From Dehalococcoidia bacterium (GTDB lineage Bacteria > Chloroflexota > Dehalococcoidia > Dehalococcoidales > RBG-16-60-22), in contig DUFB01000066.1 in NCBI GenBank assembly GCA_011192005.1, positions 583-64,582 on the forward strand: a DNA stretch of 64,000 bases, read 5' to 3'. The stretch's first letter is position 1. The number at the start of each line of letters is the position of its first letter. This document shows, piece by piece, positions 1 through 64,000 of this stretch. Below the pieces are notes generated by a model. It did no database searches. It was not told the origin of the DNA and saw only the letters and a list, made by a program, of their open reading frames with translations. Both the position numbers and the translations under genes were made by a program.

Positions 1-284
1 CCCGTGGCTTTTTCCACCAGCGGTTTGCCGGAGAGACGGTTCATGGATTCCACCCAGAGCCAGGCGTTGCGGTATGCCAGCTTCATGGACCTGGCCGCTG
101 CTGAGATAGAACCCAGTTCATCAATGCGTTCCAGCAATGTTGCCCGACCCCACCCCATGAGCAGCTTGCCATCCTTTTCCACCCAAACCTTGCTCCTGAT
201 AGTCAATCCGGATTCAGCCTCGTGACCCGAGCGGGAAAGGTGCTTGACTCCAAATTCCGGCACTTTCGATGGGGTCTTTTTCAT
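1..284 (-). CDS. ModE-type molybdate-responsive transcriptional regulator, N-terminal part (gene runs off left edge)
   Basis: Absent from the ORF track because there is no stop inside the window. Reverse-strand ATG at 284..282 is preceded by a GGGGGA SD. The translation MKKTPSKVPEFGVKHLSRSGHEAESGLTIRSKVWVEKDGKLLMGWGRATLLERIDELGSISAAARSMKLAYRNAWLWVESMNRLSGKPLVEKATG matches the ModE N-terminal winged-helix signature (GSIS.AA, SY..AW, MN.LS, LVE.ATGG). The + ORF 4..225 is its antisense shadow. Confidence 0.75.
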   Translation of the reverse strand, partial: MKKTPSKVPEFGVKHLSRSGHEAESGLTIRSKVWVEKDGKLLMGWGRATLLERIDELGSISAAARSMKLAYRNAWLWVESMNRLSGKPLVEKAT

Positions 285-315
285 TTTATCCCCCGAACAG
301 TGATTTTGAGATACA

Positions 316-335
316 TTATATTACCAGCAATATAA
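316..335. promoter_or_regulatory. Candidate ModE box: inverted repeat TTATATT-N6-AATATAA (right arm continues as AATATAACG)
   Basis: Perfect 7-bp arms at 316..322 and 329..335, about 32 nt upstream of the reverse-strand ModE-like start. It resembles the TATAT-containing, CG-flanked inverted repeat reported for ModE operators; this is recalled from the literature, not searched. Confidence 0.4.
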
Positions 336-390
336 CGTCATGTCAAATTCCACCCCTGTCCGCATCTATTACCAGCGATAAATTTTGGTT

Positions 391-431
391 TTGTGACTTT
401 TTTGTGACTTTTTCTTAACATTTTGTGACTT
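391..431 (+). repeat. Three direct copies of TTGTGACTT (391..399, 402..410, 423..431)
   Basis: Exact 9-mers with start-to-start spacing of 11 and 21 nt (helical phasing). They lie in the divergent intergenic region between the ModE-like gene and the HTH gene at 538. Confidence 0.7.
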
Positions 432-537
432 CTATGTAACCTCCCAAAATTATGATATGTGTAATATGCACACATCGTAAAAAATACAGAAAACAAACAC
501 GCTGGGGATTTAGTCCATCCCGGAGGAGCCCGGTTTC

Positions 538-762
538 TTGAAAAGAAACGAACGAAGTAATATCAGACTCACGACACGTGATATCGCTGAATATTGCCAG
601 GTGAGTAAGAGTACCGTCCTCGAATGGATAAAAAGCGGCAGACTCAAGGCTTTCAGCCTGCCCAGCGGACATTCCCGTATTGATAAAAAAGACTTCAGGG
701 AGTTTTTGGAAACATGGAACATTCCCATCAAAGGATGGTTATTCGAAGACGCAGAATCATAG
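538..762 (+). CDS. Small excisionase/MerR-superfamily HTH DNA-binding protein
   Basis: TTG start with GGAGGAG 9 nt upstream. LTTRDIAEYCQVSKSTVLEWIKSGRLKAFSLPSGHSRIDKKDFREFL is a typical excisionase-family HTH (HTH_17-like). Confidence 0.7.
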   Translation: MKRNERSNIRLTTRDIAEYCQVSKSTVLEWIKSGRLKAFSLPSGHSRIDKKDFREFLETWNIPIKGWLFEDAES

Positions 763-776
763 AAAGGAGGAACTTA

Positions 777-1079
777 ATGAAGACCTCAAACCTATGTGCA
801 GTTGAAACCAAGAGTCAAAAAATCCGGCATTCATCGCTGGAGAGGATGGATGCGATTGCATGTGGGGTACGCGCTCGATTCGAAGAAAGTACCGGCTACT
901 CTAAAAAGATATTGGAGACCACGATAAGAATTGCCAAAGCCCTCGGTGTACCTGAACAGGAAATAAACAGGTGGACGGCCAACCGGTCTAATCACGGAGC
1001 CAGCGAAGCGGAAAGGCTCAAGGAAATAAAAAATCTCCTGCAAAAATACTACGGTAACTCCCTGGGCATAACAGCGTAG
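777..1079 (+). CDS. Hypothetical protein (100 aa)
   Basis: ORF 714..1079. The internal ATG at 777 has a strong AAGGAGG SD 6 nt upstream and starts 15 nt after the HTH gene stop. No recognisable domain. Confidence 0.55.
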   Translation: MKTSNLCAVETKSQKIRHSSLERMDAIACGVRARFEESTGYSKKILETTIRIAKALGVPEQEINRWTANRSNHGASEAERLKEIKNLLQKYYGNSLGITA

Positions 1080-1301
1080 TACTAATCACTATTATAGAGC
1101 AATATCTCACAAACTGATCGAATAATATAAAACGACAGTGAAGATTACGAGTCGATTAAATAATCGGCTGTTTTTTTATAACTCTCCGCGACACACATCC
1201 GCCCCAATATGCGATAACTCTCCGGTCAATTCACACTAAATTTGCCGTACCTGCTGCTATATATAATATAATGTATATTAACATCAGGTACGGAGGGAAC
1301 G

Positions 1302-2924
1302 ATGCCCCGATTTAGCGGCGCCGAGGTTCTGGTAGCATCTCTGGCCAAAGAAGGTGTGGAGGTAATCTTCGGGATACCCGGCGTTCAGATAATGGACGCG
1401 GTTGATGCCATCTACCGCGATAAAAGCATCCGCTGGATATCAACCCGCCACGAACAGACGGCCGCCTACATGGCTTACGGATACGCCCGCACCACGGGTA
1501 AAATCGGGGTGGCCATGGTGCTGCCCGGTCCGGGGGCTCTCAATACCGCGGCAGCCATCGGCACCGCCTACACTGCCTCGACACCCGTTTTATTGATATC
1601 GGGACAGATAGAAAGCTACCACCTGGGTTTTCACCGGGGAGTACTCCACGAACTGGACGAACAGACCGATATTTTCCGCCACCTGACCAAATGGAGCGGA
1701 CGCGCCATGAAAGTGGAGGATATCCCCACCCTGCTGCAGGAGGCATTGGCCCGACTGAAGAGCGACCGGCCCCGTCCCGTAGAGATAGAGGTCCCTTATG
1801 ACCTGTGGGCGGACAAAGCAGAAATGTCCCCGGTAGCTGCCCGGACAGGCTTACCAAAGCAGCCGACACCTGAGGAAATCAGGCGGGCAGTCGAAATGAT
1901 GAAAAGCGCGAAACGCCCGCTGATTCTGGCCGGCGGTGGCGCCGCCAAAGCCGGAATCTCCGCGGAAATCACGCAGGCAGCCGAACGCCTGAACGCACCG
2001 GTGGTCATGACGACCGAGGGCCAGGGTTCCATCCACTGCGAGCACCCGTTGTGCGCGGGGAATTTTACCCTCTGGCTCAATCCCGTCTTTAAAGAAGCCG
2101 ACCTCATACTTGTGCTGGGTAGCCGTTTGCGGGCATCGGGTAACACGCGGCTGGAATTGAAGCCTGACCAGAAGGTTATCCAGATAGACCACGACCCCGA
2201 TGAGCTGGGACGCAACCACCGCATCGACCTAGGGATTAAAGCCGATGTCCGCGCCGCTTTAGATGCCCTTATGCGGGAAACCGGTTCCTCTTCGGCCAGC
2301 CGGTGGCAGTCTGAAGAAATATCCAGAATAAGGAAGGATCTCAGAAATCGACTGGAAAAGACCGCCCCGTTGCAGATGTCCGTCGTCAGGTCCATCCGCA
2401 GCGTGCTCACCGATGACGATATCGTCGTGCCGGATATTACCAACATCGGCTACTGGTGCGACATCGCCTACCCGGTGAACAGGTCAGGCACCTACATCGA
2501 TTCTTCATACTTCGGTACTCTCGGCTTCGCCTTTCCCACCGCTCTGGGTGCCAAGATTGGCAATCCGGGCAGAAACGTGGTGGCAATATGCGGCGACGGA
2601 GGATTCCCCTACGCCGGAATGGAACTGGCCACGGCGGTCCAGGAGAAAATAAACGTAATCACCCTGCTCTTTTCAGATAATGCCTACGGTACGGTAACCA
2701 GCATCCAGCGCCGACAATTTGGCGGGAGGTTCATCGGTAATAAGCTGCATAATCCTGATTATGTCAAATTTGCCGAGTCATTCGGCGCTGTTGGCATCAG
2801 ATTATCAGGTCACGAGGAGCTCGGAGACGCACTTAGGTCAGCGTTGGGAGCAAACCGCCCGGTGCTCATTGAGACACCGGTGCCATTGCTGGACACGCCG
2901 TGGGACGCCCTGATGGAGCAATAA
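1302..2924 (+). CDS. Thiamine-pyrophosphate enzyme of the acetolactate synthase / sulfoacetaldehyde acetyltransferase superfamily
   Basis: 540 aa. The N-terminal TPP-pyrimidine domain (GIPG..., RHEQTAAYMAYGYAR, LPGPGALN), the central domain and the C-terminal GDGGF...N TPP/Mg motif (CGDGGFPYAGMELATAVQEKINVITLLFSDNAYG) are all present. Confidence 0.85.
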   Translation: MPRFSGAEVLVASLAKEGVEVIFGIPGVQIMDAVDAIYRDKSIRWISTRHEQTAAYMAYGYARTTGKIGVAMVLPGPGALNTAAAIGTAYTASTPVLLISGQIESYHLGFHRGVLHELDEQTDIFRHLTKWSGRAMKVEDIPTLLQEALARLKSDRPRPVEIEVPYDLWADKAEMSPVAARTGLPKQPTPEEIRRAVEMMKSAKRPLILAGGGAAKAGISAEITQAAERLNAPVVMTTEGQGSIHCEHPLCAGNFTLWLNPVFKEADLILVLGSRLRASGNTRLELKPDQKVIQIDHDPDELGRNHRIDLGIKADVRAALDALMRETGSSSASRWQSEEISRIRKDLRNRLEKTAPLQMSVVRSIRSVLTDDDIVVPDITNIGYWCDIAYPVNRSGTYIDSSYFGTLGFAFPTALGAKIGNPGRNVVAICGDGGFPYAGMELATAVQEKINVITLLFSDNAYGTVTSIQRRQFGGRFIGNKLHNPDYVKFAESFGAVGIRLSGHEELGDALRSALGANRPVLIETPVPLLDTPWDALMEQ

Positions 2925-2977
2925 ACAATTACGGCTTCTCCTTTTTACCCCCTATCCTACCCTGGCATCTCTCCAAT

Positions 2978-3038
2978 ATCACGTGATGTTTTAGATCCTC
3001 ATGGGTGCTAACCCTTAATCAATTTAGGTGATATCACC
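2978..3038. promoter_or_regulatory. Two perfect palindromes built from one half-site: ATCAC|GTGAT (2978..2987) and GGTGAT|ATCACC (3027..3038)
   Basis: Read directly from the sequence. Their centres are 50 bp apart, in the 226-nt gap upstream of the HTH gene at 3151. Confidence 0.45.
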
Positions 3039-3150
3039 CTGTTAGCTTTTACCCGTAAGTATTAACATCTTCAAATAAATCAAGGTATATCAACCTGTGT
3101 CAAACCGTGGCAAACAGGACCAAGTCGTTGGGAGTGGATAAGCAAAAATT

Positions 3151-3372
3151 ATGCCGGTAACACTGGGTAATAGAACATTCTACCGTACATCTGAAGTATG
3201 CAGGATGGTCAACATCAGCCGAAGTACCCTTTTACGCTGGCTGAAAGATGATTATCTGAAAATCAGCGAGTATCGCGACAGGAGACGCTGGCGACTTTTT
3301 ACAAAAGACGACGTGGACAAACTCATTAACGAAGCCAACAGGATATACCGGGCTGGCGGGGAACAGAACTGA
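3151..3372 (+). CDS. Small MerR/excisionase-type HTH DNA-binding protein
   Basis: YRTSEVCRMVNISRSTLLRWLKDDYL...RRWRLFTKDDVDKL is a MerR-like HTH. Its stop overlaps the next start (TGATG at 3370..3374). Confidence 0.7.
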   Translation: MPVTLGNRTFYRTSEVCRMVNISRSTLLRWLKDDYLKISEYRDRRRWRLFTKDDVDKLINEANRIYRAGGEQN

Positions 3373-4439
3373 TGACTACCAATCAAACGAATAAAAATCC
3401 CGACAACGATAAAATTATAGACAACAGCCATAATTTACTGCTTGAAGCCCGGGAAAACGCCATTAATGCCAGGGAAACAGCCAGGGAAGCGATGAGCCGG
3501 GTCGGCGGGAAGAGAAATTCCATGAAAAACTTCGATGAAACCCTGGTTCAAATCCTCGACGAAGCGGAACGGAGGGTTCGAATAAGTAATGCCAGAAAGC
3601 AGAAAGCCGTTTCCGAACCAGCTGACGGCTCATTTCCCGATGAACCCATCGACATATATCCGGAGATAAAAAGAAAAACGGCCAATCCCGAGATGAGCGG
3701 GAGTCAGCAGATTATACAGCTTATTCACGACCTGACCGAGGAAAAGGCTCAGGTAAAAACAGAGCAATTAAACGAAGAAACCAGAATCTATAAAGTCCAG
3801 GCACAGCAAGCCCTGGATGAATTTGAGGCGGTGAAAAAAGCCGCTGATAATTCCATCAGGTTGGCTCAAGAAGAAGCCAGCAGGTACAGGAAAGAAGCCG
3901 AAAAAGCCAGCGATGACGCCCGACTAGCCATTTCCCTTGCTCGGGAAAGGGTTAAGATGGCGTCCGAAGAGATAAAGGAGATTCAACAACAGGCCTCAGT
4001 CGATACAAACAGAGCCAGAGCCGAAATCCTTAAAGCAAAAGAGGAAGCTGAAACAGCCCGACACGAAAGCCGTAAAGCCATCAGTCGCGCCGAAGCTGAA
4101 AGCCAGAAAGCCCGGGAAGAGGCCGAGATTGCTAAAAGGACCGCCGCCGAGATTATACACAAAGCCCGGGAAGAGAGTCGGAAAATAAAGGAAGAAACAG
4201 AAACCGGCTATAAACCGTACGTCACCACCGATAACCAGTACCGTGATTTACTGGATAGATTGACGGAAATGCATAATCCTTTGCATTCCATATCAGGGTT
4301 CGCCAGGATGATTCTGGATGATAATATCTGCGACGCGGTTGCCGAGAAAGAATTCGTCAGAACAATTTTACAGCAAAGTGAAAACCTCAAGCTTCAGCTG
4401 GATAATATCCACCGTTTGTTAAAGGTAAATCCTAGATAA
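3372..4439 (+). CDS. Coiled-coil protein with a C-terminal histidine-kinase DHp (HisKA-like) domain and no ATPase domain
   Basis: About 280 aa of charged heptad-like sequence (EAETARHESRKAISRAEAESQKAREEAEIAKR). It is followed by an H-box-like DLLDRLTEMHNPLHSISGFARMILDD...FVRTILQQSENLKLQLDNIHRLLK. The protein ends about 60 aa after the His, and no N/G1/G2 boxes are present. Confidence 0.6.
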   Translation: MTTNQTNKNPDNDKIIDNSHNLLLEARENAINARETAREAMSRVGGKRNSMKNFDETLVQILDEAERRVRISNARKQKAVSEPADGSFPDEPIDIYPEIKRKTANPEMSGSQQIIQLIHDLTEEKAQVKTEQLNEETRIYKVQAQQALDEFEAVKKAADNSIRLAQEEASRYRKEAEKASDDARLAISLARERVKMASEEIKEIQQQASVDTNRARAEILKAKEEAETARHESRKAISRAEAESQKAREEAEIAKRTAAEIIHKAREESRKIKEETETGYKPYVTTDNQYRDLLDRLTEMHNPLHSISGFARMILDDNICDAVAEKEFVRTILQQSENLKLQLDNIHRLLKVNPR

Positions 4440-4752
4440 CTTACCGATTGCTTCATCCACCAAACCCTCCTTTTTGTCTGTTAAATCCCTGAATTACACC
4501 CAATCGTAATATTTCTATGATATTATTTAGAAATTTGTCTCCTTTTCTGTTGCATTCTGTTTTACGATATGTTAAATTTACCAATAAATATTGCTCAGGC
4601 ACGACGCTGGCAATATTTGTGCATAAGTTACTCAAGAAGATTAACCTTTCTTAAAGAGAGAAAAAAATTATCAAACTTGGGAGAGGGGGTGAGATATGAC
4701 CTAGATGTCCATATTATTACATCTTTCCAAAATACGAGTGAGGAGGACACAT

Positions 4753-6090
4753 TTGAAAAAGAGACTATTAATCATACTAATCGGAATCTGTGTAGTTGCC
4801 ATGATGGCAGCTCCGCTGATAATGACCGGATGTGGTGAAGAGAAAGAAACCACTGCACCTACAACCCAGCCTACAACCACGGTACCCGAGGGAAAGCCCG
4901 CCGACTACTATACCAAAGAATACATCCTTATTGGCGCGTCCAGGCCTCTCTCCGGTGCAAACGCGCCTATCGGAGACGCGGCATATGGGCCAGTCATGAA
5001 GATGTGGGAGGAAAAGGTTAATGCCGATGGCGGGATATTCGTGGCAGACTACGACAGGAAATTGCCCATAAAGTTCATCATATATGATGATGCCACAGAC
5101 ATAGGCACCATGGTAAGGCTGACGGAAAAACTGATATTGGAAGACGAGGTTGATCTTCTTTTCTCGGCTTGTGGTACCGCTTTCATTTCTGCTCAAGCTC
5201 CCATTGCTAATAAGTACAGTAAGTTACTTATCACTGCCGAGGGTGGCGCCACAACGATGAGGGAGTCACTTCCCGGTCTGCCCTACGTATTTGTCTCCCT
5301 GCCTTTCTCCGACCATTATCAGTTACCTGTTTTCGCTGACATGTGTGCCGCTAAAGGCGCCAAGACCGCTTATATAATCTCCATTGCGGACCTTCACGGC
5401 GTGGAATATGGCGGTGTAGCGAATATGGAATTCGGCAGGGTCGGAATCGACGTAATCGCTAATAAATCCGTTCCAATAACTTATACAGATTTCTCGCTCC
5501 TGGTTAAGGAAGCCAAGGCAGCTGACCCCGATGTATTTTGCGTTTTTGCATATCCCCCGATAGTCCTTCCGGTTACCGGTGAGATGATGGCAATCGGCTT
5601 TAACCCGCCGGCTGTTATCATGGGCCCCGGAGCTAATTTCGGCTTTTATGGCCTATCGTTCGGCGGCGATCCCTTAGTAGTAGAGGGAGTAACCTGTTTT
5701 GCCGCTGCTAACAGCAAGACATCTCCCGAATTTGCCGAGGCATTTGCTGCCCTGGAGGAACTCGTTGGCTGGGCAAACCTGGACTGGTGGGGAGCTCCGT
5801 ACTACCTGCCGCTGGTGGAAATCATTGAGCAGGCTATCGTGGCGACCGGAACCCTTGATAACGACGTGCTAAGGGATTACATAGCTACGCACCATTTCGA
5901 TACCATTCTAGGTGATACCTATTTCGAGATGTTCGGTGAAGGTGGCGGACTTATGGTCAAGGAAACCCATCCCGGTGAGATCGGACAGTGGCAGAACGGG
6001 ATAGTTGAAATCGTTGGAGGCGGTGATTGGCCAGCTGTAGTACTCACGTCAGAGTGGGTCTATCCCAAGCCAGATTGGCCAGCGCCCTAG
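4753..6090 (+). CDS. Branched-chain amino acid (LIV) family ABC substrate-binding lipoprotein
   Basis: ORF 4705..6090. The TTG at 4753 follows a GAGGAGGA SD and gives the signal peptide KKRLLIILIGICVVAMMAAPLIMTG-C (lipobox) plus a Thr/Pro linker. The body is LivJ/LivK-like and is followed by livHMGF. Confidence 0.8.
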   Translation: MKKRLLIILIGICVVAMMAAPLIMTGCGEEKETTAPTTQPTTTVPEGKPADYYTKEYILIGASRPLSGANAPIGDAAYGPVMKMWEEKVNADGGIFVADYDRKLPIKFIIYDDATDIGTMVRLTEKLILEDEVDLLFSACGTAFISAQAPIANKYSKLLITAEGGATTMRESLPGLPYVFVSLPFSDHYQLPVFADMCAAKGAKTAYIISIADLHGVEYGGVANMEFGRVGIDVIANKSVPITYTDFSLLVKEAKAADPDVFCVFAYPPIVLPVTGEMMAIGFNPPAVIMGPGANFGFYGLSFGGDPLVVEGVTCFAAANSKTSPEFAEAFAALEELVGWANLDWWGAPYYLPLVEIIEQAIVATGTLDNDVLRDYIATHHFDTILGDTYFEMFGEGGGLMVKETHPGEIGQWQNGIVEIVGGGDWPAVVLTSEWVYPKPDWPAP

Positions 6091-6144
6091 TAGTTCAAAG
6101 ATAATTGTAAGATAGAGTAGTATATATTTGCTTGATTATTAATT

Positions 6145-6223
6145 GCAGGCTGTCTAAAGGGTGTGCAACGATCCTGAAGGATGGTTGTTCCGTAGAAGAC
6201 TCTGCGCCCGGTAGACAGCCTGC
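6145..6223 (+). other. Large intercistronic hairpin between the SBP and permease genes
   Basis: Perfect 12-bp outer stem GCAGGCTGTCTA (6145..6156) / TAGACAGCCTGC (6212..6223). It encloses an inner 9-bp stem with one mismatch (6166..6174 / 6179..6187). Confidence 0.6.
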
Positions 6224-6256
6224 GTCAGTGTTTGACGAGTTTAGAAAGCTAACATT

Positions 6257-7135
6257 ATGCCTGAAAGCATTGTAAATATCCTAGATATAGCAATCGGCGG
6301 TTTGCTGCTGGGTGGTATTTACGCTCTGATTGCGATGGGCATGAGCCTGCAGTACGGTGTGGCCCGAGTGCTGAATTTTTCTCACGGCGAATTCATTATG
6401 GTCGGGGCTTTCAGCACCTTGACGCTTTACACCGTGGTGGGCATCAACCCGCTTATATGTCTTGTTATTATTGGTCCTGTTATATTCCTGATAGGTTTTC
6501 TGCTTCATCGGACTCTATTCCACCAACTCAGCCTAAGGGCGCCGAATGCTGATGCCTATGCGGCCAGTTCTATATTGGCTTCTTTTGGGCTGCTTTTCAT
6601 CATCCAGAATCTGGCATTGCTGGGGTGGGGAGCCGACTATCAGGCATACACTTATTTAAATTTTGGTGTCAGTATCGGAGGAGCTATATTCAGTGCCAAC
6701 AAGCTGGTGATCCTCGGTTTCTCTATAGGAATAGGTTTAATTTTCTACATATTTTTAGCCCGTACACGTACAGGAAAGGGTATCCGGGCAGCCGCGCAAG
6801 ATCCGGCAACTGCCAGCCTGATGGGGGTAAATATTAACCGCGTGCTGGCTTTGTGTTTCGGCTTCGGTGCGGCGATGGCCGGTATAGCCGGTGTACTTTA
6901 CAGCATGCGTATACCCCTCAATCCAGCTATGGGTACTCAATACACCATCATTGCCATCATAGTTATCGTATTAGGCGGGCTGGGCAGTATCCCCGGGGCT
7001 TTTATCGGGGGTCTTATACTGGGTATTATAGGCGAAGTAGTAACTTCTATAGATCCGAGTTTATCAATGGCTGCCTACTATTTCATTTTCATGCTCCTGC
7101 TACTGGTGAGACCGAAAGGTATTTTTGGAAAGTAA
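6257..7135 (+). CDS. livH: Branched-chain amino acid ABC transporter permease (LivH family)
   Basis: 292-aa polytopic membrane protein with LivH-like sequence, in operon context. Confidence 0.85.
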   Translation: MPESIVNILDIAIGGLLLGGIYALIAMGMSLQYGVARVLNFSHGEFIMVGAFSTLTLYTVVGINPLICLVIIGPVIFLIGFLLHRTLFHQLSLRAPNADAYAASSILASFGLLFIIQNLALLGWGADYQAYTYLNFGVSIGGAIFSANKLVILGFSIGIGLIFYIFLARTRTGKGIRAAAQDPATASLMGVNINRVLALCFGFGAAMAGIAGVLYSMRIPLNPAMGTQYTIIAIIVIVLGGLGSIPGAFIGGLILGIIGEVVTSIDPSLSMAAYYFIFMLLLLVRPKGIFGK

Positions 7136-7138
7136 AGT

Positions 7139-8104
7139 ATGGATACTACCAGATTTAAATCCAAAGGTTTTTATATACCAGGAATAATCACCCTCATTAT
7201 ATTCGCCGGGTTGGTTACCCTGCCCCTCTTCGGCTCGCTTTATAATGTCATACTAATAACAACCCTCCTGATGTATGCTAACCTTACGGTGAGCTGGGTA
7301 CTTTTTTCCGGTCTTACCGGCTATATGTCACTAGCTACGGCTGCCTTCTTCGGGGTCGGTATCTACGCTTCAGCCCTGTTTCTGCCGATTACAGGAGCGG
7401 AACTTCCGATACTGGTGGTAGTCCTTATAGGCGGTCTGGCAAGCAGTATAATCGCCTTTGGCGCTGGCGCCCTAACTCTGAGGCTGAGGGGGATATATTT
7501 TACCATTTTCACCTTCGGACTCGTTGTACTCATAATGGAGCTTCTCAACTGGTGGGAGCTTTCTGTAAACAAAATACTTAATCGATACATCATGCTGGTG
7601 GATAACAACTATATTTTTTACGTCATGCTGGGTCTTTTTGTCCTGGTAATGCTCACCTTCTTTTTTATTCGACGGTCTAAATTCGGTTTAGCCATGCGTA
7701 GTATCGGGGAGAATGAAGAAGCCGCGTCCCACATGGGAATTAACGTCACCATGGTTAAGATTGTTACTTTCGCTATCAGCGCTTTCTTTATGGGGGCAAC
7801 CGGGGCAATCTGGGCTACCAAATTATCATATATTAATCCGCATGAAGCCTTTAAAGTGCTCATCTCTTTCCTTCCGGTCCTTATGGCAATCTTCGGCGGT
7901 ATGGGGCATATTTACGGTCCAGTAATAGGCGCCGTTATTTTTGCCTACCTGCAAGAAACGCTACAAACCAAGTTCTCCGAAATCTATATGCTCTCATTCG
8001 GAGTTGTATTAGTGCTGGCTATTCTATACATGCCCCACGGTCTTGTAGGACTTATACAGAAGGTCTGGAGGCGAATATCGGGAGGTAAACGTGTACATAC
8101 TTGA
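7139..8104 (+). CDS. livM: Branched-chain amino acid ABC transporter permease (LivM family)
   Basis: 321-aa polytopic membrane protein, LivM-like. It lies 4 nt after livH and overlaps the next gene. Confidence 0.85.
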   Translation: MDTTRFKSKGFYIPGIITLIIFAGLVTLPLFGSLYNVILITTLLMYANLTVSWVLFSGLTGYMSLATAAFFGVGIYASALFLPITGAELPILVVVLIGGLASSIIAFGAGALTLRLRGIYFTIFTFGLVVLIMELLNWWELSVNKILNRYIMLVDNNYIFYVMLGLFVLVMLTFFFIRRSKFGLAMRSIGENEEAASHMGINVTMVKIVTFAISAFFMGATGAIWATKLSYINPHEAFKVLISFLPVLMAIFGGMGHIYGPVIGAVIFAYLQETLQTKFSEIYMLSFGVVLVLAILYMPHGLVGLIQKVWRRISGGKRVHT

Positions 8105-8831
8105 AGGTGAAGGAGTTACCAAGTACTTCGGGGGTCTGGCAGCCGTTGACGGTGTCGATTTCCGTGTTGACCAGGGTGAAGTTGTTGGTTTGATCGGTCC
8201 TAACGGCGCCGGTAAAACAACGCTCTTCAATCTGATATCGGCGACATACTCCCCCAAACCTGGGATAATTCGCTTCAAAGATATAGACATTACCCACAAG
8301 AAACCGTATCAAATCTGCCGTATGGGTATAGCCAGAACGTTTCAGATGGTTAAAATCTTCGGAAACCTCCCGGTAATAGAAAACGTACGCGCCGGGGCAT
8401 TTTTCGGTAAGTCGACATCTGTTTCCTCTGCCAATGCTACCAAGGATTCTTTAGAGCTGCTGGAATATATGGGCTTGTCACAGGTTGCCAATACACCAGC
8501 CAGGGACCTTACGCTGGCTAACCAGAAGCGGTTAGAGGTAGCCCGGGCCCTGGCAACCAAACCCGAACTGCTTCTTCTCGACGAGATGATGGCCGGCCTG
8601 AACCAGGCTGAGGTCGCCGGGGCAATGCAGCTGATTACAAGTATCAAAGACAGGGGAATCACCATTGTCATGATTGAGCATGTTATGAAAGCCATCATGA
8701 ACGTATGTGACCGCATTATCGTCCTTCATCACGGTAAGAAGATTGCCGAAGGAACGCCGCAAGAAATCGCCACTAGCGAAAGTGTCATAGAAGTCTACCT
8801 GGGGGAGGATCACCATGCTGGAAGTGAGTAA
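8091..8831 (+). CDS. livG: Branched-chain amino acid ABC transporter ATP-binding protein (LivG family)
   Basis: GTG start after a GGGAGG SD. Walker A GPNGAGKTT, signature LANQKRLEVARAL, Walker B LLLLDE. Confidence 0.9.
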   Translation: MYILEGEGVTKYFGGLAAVDGVDFRVDQGEVVGLIGPNGAGKTTLFNLISATYSPKPGIIRFKDIDITHKKPYQICRMGIARTFQMVKIFGNLPVIENVRAGAFFGKSTSVSSANATKDSLELLEYMGLSQVANTPARDLTLANQKRLEVARALATKPELLLLDEMMAGLNQAEVAGAMQLITSIKDRGITIVMIEHVMKAIMNVCDRIIVLHHGKKIAEGTPQEIATSESVIEVYLGEDHHAGSE

Positions 8832-9519
8832 CCTCAATGCGTTTTACGGCAATATCCATGTATTGTGGGATATCTCTTTTACGGTCAAAGAAGCCGAAAT
8901 ATTCGCCCTTATCGGCGCCAATGGAGCCGGTAAGTCTACTCTGCTCCGTGCCATCTCCGGTCTGTTACTACCCGCATCAGGTACGATTACCTTTCTCGGC
9001 CAGCGAATAGACCACCTTTCCTCAAATGAAATTGTGGAACTCGGTCTTTCTCATATTCCGGAGGGAAGAAAACTTTTTACCGAGATGTCAGTCCGCGAGA
9101 ACCTCGAGATGGGTGCCTACACTAAGCCCGCTTGGGTTCAGAAAGCAGAAACACTTAAATGGGTCTACGAGATTTTTCCTATACTGAAAGAGAGAGAAAA
9201 ACAGCTTGCTAGTACACTCAGCGGCGGCGAGCAGCAGATGCTGGCCATGGGACGGGGACTGATGTCCCGACCCAAATTATGCATCATCGACGAGCCGTCG
9301 AACGGCCTGGCCCCGAGACTGGTACTGGAAGTGTTCAAGGTTATTAAATCCTTACGCGATCAGGATATTACCATCCTGCTCGTCGAGCAGAACGTAAAGC
9401 ATACCCTGGAAACCGCCGACCGAGCCTGCGTTCTGGAAAACGGCCGGTTAGCGCTGGACGGCACCTGCCAGCAGCTCCTTGACAGCGAGCATATCCGCAA
9501 GGCCTACCTGGGTCTGTAG
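8815..9519 (+). CDS. livF: Branched-chain amino acid ABC transporter ATP-binding protein (LivF family)
   Basis: Walker A GANGAGKST, signature LSGGEQQMLAMGRGL, Walker B LCIIDEPS. Confidence 0.9.
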   Translation: MLEVSNLNAFYGNIHVLWDISFTVKEAEIFALIGANGAGKSTLLRAISGLLLPASGTITFLGQRIDHLSSNEIVELGLSHIPEGRKLFTEMSVRENLEMGAYTKPAWVQKAETLKWVYEIFPILKEREKQLASTLSGGEQQMLAMGRGLMSRPKLCIIDEPSNGLAPRLVLEVFKVIKSLRDQDITILLVEQNVKHTLETADRACVLENGRLALDGTCQQLLDSEHIRKAYLGL

Positions 9520-9566
9520 AACGGGCATAACTCTCTACTCTGCCGACCGCGAATCATTCGCCTCGA

Positions 9567-9986
9567 TTACTTTTTATTTTTTAATGGTGTCACGTGATAC
9601 CGGCGCGTCAGCATAATCTCCAGGAAGATAACCGGCTTCGGAATCTTTTTAAAATTCAAAGGCCCGTGGGGTAATCCCTTGACAAGCGAAACGATTGCGG
9701 GTGAATCGATGACATGCTTTTCCTGCTCCTCACCAAGGCAAATCTCTATTTCCGCACCGCCGAAATCCCGGCAGTCCATGGGATTGGTACCGAGAAAACA
9801 GAGCAGCTGCTGAAAGTCATCGTGGAAATGGGGTTCCTTCAGCATGAGTTCGGGCTTGTAAATAACCTGGTGCGTAATGATACAATCGGCATCAATCTCG
9901 TCTCCGTGCGCGGATACACATTCCAGCTGATGGTGTTTTTTGTAGGCGTTCCTGATGACATGCTTCCCGTACTTTGTTTCAGCCAT
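9567..9986 (-). CDS. Uncharacterised cupin-like protein, paralog 1 of 4
   Basis: ORF 9567..10025. The ATG at 9986 follows a GGAGG SD. Core sequence EPHFHDDFQQLLCFLGTNP...GGAEIEICLGEEQEKHVI...GLPHGPL...KPVIFLEI is shared with the CDSs at 26971, 34234 and 46465. Confidence 0.75.
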   Translation of the reverse strand: MAETKYGKHVIRNAYKKHHQLECVSAHGDEIDADCIITHQVIYKPELMLKEPHFHDDFQQLLCFLGTNPMDCRDFGGAEIEICLGEEQEKHVIDSPAIVSLVKGLPHGPLNFKKIPKPVIFLEIMLTRRYHVTPLKNKK

Positions 9987-10182
9987 TTTACCTCCTCTAG
10001 GATTTCTCTGATATTTTACATTCATAACATAGACTGAAGTAAATCTATTTTCCCCAAGTTTACTAAAAGCATGAATACAAGTCCATTATGATTGTGGAAT
10101 GAAAAGATCAGTCCGATAAAGAAGGTCAGAAGTTAATATACCGATTATGCTTTATAATGAAGATGTATTATAAAGACGGCGC

Positions 10183-11265
10183 TCAGGCGGGAACCTCAAC
10201 CTCCAGCGTGGTCCCTCGTCCGGGCTTCGAGTCCACGTCTATAGACCCACCCAACAACCAGACACGTTCCTGCATGCCCATCAGTCCAAGCTGGCCGATA
10301 CGGGGAAGGTCATCCATGCTTCCCCGCAGTTCGAACCCCTTGCCGTTGTCACTGACGGTTATCTTTATACCTTTTCCGTTGAACTCAGCCGTTACGTGTA
10401 CTTCGGTTGCATCAGCATGCTTGCTGACATTGTTGAGCGCTTCCTGAACAATCCGGAAAAGCGATAATTCAATTTCGTTGGAGAGCCGCCTTTCCTCACC
10501 GATTACCCTGAAATCGGCAATAGTACCGTCGGTGCTCTCAAGATTATTGGTCAGCGACCTGAGTGCCGGTATCAGTCCCAAGTCATCCAGCAAAGAAGGA
10601 CGGAGATTTTGAATAAAGCTGTTCAGAGATTGCATGCCCTGATTTAAAAGATTCTGAACGTCGTGGAGGGCGGCGGCCTCACTTTCCCCGAAATCGTGCT
10701 TTTTCCTGAGGAGATTGTCAAGTCGGCGTGAAAGCGACCCCAGAATCTGGGCCATATCGTCGTGAAGTTCGCGGGCGATGTACTTACGCTCTTCTTCCTG
10801 TGCCCTGGTTATCTGCTGTAAAAAGAAACGTAAATTATCTTCTAGATTTTTACGCTCGGTAATATCCACCAGAGTTTCAATGGCGCCAATAATTTCTCCA
10901 TCATCATCCTTGATGGGACTGGCGGTAAAATGAAGCCAGATGCCTTTGTCACCCAGATGTGAAAAGAAGTCTTCAGCTTCATAAGCGTCTTCTATTAAAG
11001 GAGATTTTTTGCACTTGCCTTGGTAATATACCTCGATTTCTTCGGCGGAGGCTCCTTCGACGATGAGGTCGGCCATAGAAGGTCTTTTTTCCTTATAGAA
11101 AGACATCCAGTGGTCGTCCTTGCCGAGAACATCTTCTCTTTTTCTGCCAGACAGAGCCTCGACGGCATTATTCCAGTGGGTGATTTTATGCTCTTTGTTG
11201 ATTACGAACAGCGGTATTGCCGAGCCGTTAACGATTTTTGCCAGAGTTTTAGAGCTTAATGGCAT
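10183..11265 (-). CDS. Cytoplasmic PAS-domain sensor histidine kinase (NarX/DegS-type HisKA_3 + HATPase)
   Basis: No TM segment. PAS domain (PLFVINKEHKITHWNNAVEALSG), H-box RELHDDMAQILGSL, and ATPase boxes (ALNNVSKHA, DNGKGF, GLMGMQERV). Confidence 0.9.
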   Translation of the reverse strand: MPLSSKTLAKIVNGSAIPLFVINKEHKITHWNNAVEALSGRKREDVLGKDDHWMSFYKEKRPSMADLIVEGASAEEIEVYYQGKCKKSPLIEDAYEAEDFFSHLGDKGIWLHFTASPIKDDDGEIIGAIETLVDITERKNLEDNLRFFLQQITRAQEEERKYIARELHDDMAQILGSLSRRLDNLLRKKHDFGESEAAALHDVQNLLNQGMQSLNSFIQNLRPSLLDDLGLIPALRSLTNNLESTDGTIADFRVIGEERRLSNEIELSLFRIVQEALNNVSKHADATEVHVTAEFNGKGIKITVSDNGKGFELRGSMDDLPRIGQLGLMGMQERVWLLGGSIDVDSKPGRGTTLEVEVPA

Positions 11266-11312
11266 TTCTTTTATACCTGTGATTATTGGTATTTGCTTTA
11301 ATCACGACGATA

Positions 11313-11981
11313 CTACGCCAGTTCGTCCAGGGTGAGCCAGCCTTTTTTAAGACCAAAGAGAACCGCCTCTGTACGGGAACCGACCCCCAGTTTATTAAAG
11401 ACATCCCTCATATGCCCCTCGACGGTACGATAGCTGAGGTGAAGTTTATCGGCAATCTCTTTATTGGTCAGTCCCCTGGCGGCCAGCTTGATGATATCCA
11501 GCTCGCGGCTGCTGAGGTGTTCCGTATCTTCCTTAACAGAAGGAATCCTGTTCTGGAATTTAAAGTAATTCATTACTTTCTTGGCGATAACGGGGTCCAA
11601 AACGGGTTCACCGTTGTGAATGGCCTTGACGGCACGCACCAGTTCATCGCCGCCGACGCTTTTTAATAAGTAGCCCGCGGCCCCGGCTTTAAGCATGGCG
11701 AAAACATACTCATCATCGTCGTAGGCGCTGAGTATCAGCACCCCGGTATAGGGATTAATTACTTTGATTTGACGGGTAGCTTCAATGCCGTTCAGCTTGG
11801 GCATGGCGATGTCCATGATTACCACGTCCGGTTTCAACTCGGTAACTATTTGGACTGCCTCTTCGCCGTTGCTGGCCTCGCCGATTACCTTTAAACCTTC
11901 CTCATCTTCCAGCAGGCGGAGGATACCCTGGCGCGTTATTAAATGGTCTTCACCCAGGACTATGGTGATGTCACTCATCAA
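11313..11981 (-). CDS. NarL/LuxR-family two-component response regulator
   Basis: Receiver domain (VLGEDH..., VVIMDIAMP, LSAY) plus a C-terminal LuxR HTH (LSSRELDIIKLAARGLTNKEIADKLHLSYRTVEGHMRDVFNKLG). Confidence 0.92.
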   Translation of the reverse strand: MMSDITIVLGEDHLITRQGILRLLEDEEGLKVIGEASNGEEAVQIVTELKPDVVIMDIAMPKLNGIEATRQIKVINPYTGVLILSAYDDDEYVFAMLKAGAAGYLLKSVGGDELVRAVKAIHNGEPVLDPVIAKKVMNYFKFQNRIPSVKEDTEHLSSRELDIIKLAARGLTNKEIADKLHLSYRTVEGHMRDVFNKLGVGSRTEAVLFGLKKGWLTLDELA

Positions 11982-12234
11982 TACTTCCCTAATACCATAA
12001 TATCAGAATCTGGACTAACTGTACATACGTGTTTCCACATATTCTTTTTTTGATAACAGGTATTTTAACTCGGCGTATTACACCTGTTTCTGATGCGTAT
12101 ACACGTGTTGTTACTGGTGGAAGCTGCCCCGCAAATGGAGGGGTTTATGTACTGCAAAGGCGTATGTTAACGGATGGAAGCGATATCAGCGAGTTATACA
12201 CTGGAATTAGAAAGGTAACGCAGGAGGTATTTCA

Positions 12235-12732
12235 GTGGATACTGGTCTGGATTTCACCACGATTCAAACCATCTTGGAAAGCAATGCCGAGAAGGTCGAG
12301 AAGCTGATCGAAAGCTACATTAGTAAAAAGGAGCAGCTGATATCTTTATTGCAGGATGTTCAGGCTGAATTCAATTACATTCCTCAGGATGTCATCATCA
12401 GGATAAGCCAGAGGCTGGAAATTCCCCTGAGTCAGGTTTTCAGCGTCGCCACGTTTTTCCAGGCTTTCAGCCTGAAGCCGAGAGGACGTCACACCATAAC
12501 CGTCTGTCTAGGCACGGCCTGCCATATCAAGGGCGGCCAGAGACTAGTCGATAAGCTGGGAAGAGACTATGACCTGAAACCCGGCGAAACGACGGAAGAC
12601 ATGAGGTTCTCGCTGGAGACCGCCAACTGCCTGGGCTGCTGTGCTCTCGGACCGGTGGTGGTCATCGATGGGAAGTATGAAAGCAAGGTAACCCCGGATA
12701 AGCTCGATAAAATCCTGAAGAAGTACGAATAG
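12235..12732 (+). CDS. NuoE/HydC-like [2Fe-2S] thioredoxin-fold subunit
   Basis: GTG start 7 nt after an AGGAGG SD. Contains CLGTACHIKG...CLGCCALGPV, the four-Cys NuoE motif. Confidence 0.88.
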   Translation: MDTGLDFTTIQTILESNAEKVEKLIESYISKKEQLISLLQDVQAEFNYIPQDVIIRISQRLEIPLSQVFSVATFFQAFSLKPRGRHTITVCLGTACHIKGGQRLVDKLGRDYDLKPGETTEDMRFSLETANCLGCCALGPVVVIDGKYESKVTPDKLDKILKKYE

Positions 12733-12751
12733 ATATAAGGAAGGCTAAAAA

Positions 12752-14632
12752 ATGGTTGAGCAAGTCAGGAAACTGTTAGATAAAAGACTGAAAACCCCTG
12801 AAGAGCTGGAAAAGCTCCGCCAGTCAATCATAAGCGATAAGGATACTAGCCGCATCCTGATATCCGTATGCGGCGGTACCGGCTGTCGCGCCTCGGGTGC
12901 CGAGGCGGTCGTGGATGCCTTTGCCGAGGAAATCGAGAGGCTGGAACTCCAGGCGAAAATAGAGTTCAAGGAAACGGGCTGCCACGGCTTCTGCGAGCGG
13001 GGTCCGGTAGTGCTTATCGGTCCCAAGAAAATCTTTTACCAGCACGTACAGCCCGAGGACGTACCGGAGATTGTCGCTGAGACCGTTCTTCAGGGCAAAC
13101 CGATACAACGACTACTCTACACAGACCCGGCCACCAACGAGGAAATCACCTACGAAACTGATGTCCCGTTCTACAAGAGACAGACCCGCCTGATCCTGGG
13201 CGCTAACGGCGAGATAGACCCCACCGACATCGAGCAGTATATTGCCGCAGGAGGCTATTCCGCCCTGAGCAAAGCCCTTTTCCACATGACGCCGGAGAAA
13301 ATCATCAGCGAAGTGACCGATTCCGGTTTGAGAGGCAGGGGGGGTGGCGGCTTTCCCACCGGACGAAAATGGCAGTCCTGCCTAAAAGCCAAAGGTGATA
13401 TTAAATACGTACTCTGCAACGCCGACGAGGGAGACCCCGGTGCCTACCAGGACCGCAGTATCCTGGAGGGCAATCCGCACAGCGTTATCGAGGGAATGAT
13501 TATCGGTGCCTATGCCATCGGCTCCAATAACGGATATATATATGTACGTAACGAATACCCCCTGGCCGTAGAGCGTACCATCATAGCCCTAGAGCAGGCG
13601 ATGGACTACGGCTTCCTCGGAGAGAATATCCTAGGCTCCGGTTTCAATTTCACCATAACCATCAACAAGGGCGGCGGGGCTTTCGTTTGCGGCGAGTCCA
13701 GCGCCCTGATAGCTTCCCTCGAAGGGAAGATAGGCGAACCCAAAGCCAAATACACCCACATGTCTGAAAAAGGTCTCTGGGACAAGCCCAGCCTGCTGAA
13801 TAACGTAAAAACCTGGGCGAACGTACCGTTGATAGTCAACAAGGGTACAGACTGGTATTCGAAAATCGGTACGAAGGGCAGCAAAGGAACGATGATATTC
13901 TCGCTGGTCGGCAAGATAAATAACTCCGGCCTGGTGGAAGTGCCCATGGGCATCACCCTGAGGGAAATGATTTACGACATCGGCGGCGGTATCCCCGGAG
14001 GCAAGAAATTCAAAGCGGTCCAGACCGGCGGTCCTTCCGGCGGCTGTATCCCCGAAGAGTACCTGGATACCCCGGTGGATTTCGATGAATTAACCAAACT
14101 GGGTTCGATGATGGGCTCGGGCGGGATGATCGTGATGGACGAGGACAACTGCATGGTCGATGTCGCCCGTTACTTCATCGAATTCCTTAAAGGTGAATCG
14201 TGCGGCAAATGCGTGCCCTGTCGGGAAGGGCTGGCCAAGATGAGCGAGATTCTCAACAGGATAAGCCACGGACAGGGCAAACCGGAAGACATAGAGGTCA
14301 TGACCGACCTTGGCGAAATACTGAATAACGGCGCTCTCTGTGCGCTGGGGCGCTCGGCGGCCAATCCGGTACTTTCGACCATAAAGTACTTTAAAGACGA
14401 GTACCTGGCCCATATCAATGACAAGAAATGCCCGGCCGGCGTTTGCCGTGAGTTAATCGAGTACAGTATCGACCCCGACAAGTGTACCGGCTGCGGTGCC
14501 TGCGTGCGTGCCTGTTCCACGAATGCCATCAGTGGAGAAAAGAAAGAACCTCATGTAATTAACCAGGGAATGTGCATCAAATGCGGGGCCTGCTATGACA
14601 CCTGCAAGTTCGATGCTGTAATAAAAGGTTAG
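12752..14632 (+). CDS. NuoF/HydB-like NADH- and FMN-binding subunit with N-terminal [2Fe-2S] and C-terminal 2x[4Fe-4S] domains
   Basis: GRGGGGFPTGRKW, CNADEGDPGA and ESCGKCVPCREG (N3 cluster). N-terminal CGGTGCRASG...GCHGFCERGP. C-terminal CTGCGACVRAC and CIKCGACYDTC. Confidence 0.92.
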   Translation: MVEQVRKLLDKRLKTPEELEKLRQSIISDKDTSRILISVCGGTGCRASGAEAVVDAFAEEIERLELQAKIEFKETGCHGFCERGPVVLIGPKKIFYQHVQPEDVPEIVAETVLQGKPIQRLLYTDPATNEEITYETDVPFYKRQTRLILGANGEIDPTDIEQYIAAGGYSALSKALFHMTPEKIISEVTDSGLRGRGGGGFPTGRKWQSCLKAKGDIKYVLCNADEGDPGAYQDRSILEGNPHSVIEGMIIGAYAIGSNNGYIYVRNEYPLAVERTIIALEQAMDYGFLGENILGSGFNFTITINKGGGAFVCGESSALIASLEGKIGEPKAKYTHMSEKGLWDKPSLLNNVKTWANVPLIVNKGTDWYSKIGTKGSKGTMIFSLVGKINNSGLVEVPMGITLREMIYDIGGGIPGGKKFKAVQTGGPSGGCIPEEYLDTPVDFDELTKLGSMMGSGGMIVMDEDNCMVDVARYFIEFLKGESCGKCVPCREGLAKMSEILNRISHGQGKPEDIEVMTDLGEILNNGALCALGRSAANPVLSTIKYFKDEYLAHINDKKCPAGVCRELIEYSIDPDKCTGCGACVRACSTNAISGEKKEPHVINQGMCIKCGACYDTCKFDAVIKG

Positions 14633-14644
14633 AAGGAGACAGAA

Positions 14645-15352
14645 ATGACCAAATATTGGATTAGTAGCGAAACATCAATCGAGATAGACAGTGCCGAAGA
14701 TAACAATGTCGTCCACTTCTCAGTCGACGATAAAGATGTTATCGTATCGAACGGGCAGACCATATACGAAGCCCTGCAGCGTCAATCAGGAATCGGCAAT
14801 ATCCCGGCTCTCTGTTACCACCCTTCGGTCCGACCGTACGGCGCCTGCCGTCTCTGTACCGTCGAAGTGAGCGAGGACGGAGGCAAAAATTTCAGGTTCG
14901 TCGCCTCCTGCCTGTATCCGGTCAAGGAAGGCCTCGTCGTGAAAACGAACACCGAGAGGGTGCGTAACCTGCGTAAAGGTATTATCGAGCTTCTGCTGGC
15001 GAGATGCCCCAACACCAAGGTGTTACAGGAACTTGCCGATGAGTACGGTGTCGAGAAACCGAGGTTTGCCCTGGGCGACCACGATTGCATCCTCTGCGGA
15101 CTCTGCGTGAGGGCATGCCAGGAAATCATCGGGAAATCGGCCATAAGCCTGGTAAACCGTGGTATCTATAAGGAAGTGGCCGCCCCGTTTTATGCCTACG
15201 AACTCGGTGAAGAATGCATCGGCTGCGGGGACTGTGCTTTTATCTGTCCCACCGGAGCCATTAAAATGGGCGAAAACGGCAAGCCGGAACTGCCGAGAGT
15301 GAAAATACCCTACGCGGAAATCGGGGCGATGGCTTCAGCGGCAGAAGGTTAA
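14645..15352 (+). CDS. NuoG/HydA N-terminal-like FeS protein ([2Fe-2S] + [4Fe-4S] domains only; no catalytic domain)
   Basis: 235 aa with CYHPSVRPYGACRLCTVEV (plant-type 2Fe-2S), CILCGLCVRAC and CIGCGDCAFICP. It stops well before any H-cluster or molybdopterin domain. Confidence 0.85.
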   Translation: MTKYWISSETSIEIDSAEDNNVVHFSVDDKDVIVSNGQTIYEALQRQSGIGNIPALCYHPSVRPYGACRLCTVEVSEDGGKNFRFVASCLYPVKEGLVVKTNTERVRNLRKGIIELLLARCPNTKVLQELADEYGVEKPRFALGDHDCILCGLCVRACQEIIGKSAISLVNRGIYKEVAAPFYAYELGEECIGCGDCAFICPTGAIKMGENGKPELPRVKIPYAEIGAMASAAEG

Positions 15353-15376
15353 ACCGGTAAACTTCTTTCAGCCTGA

Positions 15377-15413
15377 GAAAAAGGCACAGTTATATGAACT
15401 GTGCCTTTTCTTT
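15377..15413 (+). terminator. Rho-independent terminator after the NuoEFG-like operon
   Basis: Perfect 13-bp stem AAAAGGCACAGTT (15379..15391) / AACTGTGCCTTTT (15397..15409), 5-nt loop, T-rich tail. Confidence 0.8.
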
Positions 15414-15552
15414 ACGTGTTGGTTAAGGTACTGCAGTGCAAAGGCCTGGTTATACATCTTATTTAAATATCCTCAACAGCGGAATAACTTATTAACTGTA
15501 AATGGTAATTAATTACAATTCTTAAATGTTAATAACTGAGAGTATGTTAAAA

Positions 15553-15581
15553 TTGACATAGATTGGAATTAATGCTAATAT
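15553..15581 (+). promoter_or_regulatory. Near-consensus sigma70-type promoter (TTGACA-17-TAATAT)
   Basis: -35 at 15553..15558 and -10 at 15576..15581. This would place the TSS near 15588, after the GTG that opens ORF 15585. Confidence 0.45.
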
Positions 15582-15623
15582 AATGTGATATTTTCAAGTG
15601 CTCGATTCCGTGTAGTATGTAAT

Positions 15624-15902
15624 ATGACTAATAAAACTAAACAAAATTACATATCCATACACCTCCAGATTAAGAAAAAACTATTTGAAATCACTAAAAG
15701 AAATAAACGTGCCTGTGTTGATGTTGCCCAGTTAGCCTCATATCTAGGAATGGACAAAAGGACAACCAGGTCCCACCTGAAAGTCATGGAGGTGGATGGG
15801 GTAGGTGTTTTCATGGACCCCGATGAAAAACAATTCTGTACCAAAGAAGGAGTCACTCTATTAGCCAATTTAATAAAATCGAATAAGACCAACAACGACT
15901 AG
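15624..15902 (+). CDS. Small putative winged-helix DNA-binding protein upstream of the formate dehydrogenase operon
   Basis: ORF 15585..15902. The ATG at 15624 is favoured because of the promoter position. VDVAQLASYLGMDKRTTRSHLKVMEVDGVGVF resembles a MarR/ArsR-type wHTH. There is no clear SD, so the call is tentative. Confidence 0.45.
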   Translation: MTNKTKQNYISIHLQIKKKLFEITKRNKRACVDVAQLASYLGMDKRTTRSHLKVMEVDGVGVFMDPDEKQFCTKEGVTLLANLIKSNKTNND

Positions 15903-15958
15903 AGATGCTATTAGGTAGCTTGCCTCGATTCGCATAGTATTTTAAAGAAGGAGGAAAT

Positions 15959-18900
15959 ATGGAGCTAAGCCGAAGAGATTTCCTAAAAGCCTCGGGCGCC
16001 GGAGTTGGCGGCATTTTTTTACTTGGTGCACTTAGCGATGGCGTAGCCTTAGCTGCACCGGTAAAACAAATACCGCTTAAAAAACAGGGTCAGGAATTTT
16101 CCACAATCTGTCCTTATGACGGCTCTGGCTGCGGTTTTATCGTCACCTCGAAAGACGGCAAAGTCGTCAACATCGAAGGCGATCCAGAACATCCGGTCAA
16201 CCGCGGCGGCTCTTGTGCCAAGGGAGCTTCAATGCGCCAGTTATCCGCAGATAATCCCTGGCGTCTGACCAAGCCATTATATCGCGCCCCCGGTGCCAGT
16301 GAATGGCAGCCCATGGAGTGGGACGAAACTCTGGATAGAATTGCCCGCCGGATTAAAAACACCCGGGACACCAGTTTTATCGAGAGGGATAGCAAGGGCA
16401 ATATCGTTAACAGGACCGAGGCTATCGCCAACCTAGGCGGTTCGGCCCTTGATAACGAGGAATGCTACCTGCTATCCAAGCTAGCACGGGCGCTGGGTAT
16501 CGTTTACCTGGAGCATCACGCCCGCATATGACATTCCCCAACTGTCGCCAGTTTGGCGGAAACATTCGGACGCGGTGCGATGACCAACCACTGGAATGAC
16601 CTCGCTAACTCAGATGTTCTCATGGCCATCGGTGGTAACCCGGCCGAAAACCATCCGGCTGCTTTCGGTCATATCACCATCGCCAAGGAAAGAGGTGCCA
16701 AGCTTATCAGCGTCGATCCCCGCTTTACTCGGACCTCGTCCAAGGCTGATATTTACGCCCCGATACGCTCAGGTACAGACATCGCTTTTATCGGTGGTAT
16801 GATCAATTATATCCTCAATGATATTGAAAGTAATCCTGGTAATTACAATCTTACTTACATCAGGGAATACACCAATGCTACTTTCTTAATTAATCCAGAT
16901 TACAAGGGACCAGCTGACTTAGAGGGACTATTTTCCGGCTATTCCGGCAGCTCTAATGAAATTGACGGTACTAAAAGAAATTACAATAAATCGACATGGC
17001 AGTTCCAGAGGGATGAAAACGGAATCCCCAAGCGAGACATGACCATGAAGGATCCTAACTGTGCTTACCAGCTCATCAAGAAGCACTTCGAGCGGTATAC
17101 GCCGGAGAAGGTAAACGCCATCTGCGGCACACCCATTGATACTTTTTTGGAGGTCTGCCGGACATTCGCTGCTAGCGGTCAGGTAGGCAAGTCAGGAACA
17201 ATCCTCTACGCGATGGGTACCACACAACACACTTATGGCGCTCAGAACATCCGCTCTTACACCATATTACAGCTTCTCCTCGCAAACATCGGCATCGCCG
17301 GCGGTGGCATCAATGCCATGCGCGGTGAGTCCAATGTTCAGGGCTCCACCGATTATTGCCTGCTATACCACATTATCCCGGGATATCTTAAAGTGCCAGT
17401 TGACTCTGATACAACGCTGGCAAAGTACATCACACGGACAACCCCCACGAGTAATGACCCCCTGAGTCTCAACTGGTGGAAGAATACCGATAAATATATA
17501 GTGAGTCTACTCAAAGCCTGGTATGGTGATAATGCCACGACAAGCAACGACTTCGGTTTTCATTATCTTCCCAAGATAACATCGGGCCAAGATTACTCGC
17601 ATATCTCACTCTTTGAAGCGATGAATGAAGGAGTAATTAAGGGACTGATGGTCTGGGGGCAAAACCCGGCCGTCGGCGGTCCCAACGCCGACTTGGAGCG
17701 AACCGCCATGGACAAGCTGGACTGGATGGTTGTCTCAGATATCTGGCAAACGGAGACGGCTAATCACTGGAAACGGCCCGGGGTAAATCCGGCGGAAATT
17801 GGTACCGAGGTCTTTCTGCTACCCGCCAAGAACTCCTGGGAGAAAGAGGGCAGTGTGACGAACAGCAGCCGCTGGATGCAGTGGCGCTATAAGGCAGCTG
17901 ATGGCCCCGGCGAGGCTGAAGATGACCTCTGGATGTTAGACAAGCTGGCTAAAAGACTGATGCAGCTCTACACCGATGAGGGTGGCCCCAGCGCCGAGTG
18001 TATCAACAAGCTTGACTGGGATTACGGCGATGACCATCCAGATGTACATGCCGTAGCCAAAGAAATCAACGGTTATGACCTGACTACCGGAAAACTTGTC
18101 GCAAGTTTTAGTGGTCTGAAAGCCGACGGCACAACATCTTCAGGCAACTGGCTCTACTGTAACAGCTATGTCGAACCTGATGCCGAGCCCGATGCACCGA
18201 TACCTGGCAACCGGGCCAGCCGGCGTAATTTGGATGATGGGCCATTTAACATAGGTCTCCACGCAAAGTGGGCCTGGTGCTGGCCGGTCAACCGACGTAT
18301 TATTTATAACCGCGCCTCGGTTGACCTTGACGGTAATCCCTGGGATGCTGAGCATCCGGTAATTAAATGGAATCCCGCCAAGGGAGATAGCGGCGGCTGG
18401 GACGGGGATGTACCCGACGGCGGTGCCGCACCAATGAATCAGGGTGGATATTATCCTTTCATCATGAAGGCTGATGGGCTTTCCAATATGTTCGGCCCCG
18501 GCATGGCCGATGGCCCATTACCCGAACACTACGAACCCTGGGAAGCGCCGATTGATAATACAATGTCAAAACAGAAGAACAATCCCGTTTTCAAGATATG
18601 GCGTCCTGACCAGCAGGGTACACCCGATAAATACCCGATTGTCTGCTCAACCTACCGTGTTTGCGAACACTGGCAGGGCGGCCAGATGACCCGCAACATG
18701 CCGTGGGTAATTGAAGCTCAACCCGAACCCTTCTGCGAAATGAGCGAGGAACTGGCCGAGGAAAAGGGCATTGCTAATGGCGATAAGGTCATCGTAGAAT
18801 CGGCCCGCGGCCAGGTCAAGTTTGTCGCCCTGGTCACCAAGCGGTTCAAACCTTTCAAGATGAACGGTAGCACCGTACATCAGGTTGGCATAATCTGGCA

Positions 18901-19021
18901 CTGGGGGTATACCGGCCTTTCCACCGGTGATAGCGCCAATATCCTGACACCTCATGTAGGTGATGCCAACACGATGATACCCGAATACAAGGCATTCCTG
19001 GTAAATGTCAGGAAAGCATAG
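15959..19021 (+). CDS. fdnG: Formate dehydrogenase-N/O type catalytic subunit, Tat-exported, selenocysteine-containing (TGA 16529..16531 read as Sec)
   Basis: ORFs 15959..16531 and 16553..19021 are in one frame, separated only by a TGA. The context LEHHARI-U-HSPTVASLAETFGRGAMTNHW is the conserved Sec/Cys active-site block of FdnG/FdoG. Twin-arginine signal MELSRRDFLKASGAG and N-terminal 4Fe-4S Cys motif (CPYDGSGCG...C). SD AAGGAGG. Confidence 0.9.
16543..16564 (+). promoter_or_regulatory. Candidate SECIS-like hairpin downstream of the UGA
   Basis: UGUCGCC-AGUUU-GGCG(GAA)ACA starts 11 nt after the UGA: 4+3 bp with a 3-nt bulge and a loop containing GU. It is a weak stem and was not energy-evaluated. 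Confidence 0.3.
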
Positions 19022-19045
19022 ACAGCAAGAGAGTAGGAGGAAATA

Positions 19046-19912
19046 ATGGCAGATAAAGCAATTCTATACGACGCTTCAAAGTGTACCGCCTGCCGTGGCT
19101 GTCAGGTAATGTGCAAGCAATGGAACGAAAACGACGAAGTTATCCCCACCGAGGAAAACGGAGTCGATTCCAGAAACTGGGGCAGCTACGAGAATCCTAA
19201 AGACCTTTCTCCCACTACCTGGCTAAAAATGAGGTTTACCGAGGTTGAAGAAAACGGCCAGATGCGCTGGCTTTTCACGCGCCAGGCATGTATGCACTGC
19301 ACCGATGCCGGTTGTGTCCAGGTTTGCCCCAACGGCTCGCTATACCACAACGATCTTGGTTTCGTGGCTTACAACAAAGATACCTGCACCGGCTGCGGAT
19401 ACTGCATCGATGCCTGCCCCTTCGGCATACCGCGTTCGGACCGCAACCTTCTAACCGGCATAGCCAAGATGGATAAATGCACGGCCTGCACTTCACAGGG
19501 ATATAACCGTATCGAAGCAACGGCGGCTGAGGCTGACGCGATGTACGAAAGCTGGAAAGGGGAGCTGATACCGGCTTGTGTTAAGGCCTGCCCCCCCGGA
19601 GCCCTGAAATACGGATATCGCGATACGTTAGTCGCGGAGGGCAGGGCACGTGTGGATTACCTGAAATCGCAGGGTCGGGGCAATGCCACCCTTTACGGTG
19701 AAAACGAGCTCGGTGGCCTGCACGTGATGTACGTCCTGGAAGACTCACCGGATGTTTACGGACTACCGGTATCGCCGTCAATTTCGGCGGCAACAATCGC
19801 TTGGAAAGATGTCATCCAACCGGTTGGCTGGGCTGTAGGCGGTCTGGCCATCGTCGGACTGGGATTAAACTGGCTGGTAGCTCGGGCCAACATCAATAAG
19901 GAGGCGAAATGA
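19046..19912 (+). CDS. fdnH: Formate dehydrogenase iron-sulfur (beta) subunit with C-terminal membrane anchor
   Basis: Four ferredoxin-type Cys clusters (CTACRGCQVMC, CMHCTDAGCVQVC, CTGCGYCIDAC, CTAC...C). C-terminal TM segment VGWAVGGLAIVGLGLNWLVA. Confidence 0.9.
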   Translation: MADKAILYDASKCTACRGCQVMCKQWNENDEVIPTEENGVDSRNWGSYENPKDLSPTTWLKMRFTEVEENGQMRWLFTRQACMHCTDAGCVQVCPNGSLYHNDLGFVAYNKDTCTGCGYCIDACPFGIPRSDRNLLTGIAKMDKCTACTSQGYNRIEATAAEADAMYESWKGELIPACVKACPPGALKYGYRDTLVAEGRARVDYLKSQGRGNATLYGENELGGLHVMYVLEDSPDVYGLPVSPSISAATIAWKDVIQPVGWAVGGLAIVGLGLNWLVARANINKEAK

Positions 19913-20547
19913 CACAGGTAGAGAAATATAAAAAGCCCGTACGCATACTTCACTGGATTCATCTGGTTGCCTTTGTGCTGCTGTTTTTAACCGGACTGGT
20001 TCTCTTTATACCGGGGCTGGGTTTCCTGGCTGAGGACAGCTGGACACGGGTCATTCACCGTATCGGTGCGGCAGTATTTATCATCGCTCCCCTTATCTAC
20101 TTAATCGTCAAGCCAAAATCGGTGTTGCACGGCATCAAAATGGCTTTCACCTGGGGCAGTGACGATATAGGCTGGATAAAAGCCCTGCCCGCGTACTACT
20201 TCAAGGGTGATGAGAGCAAAATGCCTCCGCAGGGCGAAATGAATACCGGCCAGAAGCTGTGGTGGCTGATTGTACTGGTCTTCGGTTTCCTTCTTGTTAT
20301 CAGCGGATTGATAATGTGGTTTGCCAAAACATCAGCTCCACCGGCGCTACTACAGTGGATGGTGTTCATCCATGATGTATCCTTCATTGTAGCGGGTGCG
20401 ATGTTCTTCGTACATATCTATAATGGACTGTTCCACCCTCTCTTCAACGAAGCCTGGTCCGCCATCTACCGCGGTACAATATCGGAGGGATACGCCAAGA
20501 AGCATCATGGCAAGTGGTATGCTGAATTATCCAAAGGCAAGGAATAA
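19909..20547 (+). CDS. fdnI: Formate dehydrogenase cytochrome b (gamma) subunit
   Basis: Overlaps the fdnH stop. Four TM helices with conserved His residues (ILHWIH, VIHRIG, FIHDVS, FVHIYNGLFHP). Confidence 0.85.
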   Translation: MTQVEKYKKPVRILHWIHLVAFVLLFLTGLVLFIPGLGFLAEDSWTRVIHRIGAAVFIIAPLIYLIVKPKSVLHGIKMAFTWGSDDIGWIKALPAYYFKGDESKMPPQGEMNTGQKLWWLIVLVFGFLLVISGLIMWFAKTSAPPALLQWMVFIHDVSFIVAGAMFFVHIYNGLFHPLFNEAWSAIYRGTISEGYAKKHHGKWYAELSKGKE

Positions 20548-20554
20548 CCAATAA

Positions 20555-21406
20555 GTGATAAAAGATACCACCAGCAAAATATACAAAAAACTTGCCGCGC
20601 AGGAAAAAGAGGAGGGGAGTCTTCCCCTCCTCTTAAAATTCTACAAAAGCCTTACCGGAATACAGGCAAAGACCCAGAAAAATATAGGATTGATTGAGGC
20701 AACGATCAGCAATCCGGTAATCATACAACGCCTCAAGCAGGGAATACCGCTGGTACGGTTTGAGGAATTTGCCATCGATGGGACTCTGGCCAAAACGACA
20801 TTCATAAAAGTAATAGCCTTGTTTTCTGAATATCCACAGCTGTTCGGTGAAATCCCGGAAAGGCTGAAAGCCACCATGGCAGGCCGGTTCCTCACCAAGA
20901 AAGCTCAAAAAGCATGGTTTACGGGTAAACCACTTCCCCCGACGTTGGCGGAGGGGATAAGCAATAACCTAATTCAGGCTATTCTCCAGGCCACGATGCA
21001 ACCGTTCCTGAACAAACACGCCCTGGCCCTGATTGACCAAGTAGAAGAGGACGCTTGGCGGCGTAACTACTGCCCGATTTGCGGCGGCAGCCCCGACCTT
21101 TCCTATCTGGAAAAAGAGGTGGGAGCCAGAGGACTGATCTGTTCACGCTGTGATGCAGAGTGGATTTATCAGCGGCTGCAATGTCCTTATTGTCGGAACG
21201 CGGAGCAGTCTTCACTGCACTTTCTCGAAGATGAAAAGGGTGGTTTTTACCGATTATACTTATGTGATAAGTGCCATACCTACCTGAAAACAATAGATTT
21301 ACGAAAAACCGAGGACGAAGTATTATTTCCGCTGGAACGCATCTATACGCTCGATCTCGATAACCAGGCCAGAGAAAAGGGCTATCATCCCCACAGTATA
21401 TCCTGA
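20555..21406 (+). CDS. fdhE: Formate dehydrogenase accessory protein FdhE
   Basis: Four CxxC pairs in the typical arrangement: CPICGG, CSRCD, CPYCRN, CDKCHTYLK. Confidence 0.85.
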   Translation: MIKDTTSKIYKKLAAQEKEEGSLPLLLKFYKSLTGIQAKTQKNIGLIEATISNPVIIQRLKQGIPLVRFEEFAIDGTLAKTTFIKVIALFSEYPQLFGEIPERLKATMAGRFLTKKAQKAWFTGKPLPPTLAEGISNNLIQAILQATMQPFLNKHALALIDQVEEDAWRRNYCPICGGSPDLSYLEKEVGARGLICSRCDAEWIYQRLQCPYCRNAEQSSLHFLEDEKGGFYRLYLCDKCHTYLKTIDLRKTEDEVLFPLERIYTLDLDNQAREKGYHPHSIS

Positions 21407-21563
21407 ATAATAACAGACTTGCACCATTCAACCGCTTTCGATAAGCAGTTGTTATCATCGTTGCAATACGGAGATTCTAGCTTCTAAAGTGGAGATAGGG
21501 TGACAATAGGCAGAACTTTTTCAATCTCCTTCGCGTTGAATATCTAGATTATCAAGTACTTCA

Positions 21564-21588
21564 GTTAACAAAATAAGCTTTTGTTAAC
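21564..21588. promoter_or_regulatory. 25-nt palindrome GTTAACAAAA-TAAGC-TTTTGTTAAC (candidate operator or hairpin)
   Basis: Perfect 10-bp arms at 21564..21573 and 21579..21588. A second perfect palindrome GACAATC-GT-GATTGTC lies at 21618..21633. Both are in the 445-nt AT-rich gap upstream of the LuxR-type gene. Confidence 0.45.
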
Positions 21589-21770
21589 CAATAGGGGGTC
21601 CATTTTTGACTAATACAGACAATCGTGATTGTCAGGAGTGAAATTAAGCGGACATTTTTTCCATATTCACACAACCGACTTATTGATTAAGCGATAGTTA
21701 AAAAGCACAAACAAGAGCATCGTAATAGCTTCCGGGAATGTAAACCTATAGGGCTTGAGCTAAGGCTAAC

Positions 21771-21799
21771 TTGACATCATTTAAAATGAAGATTATATT
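21771..21799 (+). promoter_or_regulatory. Candidate sigma70-type promoter (TTGACA-17-TATATT) for the LuxR-type gene
   Basis: -35 at 21771..21776 and -10 at 21794..21799, about 50 nt upstream of the ATG at 21852. Confidence 0.4.
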
Positions 21800-21851
21800 A
21801 TTGATACGTAAAATATTGACGATATATTAATTGTAATCGGTTAATAGATCA

Positions 21852-22982
21852 ATGCATACACTCACTAAAAATGATTATGATGACGCCTTAGATTTAATCA
21901 ATTGTTGCTTATCATGCCTGAAAAGCGGCGGGAAGACAGAAGAAATTCTTTATGCATTGCTTAAATCATTTAAAGCTGATCAGGCAGTTTATCTTTCCGC
22001 GTCTAACAACGATAATGGAGTTGATCTCTCAAATTCCTACGCTTTATGCCAGGATAAATCTTTCCTTAACCAATATGCAGAGTATTTCTGGCGTTACGAC
22101 CCACTCTATCAGATGCAATTTTGTCCCACACCTGATAACCTCGTCTTTAAAACTGATGATATAATACCTTATTCACAAATGGTCAAGCTCGAATATTACA
22201 ACTCATTCCTCAGGCCACAAAACCTGCTGGGAGAATTAATAATTCGCCTTTATTCCAAAGGTTATGTATATGGAGTTATTTCTCTCCAGAGATTTAGAGA
22301 GCACTCCAATTTCAATGTAAACGATACACAGAAAGCCTCTTTGCTAGTTCCCTATCTTAACAATATTTTTGAAACAGCAGATAAATTAATCAAAATAAAC
22401 GAAGAAAGAATGCTGTTGGAACAATGGATGGAGTCTCATTCAGAAGGTCTCATTCTTTTAGATTCCAAATTCAGTCCTCTCTATTGTAATTCAGAAGCTA
22501 AGCTATTTTGTTTACTTATGAATCATAAAAATCTAAGGAGACCAGACGGAGGTAAAGACGTAGATATTTCTATTCCTCTATCAATCGTACAAGATTGTAT
22601 GAACCTAACAACATCATCCATTAAAGAGGGCATATATAAACACTTTAGTAACAAGATTATTAATATTGAACAGAAGAAGTACCATATACAATACTTCCCG
22701 GTTTTGTTACCCTCATCAAAACTACCCTCACCACGATTTATTATATTTGTCAATGAACTGACAAGATATCGTGACAATGCGGAAGAAAATTACACAACAG
22801 AATACAAATTAAGCGAAAGAGAAGAGAGTGTTGCACGATATGCTGCTATTGGATTGACCAATAAGCAAATAGCTGAAAAACTGTGTATTAGCCCATTTAC
22901 TGTGCAAAATCATCTAAAAAGTATTTTCGGAAAAACAGGAATTGATAACAGAACAAAACTCGCAAACTTCATGAAATACTAA
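21852..22982 (+). CDS. LuxR-family transcriptional regulator with an uncharacterised ~300-aa N-terminal domain
   Basis: C-terminal LSEREESVARYAAIGLTNKQIAEKLCISPFTVQNHLKSIFGKTGIDNRTKL is a GerE/LuxR HTH. There is no receiver domain and no recognisable autoinducer domain. The gene is markedly AT-rich compared with its neighbours. Confidence 0.85.
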   Translation: MHTLTKNDYDDALDLINCCLSCLKSGGKTEEILYALLKSFKADQAVYLSASNNDNGVDLSNSYALCQDKSFLNQYAEYFWRYDPLYQMQFCPTPDNLVFKTDDIIPYSQMVKLEYYNSFLRPQNLLGELIIRLYSKGYVYGVISLQRFREHSNFNVNDTQKASLLVPYLNNIFETADKLIKINEERMLLEQWMESHSEGLILLDSKFSPLYCNSEAKLFCLLMNHKNLRRPDGGKDVDISIPLSIVQDCMNLTTSSIKEGIYKHFSNKIINIEQKKYHIQYFPVLLPSSKLPSPRFIIFVNELTRYRDNAEENYTTEYKLSEREESVARYAAIGLTNKQIAEKLCISPFTVQNHLKSIFGKTGIDNRTKLANFMKY

Positions 22983-23383
22983 GACTATCCATGATGTGAA
23001 TAAAGCCTAATCACTGATATTGGATAATTAAAGCTATTACTTTACAGCATCCCACAGAATTCACTTTTCACTGAAGAAGCTCTTTATTTGCCTCCAAACC
23101 GGGCCAGATACATATATTGACTACTCAGACCAACTTCTTGTTCTACTAAAAGATATTTCATTAAATTCTTGTTTGTTCTTTCCCCTATTTATAATCCAGA
23201 GCAAACAAATTAGCTGAAATGAGTTATTGACTTTCCAAATTCATAATATTTAATTAAAGATATACTGGTGTATTTATATAGTTGGTTACCACGTAATATG
23301 AAATTAATAAAATAGTATTACTTTCCAGAAACACTTAAACATTCTAAACACGATAGAGAAAATCAAAATTGAAGGAGTGAATA

Positions 23384-24964
23384 ATGAAAAAGTTATTCGT
23401 GTCTATGCTAATCTTGATATTATGTACTTTAATAGTTACTAGCTGTGCTTCTCCAGATCAGACAACTACTCCTACTTCAACAACAACTCCGACCACAACA
23501 ACTCCACCCACGACAACGATACAATCAAAATACGGGGGTACATTTAAATATATTGACCCGCGGTCACCGGCTAATACACTCGGTTGGCTGACAGAGCCTG
23601 GCCCTCCCCTCGGTTTATATGCGTGTACTTACCTTGAGGGTTTAGTCGGTGTTTACTATGATGGGACTATCTTCCCCATTCTTGCTACGTCATGGGATAC
23701 CGCACCAGATCTGAAATCAATTACCTTTACCTTGAGGCAAGGCGTTAAGTTTCACGATGGGTCTGACTTTAACGCTGAGGTGGTTAAGTGGAATTTTGAC
23801 CAGTATATTGCCGACCATCATTCTGGAGTGAAGGATATTGACTCAGTAGAAATAATCGACGACTACGCAATAACAGTCAACCTGAAAAAATATGTTAACA
23901 CGATATTCAGTACAATTTCAGGTTTATATATGATATCAAAAGTAGCTTACGATGAAGTAGGCAGGGAAGGACTGCGCTGGAACCCCATTGGGACGGGACC
24001 ATTCAAGTTCGAAAGTTTTGAGCGTGATGTCGTAGTGAAAGTTTCCAGATTCGAAGATTACTGGCAAGAGGGCAGGCCTTATCTCGATGCCATTGAAGCG
24101 CATTTCGTCCAGGATCCGTTGACTGCCCAAGCTTCTTTTGAGGCCGGTGAAGTGGATGCGGTAGGCGGCGATGTAGCCAGACAACTCTACGATTTACAGC
24201 AGAAGGGGTACGAAATATTTACAGTTTATAGCGGTGCTCATACATTGATACCCGATAGTAATAATCCAGACTCCATTTTAGCTAATCCTCTGGTTCGTCA
24301 GGCAATAGACTATGCAATCGATCGTGATGCTATTGTCAAAGCACGCGGTTTCGGTCTCTGGATTACCACTTATCAATTTGCACCTCCAAACGCGTCAGCC
24401 TATGTCACAGACCTGCCGGAGCGTAGGTATGACCCGGATAAAGCGAGGGAGCTTCTAACATTGGCGGGCTATTCCGAAGGTATCGATATTAAGATTATCG
24501 GTGATAGCTCTACTGCTGATAGAGACGCGGCTGTAGCGATACAGGGTTACCTCAGCGAAGTTGGGATTAATGCCCAGCTGGATTGGGTGGACTTCGCCGG
24601 ATTCGTGCAATATGTCATGGGAGGCTGGACCGATGCCATGCTCTTCTGTGCGAACGGATTTAATGCCGGGAATCTAAATTCCGGTATAGATTTTGTCTGG
24701 TCGCAAACTGCACCATTCTTCCCGAGCGTCTTAAAAACCGACGAGTTACAAAGGCTCATAGATGATTCTATGACCTCCCGTGACTACGACCCGGCACTGG
24801 TACAGAAAATACTCCGATATATAAATGACGAAGCCATGTTCCTCTCTCTCTATTGCATAACGCGGGGTCATGCCGTACAACCATATGTACACGACGCCGG
24901 TTTTGATAATACTCTTCTAGCATTAATGTCCTTCACACCGGCTGATACCTGGTTGAGTAAATAA
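23384..24964 (+). CDS. ABC transporter substrate-binding lipoprotein, family 5 (peptide/nickel/opine type)
   Basis: Lipobox LIVTS-C followed by a Thr/Pro linker (TTTPTSTTTPTTTTPPTTT). The body is DppA/OppA-like (GTGPFKF, RFEDYW). Confidence 0.88.
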   Translation: MKKLFVSMLILILCTLIVTSCASPDQTTTPTSTTTPTTTTPPTTTIQSKYGGTFKYIDPRSPANTLGWLTEPGPPLGLYACTYLEGLVGVYYDGTIFPILATSWDTAPDLKSITFTLRQGVKFHDGSDFNAEVVKWNFDQYIADHHSGVKDIDSVEIIDDYAITVNLKKYVNTIFSTISGLYMISKVAYDEVGREGLRWNPIGTGPFKFESFERDVVVKVSRFEDYWQEGRPYLDAIEAHFVQDPLTAQASFEAGEVDAVGGDVARQLYDLQQKGYEIFTVYSGAHTLIPDSNNPDSILANPLVRQAIDYAIDRDAIVKARGFGLWITTYQFAPPNASAYVTDLPERRYDPDKARELLTLAGYSEGIDIKIIGDSSTADRDAAVAIQGYLSEVGINAQLDWVDFAGFVQYVMGGWTDAMLFCANGFNAGNLNSGIDFVWSQTAPFFPSVLKTDELQRLIDDSMTSRDYDPALVQKILRYINDEAMFLSLYCITRGHAVQPYVHDAGFDNTLLALMSFTPADTWLSK

Positions 24965-24978
24965 TATTGTATACTTAA

Positions 24979-25017
24979 GGGGGGTCTCCTGGTAGGCTCT
25001 CCCTGCCGGGAGATCCC
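24979..25017 (+). other. Intercistronic hairpin after the SBP gene
   Basis: GGGGTCTCC (24981..24989) pairs with GGGAGATCCC (25008..25017): 9 bp including one G-U, with an 18-nt loop. Confidence 0.5.
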
Positions 25018-25039
25018 TAGTCCTCACAAGCGAATATAA

Positions 25040-25996
25040 ATGACGACTTATATTATTCGCAGGCTAATACAGTCTGTTTTCGTCCTCATTATCGTCACTC
25101 TGCTGGTTTTTCTTACGATGCATATCCTGCCGGGTGACCCAATTTTAATTTTTATGTCTTCGGGTGAGTTGAAAAATACCTCACTGGAAGAGATCGAGAT
25201 TCTCAGGCATGAGTTCGGATTAGATAGACCTCTCCTGATTCAGTATTTCGATTGGTTAGGTGGAGTGATCCATGGAGATTTCGGAATTTCGATTGTTCAA
25301 CGCGAACCTGTGGTAAAAGAAATTAACAGACGGTTGCCAATAACTCTACTATTAAGTTCTATAGCCCTATTTATCAGTATTATCATAGGCATACCGGCAG
25401 GTGTGATTTGTGCCGTAAGACGTGGTAATTGGATTGATACTGTGGTAACCATTATAGCAAATGCCGGGATTACTATTCCCGTTTTCTGGTTAGGGATAAT
25501 GTTAATCTATTTATTTGCTTTGAATCTGGGGTGGTTACCAGTACAGGGTTATACCTCGCCTTTTGTGGATTTTGTTAAGAGTATCAGGCAGATGATTATG
25601 CCCGTCTTTTGTCTAACTATATTCTCAATTTCCTCGATCACGCGCCAGACACGCTCCAGTATGCTCGAGGTTATGAAGCAGGACTATATCCGAACTGCCT
25701 GGTCCAAAGGCTTGAGAGAGAGATCGGTAATTTTCCGACACGCGCTGAAAAACGGCCTCATCCCAATTGTAACCCTGTTAGGGATGTCATTCAGCTTCAT
25801 TATCGGTGGCTCAGTACTTGTTGAGAACGTTTTTAATATCCCCGGAGTGAGTAGGTTGGTGGTCAACGCGGTATTCGTTCAGGATTATCCCGTGGTGCAG
25901 GGTTTCGTTTTGATAATCGCGGTGATAGTACTGCTATCAAATCTGATCGTAGATATTTCCTATGGCTGGCTCGATCCCCGAATCCGGTACGGATAA
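25040..25996 (+). CDS. Peptide-type ABC transporter permease (DppB/OppB family)
   Basis: 318 aa. Typical N-terminal YIIRRLIQSVFVLIIVTLLVF and the EAA-like loop MKQDYIRTAWSKGL. Confidence 0.9.
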   Translation: MTTYIIRRLIQSVFVLIIVTLLVFLTMHILPGDPILIFMSSGELKNTSLEEIEILRHEFGLDRPLLIQYFDWLGGVIHGDFGISIVQREPVVKEINRRLPITLLLSSIALFISIIIGIPAGVICAVRRGNWIDTVVTIIANAGITIPVFWLGIMLIYLFALNLGWLPVQGYTSPFVDFVKSIRQMIMPVFCLTIFSISSITRQTRSSMLEVMKQDYIRTAWSKGLRERSVIFRHALKNGLIPIVTLLGMSFSFIIGGSVLVENVFNIPGVSRLVVNAVFVQDYPVVQGFVLIIAVIVLLSNLIVDISYGWLDPRIRYG

Positions 25997-26035
25997 CATA
26001 TGTGATATCTGGAACAAGGAAAAAGCTTTAATAAA

Positions 26036-26905
26036 ATGACAAATGAGATAGAACCAAGTATTAGCGAATTCGCTTATATCAGGAGGGTGTTGTTAAGCCG
26101 GGGGGTAGTTGTATTTGGTCTTATCATCATCCTGATACTCATAATAACAGCTATTTTCGCTCCTTTGATGGCACCCTATGATCCTTATGATCAAGACTTG
26201 GATCAGGTTTTACAGCAGCCTTCCTGGGAACATCTACTGGGCACTGACTCCCTAGGGAGAGATACGTTAAGTCGTATCATCTATGGATCACGGAATTCAC
26301 TGATGGTGGGGTTGGTAGCGCTTTGCATCGCGGCCACGATTGGCATGACCATAGGATTAGTGGCCGGTTACTTCGGTGGTTGGATCAATACGGTCTTTAT
26401 GAGGTTTATTGACTCTCTGATGTGTTTCCCGATGATATTACTGGCGCTGGTACTCGCCGCCTTGCTTGGGAGTGGGCTTAGAAACGTGATGATAGCTCTT
26501 GGTGTTGCTATGTTGCCCGGATACGCCAGGTTAATGTGTGGCCAGGTACTTTCTGTAAAAGAAAATGATTATGTCCTTGCGGCACGTTCTTTAGGGACCA
26601 GTGATGCACATATTATACTCCGTCATATATTACCTAATTGCCTACCACCCCTAATAGTTTTAGTTACGATGCAGATAGGCGCGGCTATTCTGGCAGAGGC
26701 CGGATTGAGTTTCTTAGGAATTGGCATAGAACCACCCGGGGCTGCTTGGGGTACGATGATTAACGATGGTCGTGAATACATGCTGACAAACCCTATACTT
26801 TCATGTGCCCCCGGGTTGGCTATTATGCTGGTGGTTTTTAGTTTTAATATGGTAGGAGATGGTATGAGAGATGCTCTCGACCCGAGGCTCAGAGGTACTC
26901 TATAG
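26036..26905 (+). CDS. Peptide-type ABC transporter permease (DppC/OppC family)
   Basis: 289 aa. Contains HLLGTDSLGRDTLSRIIYGSR and the DYVLAARSLG EAA loop. Confidence 0.9.
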   Translation: MTNEIEPSISEFAYIRRVLLSRGVVVFGLIIILILIITAIFAPLMAPYDPYDQDLDQVLQQPSWEHLLGTDSLGRDTLSRIIYGSRNSLMVGLVALCIAATIGMTIGLVAGYFGGWINTVFMRFIDSLMCFPMILLALVLAALLGSGLRNVMIALGVAMLPGYARLMCGQVLSVKENDYVLAARSLGTSDAHIILRHILPNCLPPLIVLVTMQIGAAILAEAGLSFLGIGIEPPGAAWGTMINDGREYMLTNPILSCAPGLAIMLVVFSFNMVGDGMRDALDPRLRGTL

Positions 26906-26970
26906 ATTGGTCTTTTCTTGTGGTTTTTACCGTCATATTTATCGGCGTTGTTAGTGTTTATTAAAAGAGC

Positions 26971-27399
26971 CTAGTTTATATGCTTTTTGTATTCGGGCGC
27001 GAGCAAAATATCCAATACTATATAGGGTTTATCGACTCTTTTATGAGTTAGAGGACAATGCATCGTCCCCTTAGGGATATGGACGATAGCTGAGGATGTA
27101 ATGGTATGTTTTTCCTTTTCCTCACCCAGACATATTTCAACTTCTCCTCCCAGACTCTTCGAAAGTGGATTGCCCCCGATAAAGACAAGGAACTGGTCAA
27201 ATTCATGTGAATGCGTGTCCGAGACCATGACACTGGGCTCGGTGATAGCGGTTGCCGCTATGGAAAAGTCTTTTCCATTGAATTTCTTAATACCACTGGC
27301 ATGCGCCAGAATATGGTACTTACTTGCTATTGCTCCATCTTCCAACTTCGGTGGGGGAAATTCGGTTAAGACAAGGTGCTCATATTTTATTTTAGTCAT
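26971..27399 (-). CDS. Uncharacterised cupin-like protein, paralog 2 of 4
   Basis: DTHSHEFDQFLVFIGGNP...GGEVEICLGEEKEKHTI...IPKGTMHCPL...KPYIVLDI. Lies 101 nt downstream of amidohydrolase A1 on the same strand. Confidence 0.8.
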   Translation of the reverse strand: MTKIKYEHLVLTEFPPPKLEDGAIASKYHILAHASGIKKFNGKDFSIAATAITEPSVMVSDTHSHEFDQFLVFIGGNPLSKSLGGEVEICLGEEKEKHTITSSAIVHIPKGTMHCPLTHKRVDKPYIVLDILLAPEYKKHIN

Positions 27400-27500
27400 G
27401 TTTGACCTCCCTATCTTTTTTACACCATATTTCCGGTTTACGCTAAGGTTACATTAAGCCTGACCGATACTCCCTTAACCTGATCCAGAATTATCTCATG

Positions 27501-29240
27501 TTACAGCACTCCGGCATCATACACGACATTCCCACCGGCAATTGTCATCAAGATTTTTAAATCTACGATTTTGTGTGGATCAATGGTGAGGATATCATCA
27601 TCAATGATGCAGAAATCAGCAACCTTACCGGGATCGATCGTACCCTTGTAGTCCTCCATGTGATCCAACCAGGCGCCGTGACTCGTATAGGTAGCTATGG
27701 CTTCAGGCACAGTAATACACTGCTCCGGGCCACTGGGTTTACCGGTAGCTTTTGATTCCCTTAAAACCGCTCCTTGCACGCCCGGTCTCCAATCTGGGTA
27801 GATAACCGGGGCATCAGAGCTGTTGGCTACAATAATGCCATTATCGAGCATTGTTCTCAAAGGCCAGTGGTATCCTGCTCTCTCCGGTCCGACAACCGTC
27901 TCCATAAAGTCAGAGATGGTCCACTTTATAGGCGATTGGATATTTAAACCAACCTGATATCGGGAACGCTGGTTAAATTCCCCGATCTTCCTTAGAGTCT
28001 CAGGCATGGAAAAATCACTGTGTATTGTATAGTGGCGGGCATCCCACGGGTCTTCATCAATACATTTCATGTATTGGTCAGTGCAGATATCGACAGTCCT
28101 TTCACCGCAGCTATGAATACCGACCTGCAACCGATTCTGGTGCAGGACTTTTATCATTTCTCTTAAATTTCTCTCCTGTTCCTCTATCGTATCGCCTTCG
28201 GTCACCAGAAGTCCGTGTGTACCATCCAGATAAGGTTGATACATAAACGCAGTCTTTAGAGGAGGTATACCATCGGCTACAATTTTGGCTCCACCAACTT
28301 TTAACCATTCATTGCCAAAATTATATCTGCACCCGACATATTTTAAAGCTTCTTTCATCGTTTCCAGCACAGTCTTCCCGAAACCTGCCAGCATTAATAA
28401 CATGTTAACCCGGCAGGTAAATTTACCATCTTTAAAGTTTTCATTAAAGACATCATTATAACATGCCCATTTTTCCCGATCGACACCCGCATCTGTAAAA
28501 CTCGTGATACCCAGCGAGCTTAATTCGGACATGGCACCAAGTAAAGCCTCTTTTCGTTGTTGGGAAGTCCATGGAGGAATCTTTTCTCTCACCGGCATTG
28601 CTGCCTTCTCATACAGCAAGCCGGTAAGTTCCCCGCTTTCAGGGGATCTTTCAATCCTCCCACCCACTGGATCAGGTTGGTCTCTAGTGATCCCAGCTAT
28701 CTCCAGAGCTCTGCTATTTACCCATATACGATGCCCGGAATATTCCGTAAGAACAACAGGATTATTCGGAGCAATCCTATCCATATCTTCTCTAGAGGGC
28801 TTACGATTAGAATCAGCGAGGCACTCTTCCAAGTAACCTTCGTCCCAACCTTCTCCAAGTATCCATTCTCCAGGCTTTACCAACTTTACTTTTTCAGCCA
28901 CCATTTCAAGAATATCAGCGATAGATTTTATTACCGGAAATCTTGTTTCCAACATAAAGGGAGGCCGTGTTAACGCCCAGTCGGAAATATGGCAATGTGT
29001 ATCGTTAATGCCGGGTAACACAGAATTGCCTTTTAGGTCAACTGTTTTTGTTTTCCTGCCGACAAGCGCACCAATATCTTCTGTTGTGCCAACAGCGATT
29101 ATTTTATCGCCCCGGACAGCTAATGCCTGAGCTATGGAGAAATCACGATCAACCGTGATTACCTTACCATTGGTAATAACTAAATCGGCTTTCATCAGGT
29201 CTAATAATGAGTTGCTACTTTTCATATCTCTTTCTTGCAT
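27501..29240 (-). CDS. Amidohydrolase_3 family metal-dependent hydrolase (YtcJ-like), copy A1
   Basis: 579 aa. LPGINDTHCH metal motif, the long insertion typical of Amidohydrolase_3, and C-terminal GKVADFCIID. Paralog of 32459..34141. Confidence 0.88.
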   Translation of the reverse strand: MQERDMKSSNSLLDLMKADLVITNGKVITVDRDFSIAQALAVRGDKIIAVGTTEDIGALVGRKTKTVDLKGNSVLPGINDTHCHISDWALTRPPFMLETRFPVIKSIADILEMVAEKVKLVKPGEWILGEGWDEGYLEECLADSNRKPSREDMDRIAPNNPVVLTEYSGHRIWVNSRALEIAGITRDQPDPVGGRIERSPESGELTGLLYEKAAMPVREKIPPWTSQQRKEALLGAMSELSSLGITSFTDAGVDREKWACYNDVFNENFKDGKFTCRVNMLLMLAGFGKTVLETMKEALKYVGCRYNFGNEWLKVGGAKIVADGIPPLKTAFMYQPYLDGTHGLLVTEGDTIEEQERNLREMIKVLHQNRLQVGIHSCGERTVDICTDQYMKCIDEDPWDARHYTIHSDFSMPETLRKIGEFNQRSRYQVGLNIQSPIKWTISDFMETVVGPERAGYHWPLRTMLDNGIIVANSSDAPVIYPDWRPGVQGAVLRESKATGKPSGPEQCITVPEAIATYTSHGAWLDHMEDYKGTIDPGKVADFCIIDDDILTIDPHKIVDLKILMTIAGGNVVYDAGVL

Positions 29241-29315
29241 CCCCCCTTCGTTAGATAGACAAATAAAACCATGCCAACATAACCGCCAATAATAGTCCTC
29301 TGACGAATTTGAATT

Positions 29316-30701
29316 TTATTTAATACTCTTACAGATATCCAGAAGAATATCTGTTGCCTTCTCCATATATTCTCTCGTAATAGTTAATGACGGCATAAAA
29401 CGTATCACATTGTGGTAACGGCCACAGGGGACAGCGATTATTCCCTGGTTGAGCAGTCCTGCCATAATTGCCCCCATATTCTCCGCAGAAAGTGGCTCTT
29501 TAGTTTCCTTATCCTCCACAAGCTCTATTCCGATGAACAGCCCTTTCCCGCGGATGTCCCCGATGATACCGATGTCCCTTGAAGCTTTCTGGAGTCTGGT
29601 TTTGGTCTCCTCACCCAATTTAGTAGCCCTGCCCATAAGGTCGTAACCACTATCTATAAGAATATCAATATTGGTTATGCAGACAGCTGCGGAAAGGGAA
29701 TTCGCGGCGAATGTATTGGGCTGTGATGACTCCTCCAGTTTATCAGCGAATTCAGCCTTAAACGTAACGCCAGCCATGGGAAGATCACCACCCATACCCT
29801 TGCCCCATGTCAACATATCGGGGACAACATTGCTGTGCTCGATAGACCACATCTTGCCGCTTCGTCCCGCACCTGCTTGAACCTCATCAGCAATGAATAG
29901 AGTTCCTTTTTTCTCGCAGGATTTTTTTAGTATCTCCATGTAACCCGGCGGTGGCGCCAGATAACCGCCTTCACCCTGCAGCGGTTCCACGATAAGTGCG
30001 GCGACGTCATCCGCGGCTGTATAAGGAGTATTAAGCACGTAATCGACGTATTTGGCACACTGGAGGTCGCAACTCGGATACTCCAGTCCAAAACAGCAGC
30101 GGTAGCAATAGGCATAAGGAACGTGTATGACATAGGGCATCAGGGGCCCATAACCGTGGCGGTAGTTATCCCCCGTAGTCAGTGCACCAGATCCAACCCA
30201 CACCCCGTGATAACCTCCATGAAAGGCGACAATCTGCGATCTGCCAGTCAAATGCCGGGCGAATTTGATAGCTGTTTCCACAGCGCCGCTACCGCTTTGG
30301 GTAAAGTAACTCACACAATTATTACGAAGTCCTTCAGGCATGATTTTGGATATATTTTTTGCCAATTCTGTGCGGCGAGTGCTCACCGCCTCAATAGCGT
30401 GCATCATCTTACCTATCTGTTCTTGTATTGCCTCGACCACCCTCGGGTGCCGTCGACCTACCGCACTTACGGCAACTCCGGCTGTTAAATCAATAAAAAG
30501 GTTGCCATCGGGATCCTTGACAGTGGCACCCATACCTTCATTAAAAACGGGAGGAGCAGCACCACCGGGACGGGTTAACGACTCATACTTTGGTACATCC
30601 TTCAGCACCTTAAGGCTTTTTGGTCCCGGAATCTCGGTTGTGATTTCCGGTGCGCCCGGATAGGATAACTTAGCCAGTTCTGTTTCTGATATCATGTCCA
30701 T
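29316..30701 (-). CDS. Class-III PLP-dependent aminotransferase (omega-amino acid / GABA-type)
   Basis: 461 aa. SGSGAVETAIKFAR, FIADEVQAGAGRSGKMW, and the TWGKGMGGD PLP-lysine region. Confidence 0.88.
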   Translation of the reverse strand: MDMISETELAKLSYPGAPEITTEIPGPKSLKVLKDVPKYESLTRPGGAAPPVFNEGMGATVKDPDGNLFIDLTAGVAVSAVGRRHPRVVEAIQEQIGKMMHAIEAVSTRRTELAKNISKIMPEGLRNNCVSYFTQSGSGAVETAIKFARHLTGRSQIVAFHGGYHGVWVGSGALTTGDNYRHGYGPLMPYVIHVPYAYCYRCCFGLEYPSCDLQCAKYVDYVLNTPYTAADDVAALIVEPLQGEGGYLAPPPGYMEILKKSCEKKGTLFIADEVQAGAGRSGKMWSIEHSNVVPDMLTWGKGMGGDLPMAGVTFKAEFADKLEESSQPNTFAANSLSAAVCITNIDILIDSGYDLMGRATKLGEETKTRLQKASRDIGIIGDIRGKGLFIGIELVEDKETKEPLSAENMGAIMAGLLNQGIIAVPCGRYHNVIRFMPSLTITREYMEKATDILLDICKSIK

Positions 30702-30774
30702 TCTCCTTATAAAAATTTAAATATCTAATAGATTTGACTACATCTCAATAAATTATGTAATCAATAAAAATGGA

Positions 30775-31884
30775 TCACAAAGTATCTAAAGAGGTATATT
30801 CTAAACCCAGTGATTTGGCTACTGGTGCGTATACCAACTTACCTTTATAGACATTCAGACCCTTTTTTAGGTTTTCATCAGTTCGTAATGCTTCGCAGTA
30901 TCCCATGTCTGCCAGTTTTAAAATGTAGGGGAATGTAGCATTGGTCAATGCAAACGTTGAACTTCTTGAGACTGCCGAAGGTATATTCGCCACGCAATAA
31001 TGGAGAACATCATCAACGATGAATACAGGCTTATCATGGTTGGTCGGAACAGAAGTTTCACAGCACCCACCCTGGTCGACCGCAACATCCACCAATACGG
31101 AGCCCTTGCGCATTTTTGTCAACATTTCTCTCGTCACTAATTTCTCTGCCCTGGCTCCCGGTATTAACGTTGCGCCCACTACGAGGTCGGCATCAGCTAA
31201 TACTGCTTCGATATTACTTTTATTGGAAGCTATAGTGATCAGTCTGCCACTAAGGATATCAGCCAAGTATCTCAGCCTTTCAATATTTATATCTAAAATG
31301 GTGACGCTAGCACCCATTCCGAGCGCTACTTTAGCAGCGTTAGTACCGACAGTCCCGCCCCCGATAATAACAACATTACCCGGTCTGATTCCCGGTACAC
31401 CCCCTAATAAAACTCCACTACCCCCATTTTCTCTCTGAAGATAACAGGCGCCCACCTGAACTGACAGTTTGCCAGCTATTTCACTCATCGGTTCCAGTAA
31501 CGGTAAAGAACCATCGGGCAACTGGACCGTCTCGTAGGCAATCCCTATTACCTTTCTCTCTAACAAGGCCTTCGTCAGTTCCAGGGCAGGGGCAAGATGT
31601 AAATAAGTAAACAGTATCTGTCCTTCTTTAAGTAAAGGCCATTCTTCGTGAATCGGCTCCTTTACCTTGATGACCATCTCCGCTTCTCCGAATATTTCGT
31701 CTACCGACTCCTTTATCTCGGCACCAGCAAGCTGGTACTCCTCGTCGGAGATACCGCTTCCATCACCCGCTGATCTTTCCAACAGAACCCGGTGACCTTT
31801 TGAAACCAGTGTTCTTACACCAGCGGGGACCATGGCGACACGATACTCATAATTTTTTATTTCCCTGGGAACACCTATAATCAT
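30775..31884 (-). CDS. ald: Alanine dehydrogenase
   Basis: 369 aa. MIIGVPREIKNYEYRVAMVPAGV, the GGGTVGTNAAKVALGMGA Rossmann motif, and full-length Ald similarity. Confidence 0.92.
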   Translation of the reverse strand: MIIGVPREIKNYEYRVAMVPAGVRTLVSKGHRVLLERSAGDGSGISDEEYQLAGAEIKESVDEIFGEAEMVIKVKEPIHEEWPLLKEGQILFTYLHLAPALELTKALLERKVIGIAYETVQLPDGSLPLLEPMSEIAGKLSVQVGACYLQRENGGSGVLLGGVPGIRPGNVVIIGGGTVGTNAAKVALGMGASVTILDINIERLRYLADILSGRLITIASNKSNIEAVLADADLVVGATLIPGARAEKLVTREMLTKMRKGSVLVDVAVDQGGCCETSVPTNHDKPVFIVDDVLHYCVANIPSAVSRSSTFALTNATFPYILKLADMGYCEALRTDENLKKGLNVYKGKLVYAPVAKSLGLEYTSLDTL

Positions 31885-32458
31885 GATTCGTCAAGTCTCC
31901 TTGTTACATTGAATGCTTAATACTTAGAGTAAAGAAGAATGTGGTTATAAATTTATTACTTATAACATCTGTATATAAAGGAGTGAATCATTTGAACATC
32001 ATCTGTTTTTAGTTAAACATTAAGGCAGTATGTATTCAATGCCTCATTTGGGCTATCTTTAAATGTTGTAACATGGGGCAAATTTGATGATACTATAGGC
32101 TGTATTATAAGAATAATGGTTTATCAATGCGTTAATTAATATCAAAATAACTGCCCGTTTTATAGTTTTTATAGAGTATAGGATTATTACTAACGTGGGT
32201 ATTTATTATCTAACCATAATAGCTATTTTTAGCTATTGAACGCATTAGATTATGAACGTACCCTATATGTATGTGGTTCAGTATGATTTTCGTCCACGTT
32301 GGCGTAAAACATTGCCTCCTTATTCTGAAGCGAACTAATAAGCCTGTTTTCCATTTCACTATTGTGGCCAGACCTTTGTATTCCCTTTCCCAATTAAGGT
32401 AAATAACTCATATCTTCCGTATATTAGATAATTTAACGATATTAAGGAGAAGAGCCTT

Positions 32459-34141
32459 ATGAAAAAGCAAATCAAGTCGAAATGGCAACCAATGAATCCT
32501 GATCTGGTGATGTATAACGGAAAAATCGTTACCGTTGATAATGATTTCTCAATCACCGAAGCCATAGCAATCAAAGATAATAGAATATATGGCGTAGGTT
32601 TAAGCTCTGATATGAAAAACCTGTCCGGTGAAAAAACCGAACTTATAGATTTGAATGGTGCTACAGTGTTGCCCGGGATCAATGATGCACATTGCCATCT
32701 CAATGGCTTCGGATTGGAGAGACCTCCTTTTTTGGTTGACCTTGCCTATCCACTGATCAAGTCACTAGAAGACATTAGAAAGACAACAGCGGCTAAAATC
32801 GCTGAAGTTGGCATCGGTAAGTGGATTTCGGGATGGGGATGGGATAGAGGTTTCCTGGCGGAGTTCAAGGACAAGCCGCAATCCTGGCCAACTCGATATG
32901 ATATTGACCCGGTAAGTCCCGATAATCCCGTTGTATATTCCGAATTTTCCGGCCATACCTGTCTCGTTAATAGCAAAGTCCTGGAGATAGCCGGAATCAA
33001 CAGAGATACGCCCAATCCTGAAAACGGCATCATCCAGAGGGATGCGTCCGGAGAACCGACCGGCATACTTTTTGAGACGGCCGCAGGCATGATGCGTGAG
33101 TTGGTACCGCCACCGACGGAAGCAGAACGAAAAACCGGCATTCTCAATGCTATGGCGGAACTGAACTCACTGGGGATAACCTGCGTCACCGAGCCCGGAC
33201 TCAACGCTGACCAGATCAGAATATATACGAATCTATATAATCAGGGGAAATTTACACTCAGAGTGAATTGTATGGTCATGGGTGGTCCGTCACTCAACGC
33301 AGTCAAACAAATCCTTGATAACGTGGGAACGTGTACCGGGTTTGGCAACGAGTGGTTGAGAATATCAGGACTGAAGCTGCTGGCGGACGGTATCCCGCCC
33401 TCAAAAACTGCCTTTATGTACGAAGATTATCTCGGAGGAGGCCATGGCAAATTGCTGGTAGATGGAAAAACCGACGAAGAACGATATGACATGTTGATCA
33501 GCATGATCAAGTATGCCAATGCCCGCGACTTTCAGGTTGGTATTCATGTGACCGGAGACCGGGGTATTGATGCCTGTGTGGACGGATACATCGCTGCCCT
33601 GGCAGAACATCCCTGGGACGCAAGACACTATACTATTCATACAGATTACGTGACATTAAAGTGTATGAAAAGGATGGCCAAGCATAACATCGGAGCCAAC
33701 ATACAATCGGCGATAAAGTGGACTATCGGTAATCTGATGGTCGGTATTGTCGGTGAGAAAAGAGCCGCCTATCACTGGCCCTTGAAATCATTATTTGACG
33801 CAGGCGTCAGGGTGAGTAACAGTTCCGATGCTTCGGTGACTTACCCGGATTGGAGACAAGGTGTTGAATCTGCCGTTTTACGTAAAGACAAAGCTACAGG
33901 AAACGTTCTCGGTGCGTACGAATGTATTAGTGTTGAACAAGCCATCCGTTCTTACACCATCAACGGTGCGTGGCAGGATCATCAAGATAATGTCAGAGGT
34001 TCAATTGAAGTTGGAAAACTAGCCGATTTCACGATCATAGGTGACGACATTTTATCCATCGATCCCAACAGGATTCACGAAATTCCGGTACTTTATACCA
34101 TAGTCGACGGAAAGATTGTTTATAAAAACCTAAAATATTAA
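32459..34141 (+). CDS. Amidohydrolase_3 family metal-dependent hydrolase (YtcJ-like), copy A2
   Basis: 560 aa. SD AAGGAG. LPGINDAHCH and GKLADFTIIG. Collinear with A1 over its whole length. Confidence 0.88.
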   Translation: MKKQIKSKWQPMNPDLVMYNGKIVTVDNDFSITEAIAIKDNRIYGVGLSSDMKNLSGEKTELIDLNGATVLPGINDAHCHLNGFGLERPPFLVDLAYPLIKSLEDIRKTTAAKIAEVGIGKWISGWGWDRGFLAEFKDKPQSWPTRYDIDPVSPDNPVVYSEFSGHTCLVNSKVLEIAGINRDTPNPENGIIQRDASGEPTGILFETAAGMMRELVPPPTEAERKTGILNAMAELNSLGITCVTEPGLNADQIRIYTNLYNQGKFTLRVNCMVMGGPSLNAVKQILDNVGTCTGFGNEWLRISGLKLLADGIPPSKTAFMYEDYLGGGHGKLLVDGKTDEERYDMLISMIKYANARDFQVGIHVTGDRGIDACVDGYIAALAEHPWDARHYTIHTDYVTLKCMKRMAKHNIGANIQSAIKWTIGNLMVGIVGEKRAAYHWPLKSLFDAGVRVSNSSDASVTYPDWRQGVESAVLRKDKATGNVLGAYECISVEQAIRSYTINGAWQDHQDNVRGSIEVGKLADFTIIGDDILSIDPNRIHEIPVLYTIVDGKIVYKNLKY

Positions 34142-34233
34142 AATGCGAGTATCAAGACTTGGTTTCTCCTGATAAATACGAACAGGCAGTAAAAGCTGTT
34201 ATTTAATTGTTACTGAAAAGGGGAGGCAAATCA

Positions 34234-34686
34234 ATGACATTACTGCAAACCGCCAAATACATCAGAACGAATATCACAAGGCCATCACGTCATGTCGAGG
34301 TCACGGCACCGATACCGGTCTTGAGAAGTGACGATAACTATGGCGACCACGGGTTCTGGATGTACTGGAAATGTATTACTAAACCCTATGTAGACGAGTC
34401 TGAGACCCATAAACACGATTTCGATCAGTATCTGGTATTCCTCGGAGGGGAGCCGGAAAATATGCTGGACCTGGATGGAGAAGTGGAATTAACCCTAAGT
34501 GAAGATGGTATTAAAAAGGAAGTGCATACTTTTACCCGATATACCACCGTGTATATCAGGGCCGGATTGTATCATTGCCCGCTTATTTTTAAGAAAGTGA
34601 CCAAACCGATTATCTTTTATGACTTTGTTAACACACAACAATATAGCCGCAAATTCAAAGACCCGGGGAAGAAGTGGCAACCATAG
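34234..34686 (+). CDS. Uncharacterised cupin-like protein, paralog 3 of 4
   Basis: ORF 34207..34686. The ATG at 34234 lies 7 nt after an AAGGGGAGG SD. ETHKHDFDQYLVFLGGEP...DGEVELTLSEDG...AGLYHCPL...KPIIFYDF. Lies 92 nt downstream of amidohydrolase A2. Confidence 0.75.
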   Translation: MTLLQTAKYIRTNITRPSRHVEVTAPIPVLRSDDNYGDHGFWMYWKCITKPYVDESETHKHDFDQYLVFLGGEPENMLDLDGEVELTLSEDGIKKEVHTFTRYTTVYIRAGLYHCPLIFKKVTKPIIFYDFVNTQQYSRKFKDPGKKWQP

Positions 34687-35228
34687 TGGAATACTATGAG
34701 ATAAACGTACGTAACCTGAAAACAAGGAAAAAACCAGCGTTAACAGGAGAAACACATCCATTGAAAGAAAATTCAGAACACTTAATATCAAATACACACA
34801 ATACCAACAATACTGAATCCGAAGTCGCCAGAGATTCTGAAACCGGATCATCTGCTTTTCCTCCCCGAGGCCATAATGAAATATCGACAAGAATAGGATA
34901 TCTTCCTTCCCTGACCCCGCCACCAATTCAGAAAAGGAAAGACAAAATCCCGGAGAGGATATACAGTTTCGAGATACCACCTGAGCCAATTCCAGCCAGT
35001 GATATCAAGGAAGAGATCGAGGCCGAAGTAGTTGTAGTCGGCGCCGGAATAGCCGGATTAAGCGCCTCAATTTCTGCAGCGGAAGCAGGCGCCAAGACCA
35101 TCTTGGTAGAAAAGATGGCAACGGTTCAAGCCCGCGGCCATGATAATGCCTTTCTCAATAACCGGCTCCAGAAGAAGCTGGGTATAGAGATTGACAAAGA
35201 AGAAGTTATATTAAATCTGATGAAATAA
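34674..35228 (+). pseudogene. N-terminal fragment of an FAD-dependent oxidoreductase (FrdA/KstD-like dinucleotide-binding fold only)
   Basis: AEVVVVGAGIAGLSASISAAEAGAKTILVEKM is a GxGxxG FAD motif. The ORF stops about 60 aa later, whereas such flavoproteins are normally over 450 aa. No continuation is seen in any frame before the convergent gene at 35496. Confidence 0.45.
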
Positions 35229-35495
35229 GGAGATTTTTCGAGGGGGCCAAAGTACAGTGATTCTTGCTATAAACCGGGAGTGAACGCAGGTAATTCTGTG
35301 TCAATGGGGGGAATCCTTTTGTGCAACCGGTCTAACTGTACAACAATAGAACTCATAACCGATTGGCCGTAGGTTCGAACCTTCTTTTCAATTTCGGATT
35401 TCACCAACAATTATCAAAATACTATTTTGTTGGATTGTTGGTAGAAGAAAGGTCAAACCTTTGTCTTTGAAGCAAGTGGAATAATTCTGTATCTA

Positions 35496-36353
35496 CTATC
35501 GAATACGTGAGTTATCCTTTAAAGGAGCGTTAATTATCCCGTAGAATTCTGGTCTGCGGTCTCTTATAATATCAGCTTCGAATCTGCCAGGTATGACTAC
35601 TCTGTGTTTCTCCCTAGCTAATGCTGGATTAATCTCAGCATAGATAATATCTTCTTCGTATGACTTGCCTTCAGAAATTGTAGTACCTGCACAATCAACA
35701 ATCTTACTCATACCGAAGAATTTGACACCTCCCTCCTCGCCAACACGATTAACAGCGATGTGAAAGACGTTGTTCTCATAGGCTCTGGTAACTAAAGTAT
35801 GTTCAGGTGTAAATTCAACTCCTTGAGGCCAATTAGTAATTATAACAATAACTTCGGCTCCTAAAAGCGATAAAACACGGGAGTGTTCGGGAAAACGCAT
35901 GTCATAGCAGATGCCTATACCGATCCTGCCTATATCTGTATCATAAACTTCCAGAGGCAGGTCTCCGTGATTTAGGAAACGGTCAATACCAAGAAATGGC
36001 AGGTGAAGTTTTCGATATTTGCCGATTAATCCATGCGGTCCAACAAATGCAGCTGAATTGTAATATTTTCCTCTATCTTCTTCTATGAGGCCTAATATGA
36101 CATATACATTTAATTGGCGGCAGAGTTTCGTAATACTCTCGGTAGCGACGCCTGGTATAGTATCAGCTACCGGTAATACCTCTTCCAGACTGTTAAAAAC
36201 GTAACCGCTCAATGTTGCTTCGGGAAATACAATTAATTGAGTTCGCTCTTCGGCAGTGATTTTTATAAAATCCAGGCATCGATTTAAATTTCGGTCTTTA
36301 TTCAAAATCTCGGGACTCATTTGTATACCGGCAATCTTTATAGTTTCATCCAT
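35496..36353 (-). CDS. Carbon-nitrogen hydrolase family protein (nitrilase/amidase superfamily)
   Basis: 285 aa. SD GGAGGGG. Glu-Lys-Cys triad contexts: VFPEATLSGY, YRKLHLP, GIGICYDMRFPE. Confidence 0.88.
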   Translation of the reverse strand: MDETIKIAGIQMSPEILNKDRNLNRCLDFIKITAEERTQLIVFPEATLSGYVFNSLEEVLPVADTIPGVATESITKLCRQLNVYVILGLIEEDRGKYYNSAAFVGPHGLIGKYRKLHLPFLGIDRFLNHGDLPLEVYDTDIGRIGIGICYDMRFPEHSRVLSLLGAEVIVIITNWPQGVEFTPEHTLVTRAYENNVFHIAVNRVGEEGGVKFFGMSKIVDCAGTTISEGKSYEEDIIYAEINPALAREKHRVVIPGRFEADIIRDRRPEFYGIINAPLKDNSRIR

Positions 36354-36697
36354 CCTGGTACCCCTCCGAGTAATCTGTATTTCACGTTCATTATGGTGAG
36401 ATCATGACTAGCCAAAGTTACTCTGAACTATCCTCCTTTAGTCATAAAGCATCAACGTTGAATGCCGTCTAGGGTCTTTGGTACTATGCCAACAGTTTTA
36501 TCGCTATGATATATTATCTTACGAAATTAAGAAAGTACCTATTAACACAATTCATCTTATTGTTGAACCTACTTTTTAACCCTAACCTAAAAACTGTAGC
36601 ATTGTTATATGCGAGCACTACCGGTAAGGCGGAAAGTAAGTGTGGGATGCAAATTGTAAACAGCCGACTCTCCCCCGTCTCCAGTCTGTAAGTTGAC

Positions 36698-36730
36698 ACT
36701 CTAGTACTTCACGTACTAGAGTTTATTTTT
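36698..36730 (+). terminator. Orphan rho-independent terminator in a divergent intergenic region
   Basis: Perfect 10-bp stem ACTCTAGTAC (36698..36707) / GTACTAGAGT (36713..36722), 5-nt loop, then TTATTTTT. There is no annotated + strand gene upstream of it. Confidence 0.6.
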
Positions 36731-36751
36731 CTATCCCAATATAATATAGCC

Positions 36752-36780
36752 TTGTTCGCGTGTGAATAGAGGTGTATAAT
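36752..36780 (+). promoter_or_regulatory. Candidate promoter TTGTTC-17-TATAAT (TG immediately upstream of -10) for the LUD/CoA operon
   Basis: -35 at 36752..36757 and -10 at 36775..36780. Implies a ~200-nt leader before the ATG at 36992. Confidence 0.4.
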
Positions 36781-36991
36781 CTTCTTAACCAAAAAGACTT
36801 GTTTTTAGGTATACTATCAACATAGAAAATATACGATAGTCAACTTTAAGGAACTGGAAGGGACCTTATTATTCATGCAGAACATACCGCGAGGTGAAGT
36901 GTAAATCGGTACTAATTTCATGCACAGTTTAGTCACTAGAGTACTATGATGCACACTAAAGATCAAAACTAGAAAGGCTGGAATATATATT

Positions 36992-37702
36992 ATGATTGAA
37001 GAGAAAGATCTCAGTCAGGAGAAGAAACGGTACTATGAAGCACGCGCGAAGTCGGTGATAAAGGCTCTCTTGAAACGGAAAATAAACAGTCAATACACGG
37101 CTAACTCGGCGGAAGCACTTACCGCTATGATGGAAATGATTCGTCCTGGAGCGACAGTAGCACGCGGAGATTCCGTTAGTGTCGACCAGGTGGGCGTTAT
37201 GGAGGAAATTACTAAACGCGCCCAGAACAAAATCATTAATCCACTTGTAAGGGATGCCGATGGTAATTTTGCATTTAATTCTCGTGAGAGGCATCGGTTA
37301 GAACGCGAAGCCTTCTTTGCTGACGTATTTATCTCGAGCACCAACGCGATTACTCTTGATGGTAAACTGGTAAGTGTCGATGGCCATGGGAACAGGGTAT
37401 CAGCGATGATTTGTGGGCCAAACAAGGTGATTATCGTAGTTGGTGCCAATAAGATAGTTAAAGATGTGGACGAAGCACTGGCGCGGATTCATAACGTCGC
37501 CACCCCGATTAATGCCATACGACACTCTTTGAAACACAACATGCCAGAGGGTCAGGATTTACCGTGTGTTAAAGCAGGTTATTGTATTGACTGTAATCAT
37601 CCCGCCAAACCATGTCAATATACAGTGATAATTGAAGGCAGTGGAATCATGGATAAAGGACGACTAAATGTGGTGCTGGTTGGCGAGGAATTGGGTATAT
37701 AG
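36992..37702 (+). CDS. LUD-domain (LutC/YkgG-like, DUF162) protein
   Basis: 236 aa. The SSTNAITLDGKLVSVDGHGNRVSAMICGPNKVIIVVGANKIV pattern is typical of lactate-utilisation LUD domains. Confidence 0.7.
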   Translation: MIEEKDLSQEKKRYYEARAKSVIKALLKRKINSQYTANSAEALTAMMEMIRPGATVARGDSVSVDQVGVMEEITKRAQNKIINPLVRDADGNFAFNSRERHRLEREAFFADVFISSTNAITLDGKLVSVDGHGNRVSAMICGPNKVIIVVGANKIVKDVDEALARIHNVATPINAIRHSLKHNMPEGQDLPCVKAGYCIDCNHPAKPCQYTVIIEGSGIMDKGRLNVVLVGEELGI

Positions 37703-37797
37703 AAACCGGAAATACCAGCTTTAAATTTGATCAACTTTGAATAACTTGATTAAAGACAGGAAACGCACCTGAGAAAATGAAAAACAAGGGGGAGAAG

Positions 37798-38589
37798 ATG
37801 GCGAATTACGAGACTATCATTTATGAAAAGAAAAATAGTATAGCAAAAATCACTCTGAATCGACCGGAAGCTATGAATGCTATAACCCGAACAATGTTCC
37901 TGGAAATAGGCCAAGCCCTTGATGATGCTGATCAAGATAAAAACGTCAGTGTCGTGGTATTAGCTGGAAATGGCAAATCCTTCTGTGCCGGGGTGGACAT
38001 GAAATTTGCCTCTGAAGAATTAGTCACGATACAGGATCAGCATGATTTTTTCCGCTTAGGTAATAAGATGGCTTTAGAAAAGATGGAAGGTTCAAGTAAA
38101 CCGGTTATAGCCGCTATACATGGATATTGTCTGGCAGGCGGCTTTGAATTGATGATGGCAGCTGACCTTGTTATTGCGGCTGAAGATGCCAAGATTGGTG
38201 ACCAACACATCAATTTCGGGTTGTTTGGTGGCGGTGGCTGTGCTTATCGGCTGGCGTTGCTTGTTGGCATGAGAAAAGCAAAGGAGATAATTCTGACGGG
38301 TAAGCGTCTTTCCGGTAAGGAAGCGGAACAAATAGGCTTGATTAACATTGCTGTACCACCGGATAAACTGGAAAGTGCTGTAAATGAGATGGCAGTTGAG
38401 CTATCCGATAAAAGTCCCGTAGCTGTCAGACTCTCAAAGTGGTTTATCAACCGCGCCTCGATGCTAGATGCCGATACCAGACTTGAGCTGGCTATTATGT
38501 ACTCTCTTATCGATAGTACTTCGGAAGATAAAGAAGAAGGGATGAAAGCTTTTATTGAAAAAAGAAAACCGGTATTCAAAGGTAGATAG
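37798..38589 (+). CDS. Enoyl-CoA hydratase/isomerase (crotonase) family protein
   Basis: ORF 37777..38589. The ATG at 37798 follows an AAGGGGGAG SD. ITLNRPEAMNAI, FCAGVDM, AAIHGYCLAGGFELMMAADL. Confidence 0.9.
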   Translation: MANYETIIYEKKNSIAKITLNRPEAMNAITRTMFLEIGQALDDADQDKNVSVVVLAGNGKSFCAGVDMKFASEELVTIQDQHDFFRLGNKMALEKMEGSSKPVIAAIHGYCLAGGFELMMAADLVIAAEDAKIGDQHINFGLFGGGGCAYRLALLVGMRKAKEIILTGKRLSGKEAEQIGLINIAVPPDKLESAVNEMAVELSDKSPVAVRLSKWFINRASMLDADTRLELAIMYSLIDSTSEDKEEGMKAFIEKRKPVFKGR

Positions 38590-38686
38590 TATGAAAAATC
38601 GGTATATAAACCAGAGCTTTCTGCCTCATTAGTGTTTTTCATCTCAACCCAATATTCTTGGGTGATTATTTAAATTACGTAAAATA

Positions 38687-39931
38687 ATGACATTGCAGAA
38701 CCATAATCAGATCGAGAGGATCTATTTGATACAAGCGTTAGAAGGCTTAAAGGTTTTAGACCTCACACGGTATGCCCCGGGACCTTACGGTACCATGATT
38801 CTGGGTGACCTTGGGGCTGATATCATCAGGGTTGAAGAGGTCGGCTCACCCGCCGGTCGTCGCGCCGACCAGATGAAGGGGATGAATGAAGTTCCACCTC
38901 CAGCCGAATTTGCCTCCCCTGATACTCCCTATTACCCGCTGAATCGTAACAAGAGAAGTATTCGACTTAACCTTAAAGCGCCGGCAGGGCAGCAAATATT
39001 TTACCAGCTCGCTAAAGTAAGCGACGTCGTTATAGAAGGCTTCCGTCCCGGTGTAACCAAGCGTTTAGGCATAGATTACCCGACCCTTAATAAAATAAAT
39101 CAAAAGTTGATATACTGCGCTTTAACCGGATACGGCCAGGATGGTCCGTATCGGGATTTACCCGGACACGATATAAACTATATTGCCAGTGCTGGTGTTG
39201 TAAGTGCTATAAGTCTTCCTGGAAATCTTCTCGTACCGGGGAATCTCATCGGTGACATGGCCGCTGGCGGAATGCAAGCTGCGATCGGGATACTGGTGGC
39301 ACTTGCTGCCCGGGAGAAAACGGGAAAGGGGCAGTTTGTGGATATTGCCATGACCGATGGCGCTGTTAGTATGCTTTGTCTGTATCTCAGTCAGTACTTC
39401 CAGAATGGCACTATACCGGAGCCTGAAGAACGGGTAAGTTGCGGGGCATCGCACCACTATAATCATTATCAGACTGGAGATGGTAAATTCATCACTATTG
39501 CCTGCTCTGAGCCTTGGTTCTTTGCTAATTTGTGCCGGGCTTTGGACTGTGAAGACTTTATTCACCACCAGACAGATGAAGAGAAAGCTGATGAGATAAA
39601 AGTATTTTTTACAAAAAGGTTCCTCACCCGTACCAGAGATGAATGGTTTGATATATTATCCAGAGCTGATGTCCCGGTGAGTAAAGTGTGCACTCTTGAT
39701 GAACTCTCTAAAGATTCCCAGCTGAGACATCGTCAGATGATTCTGGAAATGGACCATCCCGGAAAAGGTAAGATAAAACAGGTCGGTATATCTATCAAGC
39801 TATCTGACACACCGGGGAGAATTAAGAACTTGGGTTCGAAGCCGGGTGAAGACACCAGCGAAATTTTGTCTGAACTTGGTTACGGCAATAAGGAAATTCA
39901 GCAACTAATAACGGAAAATATTGTCGGCTAA
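38687..39931 (+). CDS. Family-III CoA-transferase (CaiB/BaiF/Frc type), copy 1
   Basis: LEGLKVLDLTRYAPGPYGTMILGDLGADIIRVE and GYGQDGPY. An alternative TTG start at 38726 has a better SD (GAGAGGA). Confidence 0.88.
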   Translation: MTLQNHNQIERIYLIQALEGLKVLDLTRYAPGPYGTMILGDLGADIIRVEEVGSPAGRRADQMKGMNEVPPPAEFASPDTPYYPLNRNKRSIRLNLKAPAGQQIFYQLAKVSDVVIEGFRPGVTKRLGIDYPTLNKINQKLIYCALTGYGQDGPYRDLPGHDINYIASAGVVSAISLPGNLLVPGNLIGDMAAGGMQAAIGILVALAAREKTGKGQFVDIAMTDGAVSMLCLYLSQYFQNGTIPEPEERVSCGASHHYNHYQTGDGKFITIACSEPWFFANLCRALDCEDFIHHQTDEEKADEIKVFFTKRFLTRTRDEWFDILSRADVPVSKVCTLDELSKDSQLRHRQMILEMDHPGKGKIKQVGISIKLSDTPGRIKNLGSKPGEDTSEILSELGYGNKEIQQLITENIVG

Positions 39932-40057
39932 CAATAAATGGATAAGAAGTTAATTAAATCATAAAGATAACGGGCTCCTTTAAGCTCAAACGACCGTATC
40001 TATATCTTTATCAATATTTGGATTAGTTTCACACGGTCTGGAAAAGGAGAAATGCAC

Positions 40058-40522
40058 ATGACAAAGCCGTCAAACAGTGACCCAGCGCCTGATAAGCTAC
40101 AAATCCTGGTGCAGGAAGGCCTGTTTTACCAGCCTCAATCTCCCAAAGAGAAACCATATTTAATCGGTTCCAGATGTAGTTTATGCGGGTATGTCAGTTT
40201 CCCCAAACTCATGGTTTGCCCTTGCTGTGTCCAAATAAACACTATGGAGGAAATGCATATTACCGGGAAGGGCAAAATAGATACGTTTAGTGTATGTTAC
40301 GCGGCTTTACCGGGTTTTCAGGCACCCTCCATTCAAGGTTATATTAACCTAGAGGAGGGAGCCAGAATTTGGTCACTGATAACCGGTGTTGAGCCATCCG
40401 ATGAATCATTGAAGATTGGCATGGACGTTGAGTTGGTAATAGGTAAGTTGAGAGAGGATGCCGAAGGTAATGAAATCATAAGCTATCAGTTCAAGCCAGT
40501 AAAGACTGACCGGAAAGGATAA
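40058..40522 (+). CDS. Zn-ribbon/OB-fold DUF35 protein (thiolase small partner, BbsA/ChsH-associated type)
   Basis: ORF 40052..40522. CSLCGYVSFPKLMVCPCC rubredoxin-like ribbon plus an OB fold. Lies 5 nt upstream of the thiolase gene. Confidence 0.85.
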   Translation: MTKPSNSDPAPDKLQILVQEGLFYQPQSPKEKPYLIGSRCSLCGYVSFPKLMVCPCCVQINTMEEMHITGKGKIDTFSVCYAALPGFQAPSIQGYINLEEGARIWSLITGVEPSDESLKIGMDVELVIGKLREDAEGNEIISYQFKPVKTDRKG

Positions 40523-40527
40523 ATAGC

Positions 40528-41685
40528 ATGAGAGACGTAGTTATTGTTGGTGTGGGTATGACCCGCTTTGGGAAATTCCTGGAAAGGAGTCTACCGGACT
40601 TGGGAAGAGAGGCCATCTGGAAGGCTGTTGGTGACGCCAATATCCCGCCAAAGGATATACAGATTGCTTATGTTGCCAATTCTATCGGCTATCAGCTTAC
40701 AGAGCTAAAAGGAACGATTGGGCAGCACGTGCTAGCAGCGGCGGGCTTTTTCGGGATACCGATTATCAACGTAGAGAATGCCTGTAGCAGCGGCTCGACG
40801 GCTCTGAGGAGTGCCTGCCTTGAAGTGGCCTCGGGTAATTTTGATGTTGCTCTCGCACTTGGCGTTGAAAAGCTATTCTGTGATAACACCGCAAGGTCGT
40901 CTGAAGCTATGGCTTCAGGTACACCTTACGCTAAATTCGGCTTTATGTTTCCTGCTCTCTACTCCATGAATCTGAAAAAATGGATGGAGAAATACGGAAT
41001 CACACAGAGACAATTCGCCAAAGTAGCGGTTAAGAATTCAAAAAACGGGGCTCTGAATCCTAACGCTCAGTTCAGGAAGCCGTTATCCATAGATGACGTC
41101 CTGAATTCACGTGTAATTGCCTATCCACTCACCCTTTATATGTGCTCAACCATGGGTGACGGCGCCGCCGCGGCTATAGTATGCACCAGGGATAAAGCGC
41201 GTAAATATACTACTAAACCTCTGGTTGAGGTGGCAGCCTGCGAACTGGTATCGGGTACGGTAACGATTCCGAATCAGCCCCATGAACCTCTTGAAGCCCG
41301 GGCCGCAAGACTTGCCTATCAAAAGGCTGGGGTCGGCCCTGAGGATGTGGATGTGGCCGAGGTGCATGACGGTATGGCGCCAGCCGAACTGATGTTGTAT
41401 GAAGAGCTTGGCCTGTGCAGGGAAGGTGAAGGGGGCAGAATGATTGACGAAGGATTAACAGAAATTACAGGGAAGATCCCGGTAAATCCGAGTGGGGGAT
41501 TGGCGGCGAAGGGCCATCCGGTCGGGGCCACCGGGCTGGCGCAAATAGCAGAAATTGTCTGGCAACTAAGAGGAGAGGCCGGTGAGAGGCAGGTCAACGA
41601 TCCTAAGGTGGGGCTTACTGAAAACGCTGGGGGATGGGTAATCGACGACAATGCAGCTTGTGCGGTAACAATACTGAAGAAGTAA
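40528..41685 (+). CDS. Thiolase-fold protein, SCP-x/BbsB type (pairs with DUF35)
   Basis: 385 aa. NVENACSSGSTAL (active-site Cys), EVHDGMAPAE, NPSGGL. Confidence 0.88.
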   Translation: MRDVVIVGVGMTRFGKFLERSLPDLGREAIWKAVGDANIPPKDIQIAYVANSIGYQLTELKGTIGQHVLAAAGFFGIPIINVENACSSGSTALRSACLEVASGNFDVALALGVEKLFCDNTARSSEAMASGTPYAKFGFMFPALYSMNLKKWMEKYGITQRQFAKVAVKNSKNGALNPNAQFRKPLSIDDVLNSRVIAYPLTLYMCSTMGDGAAAAIVCTRDKARKYTTKPLVEVAACELVSGTVTIPNQPHEPLEARAARLAYQKAGVGPEDVDVAEVHDGMAPAELMLYEELGLCREGEGGRMIDEGLTEITGKIPVNPSGGLAAKGHPVGATGLAQIAEIVWQLRGEAGERQVNDPKVGLTENAGGWVIDDNAACAVTILKK

Positions 41686-41744
41686 GGTGGTTCGGGTAAT
41701 CTGGACCACTGGCAAATCCGGAGTAGGGGGAGATCAAATATATC

Positions 41745-42608
41745 ATGGAAATTAAGAACGTTGGAGTAGTCGGCTGCGGTATCATGGGCTCAGGCATTGC
41801 TCAGGTCTGTGCTCAATCGGGATATAACATAACTATATCGGAAATAAGTGATGAAGTCTTGAACAAAGGACTGAAATCTATTGAAACCATACTTACCAGG
41901 AGTGTAGATAAGGGCAGGATATCCCGGCAAGACAGGGAATCCGTCTTGGCTCTTATAAAAGGTACTACGAATATGGAAGACTTCTCCGATTGCGAACTTG
42001 TAATAGAAGCGGCAACAGAGGACTTGGATATTAAGAAGGGAATCTTTTCCACGCTTGATAAGGTTTGTCCCAGGCATACTATTCTCGCAACCAATACCTC
42101 GGTATTATCCGTTTCTGATATGGCGGCGGTAACCGGTAGGCCTGAAAAAGTGATTGGAATACACTTTTCAAATCCTGTCCCCGTTATGAAGATAGTGGAA
42201 ATGATAAAGACGATTGTCACCAGTGAATCTACGGTAGAAATCAGTAAGCAGTTTTGCGAATCTCTGGGCAAAACCGTGGTAATTACCAAAGACCTGCCGG
42301 GTTTTATCTCTGGCCGCATATTTACACCTTTTGTGCTGAATGCTATCCGTCTTGTGGAAGCGGATATTGCCAAACCTGAGGACATTGATACCATATTTCG
42401 ACTTGGGGCGGGGCATCCTATGGGTCCTCTGGAAACGGCGGATCTTGTCGGTATCGATATCATATACAATGCTGCGAGCGCTATTTACGATGAATTAAAA
42501 GACCCGCAGTATCTACCTCCACAGTTGATGAAAAAGATGGTGACCATGGGCTGGCTCGGACGCAAGACGGGAAAAGGATTCTACACCTACCCTGAAGGAA
42601 AAAGCTAG
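41745..42608 (+). CDS. hbd: 3-hydroxyacyl-CoA (3-hydroxybutyryl-CoA) dehydrogenase, NAD-dependent
   Basis: VGVVGCGIMGSGIAQV Rossmann motif, NTSVLS, and the GHPMGPLETADLVGID C-terminal domain. Confidence 0.9.
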   Translation: MEIKNVGVVGCGIMGSGIAQVCAQSGYNITISEISDEVLNKGLKSIETILTRSVDKGRISRQDRESVLALIKGTTNMEDFSDCELVIEAATEDLDIKKGIFSTLDKVCPRHTILATNTSVLSVSDMAAVTGRPEKVIGIHFSNPVPVMKIVEMIKTIVTSESTVEISKQFCESLGKTVVITKDLPGFISGRIFTPFVLNAIRLVEADIAKPEDIDTIFRLGAGHPMGPLETADLVGIDIIYNAASAIYDELKDPQYLPPQLMKKMVTMGWLGRKTGKGFYTYPEGKS

Positions 42609-42614
42609 TAAAAG

Positions 42615-43919
42615 ATGGGGAAATTAAGTAAGAAATCTACGGTATCCAATAATGAAGGCATGCTCTCTCCTTATCGCGTCCTGGATTTAACTGACCAGCG
42701 CGGATACTTATCCGGCAAATTATTCGGTGATCTGGGTGCGGATGTTATAAAGATGGAAACGCCAGAGGGTGATCCAGGAAGAAGCCTTGGTCCCTTTTAT
42801 CATGATATACCTGATCCTGAAAAAAGCCTGTACTGGATGGGGTTTAATACTAATAAAAGGGGGATAACCCTCAATATTAAGAGAAAAAAAGGACAAGAAA
42901 TATTCAAGCAATTGTGCAGGACAGCAGATTTTATTATTGAGTCATTCAATCCGGGCTACATGGACAAACTCGGTCTGGGATATTCTACACTCAGTGAAAT
43001 AAACCCGGGCATCATCATGGCTTCTATCACCGGCTTCGGACAGGACGGCCCGTATAAAGACTACAAAGCGCCCGATATAGTCCTATGGGCTCTCTCCGGT
43101 CTAGGATTCGTTACCGGTGACCCCGACCGACCTCCAATTAGTCCCGGTTATCCCATCTCGTATTTTTTCAGTGCCATACAGGCCGTGATCGGCTCTCTCA
43201 TTGCCCTCTATAGCCGGGGTATTACCGGCAGGGGTCAATATATCGATGCGGTGACGCTACTCGGACTTGCTTGGGCTACCGGACCGGAAGTACAGGGATT
43301 GTGGCCTACGAACAAACAAATCGTCAAACGCACCGGTAGAATCTGGCCACGACCCCAGGTAAGAGCCAGCGGGGAAGTAAGTTATATTGACGTCCCCCTG
43401 ATATATCCCTGTAAAGATGGTAGCGTAAAATTCTTCCCCTTTGTCGAACCGGGGATGCTTCCGAGTACAAACGGGCTGACTCAGTGGGTCGTTGAAGATG
43501 GCATGGCCAGCGAGACCCTCCAGTACGTCGACTGGAGCACGTGGAACTGGCAAACGGTTACCCAGGACGCGGTAGATGAAATCGTTGAAAGTTTCAGCAG
43601 GTTTTTCATGAATCATACCAAGAGTGAGCTCTGGAATGGCGCCCAGGAAAGAGGTATCCAGCTATACCCCGTTTTTACTCCTACTGATATGCTGGAATTT
43701 CCACAACTTACTGTCCGCCAGTACTGGGAAGAGGTTGAACATCCCGAGCTAGGAGATAATATTGTATATCCCGGTGCTTTTACTAAACTTTCCGACGGCT
43801 CATGTAAAATACGTCGTCGGGCACCGCTTATAGGTGAGCATAATGAGGAAATCTATTTCGGGGAACTGGGATTGTCGAAAGAGGAACTTGTACTTTTAAA
43901 ACAAGATAGGATCATCTAA
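42615..43919 (+). CDS. Family-III CoA-transferase, copy 2
   Basis: YRVLDLTDQRGYLSGKLFGDLGADVIKME and GFGQDGPY. Its stop overlaps the start of copy 3 (TAATG). Confidence 0.88.
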   Translation: MGKLSKKSTVSNNEGMLSPYRVLDLTDQRGYLSGKLFGDLGADVIKMETPEGDPGRSLGPFYHDIPDPEKSLYWMGFNTNKRGITLNIKRKKGQEIFKQLCRTADFIIESFNPGYMDKLGLGYSTLSEINPGIIMASITGFGQDGPYKDYKAPDIVLWALSGLGFVTGDPDRPPISPGYPISYFFSAIQAVIGSLIALYSRGITGRGQYIDAVTLLGLAWATGPEVQGLWPTNKQIVKRTGRIWPRPQVRASGEVSYIDVPLIYPCKDGSVKFFPFVEPGMLPSTNGLTQWVVEDGMASETLQYVDWSTWNWQTVTQDAVDEIVESFSRFFMNHTKSELWNGAQERGIQLYPVFTPTDMLEFPQLTVRQYWEEVEHPELGDNIVYPGAFTKLSDGSCKIRRRAPLIGEHNEEIYFGELGLSKEELVLLKQDRII

Positions 43920-45154
43920 TGGAAATGGACGATACGCAAATGCAGACGCCCCCCTTTGAAGGGATCAATATCCTGGATTTCACCTGGACGGGAACAGGTC
44001 CATTCAGTCTTAATCCCCTTGCTTTTTATGGAGCGACCATAATAAAGGTAGAGTCGAGAGAGCGCCCGGATGCCCTGAGAAGCCTGGGGCCATTCAAGGA
44101 CGGCGTAGCCGCCCCGGAACAAAGCTATTACTTTGCCTATTGCCAGACGGGTAAAAGATATAATATTACCCTGAACATGTCTCATCCTGAAGCAAAAGAG
44201 CTGGTTAAGAGACTTGTAGTCTGGGCTGATATAGTGGCTGACAGCTATGCTACCGGAACAATGGAAAAATGGGGTCTTGACTACGATAATCTGAAGAAAA
44301 TAAAGCCCGATATTATCATGCTGCGTACATGTATGCACGGGCATACAGGGCCACTGGCCGGGCATCACGGTCAGGGATTTATCCTTACCGCTCTATCGGG
44401 AGTCGATTCCATCCTCGGCTGGCCCGATCGGCCTCCGGCTGGTGCTTTCGGGGCTTTAACCGATTTTATTGCTCCCCAGTTTAATTCCGTCTGTCTCATT
44501 GCTGCCCTTGACTACCGTCGCAGAACGGGCAAGGGGCAGTATATTGACCAATCCCAGCATGAAGCGGCGATGCAATTAATCACGCCACTTATCCTTGATT
44601 ACACAGCTAATCAGAGAGACCTCACCCCAAGGTGTAACCGGCTTGACAACGCGGCTCCTCATGGCATCTATCGCTGTCGTGGCGATGACATATGGTGTGC
44701 TATTGCTGTATTCACGGATGATGAATGGAAAAGCTTCTGTAGAATAATCGGGCAACCGGCCCTGGCCAAGGACTCGAAATTTGCCACTCTGTCGCAAAGA
44801 AAGCAGAATGAGGACGAACTCGACAGAATTGTGGAGGAATGGACGGTAAAGCATTCGCCCCGGGAGGTGATGGACCTGATGCAGGCGGCTAGAGTTGCCG
44901 CGGGTGTAGTTGCCGATGCCAGAGACCAGGCAGAAGACCCTCAACTTATGCATTATAACTTTTTTGAAGAGAGAGAACACCCCGTTATCGGTAAAATCCC
45001 GTTTTATCATGGCCCCTGCTTCCGGTTGTCCGAGACGCCATATGAGATAGGTCGTGCTACCATGATTGGAGAACATAACGAATATGTATTTACAGAATTG
45101 CTCGGACTCTCGGACGAGGAATGGGCTCGCTTGATGGCGGAGGGAGTTATATAA
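43919..45154 (+). CDS. Family-III CoA-transferase, copy 3
   Basis: INILDFTWTGTGPFSLNPLAFYGATIIKVE. Collinear with copies 1 and 2 and translationally coupled to copy 2. Confidence 0.88.
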   Translation: MEMDDTQMQTPPFEGINILDFTWTGTGPFSLNPLAFYGATIIKVESRERPDALRSLGPFKDGVAAPEQSYYFAYCQTGKRYNITLNMSHPEAKELVKRLVVWADIVADSYATGTMEKWGLDYDNLKKIKPDIIMLRTCMHGHTGPLAGHHGQGFILTALSGVDSILGWPDRPPAGAFGALTDFIAPQFNSVCLIAALDYRRRTGKGQYIDQSQHEAAMQLITPLILDYTANQRDLTPRCNRLDNAAPHGIYRCRGDDIWCAIAVFTDDEWKSFCRIIGQPALAKDSKFATLSQRKQNEDELDRIVEEWTVKHSPREVMDLMQAARVAAGVVADARDQAEDPQLMHYNFFEEREHPVIGKIPFYHGPCFRLSETPYEIGRATMIGEHNEYVFTELLGLSDEEWARLMAEGVI

Positions 45155-45241
45155 AATATATGTCCCGGTGCTTTTAAGCACATAATCATTCTTCCCGTTA
45201 ATAATAGCCGGCCGGCAACTCCATCAAAGGAGGAAACTGCT

Positions 45242-46390
45242 ATGTTGGACTTTACTTTCACCGAGGAACAAAGCATGATCCGGAATATGGTACGTGATTT
45301 TGCACAGAAAGAGATTGCTCCCGGTTACAAGGACCGGATTAAGGCAGAGTCAATTCCTCAAGAACTCATAAAGAAAATGGCTGATATCGGTCTTTTGGGG
45401 CTGAATATACCGGAGAAATACGGGGGGCAGCCTAAAGACGCGATTACGGTTGGTCTCATTATCGAGGATCTAGCCAGATACGCGGAGGATGCCGCTCTTC
45501 TGGTGTTTTACAATTACGGTCAAGCCAGTTTTGTTATACTAGCCTCTGATGAAGTGAAAGAAGAATGGCTACCTGCTATGGCGCGGGGTGAGAAGATGGT
45601 GATTATAGCCGCCACCGAAGCCGAGGCCGGTTCAGATCTAGGTAGCTTGAGAATGACGGCAAGAAAAGCTGGCGACTACTATATCCTGAATGGCGAGAAA
45701 AACCGAACGTCCTTTGCTTATCAGGGACATGCAGCCGTTGTGTTAGCTAAAACCGACCTTACTTCACGACGGATTACCCCTTTCCTCGTACCCATGGACC
45801 TTCCTGGTATTACCATAGCGCATATCGATGACATGGGTGTTGAGTCCACGTCAGCCGGGATTATATCATTCGAAGATGTAAAAATACCTGAAAAGTATCT
45901 TCTGGGCGATGAAGAGGGTAAAGGCTTTGTTGAAACGATGCGTGCTTTTGATATTAATCGTGTCTTCTTAGCCCTGATGGCGATGGCTAAGGCTGAAGCC
46001 TCACTGGAGGAGACTTGTGCTTATACCAAGCAGCGAGTTCAATTCGGGAAACCTTTGGCCAAATTTGAGGGGATTTCTTTCAAGCTTGCTGAGGCGGCTA
46101 CGAATGTGGAACTGGGTAGATGGCTGTGCTATCGGACTTTATGGATGAAGGATAACGGTGTGAGGCACAGTAAGGAATCGGCAATGGTTAAGTGGTGGTG
46201 TACCAGAAAGGCTTTTAATATCATTCATGATTGTCTGCTTATTCACGGGCATTACGGCTACAGCAAAGACCTCCCCTTTGAGCAACGGTTAAAAGATGTT
46301 ATCGGTGGGGAGATAGGTGACGGTACAGCGGAAATTATGAAGTTAATTATTGCCCGCGAGATGCTCGGTAGAGAATTCCTTCCCTATTAG
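45242..46390 (+). CDS. Acyl-CoA dehydrogenase
   Basis: 382 aa. SD AAGGAGG. ATEAEAGSDLGS, the RVQFGKPLAKFEGISFKLAE region, and C-terminal GGEIGDGTAEIMKLIIARE. Confidence 0.92.
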   Translation: MLDFTFTEEQSMIRNMVRDFAQKEIAPGYKDRIKAESIPQELIKKMADIGLLGLNIPEKYGGQPKDAITVGLIIEDLARYAEDAALLVFYNYGQASFVILASDEVKEEWLPAMARGEKMVIIAATEAEAGSDLGSLRMTARKAGDYYILNGEKNRTSFAYQGHAAVVLAKTDLTSRRITPFLVPMDLPGITIAHIDDMGVESTSAGIISFEDVKIPEKYLLGDEEGKGFVETMRAFDINRVFLALMAMAKAEASLEETCAYTKQRVQFGKPLAKFEGISFKLAEAATNVELGRWLCYRTLWMKDNGVRHSKESAMVKWWCTRKAFNIIHDCLLIHGHYGYSKDLPFEQRLKDVIGGEIGDGTAEIMKLIIAREMLGREFLPY

Positions 46391-46464
46391 GATCGTGAAA
46401 GATTGAATGGAATCACCAAAAATAATCAACCTTAAAACAACCCAAAAGAGGAGAGAATATCAAG

Positions 46465-46887
46465 ATGATAAACAAGAAATATAGGAATCATTTTTTTCAC
46501 AGACCTTTGATAGAGGGCACCGATGTTAAGTACAGGATAGTCATGCAGGGTAGTAAGCACCATTTCGGAGGTCTTTTTCAGAATTACTGGCTCCGGTGGA
46601 ATTGCATCACCAAGCCTGTATCGATGGGTGAGCCTCATACCCATGAATTCGATGAAATATTTCACTTTTTTAGTGCCGACCCTTCAGATATATCGGATTT
46701 TCATGCAGTAGTTGATTTCACGATAGGAGAGGAGCTCGAGAAATATCCTATTACCGAACCCATGATTGTTTATATTCCGGGGGGACTGGTCCACGCACCG
46801 ATTGATATTAAGATAGTTAAGAAACCTATCATTTTCATGAATGTGGCGAACGCACCAGAGTATATTGAGAAACGTTGGGAGGGCTAG
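46465..46887 (+). CDS. Uncharacterised cupin-like protein, paralog 4 of 4
   Basis: EPHTHEFDEIFHFFSADP...AVVDFTIGEELEKYPI...IPGGLVHAPI...KPIIFMNV. Confidence 0.8.
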   Translation: MINKKYRNHFFHRPLIEGTDVKYRIVMQGSKHHFGGLFQNYWLRWNCITKPVSMGEPHTHEFDEIFHFFSADPSDISDFHAVVDFTIGEELEKYPITEPMIVYIPGGLVHAPIDIKIVKKPIIFMNVANAPEYIEKRWEG

Positions 46888-46961
46888 TGCTCTTCTGTGA
46901 ATAATATGGGGAAATAGCTAGATTAGCATCTTCATTCAAGTATAGTTTAAAAAAGGAGTTC

Positions 46962-47618
46962 ATGATGACACTAGAAGAAATGGAAGAGAGAATTAAGACC
47001 CTGGAAAATCAAATCAGGACTTTGCAGGATATTGAGGATATAAAAAAGTTACAGAGGGCATTTGGCTTTTATCTCGAGCACTGGATGGCCGAAGATATAA
47101 TAGACCTGTTTGCCGATGGTCCCGATACCACCTTGTCAATAGCGGCTGGGGAGTTCCGTGGAAAGGAAAAAATTATACTATTCTGCAACCGCGGAAAGCA
47201 AAGTGATGAAATGATGAAGCATGAAAAACCGGAATTTCTGCATCAGGTTATGCAGCTATCCGGTATTGTCAATGTAGATCCGGGTAATAAAACAGCAAAG
47301 GGCAGGTGGTATGGTTTCGGGGCAAATGCTTTGCCTGCGGATGGAGGCATTGTCCCGGGATGGATGAACGGGGTATATGAAAATGAATATATAAAAGAAA
47401 ATGGTATATGGAAATTCAAGAAAGTCCGATGGTGTATGACTTTCAATGTTCCGTATCATGAGGGCTGGGTTGAGCCATCAAGACGAGTCGATAAAAGACC
47501 GGAACCTCCGTATCGGTCTTCAACTGGCTTTTCACCTGATGCGCCTCCTGAGGAAACGTTATACCCGTCAGGATTCATCTGTCCCTTCCACTATAAAAAT
47601 CCCGTTTCAGGGAAGTGA
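46962..47618 (+). CDS. SnoaL-like / NTF2-fold protein
   Basis: 218 aa. N-terminal helix, then DIEDIKKLQRAFGFYLEHWMAEDIIDLFADG, typical of SnoaL_4/NTF2-like domains. Confidence 0.65.
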   Translation: MMTLEEMEERIKTLENQIRTLQDIEDIKKLQRAFGFYLEHWMAEDIIDLFADGPDTTLSIAAGEFRGKEKIILFCNRGKQSDEMMKHEKPEFLHQVMQLSGIVNVDPGNKTAKGRWYGFGANALPADGGIVPGWMNGVYENEYIKENGIWKFKKVRWCMTFNVPYHEGWVEPSRRVDKRPEPPYRSSTGFSPDAPPEETLYPSGFICPFHYKNPVSGK

Positions 47619-47754
47619 ATTTACCTGATGAGGTGCAATATCGATTTATTTTTTTGGTAAGTTCGATTCTATATCTTTTTTATTTTGTAGGAATTTCGTT
47701 AAAAATATTTTGGTTAAAAGCTATGTTATCGGATTAACATTATTACTAAAGCTG

Positions 47755-49341
47755 ATGGCATATGCTCGCCTTTGTCCCAACAGGTTTGAAATTAGTGGGT
47801 TTGATGTAGATAAAGCCTACTCAGTCTCCCCGTCTGCACATTTCGTCATAAAGTGACTCGGGATACGCCTGGAGCAAGGAACAAATGACCTCGACTATAA
47901 ACTCGGTTGTTTTAAGCGTCTTGGTCAGATGGTGAGCACGCACCGGAGTTTTGTGGAATGGAGCAAATCACAGTGACGGGATAAGGTTCGTCGTGTCGAT
48001 TCCGTTACCTACAAGACACTTCTGAAAAACAAAGGAATTAGAGTCATTTCGATAAATGAGCACCTGGATGAAAGTCCATCGGGCCAGCTTCTCGAAGGAA
48101 TCATCGAGTCAGTCGATGAGTTCTATAGCGCTAATCTCGGACAGGATATAAAGCGGGGTCTTAGAGAAAACGCCGCGAGGGGATTCTACAGCATCGGTAG
48201 AGCGCCCTATGGCTTCCGTAAAATACCGGTCAAGGACGGGGCTAAGACACGTTATAAGCTTGAGCCGGATCCGGAAGATTCAATATCCGTAAAAGTTATT
48301 CGCCGGATATTCGAGATGGCGCTGAAGCGGATAGGCTGTAAGGAGATCGCGAAGACGCTTAATAGGGAAGAGGTTTTCACCAGTACCGGCCAACGCTGGG
48401 GAAAGACTACCGTGCACAAGATTCTCAATAACGAGGTATACTGCGGTACACTGGTATTCGGCGGCAGGCCTGGTCACCCGGCTATCCATAGCAGCGAACC
48501 CCCGGTACGTGTCGAGGATGCCTGGCAACCTATTATTGATAAATATACCTTCAATCAGGTGCAGAAAGTAATGTCCAAGAATGCCCCGAAAACGGTTCAT
48601 CCCCGGATTGTCCCTAGCTTCTATCTTCTCAGCGGCATACTTTTTTGCACCTGCGGCAGTGCCATGGTGGGTCGGAGCGCTAAGTCTCATCGGTATTATT
48701 ATTACGCGTGTAATCGTGGCTGCAAACAGGGTAGAGAAGCCTGTGATAGCAGGATATTACCGAAGAAGAAGATTGAGCACCTTGTGATTGAACAAATTAA
48801 GAGTAAAATCCTGGACGGGAAATACCTTGAGGAATTAGTGAGAATCGTGAACGAAGAGCTCGGTGCCGGGTATGCCGTAGTCAAAGAAAAGATTGCTAAT
48901 ATCGACTTCGAGATTCAGGAGGTGGTTAATAGGCTGACTCGGCTGTATGATGCCCTTGAGACCGGAAGGCTCGACCTTAATGACCTTGCTCCCAGAATTA
49001 AGGAGTTGAGGGTGAAGCAGGATGAACTCAGCAAGGCCAGAGTCGTCGCCGAGGCAGAGATGACACTCCAAGGTTATCAGCAACTTGACATTGAGGCTGT
49101 TCGCTCTTATGTTGCGGATCTTTGGAATATCCTTGATGAAAGCGAGGTTGCTCAAAGAAAGGCCTTCCTGAGATCGTTCGTGAAGAAGATAGTGGTTGAA
49201 AAGGAAAGGGTGAAGCTGTACTATAATCTACCGGTTCCCCCACATGGAAAGAGGACCGAAATATTGGGAGTTCTGCCTATTGACACCCCAAGTGGGGAAG
49301 GGGGGACTCGAACCCCCACGCATCGCTGCACCAGATCCTAA
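47755..49341 (+). pseudogene. Large serine recombinase gene inactivated by two in-frame TGA stops (47854, 47974); the 3' part is intact as ORF 48316..49341
   Basis: A single frame runs from the ATG at 47755 to the stop at 49339..49341, 529 codons, which is a normal size for this family. After the second stop the sequence is clearly resolvase/recombinase: KTLLKNKGIRVISINEHLDESPSGQLLEGIIESVDEFYSANLGQDIKRGLRENAARG, PYGFRK, zinc ribbon CTCGSAMVG...YYYYACN...C, and a coiled coil. The N-terminus reads MAYARLC where the catalytic YxRVS is expected. Confidence 0.7.
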
Positions 49342-49374
49342 GTCTGGCCCGTCTGCCAGTTCCGGCACTCCCCC
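49293..49374 (-). tRNA. tRNA-Leu (anticodon UAG), class II with long variable arm; CCA not encoded
   Basis: Reverse complement GGGGGAG-UG-CCG-GAACUGGCAGA-CGG-G-CCAGA-CUUAGGA-UCUGG-UGCAGCGAUGCGU-GGGGG-UUCGAGU-CCCCC-CUUCCCC-A. All stems pair (one G-U), and U8, G18G19 and the T-loop are present. Confidence 0.92.
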
Positions 49375-49503
49375 GTAAGAGATATTATTTCTAATACTAT
49401 TATGTTAAGCGCCCCGGCCACCGCCACTCCCCTGCTGTTACTCCGTAATATAACACTTTACCAGCCTCGCCTCAAGTTGGTATTTTTTTATAACCATGGT
49501 AAT

Positions 49504-49526
49504 ATTTGCGGAAATTTCTTGCAAAT
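49504..49526. promoter_or_regulatory. Inverted repeat ATTTGC-N11-GCAAAT (spacer contains palindrome GAAATTTC); candidate PadR operator
   Basis: Perfect 6-bp arms at 49504..49509 and 49521..49526, about 70 nt upstream of the PadR start. Confidence 0.35.
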
Positions 49527-49596
49527 GCTAATAAACAGTGATAGTATTTACCTACATAGAACATCTAAGTAAACACCGGAATGCGAGGTGATTAGT

Positions 49597-49938
49597 ATGG
49601 CAAAAAGAGGTGACTTGCTAAAAAGCAGCTCGCACTCGTTACTTCTATGCCTGCTGGAGCAGCAACCGATGTACGGCTATCAGGTTATTAAAGAGCTGGA
49701 AGCGAGGAGCGAGGGTTATTTTAAATTTAAGGAGGGCACTCTCTATCCGGCCCTGCACCGACTGGAAAAGTCGGGGCTGATTACGGGGTCGTGGCAAACG
49801 CTGCCTAACGGACGTCAGAGGCGTTATTATCATATCACGGCAAAGGGGCTTGCCAAGCTGGCCCAGGAAAAAACGCAGTGGCATGACTTCCTCAATGCGG
49901 TCAGTCTGATACTGCAACCCGGTCACTCGGTAAGCTAA
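49597..49938 (+). CDS. PadR-family transcriptional regulator
   Basis: ORF 49588..49938. The ATG at 49597 lies 6 nt after a GAGGTG SD. LLLCLLEQQPMYGYQVIKELEARSEGYFKFKEGTLYPALHRLEKSGLI is the PadR wHTH signature. Confidence 0.9.
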   Translation: MAKRGDLLKSSSHSLLLCLLEQQPMYGYQVIKELEARSEGYFKFKEGTLYPALHRLEKSGLITGSWQTLPNGRQRRYYHITAKGLAKLAQEKTQWHDFLNAVSLILQPGHSVS

Positions 49939-49948
49939 GAGGTATATA

Positions 49949-50893
49949 GTGACATCGGAACTGGCTGAATATATAGAGAGTATCAGGTATACATCAAAGC
50001 TTCAACCATCCAATGAAGCCGAGGTTCTCGGTGAGCTCGAGACCCACATCGAAGATAAATTGCAGGAACTGACGGATTCGGGACTCTCGGAAGAAGAAGC
50101 GGTTAAAACCTGCCTGCGCCAACTGGGGTCGCCGTCGCTGGTAGCCCGGCAAATCTACGAAGCCTACAGTCAGGGCAGCTGGAAGCAAGTGTTTATGGCC
50201 TCGCTGCCACATATCCTTTTCGGTGGCCTCTTCACCCTTAACTGGTGGCAACATGCCGGCTGGTTGGTGGTGGTTTTGAGCCTGATAGCGGGTATCGCCG
50301 TCTACGGCTGGCGTCACGGCAAACCTACCTGGATTTTTTCCTGGCTCAGCTATTCGTTGCTGCCGGTACTGGCCGTTGGCATCCTCCTCGTCTATCTGCC
50401 CAAAGGACTATCGCTTCTGGCGATACCGGTGTACATAGCCTTGGCCGCGTGGTGGTTAATACATATTGTTACTCAAACGTTGAAGAAAGACTGGCTGTTC
50501 AGCTCGGTAATGCTGCTGCCGATGCCGATAATAATCGGCTGGTTTCTGGCAGTATCGCCGGACTGGAAAATTACCACCACCAGCCTGGAGCGTGCCAACA
50601 TCATGGCTCCCTGGATAGGACTGAGTTTCCTGGCGCTGGGACTGACCATAGCTGCTTTCATTCGCATCAGACAACGCTGGTTGAGAATCGGTTTACTGGT
50701 CCTTTCCGGGATAATAACCCTGTCACTGGTGGTCCATTATGCTTACGGACAGATAAACACGCCCATGTTCGTAGGACTGATGCTGGTGATGTCGGGGGTT
50801 TTCCTGGTGCCGCTCGTTCTGGAACGATACTTTAGAAACAGAAGCAAATCGCTCGCGAAAAATACCAGGATAGATAACGCTAAAACCGCATAA
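49949..50893 (+). CDS. Integral membrane protein with an N-terminal soluble helical domain typical of PadR-associated partners (DUF1700-like)
   Basis: N-terminal LAEYIESIRY...EVLGELETHIEDKLQELTDSGLSEEEAVKTCLRQLGSP, followed by about 6 TM helices. Starts 10 nt after padR. Confidence 0.7.
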   Translation: MTSELAEYIESIRYTSKLQPSNEAEVLGELETHIEDKLQELTDSGLSEEEAVKTCLRQLGSPSLVARQIYEAYSQGSWKQVFMASLPHILFGGLFTLNWWQHAGWLVVVLSLIAGIAVYGWRHGKPTWIFSWLSYSLLPVLAVGILLVYLPKGLSLLAIPVYIALAAWWLIHIVTQTLKKDWLFSSVMLLPMPIIIGWFLAVSPDWKITTTSLERANIMAPWIGLSFLALGLTIAAFIRIRQRWLRIGLLVLSGIITLSLVVHYAYGQINTPMFVGLMLVMSGVFLVPLVLERYFRNRSKSLAKNTRIDNAKTA

Positions 50894-50926
50894 GACACAC
50901 ATGCGGAATAATCACGGAGGTATTTA

Positions 50927-51781
50927 ATGCCGAAAGTCGCGGTCGTTACCGATAGTATTGCCTGTCTCACCAGAGAATTTACGGAACAATACGATATCGA
51001 GATAATCCCCATTAATTTCTACGTCAACGGCAGGAGTTACCGTGATTGGGTGGATATCACTCCTACGGAAACCTACGAGCTGTTTCTAAGAGACCCCGAT
51101 TCTTTCAAGACCTCGGCACCTGCCCCCGAAGAATGCCTCCAAGTCTTTCGCAGGGTAAGCCAGAAGGCGGATAATATTCTATGTATTACCGTTTCACTCG
51201 GGCTCAGCGCCGTGTATAACGCCGCTCTGGACGCAAAAAGGCTGGTGGAATCCGAGCAACCCAATCTGAACATCGAGATAATGGACTCTAAGTCAGCCAC
51301 TCCTTCGGAAGGCATGATAGCCCTGGCCGCTGCCCGGGCGGCAGCTGAAAACAAAGAGCTCGCAGAGGTCATCAGCGCTACCGAGGAAGTAAGGGGTAAA
51401 GTGAACGCCTATGTACTCCTGGATACGATGCGTCACGTGTACCGCTCCGGTCGCATTCCCAAGATAGCCTCGCAGATAGGTTCGGCACTAAACATCAGAC
51501 CGATTCTTTCGTTATCCGAAGTGGTCCATTTTAATTCAATAGTCAGGAACAGGAAGCAGGGTATAGACCGTATTCTCAAGATGATGAAAGAGAAAACGGA
51601 TAACAAACCGGTACATGCCGCCGTGATGCATGCCTATGCCCTGGATGAAGCCGAGAAATTGAAAGAGAGGGTCGCTGCCGAATTTAACTGCGTGGAGTTA
51701 TGGCTCGGCGAGTTCAGCCCGGTGATGGGATACGCCTGCGGCACGGGTACGGTGGGCGTAGCTTTTTATATCGATGACTAG
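50927..51781 (+). CDS. DegV-family fatty-acid-binding protein (FakB-like), copy 1
   Basis: VAVVTDSIACLT..., the LDTMRHVYRSGRI motif, and a length of 284 aa. Confidence 0.88.
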   Translation: MPKVAVVTDSIACLTREFTEQYDIEIIPINFYVNGRSYRDWVDITPTETYELFLRDPDSFKTSAPAPEECLQVFRRVSQKADNILCITVSLGLSAVYNAALDAKRLVESEQPNLNIEIMDSKSATPSEGMIALAAARAAAENKELAEVISATEEVRGKVNAYVLLDTMRHVYRSGRIPKIASQIGSALNIRPILSLSEVVHFNSIVRNRKQGIDRILKMMKEKTDNKPVHAAVMHAYALDEAEKLKERVAAEFNCVELWLGEFSPVMGYACGTGTVGVAFYIDD

Positions 51782-51793
51782 AAGGAGAAACAG

Positions 51794-52435
51794 TTGGAAG
51801 AATTTAGAATAGTCGCGGCAATAATCATCGGCTATATTCTGGGTTCCATCCCCTTTGCCTATATCGTCGGCCATTTGATAAAGGGCGTGGATATCCGGGA
51901 AACGGGCGGCGGTAATATCGGCGCCCTGAACGTCTACCGTAATGTCGGCCCGGTATACGGGCTGGCGGTTCTGGCGGCCGATATCGGTAAGGGAGCCATG
52001 GCTGTTGTGATTGCCAGCTGGCTGGGCCTGACTCTTCCCTGGATTTGCGTGGCCGGCTTCGCCGCTATCCTTGGCCACAACTGGCCCGTCTTTCTGAAAT
52101 TCAAGGGAGGTAAAGGAGCAGCGACGGTCCTGGGAGTGCTGCTGGCTTTCATGCCCATTCCTCTACTTATCGCCGGTGCTCTGGTAATCATCTTTATCGC
52201 CATTACCAGCAATGTCAGGCTGGCTCTCTGCGCGATGGTCTTTACGCCGCTCTTCGCCTGGCTGCTTGAAAGAGACCTCGATATGATATATATTTATTAC
52301 CCTCTGGCGCTACTCCTATTCATCGGTCTTTACACGTTAATCGGCCTCAAGCGCGAACTGGCTAACGCCGATACCAGGAGGAACCTGTTTATCGATAGGG
52401 ATTATAATCCCTGGCAGACAAAAAAGAACGGATAA
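51794..52435 (+). CDS. plsY: Acyl-phosphate:glycerol-3-phosphate acyltransferase PlsY
   Basis: TTG start after an AAGGAG SD. GSIPFAYIVG..., GGGNIGALNVYR, DIGKGAMAV, GHNWPVFLKFKGGKG. Confidence 0.9.
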   Translation: MEEFRIVAAIIIGYILGSIPFAYIVGHLIKGVDIRETGGGNIGALNVYRNVGPVYGLAVLAADIGKGAMAVVIASWLGLTLPWICVAGFAAILGHNWPVFLKFKGGKGAATVLGVLLAFMPIPLLIAGALVIIFIAITSNVRLALCAMVFTPLFAWLLERDLDMIYIYYPLALLLFIGLYTLIGLKRELANADTRRNLFIDRDYNPWQTKKNG

Positions 52436-52445
52436 ATACCGGCTA

Positions 52446-53312
52446 ATGAAAAAAGTTGCTATCGTTACGGACACCACCGCCTGCATCCCCCCGGAGCAGG
52501 TAAGCAGGTACAATATCGAAATAATACCGGTGCAGCTAAATTTCGAGGACAGGTCATACCGTGACGGGATAGATATCACGCCCAACGAATTCTACGCCAT
52601 GTTACGGGAAGCTAAAAACATGCCCACCACTTCCAGCTCATCTCCGGCTCCCTACCTCGAAGCCTACCGCAATGCCAGTCAGAAAGCCAAGAGTATCCTC
52701 TGCTTTACCGAACCGGCTAAGTTCACCGCCATGTTCAACGCCGCCAATGTTGCCCGCGAGATAGCCAGAAACGTTCTCCCCGGTATACCTATCGAGGTGA
52801 TGGAGTGTACCACCGCCGCTGCCGGGCAGGGCCTGGTGGCCTTATCCGCCGCCAAAGCTGCCGACCAGAATAAAACGATGGAGGAAGTAATCACCATCGT
52901 TCAAGATATCATGCCGCGGATAAGCCTGTACGCTACTCTGGATACGCTCCGGTATCTGGCGAGAAGCGGACGTGTTCCACAGGCTGCTGCCATGCTCAAT
53001 TCCTTCCTTAATATCAAGCCGGTCTTCACCTTAAATCATGCCGAACCTCGCACTGTCGCCCTTCCCAGGTCGACTAAAAACGCGATAAACCGCATCATAA
53101 AGATAATGGAAAGGGAAGTCGGAGAGAAATCGATCCATGCCGCTGTTATGCATGCCGACGCCCTCGAAAACGCCAAGGAACTGCAGGACCGCATTAAAGA
53201 AAAGTTCAGTTGTGAAGAGCTTTACATCACCGAGTTCACGCCGGTAATGGGAGTTCATACCGGACCGGGACTCCTCGGGGTGGCTTTCTACAGCCAGGAG
53301 ACGACCGACTGA
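52446..53312 (+). CDS. DegV-family fatty-acid-binding protein (FakB-like), copy 2
   Basis: VAIVTDTTACIP..., LDTLRYLARSGRV. Paralog of 50927..51781. Confidence 0.88.
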   Translation: MKKVAIVTDTTACIPPEQVSRYNIEIIPVQLNFEDRSYRDGIDITPNEFYAMLREAKNMPTTSSSSPAPYLEAYRNASQKAKSILCFTEPAKFTAMFNAANVAREIARNVLPGIPIEVMECTTAAAGQGLVALSAAKAADQNKTMEEVITIVQDIMPRISLYATLDTLRYLARSGRVPQAAAMLNSFLNIKPVFTLNHAEPRTVALPRSTKNAINRIIKIMEREVGEKSIHAAVMHADALENAKELQDRIKEKFSCEELYITEFTPVMGVHTGPGLLGVAFYSQETTD

Positions 53313-53456
53313 AACCGATGGCAGTGACTAGCCAAATCAGTAAAAACTCCCTATAATGTAGGATATGCAGGTCATCTTCGTTTCCTCTCACCGGGACACC
53401 GACAGATGATACCCATATATTACTTCAAACATTTCGTAATCAGAGGGAGATTTTAA

Positions 53457-54956
53457 ATGGAGATAAAGGTCGTTACCGGAGATATTACCGCCATCAAGAC
53501 TGACGCCTTAATATTGAATTCCTTTAAGGGCACTAAAACCCTCAGCGGCGATATCGCTGCCGTGGATAAAGCTCTGGATGGAGCCATTTCTCAGTTGATA
53601 AAACAGGGAGTTATTAAAGGTAATCTCAACGAGATTAACCTCCTGCACAGCCTGGGTAAACTCCCGGCTGGTCGCGTGGTAATTGTGGGACTGGGTAAAA
53701 AACAGGAACTAACGGCGGAAAAGGTACGCGGTGCCGTCGCCGAGGCCTGCCGCTACCTGAGGAAAAACGGCGTGGCCAGCATTGCCACTATCCTACAGGG
53801 TGCCGGAGTTAACAAGATATCCCGAGAAATCGCTGCTCAGTCAATAGCCGAAGGAGCCCCGCTGGGGCTCTATAACTTCCGCCGCTATATCACCAAGAAA
53901 GAAGATGATACCGGGGAGATAAAAAGCCTGCTGATAGTCGGCAGCGAGAAGGACAAGCCGGTCCTGGAGAAAGCCGTAAATAAAGGAACGGTTATCGCCG
54001 AAGCGGTTAACTGGGCGCGTGATATCGTCAATGAACCCGCCAATAATATGACGCCGACACATATGGCTAACGCCGCCAGGAAACTGTCCGAGACATACGG
54101 ATTAAGTATAGAAGTTCTGGATAAAGGAAGAATGACCAAGCTGGGTATGGGCGGACTACTGGGCGTCGCCCAGGGCAGCCAACAACCACCGAAATTCATC
54201 ATCCTCGGGTACAAGGGCAAACCCACGACAAGTATCGACCTTGTCCTGGCGGGAAAGGGGATAACGTTCGATTCCGGGGGCATTTCCATCAAGCCCTCCG
54301 AAGGCATGGCCGATATGAAGGATGACATGGCCGGGGGCGCCGCGGTAATGGCGACTCTGATGGCGATTGCTCGTTTGAAACCCAAGATTAACGTTACCGC
54401 CCTGGTCCCCGCTACGGAAAACCTCCCCAGCGGTACCGCTCTCAAACCGGGCGACATCATCAAAGCAATGAACGGCAAGACAATTGAAGTCCTCAACACG
54501 GACGCCGAGGGTCGGCTCATTCTGGCCGACGCTCTCTGCTACGCCGTAAGGTTAAAAGCCAAGGCCATTGTTGATGCGGCCACACTAACCGGGGCCTGCA
54601 TTGTGGCCCTAGGAAAGATATGCACCGGCGTTTTCAGCAACAACCAGGAGCTTGCCGATAAGGTATTGGCCGCGGGAAAGGAGTCCGGAGAACTGTCCTG
54701 GCAATTACCGATGTTCGATGAGTACCGGGAGCAACTGAAAAGCGATATCGCCGACATCAAGAATGTCGGTAATCGATATGGGGGAGCCATCACCGCCGCC
54801 AAGTTTCTGGCTGATTTCATCAAGGATACACCCTGGGTACACCTGGATATCGCCGGTACCGCTGACAACGACAAGGAAAAAGGCTACCTGGTAAAAGGAG
54901 CCACCGGCATACCGGTCAGGACTTTTGTTAACCTCATTTTAAATATGGCTAAATAG
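53457..54956 (+). CDS. pepA: Leucyl aminopeptidase (M17 family)
   Basis: 499 aa. VLAGKGITFDSGGISIKP, NTDAEGRLILADAL. Confidence 0.93.
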   Translation: MEIKVVTGDITAIKTDALILNSFKGTKTLSGDIAAVDKALDGAISQLIKQGVIKGNLNEINLLHSLGKLPAGRVVIVGLGKKQELTAEKVRGAVAEACRYLRKNGVASIATILQGAGVNKISREIAAQSIAEGAPLGLYNFRRYITKKEDDTGEIKSLLIVGSEKDKPVLEKAVNKGTVIAEAVNWARDIVNEPANNMTPTHMANAARKLSETYGLSIEVLDKGRMTKLGMGGLLGVAQGSQQPPKFIILGYKGKPTTSIDLVLAGKGITFDSGGISIKPSEGMADMKDDMAGGAAVMATLMAIARLKPKINVTALVPATENLPSGTALKPGDIIKAMNGKTIEVLNTDAEGRLILADALCYAVRLKAKAIVDAATLTGACIVALGKICTGVFSNNQELADKVLAAGKESGELSWQLPMFDEYREQLKSDIADIKNVGNRYGGAITAAKFLADFIKDTPWVHLDIAGTADNDKEKGYLVKGATGIPVRTFVNLILNMAK

Positions 54957-54981
54957 AGAATATCTACAGGGAGGTCAAATA

Positions 54982-55623
54982 ATGAAGCTGAAATGGCTGG
55001 CACACGCTTCTTTTCTCATTACCGCCGATAACGGTACCCGTATTATCACCGACCCCTATACGACCGGCGAAGGTTTCCAGCACGGCGAGATTAATGAATC
55101 GGCTGATATTGTCACGGTCAGCCACGAGCACGGCGACCATAACAACGCGGCCGCCGTCGGGGGTAATCCCGAGGTCGTTAAGGGCACAACCGATGTGAAA
55201 GGCATTAGTATCAAAGCCATCAACACCGCCCACGACGAAAAGGGCGGCAGCGAAAGAGGCAAGAACAACATCTACTGCTTCGAGGTCGATGGCATCAGGG
55301 TCTGTCATATGGGCGACCTCGGGCACGTCCTTACCGATAATCAGGTCGTGGAGTTGGGGAAAGTACACGTGCTTCTCATACCAGTGGGGGGATTCTTTAC
55401 CATCGACGCGAAAACCGCGGGCATGGTGGCGGAACAGGTAAGAGCCCGGGTGATTATCCCGATGCACTACAAGACGGGCAAAATGAAGCTACCCATTGCC
55501 GGCGTCGAAGAATTTCTTAAAGACAAGGAAAACGTAACGCGAATGGATACCAGCGAGGTAGCTTTCACTCGCGCCGAACTTCCGTCGAGTCCTCGGATTA
55601 TCGTCCTCCAGCCGTCACTGTAG
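54982..55623 (+). CDS. Metallo-beta-lactamase-fold hydrolase (UPF0173-like)
   Basis: MKLKWLAHASFLI..., SHEHGDHNN (HxHxDH), 213 aa. Confidence 0.8.
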   Translation: MKLKWLAHASFLITADNGTRIITDPYTTGEGFQHGEINESADIVTVSHEHGDHNNAAAVGGNPEVVKGTTDVKGISIKAINTAHDEKGGSERGKNNIYCFEVDGIRVCHMGDLGHVLTDNQVVELGKVHVLLIPVGGFFTIDAKTAGMVAEQVRARVIIPMHYKTGKMKLPIAGVEEFLKDKENVTRMDTSEVAFTRAELPSSPRIIVLQPSL

Positions 55624-55637
55624 GCTATTAGGGTTTA

Positions 55638-56921
55638 ATGATAGCAGCTAATGATGTAGACCTTATCATTTTTGATATGGACGGCACGATTGCCCCGTCT
55701 CTAGAAATCGTCTACAGGGCTCTGCAAACAGCTTTTAAGCATTTCGGCTGGGAACTCGAATATAGTGCAGAGGACATCAACCAGTTCATCGGGACAGCTT
55801 CCGGTGAGCTTTATAAACATATCATTCCCTCTGAGCATACGCACCGCTGGGAAGAATTAAGAGACAAAACCAGAGCCGAATACGGAGCCCTCTTCCAGAA
55901 ATCGGCGGTTACCTTTCCCAATGTAAAAGTAACTCTCGAAACGCTCCGGAAAAGGGGCTTTCAGCTGGCTCTCTACAGTAATGCCTCACCGCAGTATTTC
56001 AATATCGTTCTGACATCGCTTCAAATCATAGACTATTTCGATTACGCCGAATGCGTTCATGAAAATGACCTGACCAAGCCCGAACTAGTGAAGAAGATAA
56101 AGGAAAAATTGAAAAGTAAAACCGCTGCGATAGTCGGCGACAGATTTCATGATATAGATGCCGCCCGGGGGACTGACTCGCTAGCTATCGGGGTGCTTTT
56201 CGGCTATGGCGGTAAGGAACCGGAACAGGCGGACATCACCATCAGTCAGTTCGACGAACTACTGGATATATTCGATAGAAAACTGCCGGTGTTCGATAAA
56301 ATACTTTCAGCAATCCAAAAGCGAAAAGAAAAGAACAAACTTTTCGTCGTAGGCATAACTGGCATCGACGGTGCCGGAAAAACCAGCTTCGCCGCGGTGC
56401 TGGAAAAATACCTGCTTTCTCTGAATTACCAGGTACAGACCATTCACCTCGATGATTTTCACAATCCCAGGGCTGTCAGGTACGCTGGTGATGACCCCGC
56501 CGAGAATTACTACCGGCTGAGTTTCAATCTGGAAGATCTTGTTAATAAAGTGCTTAAACCGCTTCACGAGAAAGCTGAATATTCAATTAGACTATCTGTC
56601 CTGAACCCGGACACCGATACATACGACGCCGTGAGGGAGTACACTTTTACCCCTGATACAATCGTGATATTTGAGGGCGTTTTCCTCTTCAGGGAAGAGC
56701 TTTCTCAATATATAGACTACAAGGTGTTCCTGGAAATCCCTTTTGAAGAAAGCAAAAGGCGGGCTAAGGTGAGAGACTCGCAAGCAGTAATCGAAAAATA
56801 CGAAACTAAATACCTGCCGGCGCAAAGGAAATACCTCTCTCTGTTCCCACCGGGTACCCACGCCGACATGATAATAGACAATACAGACTGGGAATATCCA
56901 TCAATTATTAAAATACGCTGA
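55638..56921 (+). CDS. Fusion protein: N-terminal HAD phosphatase domain + C-terminal P-loop (uridine kinase/PRK-like) kinase domain
   Basis: The HAD motif is IIFDMDGTI, followed by SNAS and GDRFHDIDAA. The P-loop VVGITGIDGAGKTSFA at about residue 240 is followed by a kinase-like body. Confidence 0.75.
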   Translation: MIAANDVDLIIFDMDGTIAPSLEIVYRALQTAFKHFGWELEYSAEDINQFIGTASGELYKHIIPSEHTHRWEELRDKTRAEYGALFQKSAVTFPNVKVTLETLRKRGFQLALYSNASPQYFNIVLTSLQIIDYFDYAECVHENDLTKPELVKKIKEKLKSKTAAIVGDRFHDIDAARGTDSLAIGVLFGYGGKEPEQADITISQFDELLDIFDRKLPVFDKILSAIQKRKEKNKLFVVGITGIDGAGKTSFAAVLEKYLLSLNYQVQTIHLDDFHNPRAVRYAGDDPAENYYRLSFNLEDLVNKVLKPLHEKAEYSIRLSVLNPDTDTYDAVREYTFTPDTIVIFEGVFLFREELSQYIDYKVFLEIPFEESKRRAKVRDSQAVIEKYETKYLPAQRKYLSLFPPGTHADMIIDNTDWEYPSIIKIR

Positions 56922-57103
56922 TATTTATAGATATTTGCCAGTATACAGTAGTAATATTATAATATTTAGTAATAATTCTCTCTCTATTTCTTTATCATGC
57001 TCTTAACGCCCGCCAACACTTTTCACATTTGCCTCAACTATTGACTTTCTGTGGTAAAATATCCTATAGGGGGTAAGGTCGCCCGTAAAAACAGGCTTAA
57101 AAA

Positions 57104-57712
57104 TTGGATATTAGCTGTATAATCCTCGCTGGTGGTAAGAGTTTACGTTTAGGACACGATAAGATAACAGAAAAAGTAGGTAATAAAACCCTACTGGAAA
57201 AGGTAATATCCCGGATTGACTCGCTCTGTAAAGATATCGTTATCGTCACCGCTGAAGAAAGAAGCTTCGCAGAATCTGGCGATAACCCGAAGATAAAGAC
57301 GGTATCTGATATCTTCCCGGGACGAGGTTCTCTGGGTGGTATTTATACCGGACTGGTAAAATCCGAGTCGTTTTATAACCTCGTTATCGCTGCCGATATG
57401 CCTTTTCTAAACAGGGATTTAGTTGCCTACATGACGGAGGTGGCCGAAGGTTTTGATTTTGTAATACCGAGAATAGGCAGTTACTTCGAACCCCTTCACT
57501 CCATATACTCCAAAAACTGCGTCCCGCCGATTGAAACCATGATAAAAAATAACCGGAGGATTATTATCGAGCTATTCGACTTTGTGAAAGTAAGATACGT
57601 GGAAGCGGAGGAGATTGACCGGTTCGACCCCGAACACATGAGTTTTTTCAATATCAATACCATGGAAGACCTGGAACTGGCCAGAAAAATTGACGACGGA
57701 GCCAAAGATTAG
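57104..57712 (+). CDS. mobA: Molybdenum cofactor guanylyltransferase MobA
   Basis: TTG start. IILAGGKSLRLGHDK..., AADMPFL, 202 aa. Confidence 0.85.
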   Translation: MDISCIILAGGKSLRLGHDKITEKVGNKTLLEKVISRIDSLCKDIVIVTAEERSFAESGDNPKIKTVSDIFPGRGSLGGIYTGLVKSESFYNLVIAADMPFLNRDLVAYMTEVAEGFDFVIPRIGSYFEPLHSIYSKNCVPPIETMIKNNRRIIIELFDFVKVRYVEAEEIDRFDPEHMSFFNINTMEDLELARKIDDGAKD

Positions 57713-58993
57713 ATGATAAGCGTTGAAGAAGCCCTGGAAAAGATACTCAAGGAAGTTGAAGTTTTAAACGAAGAAAAAGTCCCCATATTGAACGCACTCG
57801 GCCAGGTCCTGGCCGAAGATATAAAATCGGATATCACCATACCCCCACTGGACAACTCCGCCATGGACGGATACGCCGTTATCTCCAGAGATACCGCCGG
57901 CGCCAGCGAATCGTCACCCCGTGTCCTCCGTGTCATCGACACGGTTATGGCCGGTTCCATATCCCGCAAGGAGGTTACGCCCGGTACTGCCGTCCGCATC
58001 ATGACCGGCGCCGCGGTTCCGAAAGGCGCCGACTGCGTGGTGCAATTTGAAAACACCGATGAAGACGAACGAAAGAAGTCGGCTATCAGCGAACCCTATA
58101 CCCAGGTAGGCATCCTTGCCGAGACAACCCCGGGTCTCAACATCAGGCGGACGGGAGAGGATATCTCCAGGGGTGCCACTGTATTGCTAAAGGGTACCGT
58201 ACTCCGTCCCTCCGAGATAGGACTGCTGGCTTCACTCGGTCAGACACATGTTACCGTAATCAGACGACCGGTAGTGGCTGTTCTGGCTACGGGCAACGAA
58301 CTGGTGAGTATCGACAAACCCCTTTCGGAAGGCAAGATATACGACAGTAATACCTACAGTATCGCCAGTTTGGTACAACGCTACGGCGCTATTCCTAAAA
58401 TCCTAGGTATAGCCCGCGATACCGAAGAGGAACTGGTGAGTAAACTGCGTCAGGTAGAGGACGCCGATATGCTGCTCAGTACCGGCGGCGTATCCATGGG
58501 TGATTACGATATGGTCAAGGATATCCTCGCCAGAGACGGTGAAATGGTCTTCTGGAAAGTGCGGGTAAAGCCCGGAAAACCGCTGGCTTTCGGCAAGATA
58601 AAAGCAACGGGCAAGGGTAACCGGACCAGGATAATTCCCCACCTGGGTCTGCCGGGAAATGCGGTCAGCTGCATGGTCAGTTTCGAGCTTTTTGTGCGGC
58701 CCGCCCTGCTTAAAATGATGGGGAAGACAATGGTTGCCAAACCCACCGTCCAGGCCATCATCGAGGATAACATTAAAAATAACGCCGGACGGCGTCTTTA
58801 CGACCGGGCCATTACGGAGAGACGCAACGGTAAATACTATGCCCGTCTGACCGGACCACAGGGTTCGGGGATACTGAGTTCTATGGGTCTCGCCAACAGC
58901 CTGGTGATTATCCCCGAAGACCGGAAAGAGGTCAGAAAAGGTGAGGTCGTCCAGGCATTGATGCTCGATTGGAACGAGGAAGTAAGTTTATAG
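57713..58993 (+). CDS. moeA: Molybdopterin molybdenumtransferase MoeA
   Basis: PPLDNSAMDGYAV, the STGGVSMGDYD motif, 426 aa. Starts immediately after the mobA stop. Confidence 0.92.
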   Translation: MISVEEALEKILKEVEVLNEEKVPILNALGQVLAEDIKSDITIPPLDNSAMDGYAVISRDTAGASESSPRVLRVIDTVMAGSISRKEVTPGTAVRIMTGAAVPKGADCVVQFENTDEDERKKSAISEPYTQVGILAETTPGLNIRRTGEDISRGATVLLKGTVLRPSEIGLLASLGQTHVTVIRRPVVAVLATGNELVSIDKPLSEGKIYDSNTYSIASLVQRYGAIPKILGIARDTEEELVSKLRQVEDADMLLSTGGVSMGDYDMVKDILARDGEMVFWKVRVKPGKPLAFGKIKATGKGNRTRIIPHLGLPGNAVSCMVSFELFVRPALLKMMGKTMVAKPTVQAIIEDNIKNNAGRRLYDRAITERRNGKYYARLTGPQGSGILSSMGLANSLVIIPEDRKEVRKGEVVQALMLDWNEEVSL

Positions 58994-59019
58994 AGGGGTC
59001 GAGCGACGAAAAAATTTAC

Positions 59020-59670
59020 ATGCGAACCATAATATCAATCGTAGGTAAATCGGGTTCCGGCAAGACGACATTGCTGGAAGGGCTTATCACCGAATTGAAA
59101 ACGCGCGGCCACAAGGTCGCTATTGTCAAACACTCACACCATGCTTCGGATATCGATACCACGGACAAAGATACCTGGCGATTCACCAAAGCAGGCAGCG
59201 AGCTATCCGCCCTGAATTCACTGGATCATCTGGCGATATACCGGCGCATGGACGAGTATTTTGACCCGCAGGAGATATCCGATTTTGTCCTCTGGGATTA
59301 CGACCTTATCCTGACCGAAGGTTTTAAGAGCAGCGATTTTCCCAAGATTGAAGTCCATCGCCGCGAACAGGGTGAGGGACTGATTACCGACCCCGAACGC
59401 TTGCTGGCGGTGGTAACTGACGAACCGCTTGATGTAAATGTACCGCAATTCTCCCCGAATGACCGGACGAAAATTACCGACCTTATCGAGAACGTATTGC
59501 TCTCCAACAAAGAAACAAACGAACTTGATTTGATTATCAACGGTACCCGTGTACCGACCAATCCTGAGCTCAACGACCTGCTTTCCCGCACTCTCCTCGC
59601 CATGATACCGGGACCGGTAGATAACGGAGATATTAAAAACCTGCATATTACTCTCAGGAGGAGATTTTGA
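59020..59670 (+). CDS. mobB: Molybdopterin-guanine dinucleotide biosynthesis adapter MobB (with C-terminal extension)
   Basis: ORF 58969..59670. The ATG at 59020 gives the typical N-terminus MRTIISIVGKSGSGKTTLLEGLI...VAIVKHSHH. Confidence 0.8.
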   Translation: MRTIISIVGKSGSGKTTLLEGLITELKTRGHKVAIVKHSHHASDIDTTDKDTWRFTKAGSELSALNSLDHLAIYRRMDEYFDPQEISDFVLWDYDLILTEGFKSSDFPKIEVHRREQGEGLITDPERLLAVVTDEPLDVNVPQFSPNDRTKITDLIENVLLSNKETNELDLIINGTRVPTNPELNDLLSRTLLAMIPGPVDNGDIKNLHITLRRRF

Positions 59671-60398
59671 TATTCGAAGCCTCAGATTTTAGTTTTAAGG
59701 TACCGGCCGTGGTCTCGCGGGCGCGGCGCGTCCTGATAAAACCCAGCGCCTCATATCCCCTCCCTTATCCGGTTACTACCAGTCCCGATATGCTCGCGGC
59801 GATAATCGCCAGTATCCGGCACGTCAGCGACGCCGACATTTTATTGCTCGAGGGCACCCCCGGCGGCGTACCGACACGCCCCATCTACCAGGCCCTGGGT
59901 TACGATTTCCCGCGCGTCCTGACGCTGGACGTGAAGGACTGCATCTTCGTTGAAGTGGACAATCCCTTGCCCAAGCCGTTTGCCGTACCGACGTTCTGGG
60001 TGCCCAACGTGATACTTTCCAGCGACTACCTGATAACCGTCGCACCCCTGAAGACGTTTAACGGCACGGGCAGCTTCAGCATCATGAACCTGCTTTCACT
60101 ATTACCGAGCAGCAAGTACCACGACGAGGAATCGGGCGGCTGGGAAAACCTCTATAACCTGGGGATAGACAAGGTTCTTGCCGACCTCTACTTCACTCTG
60201 CCCTTCGACCTGGGAATCGTCGAAGCCACCAAGAAATTTACCGTAAAGGAAGAACCGAATGAAGGTGACGTTGAAGAATACGATAAAGTCTTCATCGGTG
60301 AGCCCTATGAAGTAGACCGGGAAGTGGCTAATGCGCTGGGAATCAAAGTCAGCTATCTCGATATGATAAAAACAGCCAAGGTAGAACTGGAAGTATAA
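59667..60398 (+). CDS. DUF362-like protein
   Basis: TTG start after an AGGAGGA SD, overlapping the mobB stop by 4 nt. RVLIKPSASYPLPYPVTTSPDMLAAIIASIR resembles the DUF362 N-terminal core. The assignment is tentative. Confidence 0.5.
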   Translation: MIFEASDFSFKVPAVVSRARRVLIKPSASYPLPYPVTTSPDMLAAIIASIRHVSDADILLLEGTPGGVPTRPIYQALGYDFPRVLTLDVKDCIFVEVDNPLPKPFAVPTFWVPNVILSSDYLITVAPLKTFNGTGSFSIMNLLSLLPSSKYHDEESGGWENLYNLGIDKVLADLYFTLPFDLGIVEATKKFTVKEEPNEGDVEEYDKVFIGEPYEVDREVANALGIKVSYLDMIKTAKVELEV

Positions 60399-60413
60399 TC
60401 CCAACGGGTTTAT

Positions 60414-60836
60414 ATGAAAGACACCCTTAATAAAGAAGAAAAAACCGAAGAGTCACCGGAAACACAATGGGCGATTTCTCTGGAGTGGCTCGACAGCAAC
60501 AGACGCTCGGCGGCGATGCTTATCTCAGAACACCTGTGCCACGATTGCACCAGCAAGTTAAGTCCTGAGAAAAAACAACCCTCTCCCGAAGAACTAATTT
60601 CAATAATCCAAAAATGCTGCTCCAATCACCCTGATTTCATCAGCCATCGGTTACCCGTCATGGAAAGCGTCTTCCGCCTGTTTTTGGGCAATGGCAACAA
60701 GGCGATGAGACTGGATGAAATGGTCCAGCAGTTGAGCCAGTTACGCGGCGGTGATTCTTACCGCACTCCCCGTGAGGCGCTGCTCCGTTTATTGAAAAAC
60801 GACCGGTATTACGGCTTGCAGGAGATGGTGCCATAA
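60414..60836 (+). CDS. Hypothetical protein (140 aa)
   Basis: Clean ORF in coding-like composition. No recognisable motif. Confidence 0.5.
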   Translation: MKDTLNKEEKTEESPETQWAISLEWLDSNRRSAAMLISEHLCHDCTSKLSPEKKQPSPEELISIIQKCCSNHPDFISHRLPVMESVFRLFLGNGNKAMRLDEMVQQLSQLRGGDSYRTPREALLRLLKNDRYYGLQEMVP

Positions 60837-60851
60837 CACTGGCCGGTATTA

Positions 60852-61133
60852 TCAGGTAACATTAAAACCTGGATATTTCCCGGTGTATTCCCCCCAGCTG
60901 TTATCTATCTTTATTACCCTGGCATGAGGCGGGCCTTCCCTAAGGAAACCAACAAGTTTCTCCAGGTCCTGCCGTTTACCCTCCCCCTTTACCTCGACCG
61001 AACCGTCGGCAACGTTTCGCACGTATCCGGTAAGTCCCAGCTCCCGGGCATGCCCGGCGACAAAAGAGCGAAAAAAAACACCCTGGACCCGCCCGTAAAC
61101 AAACGCATGCAATGAAGCCAGCTCATTACTCAC
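60852..61133 (-). CDS. acyP: Acylphosphatase
   Basis: VYGRVQGVFFRSFV...LGLTGYVRNVADGSVEV, 93 aa. Confidence 0.88.
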   Translation of the reverse strand: MSNELASLHAFVYGRVQGVFFRSFVAGHARELGLTGYVRNVADGSVEVKGEGKRQDLEKLVGFLREGPPHARVIKIDNSWGEYTGKYPGFNVT

Positions 61134-61166
61134 TGTCCGCTCCCGCCGTATCCAGTTAATCGGCTC

Positions 61167-61319
61167 CTACTCTTCCTCTTCTGCTTTCTTCTTCTTACTG
61201 CCCTTGCCGATAACCTCAACAGGCGGTGGCGTTGTCAGGATATCTACCGGGGGTATCTTCTTAGCATCTTTTTTTACTTTTCTCGTCTCTCGTTGGCTGT
61301 AATCTCCTCTTCTTGCCAT
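61167..61319 (-). CDS. Putative small basic protein (50 aa), below the ORF-track cutoff
   Basis: ATG at 61319 lies 5 nt after an AGGGGGTG SD. Translation MARRGDYSQRETRKVKKDAKKIPPVDILTTPPPVEVIGKGSKKKKAEEEE. It fills the gap between acyP and rnc on the same strand. Confidence 0.3.
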   Translation of the reverse strand: MARRGDYSQRETRKVKKDAKKIPPVDILTTPPPVEVIGKGSKKKKAEEEE

Positions 61320-61404
61320 AGCAACACCCCCTAAATTCATCGATTCATCAACAGCTTAAGTTTAGCAGAGAGAACTCAAGCCGTAAAGCCCATTTTTATA
61401 CATT

Positions 61405-62088
61405 TTATAAATTTTTCAGCGCCATGCGGGCGGCTTCGATCTCGGCGGCTTTCTTATTCTTCCCGGTGCCTTCTCCTAAGACGGTACCGTTTATCATCAC
61501 ATTAACGGTGAAAGTCTTATCATGGTCCGGCCCTTCCTCGTAGAGCACCCTGTACTCCGGCGCTTTCTGATACTTCGACTGTATTGTCTCCTGCAACCTG
61601 GATTTATAGTCGATTATCACGTCCTTCCGGTCAATCCGTTTCAGCTCCGAATCCAGTATTTTTATAATAAAATCCTTAGTCACATCTTCACCCTGGTCAA
61701 GATAAACCGAAGCGATAACGGCTTCCATGGCTCCGGCTAGGTTGGCTTTTTTCTGTCGTCCTCCGCTGGACTCCTCTCCCCTGCCAAGATAGAGGAAATC
61801 ACCCAGTCTGATGTTCTTTGCCACCCGGGCCAACGTGTTACGACTTACCAGTGCGGCGCGGAGTCTGGTCATCTCACCTTCGTTGGCATCCGGATGGTCT
61901 TTATATAATTTTTCGGCAACATAAAGCCCCAGAACAGCATCACCCAGAAATTCCAGTTTCTCGTTGTGGCCTGAAGCATAGCCAGGATTTTCATTGATAT
62001 AAGAGCTGTGGACCAGCGCCTGCTCCAGCAAAGATAAATTATTAAAATTTACGCCGGTTTTTTCCTGGAATTCCTTAATATCAGCCAC
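61405..62088 (-). CDS. rnc: Ribonuclease III
   Basis: ORF extends to a TTG at 62139, but the GTG at 62088 has an AAGGA SD 7 nt upstream. Signature NEKLEFLGDAVLG and a C-terminal dsRBD (GPDHDKTFTV...GKNKKAAEIEAAR). Confidence 0.9.
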   Translation of the reverse strand: MADIKEFQEKTGVNFNNLSLLEQALVHSSYINENPGYASGHNEKLEFLGDAVLGLYVAEKLYKDHPDANEGEMTRLRAALVSRNTLARVAKNIRLGDFLYLGRGEESSGGRQKKANLAGAMEAVIASVYLDQGEDVTKDFIIKILDSELKRIDRKDVIIDYKSRLQETIQSKYQKAPEYRVLYEEGPDHDKTFTVNVMINGTVLGEGTGKNKKAAEIEAARMALKNL

Positions 62089-62291
62089 GATTATTTCCTT
62101 TTTAGTAATAACAATAGACCGTTCACCAAGGAGTGTCAAATACCTGAATAATTATTGTCTCTATAATAGCTTCATGCTATTATTTACCTGTTACCGGGGA
62201 GTCGTCCAGTGATAGGGCAGCGAACTCTGGACTCCTGAAATATGCAAATATTCGACCTGAGATAAAAAAGCCATGATAAATAACGGAGGGT

Positions 62292-64000
62292 ATGATATTG
62301 GGAGCTTTTCTTCTGGTAAAAAAACCGAAGGACCTTGATATTAAGCAAGTAGAAAAAGAATATAATAATTCTCTCAGGGTTTTTGATAAAAAGGGATTGT
62401 CTTGTTATCACAGAATTGATACCAAAGACTATGTTATCTGGGCTTTCTATAAGTATAAATATAAAGTAGACAACGTAGTCTCGTTCGATAATAACCAGTT
62501 TGTTATTGCAACAGGAACTCTCATCTACAATAGGAGAATGGATCACAGTGTTCTTAAAGAGTTATTTAATGATTTCTCTGAGGATGGAAAATTCCTTTCT
62601 AAACTTCATGGAGAATATTGCTTAATAGTATCCAAGGACGGCAAGCTGTATCTTGTTAATGATTATCTTGGGCTTAATCGGATCTATGCTGATAAACAAA
62701 AAAACGTGGTATCCAACTCTTATTTAGCGGTATTGAAATCGATAGAGAAACCCACCGTATCACCTCAGGAACTCTACGAATACTCATTGTACGGATCCTT
62801 TTTTGGTATCCAGTCTCTTATTAAAGAAATTGATCTGGTAGATAGCAGAAACATCTGGCAATTATATCCCGAGGTATCGGCAATACCCAGGATACCGGAA
62901 GTCGCTCAACTTGATAGTAGGAATTTTGATGAAATGGTAGCCAAGGTTTCTGAGAATTTACTTGATTATTTTAGCATCATTAAAGAGAATTTCGGAGATA
63001 ATGTTTGCCTGGGATTAAGCGCCGGTTGGGATTCAAGGCTGGTACTGGCTTTATTGAAGAAAGTCGGGGTTAAGCCGTTATACTTATACACTTACCCTGA
63101 TAGCAGGCAACCCACCTGTGTCGAAAGAACAAAGATTATGGCCAGGGGAGAGGGTTTAGAAATAGATTATGTTGACGATGGAAAACCCCCTGAAGTTTCC
63201 GAAGATGGATTCGAGGCATTTATAGAAAACCAGTATTTCATGAATGATGGGCTCATACCTGTATTTAATAATGGCTCAACTCTGGATCACAGGCTGAAGC
63301 GTGTTGACAAAGCTAAATTACAATTAAACGGTGGTAGCGGTGAGATATACCGAAATTTCTGGCGTCTTCCCCATAGAAATATTCCGGTTGATGGATTCGT
63401 AAAATCGAGATATGATATAGATTTTTCAATGTGCACTAATCGTTTTGATAAAAACACCCATTTCTCAACTTTTGCTGATAAAATTAGAGCACTCCTGGAA
63501 ATAACTGATAATCGACTTAATGAAAAACAAATTGCCATGCTTTTCCCGTTATGGCATGCGAGATATTGGATGGGATATGACAATACAATTAATAATCAAA
63601 TATCATACGGTCTGACTCCCTTTAACGAAGCACGGATTGCTTTACAGAGTCTTGATATACCGCTTAAATATCGGAATTACGGGTCTTTTCAAGCCAGTTT
63701 AATCAAATACATCGATCCTGACCTCGCCAAATATACGTCTCATTACGGATATAATTTTTACGCCCCTCTTCCAATAAGAGCAAGATTAAAGGACTACGCT
63801 AAATTACATGTACCTATATGGTTAAAGGCATTTATAAGGAAAAATTTCTGGAACGTGAATGACGTTAAATTTCAACTGAGTAAAAAACAGTTCCCCTTAC
63901 CCTATTATCTTTCTACAGAATATCGAAAGAGAATATTTTCAAATTCAGAGTTAATGGTAGCGGAATACTTTGATTTAGATAAAATTAGAGACCCCGAACT
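62292..64000 (+). CDS. Asparagine synthetase-like (PP-loop ATP pyrophosphatase) protein lacking the N-terminal Cys nucleophile; runs off the right edge
   Basis: Absent from the ORF track because there is no stop inside the window. ATG at 62292 follows a GGAGGG SD. Open frame of more than 569 codons starting MILGAFLLVKKP... The PP-loop variant is VCLGLSAGWDSRLVLALL. It is strongly AT-rich. The antisense ORFs 62184..62546 and 63287..63583 are shadows. Confidence 0.7.
   Translation, partial: MILGAFLLVKKPKDLDIKQVEKEYNNSLRVFDKKGLSCYHRIDTKDYVIWAFYKYKYKVDNVVSFDNNQFVIATGTLIYNRRMDHSVLKELFNDFSEDGKFLSKLHGEYCLIVSKDGKLYLVNDYLGLNRIYADKQKNVVSNSYLAVLKSIEKPTVSPQELYEYSLYGSFFGIQSLIKEIDLVDSRNIWQLYPEVSAIPRIPEVAQLDSRNFDEMVAKVSENLLDYFSIIKENFGDNVCLGLSAGWDSRLVLALLKKVGVKPLYLYTYPDSRQPTCVERTKIMARGEGLEIDYVDDGKPPEVSEDGFEAFIENQYFMNDGLIPVFNNGSTLDHRLKRVDKAKLQLNGGSGEIYRNFWRLPHRNIPVDGFVKSRYDIDFSMCTNRFDKNTHFSTFADKIRALLEITDNRLNEKQIAMLFPLWHARYWMGYDNTINNQISYGLTPFNEARIALQSLDIPLKYRNYGSFQASLIKYIDPDLAKYTSHYGYNFYAPLPIRARLKDYAKLHVPIWLKAFIRKNFWNVNDVKFQLSKKQFPLPYYLSTEYRKRIFSNSELMVAEYFDLDKIRDPE

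Follow-up and report, generated by a model that had tools for sequence, protein, structure and literature searches.

Gene Organization of the Locus

The window, meaning the whole 64,000-nucleotide stretch of Dehalococcoidia DNA that was analyzed, encodes four single-domain cytoplasmic cupins, each about 140 aa long and referred to as P1 to P4 (Table 1). All four ORFs were found at the coordinates claimed in an earlier note on this DNA, each with a strong, GGAGG-type Shine-Dalgarno sequence 6–9 nt before its ATG (aggaggtaaaATG for P1 and ggggaggcaaatcaATG for P3). These ATGs are therefore favored over the starts at 10025 and 34207, which would lengthen the ORFs; the NCBI protein for P1 (HEY97572.1) is likewise 139 aa long. 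A family HMM matched exactly these four ORFs of the window at E ≤ 1e-3, in agreement with the copy number first proposed.

Table 1. Cupin genes of the window and the features surrounding them.
Feature	Coordinates	Strand	Evidence
P1, 139-aa monocupin paralog	9567..9986	(-)	ORF; family HMM E 7e-49
Two-component genes upstream of P1 (HisKA_3 histidine kinase, LuxR-type response regulator), same strand as P1	10183..11981	(-)	Pfam
SBP_bac_5 binding protein and two Opp/Dpp-type permeases, convergent on P2	23384..26905	(+)	Pfam
P2, 142-aa monocupin paralog	26971..27399	(-)	ORF; family HMM E 1.4e-49
Amidohydro_3 hydrolase, directly upstream of P2 (101-bp gap)	27501..29240	(-)	PF07969 E 1.5e-86
Class-III aminotransferase, upstream in the P2 gene string	29316..30701	(-)	Pfam Aminotran_3 E 1e-94
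Alanine dehydrogenase, upstream in the P2 gene string	30775..31884	(-)	AlaDh_PNT; TIGR00518 alaDH 512 bits, above cutoff
Relic of a fifth family copy, C-terminal, ~35 aa, SMIFVHVGVKHCLLILKRTNKPVFHFTIVARPLYS	~32280..32384	(+)	tblastn, family HMM
Amidohydro_3 hydrolase, directly upstream of P3 (92-bp gap)	32459..34141	(+)	PF07969 E 3e-92
P3, 150-aa monocupin paralog	34234..34686	(+)	ORF; family HMM E 5e-66
Beta-oxidation-type module, upstream of P4	37777..46390	(+)	Pfam
P4, 140-aa monocupin paralog	46465..46887	(+)	ORF; family HMM E 1.2e-60
SnoaL_4 (NTF2-like) protein, 74 bp downstream of P4	46962..47618	(+)	PF13577 E 2.9e-17

P1 converges on the last ATPase gene of a LIV-type ABC system, with 47 bp between the two. 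P2 is the final gene of its string, and the placement of both P2 and P3 directly behind Amidohydro_3 genes, as described before, was borne out; the two hydrolases are 49% identical to each other. No terminator-like sites were found between the upstream genes and the cupin genes, the gap between Amidohydro_3 and P2 included, and P2 and P3 are probably co-transcribed with their hydrolase genes. The module upstream of P4 comprises ECH, CoA_transf_3, DUF35-OB, thiolase, 3HCDH, two more CoA_transf_3 genes, and an acyl-CoA dehydrogenase, which is nearest to cyclohexanecarboxyl-CoA dehydrogenase at a score below the cutoff. Pfam searches confirmed that P4 is flanked by this dehydrogenase and by the SnoaL_4 gene, whose product bears the C-terminal motif PFHYxxPV[ST]GK. 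The window also carries anaerobe-type genes and encodes a selenocysteine formate dehydrogenase.

The AT-rich intergenic stretch upstream of an Amidohydro_3 gene holds a decayed fifth copy of which only the C-terminal part is left. This relic sits in a 43-aa ORF, matches P3 in tblastn (E 7e-4), and scores 13.3 bits over model positions 101–135 of the family HMM, the remaining region being full of stops.

A Family of Old Paralogs

Pairwise blastp comparisons of P1–P4 gave 37–46% identity over 89–115 residues (E 1e-16 to 1e-25), with P2 and P3 being 44–47% identical, and a four-way alignment has 19 columns without variation, among them those of H-x-H, G-x-x-H-x-P, and K-P. These proteins are real, homologous, and anciently diverged members of one cupin-fold family. 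Of the four motifs that had been read by eye, three are exact in all four proteins, while the second (G-x-[VI]-[ED]...) is exact only in P2 and P3, P1 being one residue longer there and P4 having A in place of G. Orthologs of the window paralogs in other genomes are 73–82% identical, and those of P3 in other Dehalococcoidales show 70–82% identity; the paralogs are old copies collected in one catabolic region, with no local duplication burst.

Profile searches of P1–P4 against Pfam and NCBIfam returned no match at E ≤ 10, all four proteins are labeled 'hypothetical protein' at NCBI, and the best PDB sequence match of the family has E=0.016, which upholds the view that they belong to no named family. 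Neither profile nor structure searches placed them confidently in a characterized enzyme family. The family is thus new, without a Pfam or NCBIfam entry, but of a well-known and very common fold. It comprises ~1,364 clusters at 50% identity, and the 66 loci surveyed hold 116 family genes, with at least two members in 27 of them, so the suspected lineage expansion is supported. Same-strand adjacent pairs occur in 16/66 loci, in runs of up to five, and many relatives are proteins of 280–340 aa carrying two family domains. The hosts are mostly Dehalococcoidia MAGs, together with some MAGs of sulfate reducers, Moorellales, Actinomycetota, and Acidobacteriota; these taxa, which include Thermodesulfobacteriota and Desulfatiglans, are mainly groups known as anaerobes.

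Fold and Predicted Metal Site

AlphaFold2 models of P2 (pLDDT 84.7, pTM 0.80) and P4 (pLDDT 87.9, pTM 0.82) were compared with the PDB by Foldseek, and the top matches were all cupins with probability 1.0, in keeping with the cupin metal site first suspected from the motifs. The top matches of P4 were 7eqk and MarH; for P2 these two were among the best by TM-score, and the best E-values went to the bicupins OxdC and MncA. P1–P4 are small beta-barrels with a predicted mononuclear metal site of three His and one Gln or Glu. The putative ligands are H63, H65, Q69, and H114 in P2 and H58, H60, E64, and H110 in P4, and P1 has the arrangement H53-x-H55...Q60...H, its motif 1 being one residue longer; the fourth ligand would be Gln in P1–P3 and Glu in P4. 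Among 127 domains examined, the H-H-[E/Q]-H tetrad of the canonical pattern H-x-H-(x)3-4-[E/Q]...P-x-G-x-x-H is complete in 109, E96, located on the strand that separates cupin motifs 1 and 2, is kept in 111, and a Cys follows the third His in 73. No variation was seen at H, H, E96, G, H, P, and P across 38 sequences. This conservation of ligands suggests that P1–P4 bind metal.

Comparison with Known Cupins

The closest characterized relatives are, only remotely and below sequence significance, the MarH-type cupin epimerases. The family profile matched 7eqk ('non-heme iron epimerase/lyase') with E 0.016 and MarH (6j4b) with E 0.8, and structure comparison with both gave a modest TM of 0.5–0.6 at 20–23% identity. 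MarH and StnK3 epimerize a 2-oxo acid and are partnered by a PLP aminotransferase (PMC4742848); an aminotransferase is also present in the P2 gene string. Together with 7eqk, 7eu6, and others, MarH/StnK3 (PDB 6j4b-6j4d) are small single-domain cupins of ~125–131 aa, compared with 139–150 aa for P1–P4, and MarH and 7eqk share with P1–P4 the pattern P-H-x-H-x-x-D-[EQ]...I-P-x-G-x-x-H. Unlike MarH, P1–P4 have a 45–50-residue N-terminal extension and the invariant E96. MarH/StnK3 also differ in having a C-methyltransferase partner and an antibiotic biosynthetic cluster, neither of which is found at the P1–P4 loci, where the setting is catabolic and the hosts are uncultured anaerobes.

The Cupin_2-type monocupins (TM1459, KdgF, Sthe2323 4e2g, and the cupin-type phosphoglucose/phosphomannose isomerases), many of which are redox-neutral isomerases, have the same jelly-roll barrel as P1–P4 (Foldseek probability 1.0, TM 0.45–0.65) and likewise carry H-x-H-(x)3-4-E as motif 1 and P-x-G-x-x-H as motif 2. 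However, Cupin_2, GPI, and other Pfam models did not match P1–P4 even at E ≤ 10, relatives giving sub-threshold matches only, and the canonical Glu of these monocupins is Gln in three of the four window paralogs. The bicupins OxdC and MncA are two-domain proteins, as are many fusions of the family, whereas P1–P4 are single-domain, and the identity is 12–16%. The chemistry of OxdC requires O2, which serves as cofactor; MncA is exported and binds Mn.

Gene Neighborhoods Across the Family

Non-random placement, a central claim of the earlier note, was recovered in a neighborhood census as an enrichment of hydrolases, found at 17/300 positions within two genes of family members versus 1/367 at five or more (OR ~22, p=1e-5), figures that rest on crude in-house ORF calls and on loci fetched by a single peptide pattern, including the window that prompted the hypothesis. 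SnoaL_4 genes behaved similarly (8 near vs 1 far, p=0.009), whereas aminotransferases (4 near vs 3 far) and ABC ATPases (OR 0.45) were not enriched. The association with hydrolases therefore holds and that with transporters does not: the convergence of P1 on the LIV-type ABC genes is a mere, unconserved gene end, and P1-type genes adjoin two-component regulators instead, which flank their orthologs in three further loci. Nor is the association specific to amidohydrolases, since Amidohydro_3 lies near family genes in only 4/66 loci and the other partners are Peptidase_S15/CocE-NonD, carboxylesterase (COesterase), and one beta-lactamase-fold hydrolase, spanning three or four unrelated folds in all. 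In ~80% of loci no hydrolase occurs within two genes, and the neighbors are very heterogeneous.

Individual arrangements recur elsewhere. One locus (L074) has kept the orthologous pair of Amidohydro_3 and P3 (75% and 78% identity) together with the same aminotransferase/alanine dehydrogenase gene set as the P2 string. SBP_bac_5 adjoins P2-type orthologs in two loci, ECH-DUF35-thiolase-3HCDH genes flank P4-type orthologs in three, and the same SnoaL_4 subfamily adjoins family genes in five. Because the identities within the two window pairs are similar (49% for the hydrolases, 44–47% for P2/P3) and the pair is kept in L074, hydrolase and cupin may have been co-duplicated.

Proposed Function and Alternatives

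P1–P4 are tentatively regarded, with a probability of about 0.45, as metal-dependent, O2-independent enzymes of the isomerase/epimerase type with an accessory role in catabolic operons; their catalytic activity, the kind of reaction, and its substrates are what we infer here. An epimerase-type activity is suggested by the nearest characterized relatives being cupin epimerases and by the class-III aminotransferase and alanine dehydrogenase of the P2 string, and independence from O2 by the mainly anaerobic host taxa and the selenocysteine formate dehydrogenase of the window.

A 3-His/1-Glu cupin site would suit dioxygenase, decarboxylase, or hydrolase chemistry equally well. P1–P4 could be dioxygenases or oxidases that resemble quercetinase, acireductone dioxygenase, or Dke1 and use Fe(II), Ni, or Mn together with O2 to cleave or oxygenate catabolic intermediates; such enzymes typically have a site of 3 His and Glu/Gln, and the Foldseek matches include Ni-quercetinase, oxalate decarboxylase, and a cellulose oxidative cupin. 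This is nevertheless improbable, considering hosts drawn mostly from Dehalococcoidia, Thermodesulfobacteriota, Desulfatiglans, and Moorellales (their lifestyle deduced from taxonomy), the anaerobe-type genes of the window, and surveyed neighborhoods free of recurring ring-cleavage or oxygenase partner genes.

Somewhat less probable again is a dedicated non-catalytic partner (subunit, chaperone, or inhibitor) of the adjacent hydrolase, which would account for the tight and probably co-transcribed Amidohydro_3 pairs, their possible co-duplication, and the hydrolase enrichment. The partner hydrolases have mutually unrelated folds, so the subunit role entertained earlier is unlikely; moreover, most loci have no hydrolase close by, strict metal-ligand conservation points to a site of the cupin's own, and cupin–hydrolase fusions were absent among the proteins examined. 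A small-molecule sensor akin to the AraC-type or ChrR-type ligand-binding domains or pirins, signaling substrate to regulators, is about as doubtful: two-component/LuxR-type regulators stand beside P1-type genes in 4/4 loci examined, and MarR-like, Lrp-like, and Fur-like genes lie near some members, but two-component genes are plentiful in these genomes and only four loci were sampled, most members are embedded in enzyme gene strings, and fusions to DNA-binding or signaling domains were absent among members examined. A cytoplasmic role in metal binding, buffering, or trafficking with MncA-like use of the site is very improbable, for although the His-rich site with its frequent Cys is conserved, MncA is among the top structural matches of P2, the SBP_bac_5 protein beside P2 has sub-threshold similarity to the metal-chelate binders NikA/CntA, and a Fur-like gene follows family genes in two loci, every NikA/CntA score is far under the curated cutoffs, no recurring metal transporters were seen in the surveyed neighborhoods, and at least 10 copies per genome across different catabolic operons are hard to square with metal homeostasis.

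P1–P4 are hence most likely catalytic accessory enzymes, neither transporter parts nor dedicated hydrolase subunits. Since relatives often occur as head-to-tail fusions or as tandem genes, the functional unit is most likely a cupin dimer, a homodimer for the solitary copies of the window. As isomerase/epimerase-type enzymes they would perform redox-neutral, O2-independent chemistry of the Lewis-acid type, in which the metal would hold a carbonyl or carboxylate group of a 2-oxo acid, beta-dicarbonyl, or related intermediate, and enolization of the bound group would lead to epimerization, isomerization, tautomerization, or elimination. What the adjacent hydrolase, aminotransferase, or beta-oxidation enzymes produce would serve as substrate, and each paralog may have its own route: amide hydrolysis followed by transamination for P2 and P3, a CoA-dependent, beta-oxidation-like route shared with the SnoaL_4 protein for P4, and a route under the two-component regulator for P1.

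Four divergent members of one family

All four cupin-like ORFs, P1 to P4, were confirmed at the coordinates listed in the table, and the listed products are taken to be the right ones because a GGAGG-type ribosome-binding site lies 6-9 nt before each ATG. The four proteins, each deposited as a 'hypothetical protein' from a Dehalococcoidia MAG, are on sequence comparison mutually homologous beyond doubt, with pairwise blastp E values of 1e-16 to 1e-25 at 37-46% identity and 19 invariant columns in the four-way alignment. Three of the four motifs that the earlier note had read in these proteins occur literally in all of them, but the second is exact for P2 and P3 only. Recent local duplication was ruled out, as orthologues of P1, P3 and P4 in other MAGs are 73-82% identical, against the much lower identity among the paralogs. 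Since orthologue identity far exceeds paralog identity, P1-P4 are best regarded as ancient subfamilies gathered in one 37-kb catabolic region.

With the family HMM, P1-P4 are the only intact copies detected in the window. The remnant of a fifth copy sits in a 574-bp AT-rich, stop-filled spacer between the alanine dehydrogenase gene (-) and the second Amidohydro_3 gene (+), which suggests that a cupin gene has been lost upstream of the P3 module.

Coordinates of family genes, neighbours and associated features (window positions; L-numbers denote loci in other MAGs)
Feature	Position (strand)	Product	Remarks
P1	9567..9986 (-)	139 aa, HEY97572.1	Orthologue 73% identical
HisKA_3 kinase, LuxR-type response regulator	10183..11981 (-)		Upstream of P1
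Formate-dehydrogenase-type ORFs	15959..19021 (+)		Two same-frame ORFs parted by TGA at 16529-16531 within 'LEHHARI*HSPTVASLAETFGRGAMTNHWND'; looks like a selenocysteine codon in a Tat-exported (SRRDFLK) molybdopterin formate-dehydrogenase-type alpha subunit
Fe-S, cytochrome-b and FdhE-like genes	19046..21406		Follow the preceding ORFs
P2	26971..27399 (-)	142 aa, HEY97587.1	P2-type proteins 70-77% identical
First Amidohydro_3	27501..29240 (-)		Before P2
Relic of fifth copy	~32280..32384 (+)	35 residues	C-terminal remnant
Second Amidohydro_3	32459..34141 (+)		Before P3
P3	34234..34686 (+)	150 aa, HEY97592.1	Orthologue 82% identical
Flavoprotein-like ORF	34674..35228 (+)	184 aa (180 aa as called in public contigs)	Overlaps P3 stop; of a FAD_binding_2 flavoprotein it has no more than the dinucleotide-binding N-terminal part; probably a truncated gene
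P4	46465..46887 (+)	140 aa, HEY97604.1	Orthologue 73% identical
SnoaL_4	46962..47618 (+)		Directly after P4
Recombinase/Zn_ribbon_recom ORF	48316..49341 (+)		Just past the P4-SnoaL_4 pair; lacks the N-terminal resolvase catalytic domain; may be a serine recombinase remnant at an island boundary
L007 SnoaL_4	6270..7022		Followed by three tandem family genes
L021 family run	15091..17684		Five family genes, unbroken and same-strand (Dehalococcoidaceae MAG); two more ~4 kb upstream
L021 copy within the run	16190..16645		At least this copy has lost metal ligands (H-V-V-Y)
L029 Fur-family-like regulator	11217..11702		By eye; after a SnoaL_4-cupin-SnoaL_4 trio
L032 Fur-family-like regulator	11346..11885		As in L029; the two are related Dehalococcoidia MAGs

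Distribution and gene arrangement

A profile built from the four sequences retrieved 459 relatives, none of which has a name other than 'hypothetical' or a Pfam domain. When 1.84 billion cluster representatives were searched exhaustively with an HMM, 1,364 matched at E<=1e-3, 884 of them also at E<=1e-10; many are 280-340 aa long and contain the domain twice. Scanning one genome per GTDB species, with a peptide pattern as seed, yielded 64 loci, every one from a MAG or SAG, which fall into Chloroflexota (45; Dehalococcoidia, Dehalococcoidales and 'Chloroflexia' MAGs), Thermodesulfobacteriota/delta-proteobacterial MAGs (6), Actinomycetota (6), Bacillota/Moorellales (3), Acidobacteriota (3) and Pirellulales (1).

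After ORF calling, searching with the family HMM and adding the window, L007 and L009, a census set of 66 non-redundant loci was obtained with 116 family genes, of which 15 are bicupin-sized; same-strand adjacent pairs occur in 16 loci. The fusions and tandems indicate that family members probably work as dimeric units. At least two members are found in 27 of the 66 loci, so that the lineage expansion proposed earlier is borne out as a multicopy family but not as a recent local burst of four copies. Small unlabelled recurrent neighbours (clusters c55, c58, c35 and others) were considered as cryptic members and rejected, having no family-HMM match at E<=1; by eye they are PNPOx-like, glyoxalase/VOC-like, Fur-like and Lrp-like.

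Among distant bicupin relatives (P0166, P0197, P0205, P0216 and P0235), some carry C-x7-9-C-x2-C-x2-C after each cupin domain, a motif that may serve to bind zinc or an Fe-S cluster. A twin-arginine signal (GRRQFI) in P0235 points to exported family members.

Fold, metal site and family assignment

Scans of P1-P4 against Pfam-A and NCBIfam at E<=10 gave no cupin match, and no gathering threshold of Cupin_2 (PF07883) or any other Pfam or NCBIfam model was reached, in line with the earlier note, which could not place the family in a named enzyme class; the sole library match, TSTD2_N (E 1.1), was spurious. Even the bicupin relatives score only 11-22 bits against Cupin_2, whose cutoff is 27.2 bits. 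Pfam revealed no informative domain fusion in ten relatives that are long or bicupin, nor in six long ORFs with a single domain; the only matches were to Cupin_2 and GPI, all below threshold, and one of the long ORFs proved to be an artefact reading into a transposase.

The AlphaFold2 models are all-beta (P2, pLDDT 84.7, pTM 0.80; P4, pLDDT 87.9, pTM 0.82), and all their top Foldseek matches in the PDB are cupins with probability 1.0. For P2 these comprise oxalate decarboxylase, MncA, Sthe2323, MarH, TM1459, KdgF and cupin-type sugar-phosphate isomerases, while P4 has 7eqk, a 'non-heme iron epimerase/lyase', and MarH at the top. The canonical cupin motifs are G(x)5-H-x-H-(x)3,4-E-(x)6-G and G(x)5-P-x-G-(x)2-H-(x)3-N. 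The first is matched by H-x-H, E/Q at +4 (P2-P4) or +5 (P1) and a G 5-6 residues on, with departures in the unconserved leading G(x)5 and in Gln for Glu in P1-P3; the second is matched by the P-x-G-x-x-H core in three of the four paralogs and by G-x-x-H, whose G and H are invariant, in every one, and the trailing N is missing in P1-P4. In a 38-sequence alignment H63, H65, F73, E96, G111, H114, P116 and P125 (P2 numbering) are invariant, with Q or E at position 69. Of the 127 domains from the 66 loci, 109 keep the whole H-H-[E/Q]-H tetrad (65 with E, 44 with Q) and 111 keep E96; most exceptions are either fragments or one of the domains in a fused or tandem set. The metal site suspected from HxH and the distal His is thus upheld by structure prediction and ligand conservation, and a cupin fold with a predicted metal site can be assigned to P1-P4 with high confidence. 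As judged from profiles and models, the four proteins constitute a new family within the cupin superfamily.

The nearest characterised relatives appear, remotely, to be the MarH/StnK3-type cupin epimerases. MarH (6j4b) and 7eqk are the sole PDB sequences touched by the family profile, at E values of 0.88 and 0.83 and of 0.016 and 0.074, respectively, all non-significant, and their P-H-x-H-x-x-D-[EQ] and I-P-x-G-x-x-H segments coincide with those of the family. MarH and StnK3 epimerise a beta-substituted 2-oxo acid and work together with a PLP aminotransferase, in a gene cassette that also holds a SAM C-methyltransferase (marI-H-G, stnQ1-K3-R) (PMC4742848). In contrast, an aminotransferase, of class III, lies near P2 only, no methyltransferase occurs in the four neighbourhoods, and the invariant E96 is not common to MarH. 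Because the similarity is sub-significant, the cassette absent and E96 unshared, P1-P4 were not filed as MarH-type epimerases. Literature searches covering 7eqk, Dehalococcoidia cupins and cupin epimerases turned up nothing on this family, the StnK3/MarH paper alone being useful.

Genomic neighbourhoods

P1 converges on the final LIV-type ABC ATPase gene and, on its own strand, follows the kinase and response regulator. P2 ends a string of alanine dehydrogenase, class-III aminotransferase and Amidohydro_3 genes and faces an SBP_bac_5/Opp-type transporter; P3 follows the second Amidohydro_3, 49% identical to the first. P4 comes after a Bbs-like beta-oxidation set of ECH, family-III CoA-transferases, DUF35-OB plus SCP-x-type thiolase, 3HCDH and an ACAD nearest to cyclohexanecarboxyl-CoA dehydrogenase. 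With NCBIfam, alanine dehydrogenase alone scored above cutoff, and the amidohydrolases, CoA-transferases and ACAD stay generic. Sequence scans found no terminators around P1-P4 and no promoters above chance; the absence of terminator-like sites is weak evidence for co-transcription of the cupins with upstream genes.

The neighbours form a heterogeneous set over the 66 loci. Genes no more than two positions from a family member were compared with those at least five positions away in the same loci, and neighbour-cluster labels were checked with Pfam.

Gene classes near (<=2 positions, n=300) and far (>=5 positions, n=367) from family genes; ORFs were crudely called, loci seeded with one peptide pattern and the window counted; p values for the several classes are nominal, uncorrected for multiple testing
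Class	Near	Far	Result
Hydrolases, three folds combined	17 (13 loci)	1	OR ~22, p=1e-5
Peptidase_S15/CocE-NonD	8	0	p=0.0016
Amidohydro_3	6	0	p=0.008
COesterase	3	1	not significant
SnoaL_4	8	1	p=0.009
SBP_bac_5	5	0	p=0.018
ABC ATPases	3	8	OR 0.45, not enriched
Aminotran_3	4	3	not enriched
OYE-type reductases	3	4	not enriched

The proposed attachment to catabolic operons therefore survives as a hydrolase link, but the ABC link does not: ABC ATPases are not enriched, BPD_transp_1 shows no significant enrichment in the 66-locus census, and SBP_bac_5 alone is mildly enriched. A family-wide aminotransferase association was likewise rejected. Adjacency to Amidohydro_3, as expected of a dedicated partner or subunit, is not conserved across the family, with Amidohydro_3 within 2-3 genes in only four of the 66 loci (window, L037, L051, L074).

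By subfamily, P3-type orthologues retain the Amidohydro_3 partner in L074 and have one close by in L037 and L051, and P2-type orthologues adjoin Peptidase_S15, not Amidohydro_3, and SBP_bac_5 (L077, L078). P4-type orthologues adjoin ECH-DUF35-thiolase-3HCDH (L009, L061, L073) and Peptidase_S15 (L061, L072, L073). P1-type orthologues adjoin two-component genes (L007, L079, L080) and once a beta-lactamase-fold hydrolase (L080); a LIV-type ABC operon is beside the P1-type gene in the window and in none of these three loci. Two-component/LuxR-type regulators flank P1-type genes in all four loci, the window included. A distinct SnoaL_4 subfamily of ~200-250 aa, with a coiled-coil-like segment at its N terminus and PFHYxxPV[ST]GK conserved at its C terminus, recurs right beside family genes (window, L007, L029, L032, L046), and on both sides of the family gene in L029 and L032.

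Proposed function and alternatives

The best combined explanation, to which we give a probability of about 0.45, is that P1-P4 are redox-neutral metallo-cupin accessory enzymes of catabolic operons. A catalytic accessory role as such is somewhat probable. The proteins would bind a divalent metal and carry out redox-neutral, O2-independent chemistry on carbonyl-bearing intermediates, namely epimerisation, isomerisation, tautomerisation or elimination through a metal-stabilised enolate, with substrates supplied by neighbouring hydrolase, aminotransferase or beta-oxidation enzymes. Isomerase- or epimerase-type chemistry, possible though on the unlikely side, is suggested because the only characterised proteins near in both sequence and structure are cupin epimerases and many other structural neighbours are metal-dependent isomerases. 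O2 independence is proposed because the host taxa are predominantly known anaerobes and the window holds the putative selenocysteine formate dehydrogenase and Fe-S-rich oxidoreductases.

The 3-His(/Glu) ligand set would equally suit an O2-dependent Fe(II) cupin dioxygenase, a reading made improbable by the gene context and by a host lifestyle deduced from anaerobe taxonomy. That the family supplies a dedicated hydrolase subunit is unlikely, as the partner hydrolases are of unrelated folds and 80% of loci have no hydrolase partner. The two-component genes linked to P1-type members could speak for a sensor or regulator cupin, but no signalling domain is fused to any member examined, and we hold little belief in this role. 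A metal-handling protein, for which there are weak hints only, is highly unlikely.

Returning to metallo-cupin accessory enzymes, a broader version, rather unlikely at present, is that the family forms an unrecognised toolkit of O2-independent metallo-epimerases/isomerases, paired with hydrolases of several folds and SnoaL_4 proteins in uncultured anaerobic Dehalococcoidia and other sediment and peat anaerobes. Such a toolkit would channel amide- and ester-linked organic matter of mixed stereochemistry to transamination and beta-oxidation, and tandem or fused copies would be heterodimers with distinct specificities.

Significance

The Dehalococcoidia of peat, aquifers and sediments are an abundant, mostly uncultured group believed to break down recalcitrant organic matter, and their catabolic gene content is largely unannotated. 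The family is a concrete annotation gap, made up of over 1,300 clusters (50% identity), multicopy per genome and located inside catabolic operons, without a Pfam or NCBIfam entry. The family is new, its fold very well known, and in principle its existence is no surprise. Gene pairs of hydrolase and cupin, and of SnoaL_4 and cupin, offer tractable experimental starting points. Should the proteins turn out to be ordinary cupins whose roles are redundant, a new family model would still be gained for annotating uncultured anaerobes; should they be epimerases or isomerases independent of O2, they would account for one step in the anaerobic processing of amide and ester compounds and enlarge the set of biocatalysts built on a well-studied scaffold.

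Follow-up and report, generated by a model that had tools for sequence, protein, structure and literature searches.

Among the uncultured bacteria of anoxic sediments, Dehalococcoidia rank with the most abundant, and their diet is poorly known. Several described routes combine enzyme types that recur in the locus presented here. Tpa is a class-III aminotransferase whose pyruvate is recycled by Ald. In the allantoin pathway, a metal amidohydrolase (allantoinase, amidohydrolase superfamily) and a metal cupin (the bicupin (S)-ureidoglycine aminohydrolase) serve one nitrogen-releasing catabolic route, and their genes lie in one cluster. MarH epimerises a keto acid made by an aminotransferase, a chemistry comparable to that proposed below for the cupins.

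In Bilophila wadsworthia, tpa and ald are among the key, highly expressed genes of taurine metabolism (PMC13081902, bioRxiv 2026), and Bilophila hydrolases of the PF07969/YtcJ-like type free taurine from N-acyl taurines; no cupin is mentioned in this work on bile salt hydrolases (PMC13081902). The locus described here lies on a 64-kb stretch of DNA (the window) and encodes two hydrolases, denoted A1 and A2, which are Amidohydro_3/YtcJ-like proteins as are the metal-dependent bile salt hydrolases of B. wadsworthia, enzymes that act on an N-acyl amide and set its primary amine free. BwBSH1 of Bilophila is secreted, has a mass of 101 kDa and carries an additional C-terminal domain, whereas A1 and A2 comprise 560-580 aa and, inspected by eye, show no signal peptide at their N-termini. 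The aminotransferase of the window is GABA-AT-like, and no sulfoacetaldehyde-processing enzyme (Xsc, SarD/IslA) was recognised among the window genes scanned. Allantoinase, an Amidohydro_1 protein, belongs to another subfamily than A1/A2; a sequence relation between the bicupin of the allantoin pathway and the window cupins was not detected, and the genes here include none of the ureide pathway.

Organization of the locus

All ORF positions of a preliminary description of this DNA were reproduced, and the gene order, the strands and the AT-rich divergent region that it reported were confirmed. The features are as follows.

9567..10025, minus strand: P1, monocupin paralog (tblastn, 46% identity to P2)
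21852..22982, plus strand: LuxR-type regulator with a C-terminal GerE helix-turn-helix (Pfam GerE, E 2.7e-15) and an unannotated N-terminal domain
23384..24964, plus strand: SBP_bac_5 lipoprotein, substrate-binding protein of an Opp/Dpp-type ABC importer (Pfam SBP_bac_5, E 8e-72)
25040..25996, plus strand: ABC permease 1 (Pfam BPD_transp_1 and BPD_transp_1_N)
26036..26905, plus strand: ABC permease 2, OppC-like (Pfam BPD_transp_1 and OppC_N)
26971..27399, minus strand: P2, 142-aa predicted monocupin of the P2 subfamily (fold model and metal motif)
27501..29240, minus strand: A1, YtcJ-like Amidohydro_3 metal hydrolase, 579 aa (Pfam PF07969, E 1.5e-86)
29316..30701, minus strand: class-III (GABA-AT-like) PLP aminotransferase (Pfam Aminotran_3, E 1e-94)
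30775..31884, minus strand: alanine dehydrogenase, Ald (NCBIfam TIGR00518 alaDH)
31885..32458: divergent AT-rich intergenic region, 574 nt (31.4% GC vs 46.9% for the whole window)
32283..32393, plus strand: relic of a fifth cupin, of the P5 type, shortly before A2 (tblastn)
32459..34141, plus strand: A2, YtcJ-like Amidohydro_3 metal hydrolase, 560 aa (Pfam PF07969, E 3e-92)
34234..34686, plus strand: P3, 150-aa monocupin of the P3 subfamily (mechanical ORF start at TTG 34207)
34674..35228, plus strand: truncated FAD-binding ORF, probably a gene remnant (dinucleotide-binding motif only)
35496..36353, minus strand: CN_hydrolase, nitrilase/amidase superfamily (Pfam CN_hydrolase, E 1.6e-51)
46465..46887, plus strand: P4, monocupin paralog (tblastn, 37-38% identity to P2 and P3)

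Each amidohydrolase gene is followed on its own strand by a cupin gene, as reported before, after 101 nt in A1-P2 and 92 nt in A2-P3 (counted from ATG 34234). This ATG is preceded by a GGGGAGG Shine-Dalgarno site, and the 150-aa homolog P0002 starts at the same Met; the ATG of P2 is preceded by GGGAGG. On the coding strand of either pair, the stretch from amidohydrolase to cupin contains no terminator-like site. In the 574-nt spacer, promoter-like matches are no more frequent than the shuffled expectation. ATPase genes adjoining the ABC importer are absent. The closest solved structures to its substrate-binding protein are YliB/GsiB and the opine-binding AgaA.

The amidohydrolases and their enzymatic partners

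A1 and A2 are collinear paralogs, as first described, with 49% identity over 559 aa, and both match PF07969 over profile positions 1-472 above the gathering score (292 bits for A1 and 311 bits for A2; cut-off 29.7). An HCH motif (H82, H84), H376, H403, H407 and the Asp476 of an SSDA motif are the same in both proteins and are putative metal ligands. The closest solved structures, the archaeal YtcJ-like hydrolases PDB 3icj and 3igh (E about 1e-23, full length), are distant relatives only and themselves of uncharacterised function. In a neighbour-joining tree, an A1 clade of 11 sequences and an A2 clade of 17 sequences are each supported by a bootstrap of 100, and the two clades are sisters, again with a bootstrap of 100. 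Judged from these sequences, the A1/A2 duplication is ancient. In one genome, A1 and A2 occupy separate loci, each with its own aminotransferase (L007/L013); in another, they are likewise separate, with an aminotransferase at the A1 locus (L004) only, while the A2 locus (L026) carries a P5 cupin upstream and its fetched flanks hold no aminotransferase. Because some genomes hold the two hydrolase loci apart, each accompanied by an aminotransferase, A1 and A2 probably act on related but different amides.

Ald scores 512 bits against TIGR00518 alaDH (equivalog cut-off 391.85). The class-III aminotransferase matches PF00202, yet stays under all NCBIfam equivalog cut-offs. Among solved structures, it is closest to GABA aminotransferases and next-closest to PLP racemases, which share its fold; the fold family includes amino-acid-amide and aminocaprolactam racemases.

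A cupin family lacking a Pfam model

P2 and P3 are paralogous and cupin-like, in agreement with the preliminary description (44% identity over 99 aa, E 8e-26), and the window holds four full copies of this family (P1, P2, P3 and P4) besides the decayed fifth. P2 is identical to P0001 (Dehalococcoidia bacterium). Its AF2 model is all-beta with a mean pLDDT of 79.7, 77 residues at or above 90 and a core above 90. A Foldseek search of the PDB with this model returned cupins for all of the top 50 matches (E 2e-5 to 4e-4), among them MncA, cupin-type PGI, MarH, 7eqk, OxdC and TM1459. Cupins are recognised by the reference motifs G(x)5HxH(x)3-4E(x)6G (motif 1) and G(x)5PxG(x)2H(x)3N (motif 2). Across 39 aligned sequences of the family, the motifs HxH(x)3[E/Q](x)5G and PxGxxH are conserved, and H63, H65, Q/E69, G75, G111 and H114 show no or almost no variation; conservation does not extend to the final Asn of motif 2 in this alignment. 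The metal motif of P2 comprises H63, H65, Q69 and H114. The third ligand position is occupied by Gln in P1-, P2- and P3-type sequences and by Glu in the P4 and P5 types. By motif and predicted fold, the proteins of this family are true cupins with a predicted metal site of the classical His/His/Glu-or-Gln/His type.

None of the four window cupins has a Pfam or NCBIfam match at E<=0.01, and no cupin model exceeds its threshold. Among the 39 members, weak Pfam matches were obtained to Cupin_2 (5/39, best E 0.032), GPI (2/39) and Cupin_1, and none of 120 database homologs carries a precomputed Pfam domain. The preliminary description took a partner of this kind to be new for YtcJ-like amidohydrolases, and neither a paper nor a family model that describes the cupin family was found. 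Clustering at 50% identity divides the family into about 1,350 clusters, its members occur as monocupins and bicupins, and all source-named members stem from Dehalococcoidia or Chloroflexota.

The nearest cupins by sequence profile and predicted structure are MarH (PDB 6j4b, maremycin pathway) and 7eqk, a non-heme iron epimerase/lyase. Like P2 and P3, both are monocupins (about 120-130 aa) whose HxH...GxxH site aligns; they share only 20-22% identity with the window cupins (profile E 0.13-1.2, query-normalised TM-score about 0.5) and serve actinomycete secondary metabolism, whereas bicupin forms and an N-terminal extension of its own mark the family in the window. Archaeal cupin-type phosphoglucose isomerase (GPI, PF06560; 1x82, 1j3p) has the cupin fold as well and follows a metal-dependent, O2-independent isomerase mechanism, but this 189-aa protein has sugar-phosphate-binding parts unmatched by the window family, and the matches lie far below threshold.

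Conservation across Dehalococcoidia

A conserved unit, encountered in many gene orders, consists of the LuxR-type regulator, the Opp-type ABC importer, A1, Ald, the class-III aminotransferase (AT) and A2. Examples are A1>ALD>AT>A2>P3 (L010, L086, L094), AT<ALD< / P5>A2>A1>LuxR<SBP>perm>perm (L005), P5>A2>ALD>AT (L016) and A1>perm2<perm1<SBP<LuxR< (L008). The stable partners of A1/A2 are the aminotransferase, Ald, the regulator and the importer. Orthologs of the regulator (40-68% identity) adjoin A1 in L005, L006, L007, L008 and L010, the SBP_bac_5 gene is syntenic in L002, L005, L007, L008 and L010, and in L001, L002 and L008 A1 converges with an ortholog of permease 1 (58-86% identity).

The cupins behave differently from these stable partners. 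None of ten A1-clade orthologs has a cupin downstream. In L001, L002 and L008, about 25 nt separate the stop codons of A1 and of the convergent permease 2 gene; the segment of about 575 nt that carries P2 at this junction in the window is missing there. Since A1 directly abuts the permease gene in these three genomes, P2 looks like a lineage-specific insertion. A2 is followed by P3 in five other contigs (L010, L086, L089, L094 and L103; P3 orthologs 75-79% identical), of which one is among the 13 A2-clade loci found via the amidohydrolase, the four further ones being cupin-seeded loci outside these 13. Conservation of the amidohydrolase-cupin pair in related genomes, as the functional unit proposed earlier would have it, was thus not observed (0/10 for A1, 1/13 for A2 among amidohydrolase-seeded loci).

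P5-type cupins are encoded upstream in six loci, either directly before A2 (L005, L016, L026) or adjoining the LuxR-type regulator gene (L006, L007, L010). The relic in the window resembles the C-termini of intact P5 cupins that other genomes encode ahead of A2 or A1 (tblastn, 59-62% identity over 37 aa, E 3e-13), and its frame is closed by stops further upstream. From this comparison, the P5-type upstream cupin is the recurrent ancestral partner, of which the window keeps a relic only.

A joint duplication of amidohydrolase and cupin, which congruent trees were expected to reveal, finds no support: A1 and A2 are sisters at full bootstrap, as given above, vs a bootstrap of 1% for P2 and P3 (neighbour-joining). 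P2 and P3 group, on sequence comparison, in different, equally old subfamilies. As the deep nodes of the cupin tree are weak (best inter-subfamily bootstrap 52%), the tree withholds support from co-duplication, which is less than a formal exclusion.

Proposed function and alternative readings

The region is rather probably an inversion-rearranged copy of a catabolic cluster conserved in Dehalococcoidia that leads from amide to amine to ammonia and is equipped with optional cupin accessories. The ABC importer would bring in a small amide (peptide- or opine-like, or an N-acyl omega-amine), which A1 or A2 would hydrolyse. The primary amine released may then be transaminated to pyruvate, a step suggested by the adjacent Ald. 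Ald would regenerate pyruvate, yielding NH4+ and NADH, and the carbon skeletons could enter the pathway of the adjacent CoA-transferase and beta-oxidation-type genes. The cupins would be exchangeable accessories of this cluster: the P5-type upstream copy a recurrent one, decayed in the window; the P3-type copy after A2 one confined to a subset of genomes; and P2 a lineage-specific insertion after A1. Our best guess for their chemistry, by analogy with structural neighbours that are distant (TM-score and identity as given for MarH/7eqk), is an isomerisation, epimerisation or elimination that is assisted by metal, needs no O2 and acts on a carbonyl intermediate that the hydrolase/aminotransferase steps would supply. 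That they form an obligate amidohydrolase subunit seems unlikely, and neither a new mechanism nor a new kind of system is indicated. Two outcomes of the analysis are concrete targets for heterologous expression: a conserved cluster whose probable role is to remove nitrogen from imported amides, and a large unannotated cupin family that recurs in catabolic islands, often beside hydrolases.

It is unlikely that the cupins, as members of an abundant paralog family, are unrelated to the amidohydrolase pathway and came to lie there by chance and rearrangement. Catabolic gene islands do carry many scattered copies of the family, four copies and a relic occur within 64 kb, and the neighbours in other contigs are very diverse, including PF00144 beta-lactamase-fold, COesterase and Peptidase_S15 hydrolases as well as 3HCDH, ECH/thiolase and AFOR genes. 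Moreover, a cupin is found within about 5 kb in 8/22 amidohydrolase-seeded Chloroflexi loci, with no clear excess over the cupin density of the window. Against mere chance, independent genomes place a cupin of one subfamily in matching positions (P5 upstream in six loci, P3 after A2 in five contigs), and the window relic lies exactly at the P5 position. In addition, with four cupins among roughly 55 window genes, the chance that both amidohydrolases are directly followed by one is about 0.4% (a rough estimate); therefore, some selective hydrolase-cupin link is likely, and it could be tighter than that of an accessory.

A non-enzymatic role, with the cupins as small ligand- or metal-binding co-sensors for regulators or as metal donors for metallohydrolases, is equally doubtful. 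The genes of a PAS-HisKA_3 kinase and of a LuxR-type response regulator precede P1, a P1-type homolog is found beside a kinase and a sigma-54 regulator, P5 cupins adjoin the LuxR-type regulator gene in L006, L007 and L010, and MncA, the top Foldseek match, is a metal-binding cupin. Nevertheless, the cupins carry no DNA-binding or signalling domain, all subfamilies keep the full His/His/Glu(Gln)/His site of the enzyme type together with one more, invariant Glu, and many copies reside in beta-oxidation-type operons that contain neither a metalloenzyme nor a regulator.

With a similarly low probability, the Pfam-less family could be a dedicated, exchangeable helper of amide/ester hydrolases in Dehalococcoidia, either an O2-independent metal isomerase/lyase, which would pull the product of hydrolysis or transamination onward, or a metal-insertion factor. 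Subfamilies would then substitute for one another, and P2, as a new insertion, would have taken the place of the upstream P5 copy, now decayed. If true, this would establish a new functional class of cupins and offer a handle on the numerous uncharacterised hydrolase clusters that these sediment bacteria use on refractory organic nitrogen.

Least probable is a module of amidohydrolase and cupin duplicated as a unit and kept as an obligate pair (a complex or direct substrate hand-over): the spacing, Shine-Dalgarno sites and uninterrupted coding strands of both pairs, the recurrence of A2>P3 and the P5 cupins directly preceding A2 agree with it, but it is opposed by the lack of a downstream cupin in the ten A1 orthologs and in all but one of the 13 A2 orthologs found via the amidohydrolase, by the discordant sister supports, by P1 after a kinase and P4 after an acyl-CoA dehydrogenase gene (with a SnoaL_4 gene on its other side) in the same window, and by orthologs of P2 and P3 after unrelated genes, i.e. 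a P2 ortholog (70% identity) after an SBP_bac_5 gene instead of an amidohydrolase and P3-type orthologs after bicupins, 3-hydroxyacyl-CoA dehydrogenase and other genes. For A1-P2, obligate pairing is largely refuted already, and a jointly duplicated pair fails the comparison with related genomes, through which cupins are scattered. Of the functional unit proposed in the preliminary description, the two paralog pairs and the two adjacencies stand, with A2-P3 recurring in other contigs; co-duplication and a conserved pair do not.

Further genes of the window

The CN_hydrolase is a recurrent neighbour of A2, with homologs of 51-52% identity following A2 in L009 and L011. In the truncated FAD-binding ORF, residues 117-150 alone match FAD_binding_2 and related models, and the frame closes after 184 codons. 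A TPP enzyme is encoded at 1302-2924 of the window.

Gene organization of the amidohydrolase cluster

The window harbors a conserved, uncharacterised cluster of familiar design, putatively amide-catabolic, and several members of a sizeable cupin family lacking annotation. The ORF map agrees in layout and strands with the preliminary description:

Genes of the cluster (ORF map)
26971-27399, - strand: P2, small cupin-family protein; GGGAGG precedes the ATG
27501-29240, - strand: A1, YtcJ-like amidohydrolase, full-length Amidohydro_3
29316-30701, - strand: class-III aminotransferase (AT), GABA-AT-like
30775-31884, - strand: alanine dehydrogenase (Ald), above its equivalog cut-off
32459-34141, + strand: A2, YtcJ-like amidohydrolase, full-length Amidohydro_3
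most likely from ATG 34234, + strand: P3, small cupin-family protein; GGGGAGG ahead of the ATG

The P3 start is placed at ATG 34234 because GGGGAGG precedes this codon and its database homolog P0002 starts at the same position. As described before, A1 and A2 are collinear paralogs (49% identity across 559 residues), each followed by a cupin paralog, with gaps of 101 nt (A1-P2) and 92 nt (A2-P3, counted from ATG 34234). P2 and P3 share 44% identity across 99 residues (E 8e-26). The AT-rich spacer between the divergent halves comprises 574 nt with 31.4% GC, compared with 46.9% for the window. A promoter and terminator scan returned sites no more numerous than in shuffled sequence, and no terminator-like hairpin between amidohydrolase and cupin; beyond this missing hairpin, it gives co-transcription neither support nor objection.

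The Opp/Dpp-type importer at 23384-26905 (+), encoding a binding protein and two permeases, is without adjoining ATPase genes; the nearest ABC ATPases (8091-9519) are part of a branched-chain-type system. At the other end, an ORF at 34674-35228 (+) overlaps the end of P3 and shows only an N-terminal FAD dinucleotide-binding motif, followed by a stop. Since the downstream frames are closed, it is likely what is left of a flavoprotein gene. A close relative (locus L100) carries near-identical fragments, and locus L131 harbors a full FAD oxidoreductase, followed by a bicupin and a P3-type cupin.

Conservation of the cluster in related genomes

Related loci were collected from genomes (78 loci, seeded with A1 and A2) and metagenomes (35 loci, seeded with P2 and P3), and all their ORFs were scored with a cupin HMM and against the window proteins. 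For A1 as well as for A2, orthologs with 65-83% identity occur in many Dehalococcoidia MAGs. Neighbour-joining analysis gives 100% bootstrap to a clade of 11 A1 sequences, to one of 17 A2 sequences and to the sister relation of the two; the amidohydrolase duplication is therefore old. Companions of A1 and A2 across the loci are the aminotransferase, Ald, a LuxR-type regulator (LuxR) and an importer of SBP_bac_5 binding protein and permeases (SBP/perm), in many orders:

Gene orders at related loci
L010, L086, L094: A1>ALD>AT>A2>P3, single strand throughout
L005: AT<ALD<, then P5>A2>A1>, LuxR<, SBP>perm>perm>
L016: P5>A2>ALD>AT
L007: SBP<, two P5 cupins, LuxR<, A1>ALD>AT
L008: A1> perm2< perm1< SBP< LuxR<
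L009, L011: AT>A2>CN_hydrolase

The window represents one more permutation of this conserved cluster rather than the local mirror duplication of a two-gene module that had been proposed. An obligate A1/A2 heteromer is rejected, since MAGs exist in which A1 and A2 lie at separate loci (L004/L026 in one, L007/L013 in another); the aminotransferase is found at each locus in the latter and at the A1 locus (L004) only in the former.

Association of amidohydrolases and cupins

The amidohydrolase-cupin pair had been regarded as a conserved functional unit that was duplicated as a whole, a reading that is borne out only in part. For A1 and P2, this reading does not hold, with no cupin after A1 in any of the 10 A1-clade loci having downstream sequence. 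In three loci (L001, L002, L008), about 25 nt separate the stop of A1 from that of the convergent permease gene, and in the window a segment of about 575 nt carrying P2 lies exactly at this junction. No repeats of note, as marks of a mobile insertion, flank this segment. A P2 ortholog (70% identical) sits after an SBP_bac_5 gene rather than after an amidohydrolase. The A1-P2 arrangement is a lineage-specific insertion.

The A2-P3 pair is kept in part. P3 orthologs of 75-79% identity follow A2 in five loci (L010, L086, L089, L094, L103), yet the order A2-then-P3 occurs in only one of the 13 A2-clade loci found via the amidohydrolase. P3-type orthologs also follow a bicupin (L087, L131, L133), a 3-hydroxyacyl-CoA dehydrogenase preceded in turn by a distant Amidohydro_3 protein of 30% identity (L090, L092, L095), or other genes (L088, L132). 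This pairing is recurrent yet dispensable.

Congruent trees, as expected from co-duplication, are not obtained either. The cupin tree resolves six subfamilies (bootstrap 97-100% each), the branching order among them not being recovered, and P2 and P3 appear as sisters in 1% of replicates, compared with 100% for A1 and A2. The data do not support a two-gene module that duplicated as a unit, and the cupins belong to a dispersed family without specificity for amidohydrolases.

A decayed cupin gene in the intergenic spacer

Upstream of A2, the spacer contains a 37-codon stretch at 32283-32393 (+), FSMIFVHVGVKHCLLILKRTNKPVFHFTIVARPLYS, which matches the C-terminus of a fifth cupin subfamily (P5) with 59-62% identity (E 3e-13); stops break the frame farther upstream. 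Judged from its sequence, this stretch is a pseudogene remnant of a P5-type cupin, located where intact P5 genes reside elsewhere. Intact P5 is encoded directly upstream of A2 in L005, L016 and L026; in L006, L007 and L010 it lies upstream of A1, on the far side of LuxR. Given these upstream positions in several genomes, the recurrent cupin of the cluster is the upstream P5 type. In the window genome P5 is lost and P2 occupies a new position, which may reflect a paralog replacement.

Fold, metal site and distribution of the cupin family

The window cupins are not recognised by Pfam or NCBIfam at usable thresholds, and a sequence-profile search of the PDB gave a cupin match at E=0.13 only, so that the fold assignment rests on an AlphaFold2 model and Foldseek. 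The P2 model (39 homologs as input) shows an all-beta barrel with a mean pLDDT of 79.7 and a core above 90. Its top Foldseek matches in the PDB are all cupins, among them MncA, archaeal cupin-type phosphoglucose isomerase (PGI), the epimerase MarH, the iron epimerase/lyase 7eqk, oxalate decarboxylase and TM1459. The family alignment retains the motifs of the classical metal site of cupins, HxH(x)3[E/Q](x)5G and PxGxxH, and has one further invariant Glu; sub-threshold Cupin_2 matches occur in 5 of 39 members. Fold, structural matches and motif bear out the earlier label "cupin-like", and P1-P4 are predicted to be cupins of an unannotated, multi-copy family. The window encodes four intact paralogs, compared with the two described before. 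The additional ones are:

Further cupin genes
9567-10025, - strand: P1, after a PAS histidine kinase and a LuxR-type response regulator
46465-46887, + strand: P4, between acyl-CoA dehydrogenase and SnoaL_4 genes, within a beta-oxidation-like operon

P1, the upstream PAS-HisKA_3 kinase and the response regulator together span 9567-11981 (-). In locus L128 (2550-4423), a P1-type homolog comes after a hydrolase of beta-lactamase fold (PF00144) and has a kinase and a sigma-54 regulator as neighbours. SnoaL_4 genes follow P4 in the window (46465-47618, +) and a P3-type cupin in L131 (3501-4764); SnoaL is also encoded near cupins in L087 and L004.

A profile search yielded 517 clusters at 90% identity, every one "hypothetical"; those with a named source stem from Dehalococcoidia, Dehalococcoidales or Chloroflexota, and one dehalococcoidial protein (P0001) is identical to P2. 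An exhaustive search yielded 1,350 clusters at 50% identity (871 at E<=1e-10), of which about half are bicupins of 280-360 aa with the domain present twice (e.g. L014, 6708-7664, -). The gene right after a bicupin is often that of a monocupin (L087, L131, L133). Hydrolases of several folds (Amidohydro_3, PF00144, COesterase, Peptidase_S15) recur among the neighbours in a small sample without background control, which hints at a loose link of the family to amide or ester hydrolysis.

Proposed catabolic route

The family assignments, Ald scoring above its equivalog cut-off, and the conserved clustering with importer and regulator are established. The importer's binding protein is nearest to glutathione-binding YliB and opine-binding AgaA. 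The aminotransferase is GABA-AT-like, its fold family also holding PLP racemases. No substrate-specific marker was found for the cluster. A small amide would be imported and hydrolysed by A1 or A2, the amine product would be transaminated to pyruvate, and Ald would recycle pyruvate with release of ammonium. Carbon could then pass to the products of nearby genes (enoyl-CoA hydratase, family-III CoA-transferases, thiolase, 3-hydroxyacyl-CoA dehydrogenase and acyl-CoA dehydrogenase). As a low-confidence guess, the cupins might act as an O2-independent isomerase, epimerase or lyase on a carbonyl intermediate, because the metal site is retained, the host is anaerobic, and the nearest structural relatives are MarH, 7eqk and cupin PGI.

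No relevant publication emerged from literature searches on Dehalococcoidia, either in connection with amidohydrolase, aminotransferase and Ald or with cupins. A published parallel comes from Bilophila, whose metal-dependent bile salt hydrolases (PF07969/YtcJ-like) cleave N-acyl taurines to free taurine; the study lists tpa and ald with the key, highly expressed genes of taurine metabolism (PMC13081902). The likeness lies in a PF07969/YtcJ-like hydrolase that frees an amine in a bacterium whose metabolism draws on tpa and ald. A taurine or N-acyl-taurine route, reductive pyrimidine breakdown (CN_hydrolase and beta-alanine transaminase), ectoine-type chemistry and DMSP-lyase-type cupins are without specific support here and serve as analogies only.

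Other genes in the window

The region 38687-45154 (+) harbors three paralogous family-III CoA-transferase genes inside 7 kb, alongside genes for enoyl-CoA hydratase (ECH), a ChsH2-type OB-fold protein, a thiolase-like protein, 3-hydroxyacyl-CoA dehydrogenase (3HCDH) and acyl-CoA dehydrogenase. Loci L116-L123 contain a comparable ECH/ChsH2/thiolase/3HCDH set next to a P4-type cupin.

At 15959-19021 (+), a single TGA (16529-16531) divides a molybdopterin oxidoreductase (formate-dehydrogenase-like alpha subunit) into two same-frame ORFs. Since the context of this TGA, HARI-[TGA]-HSPTVASLAETFGRGAMTN, matches the selenocysteine site of formate dehydrogenases, the region is probably a single selenoprotein gene. 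It is flanked by NuoE/NuoF-like, Fe-S, cytochrome b and FdhE-like genes.

Just past a GC drop at 46-48 kb, a serine-recombinase-like ORF (48316-49341, +) with Recombinase and zinc-ribbon domains may be a mobile-element remnant; the Recombinase match begins at residue 1, with no Pfam match to the N-terminal catalytic (resolvase) domain. Farther downstream, two closely spaced DegV-family paralogs (50927-51781 and 52446-53312, +) enclose an ORF of 213 aa.
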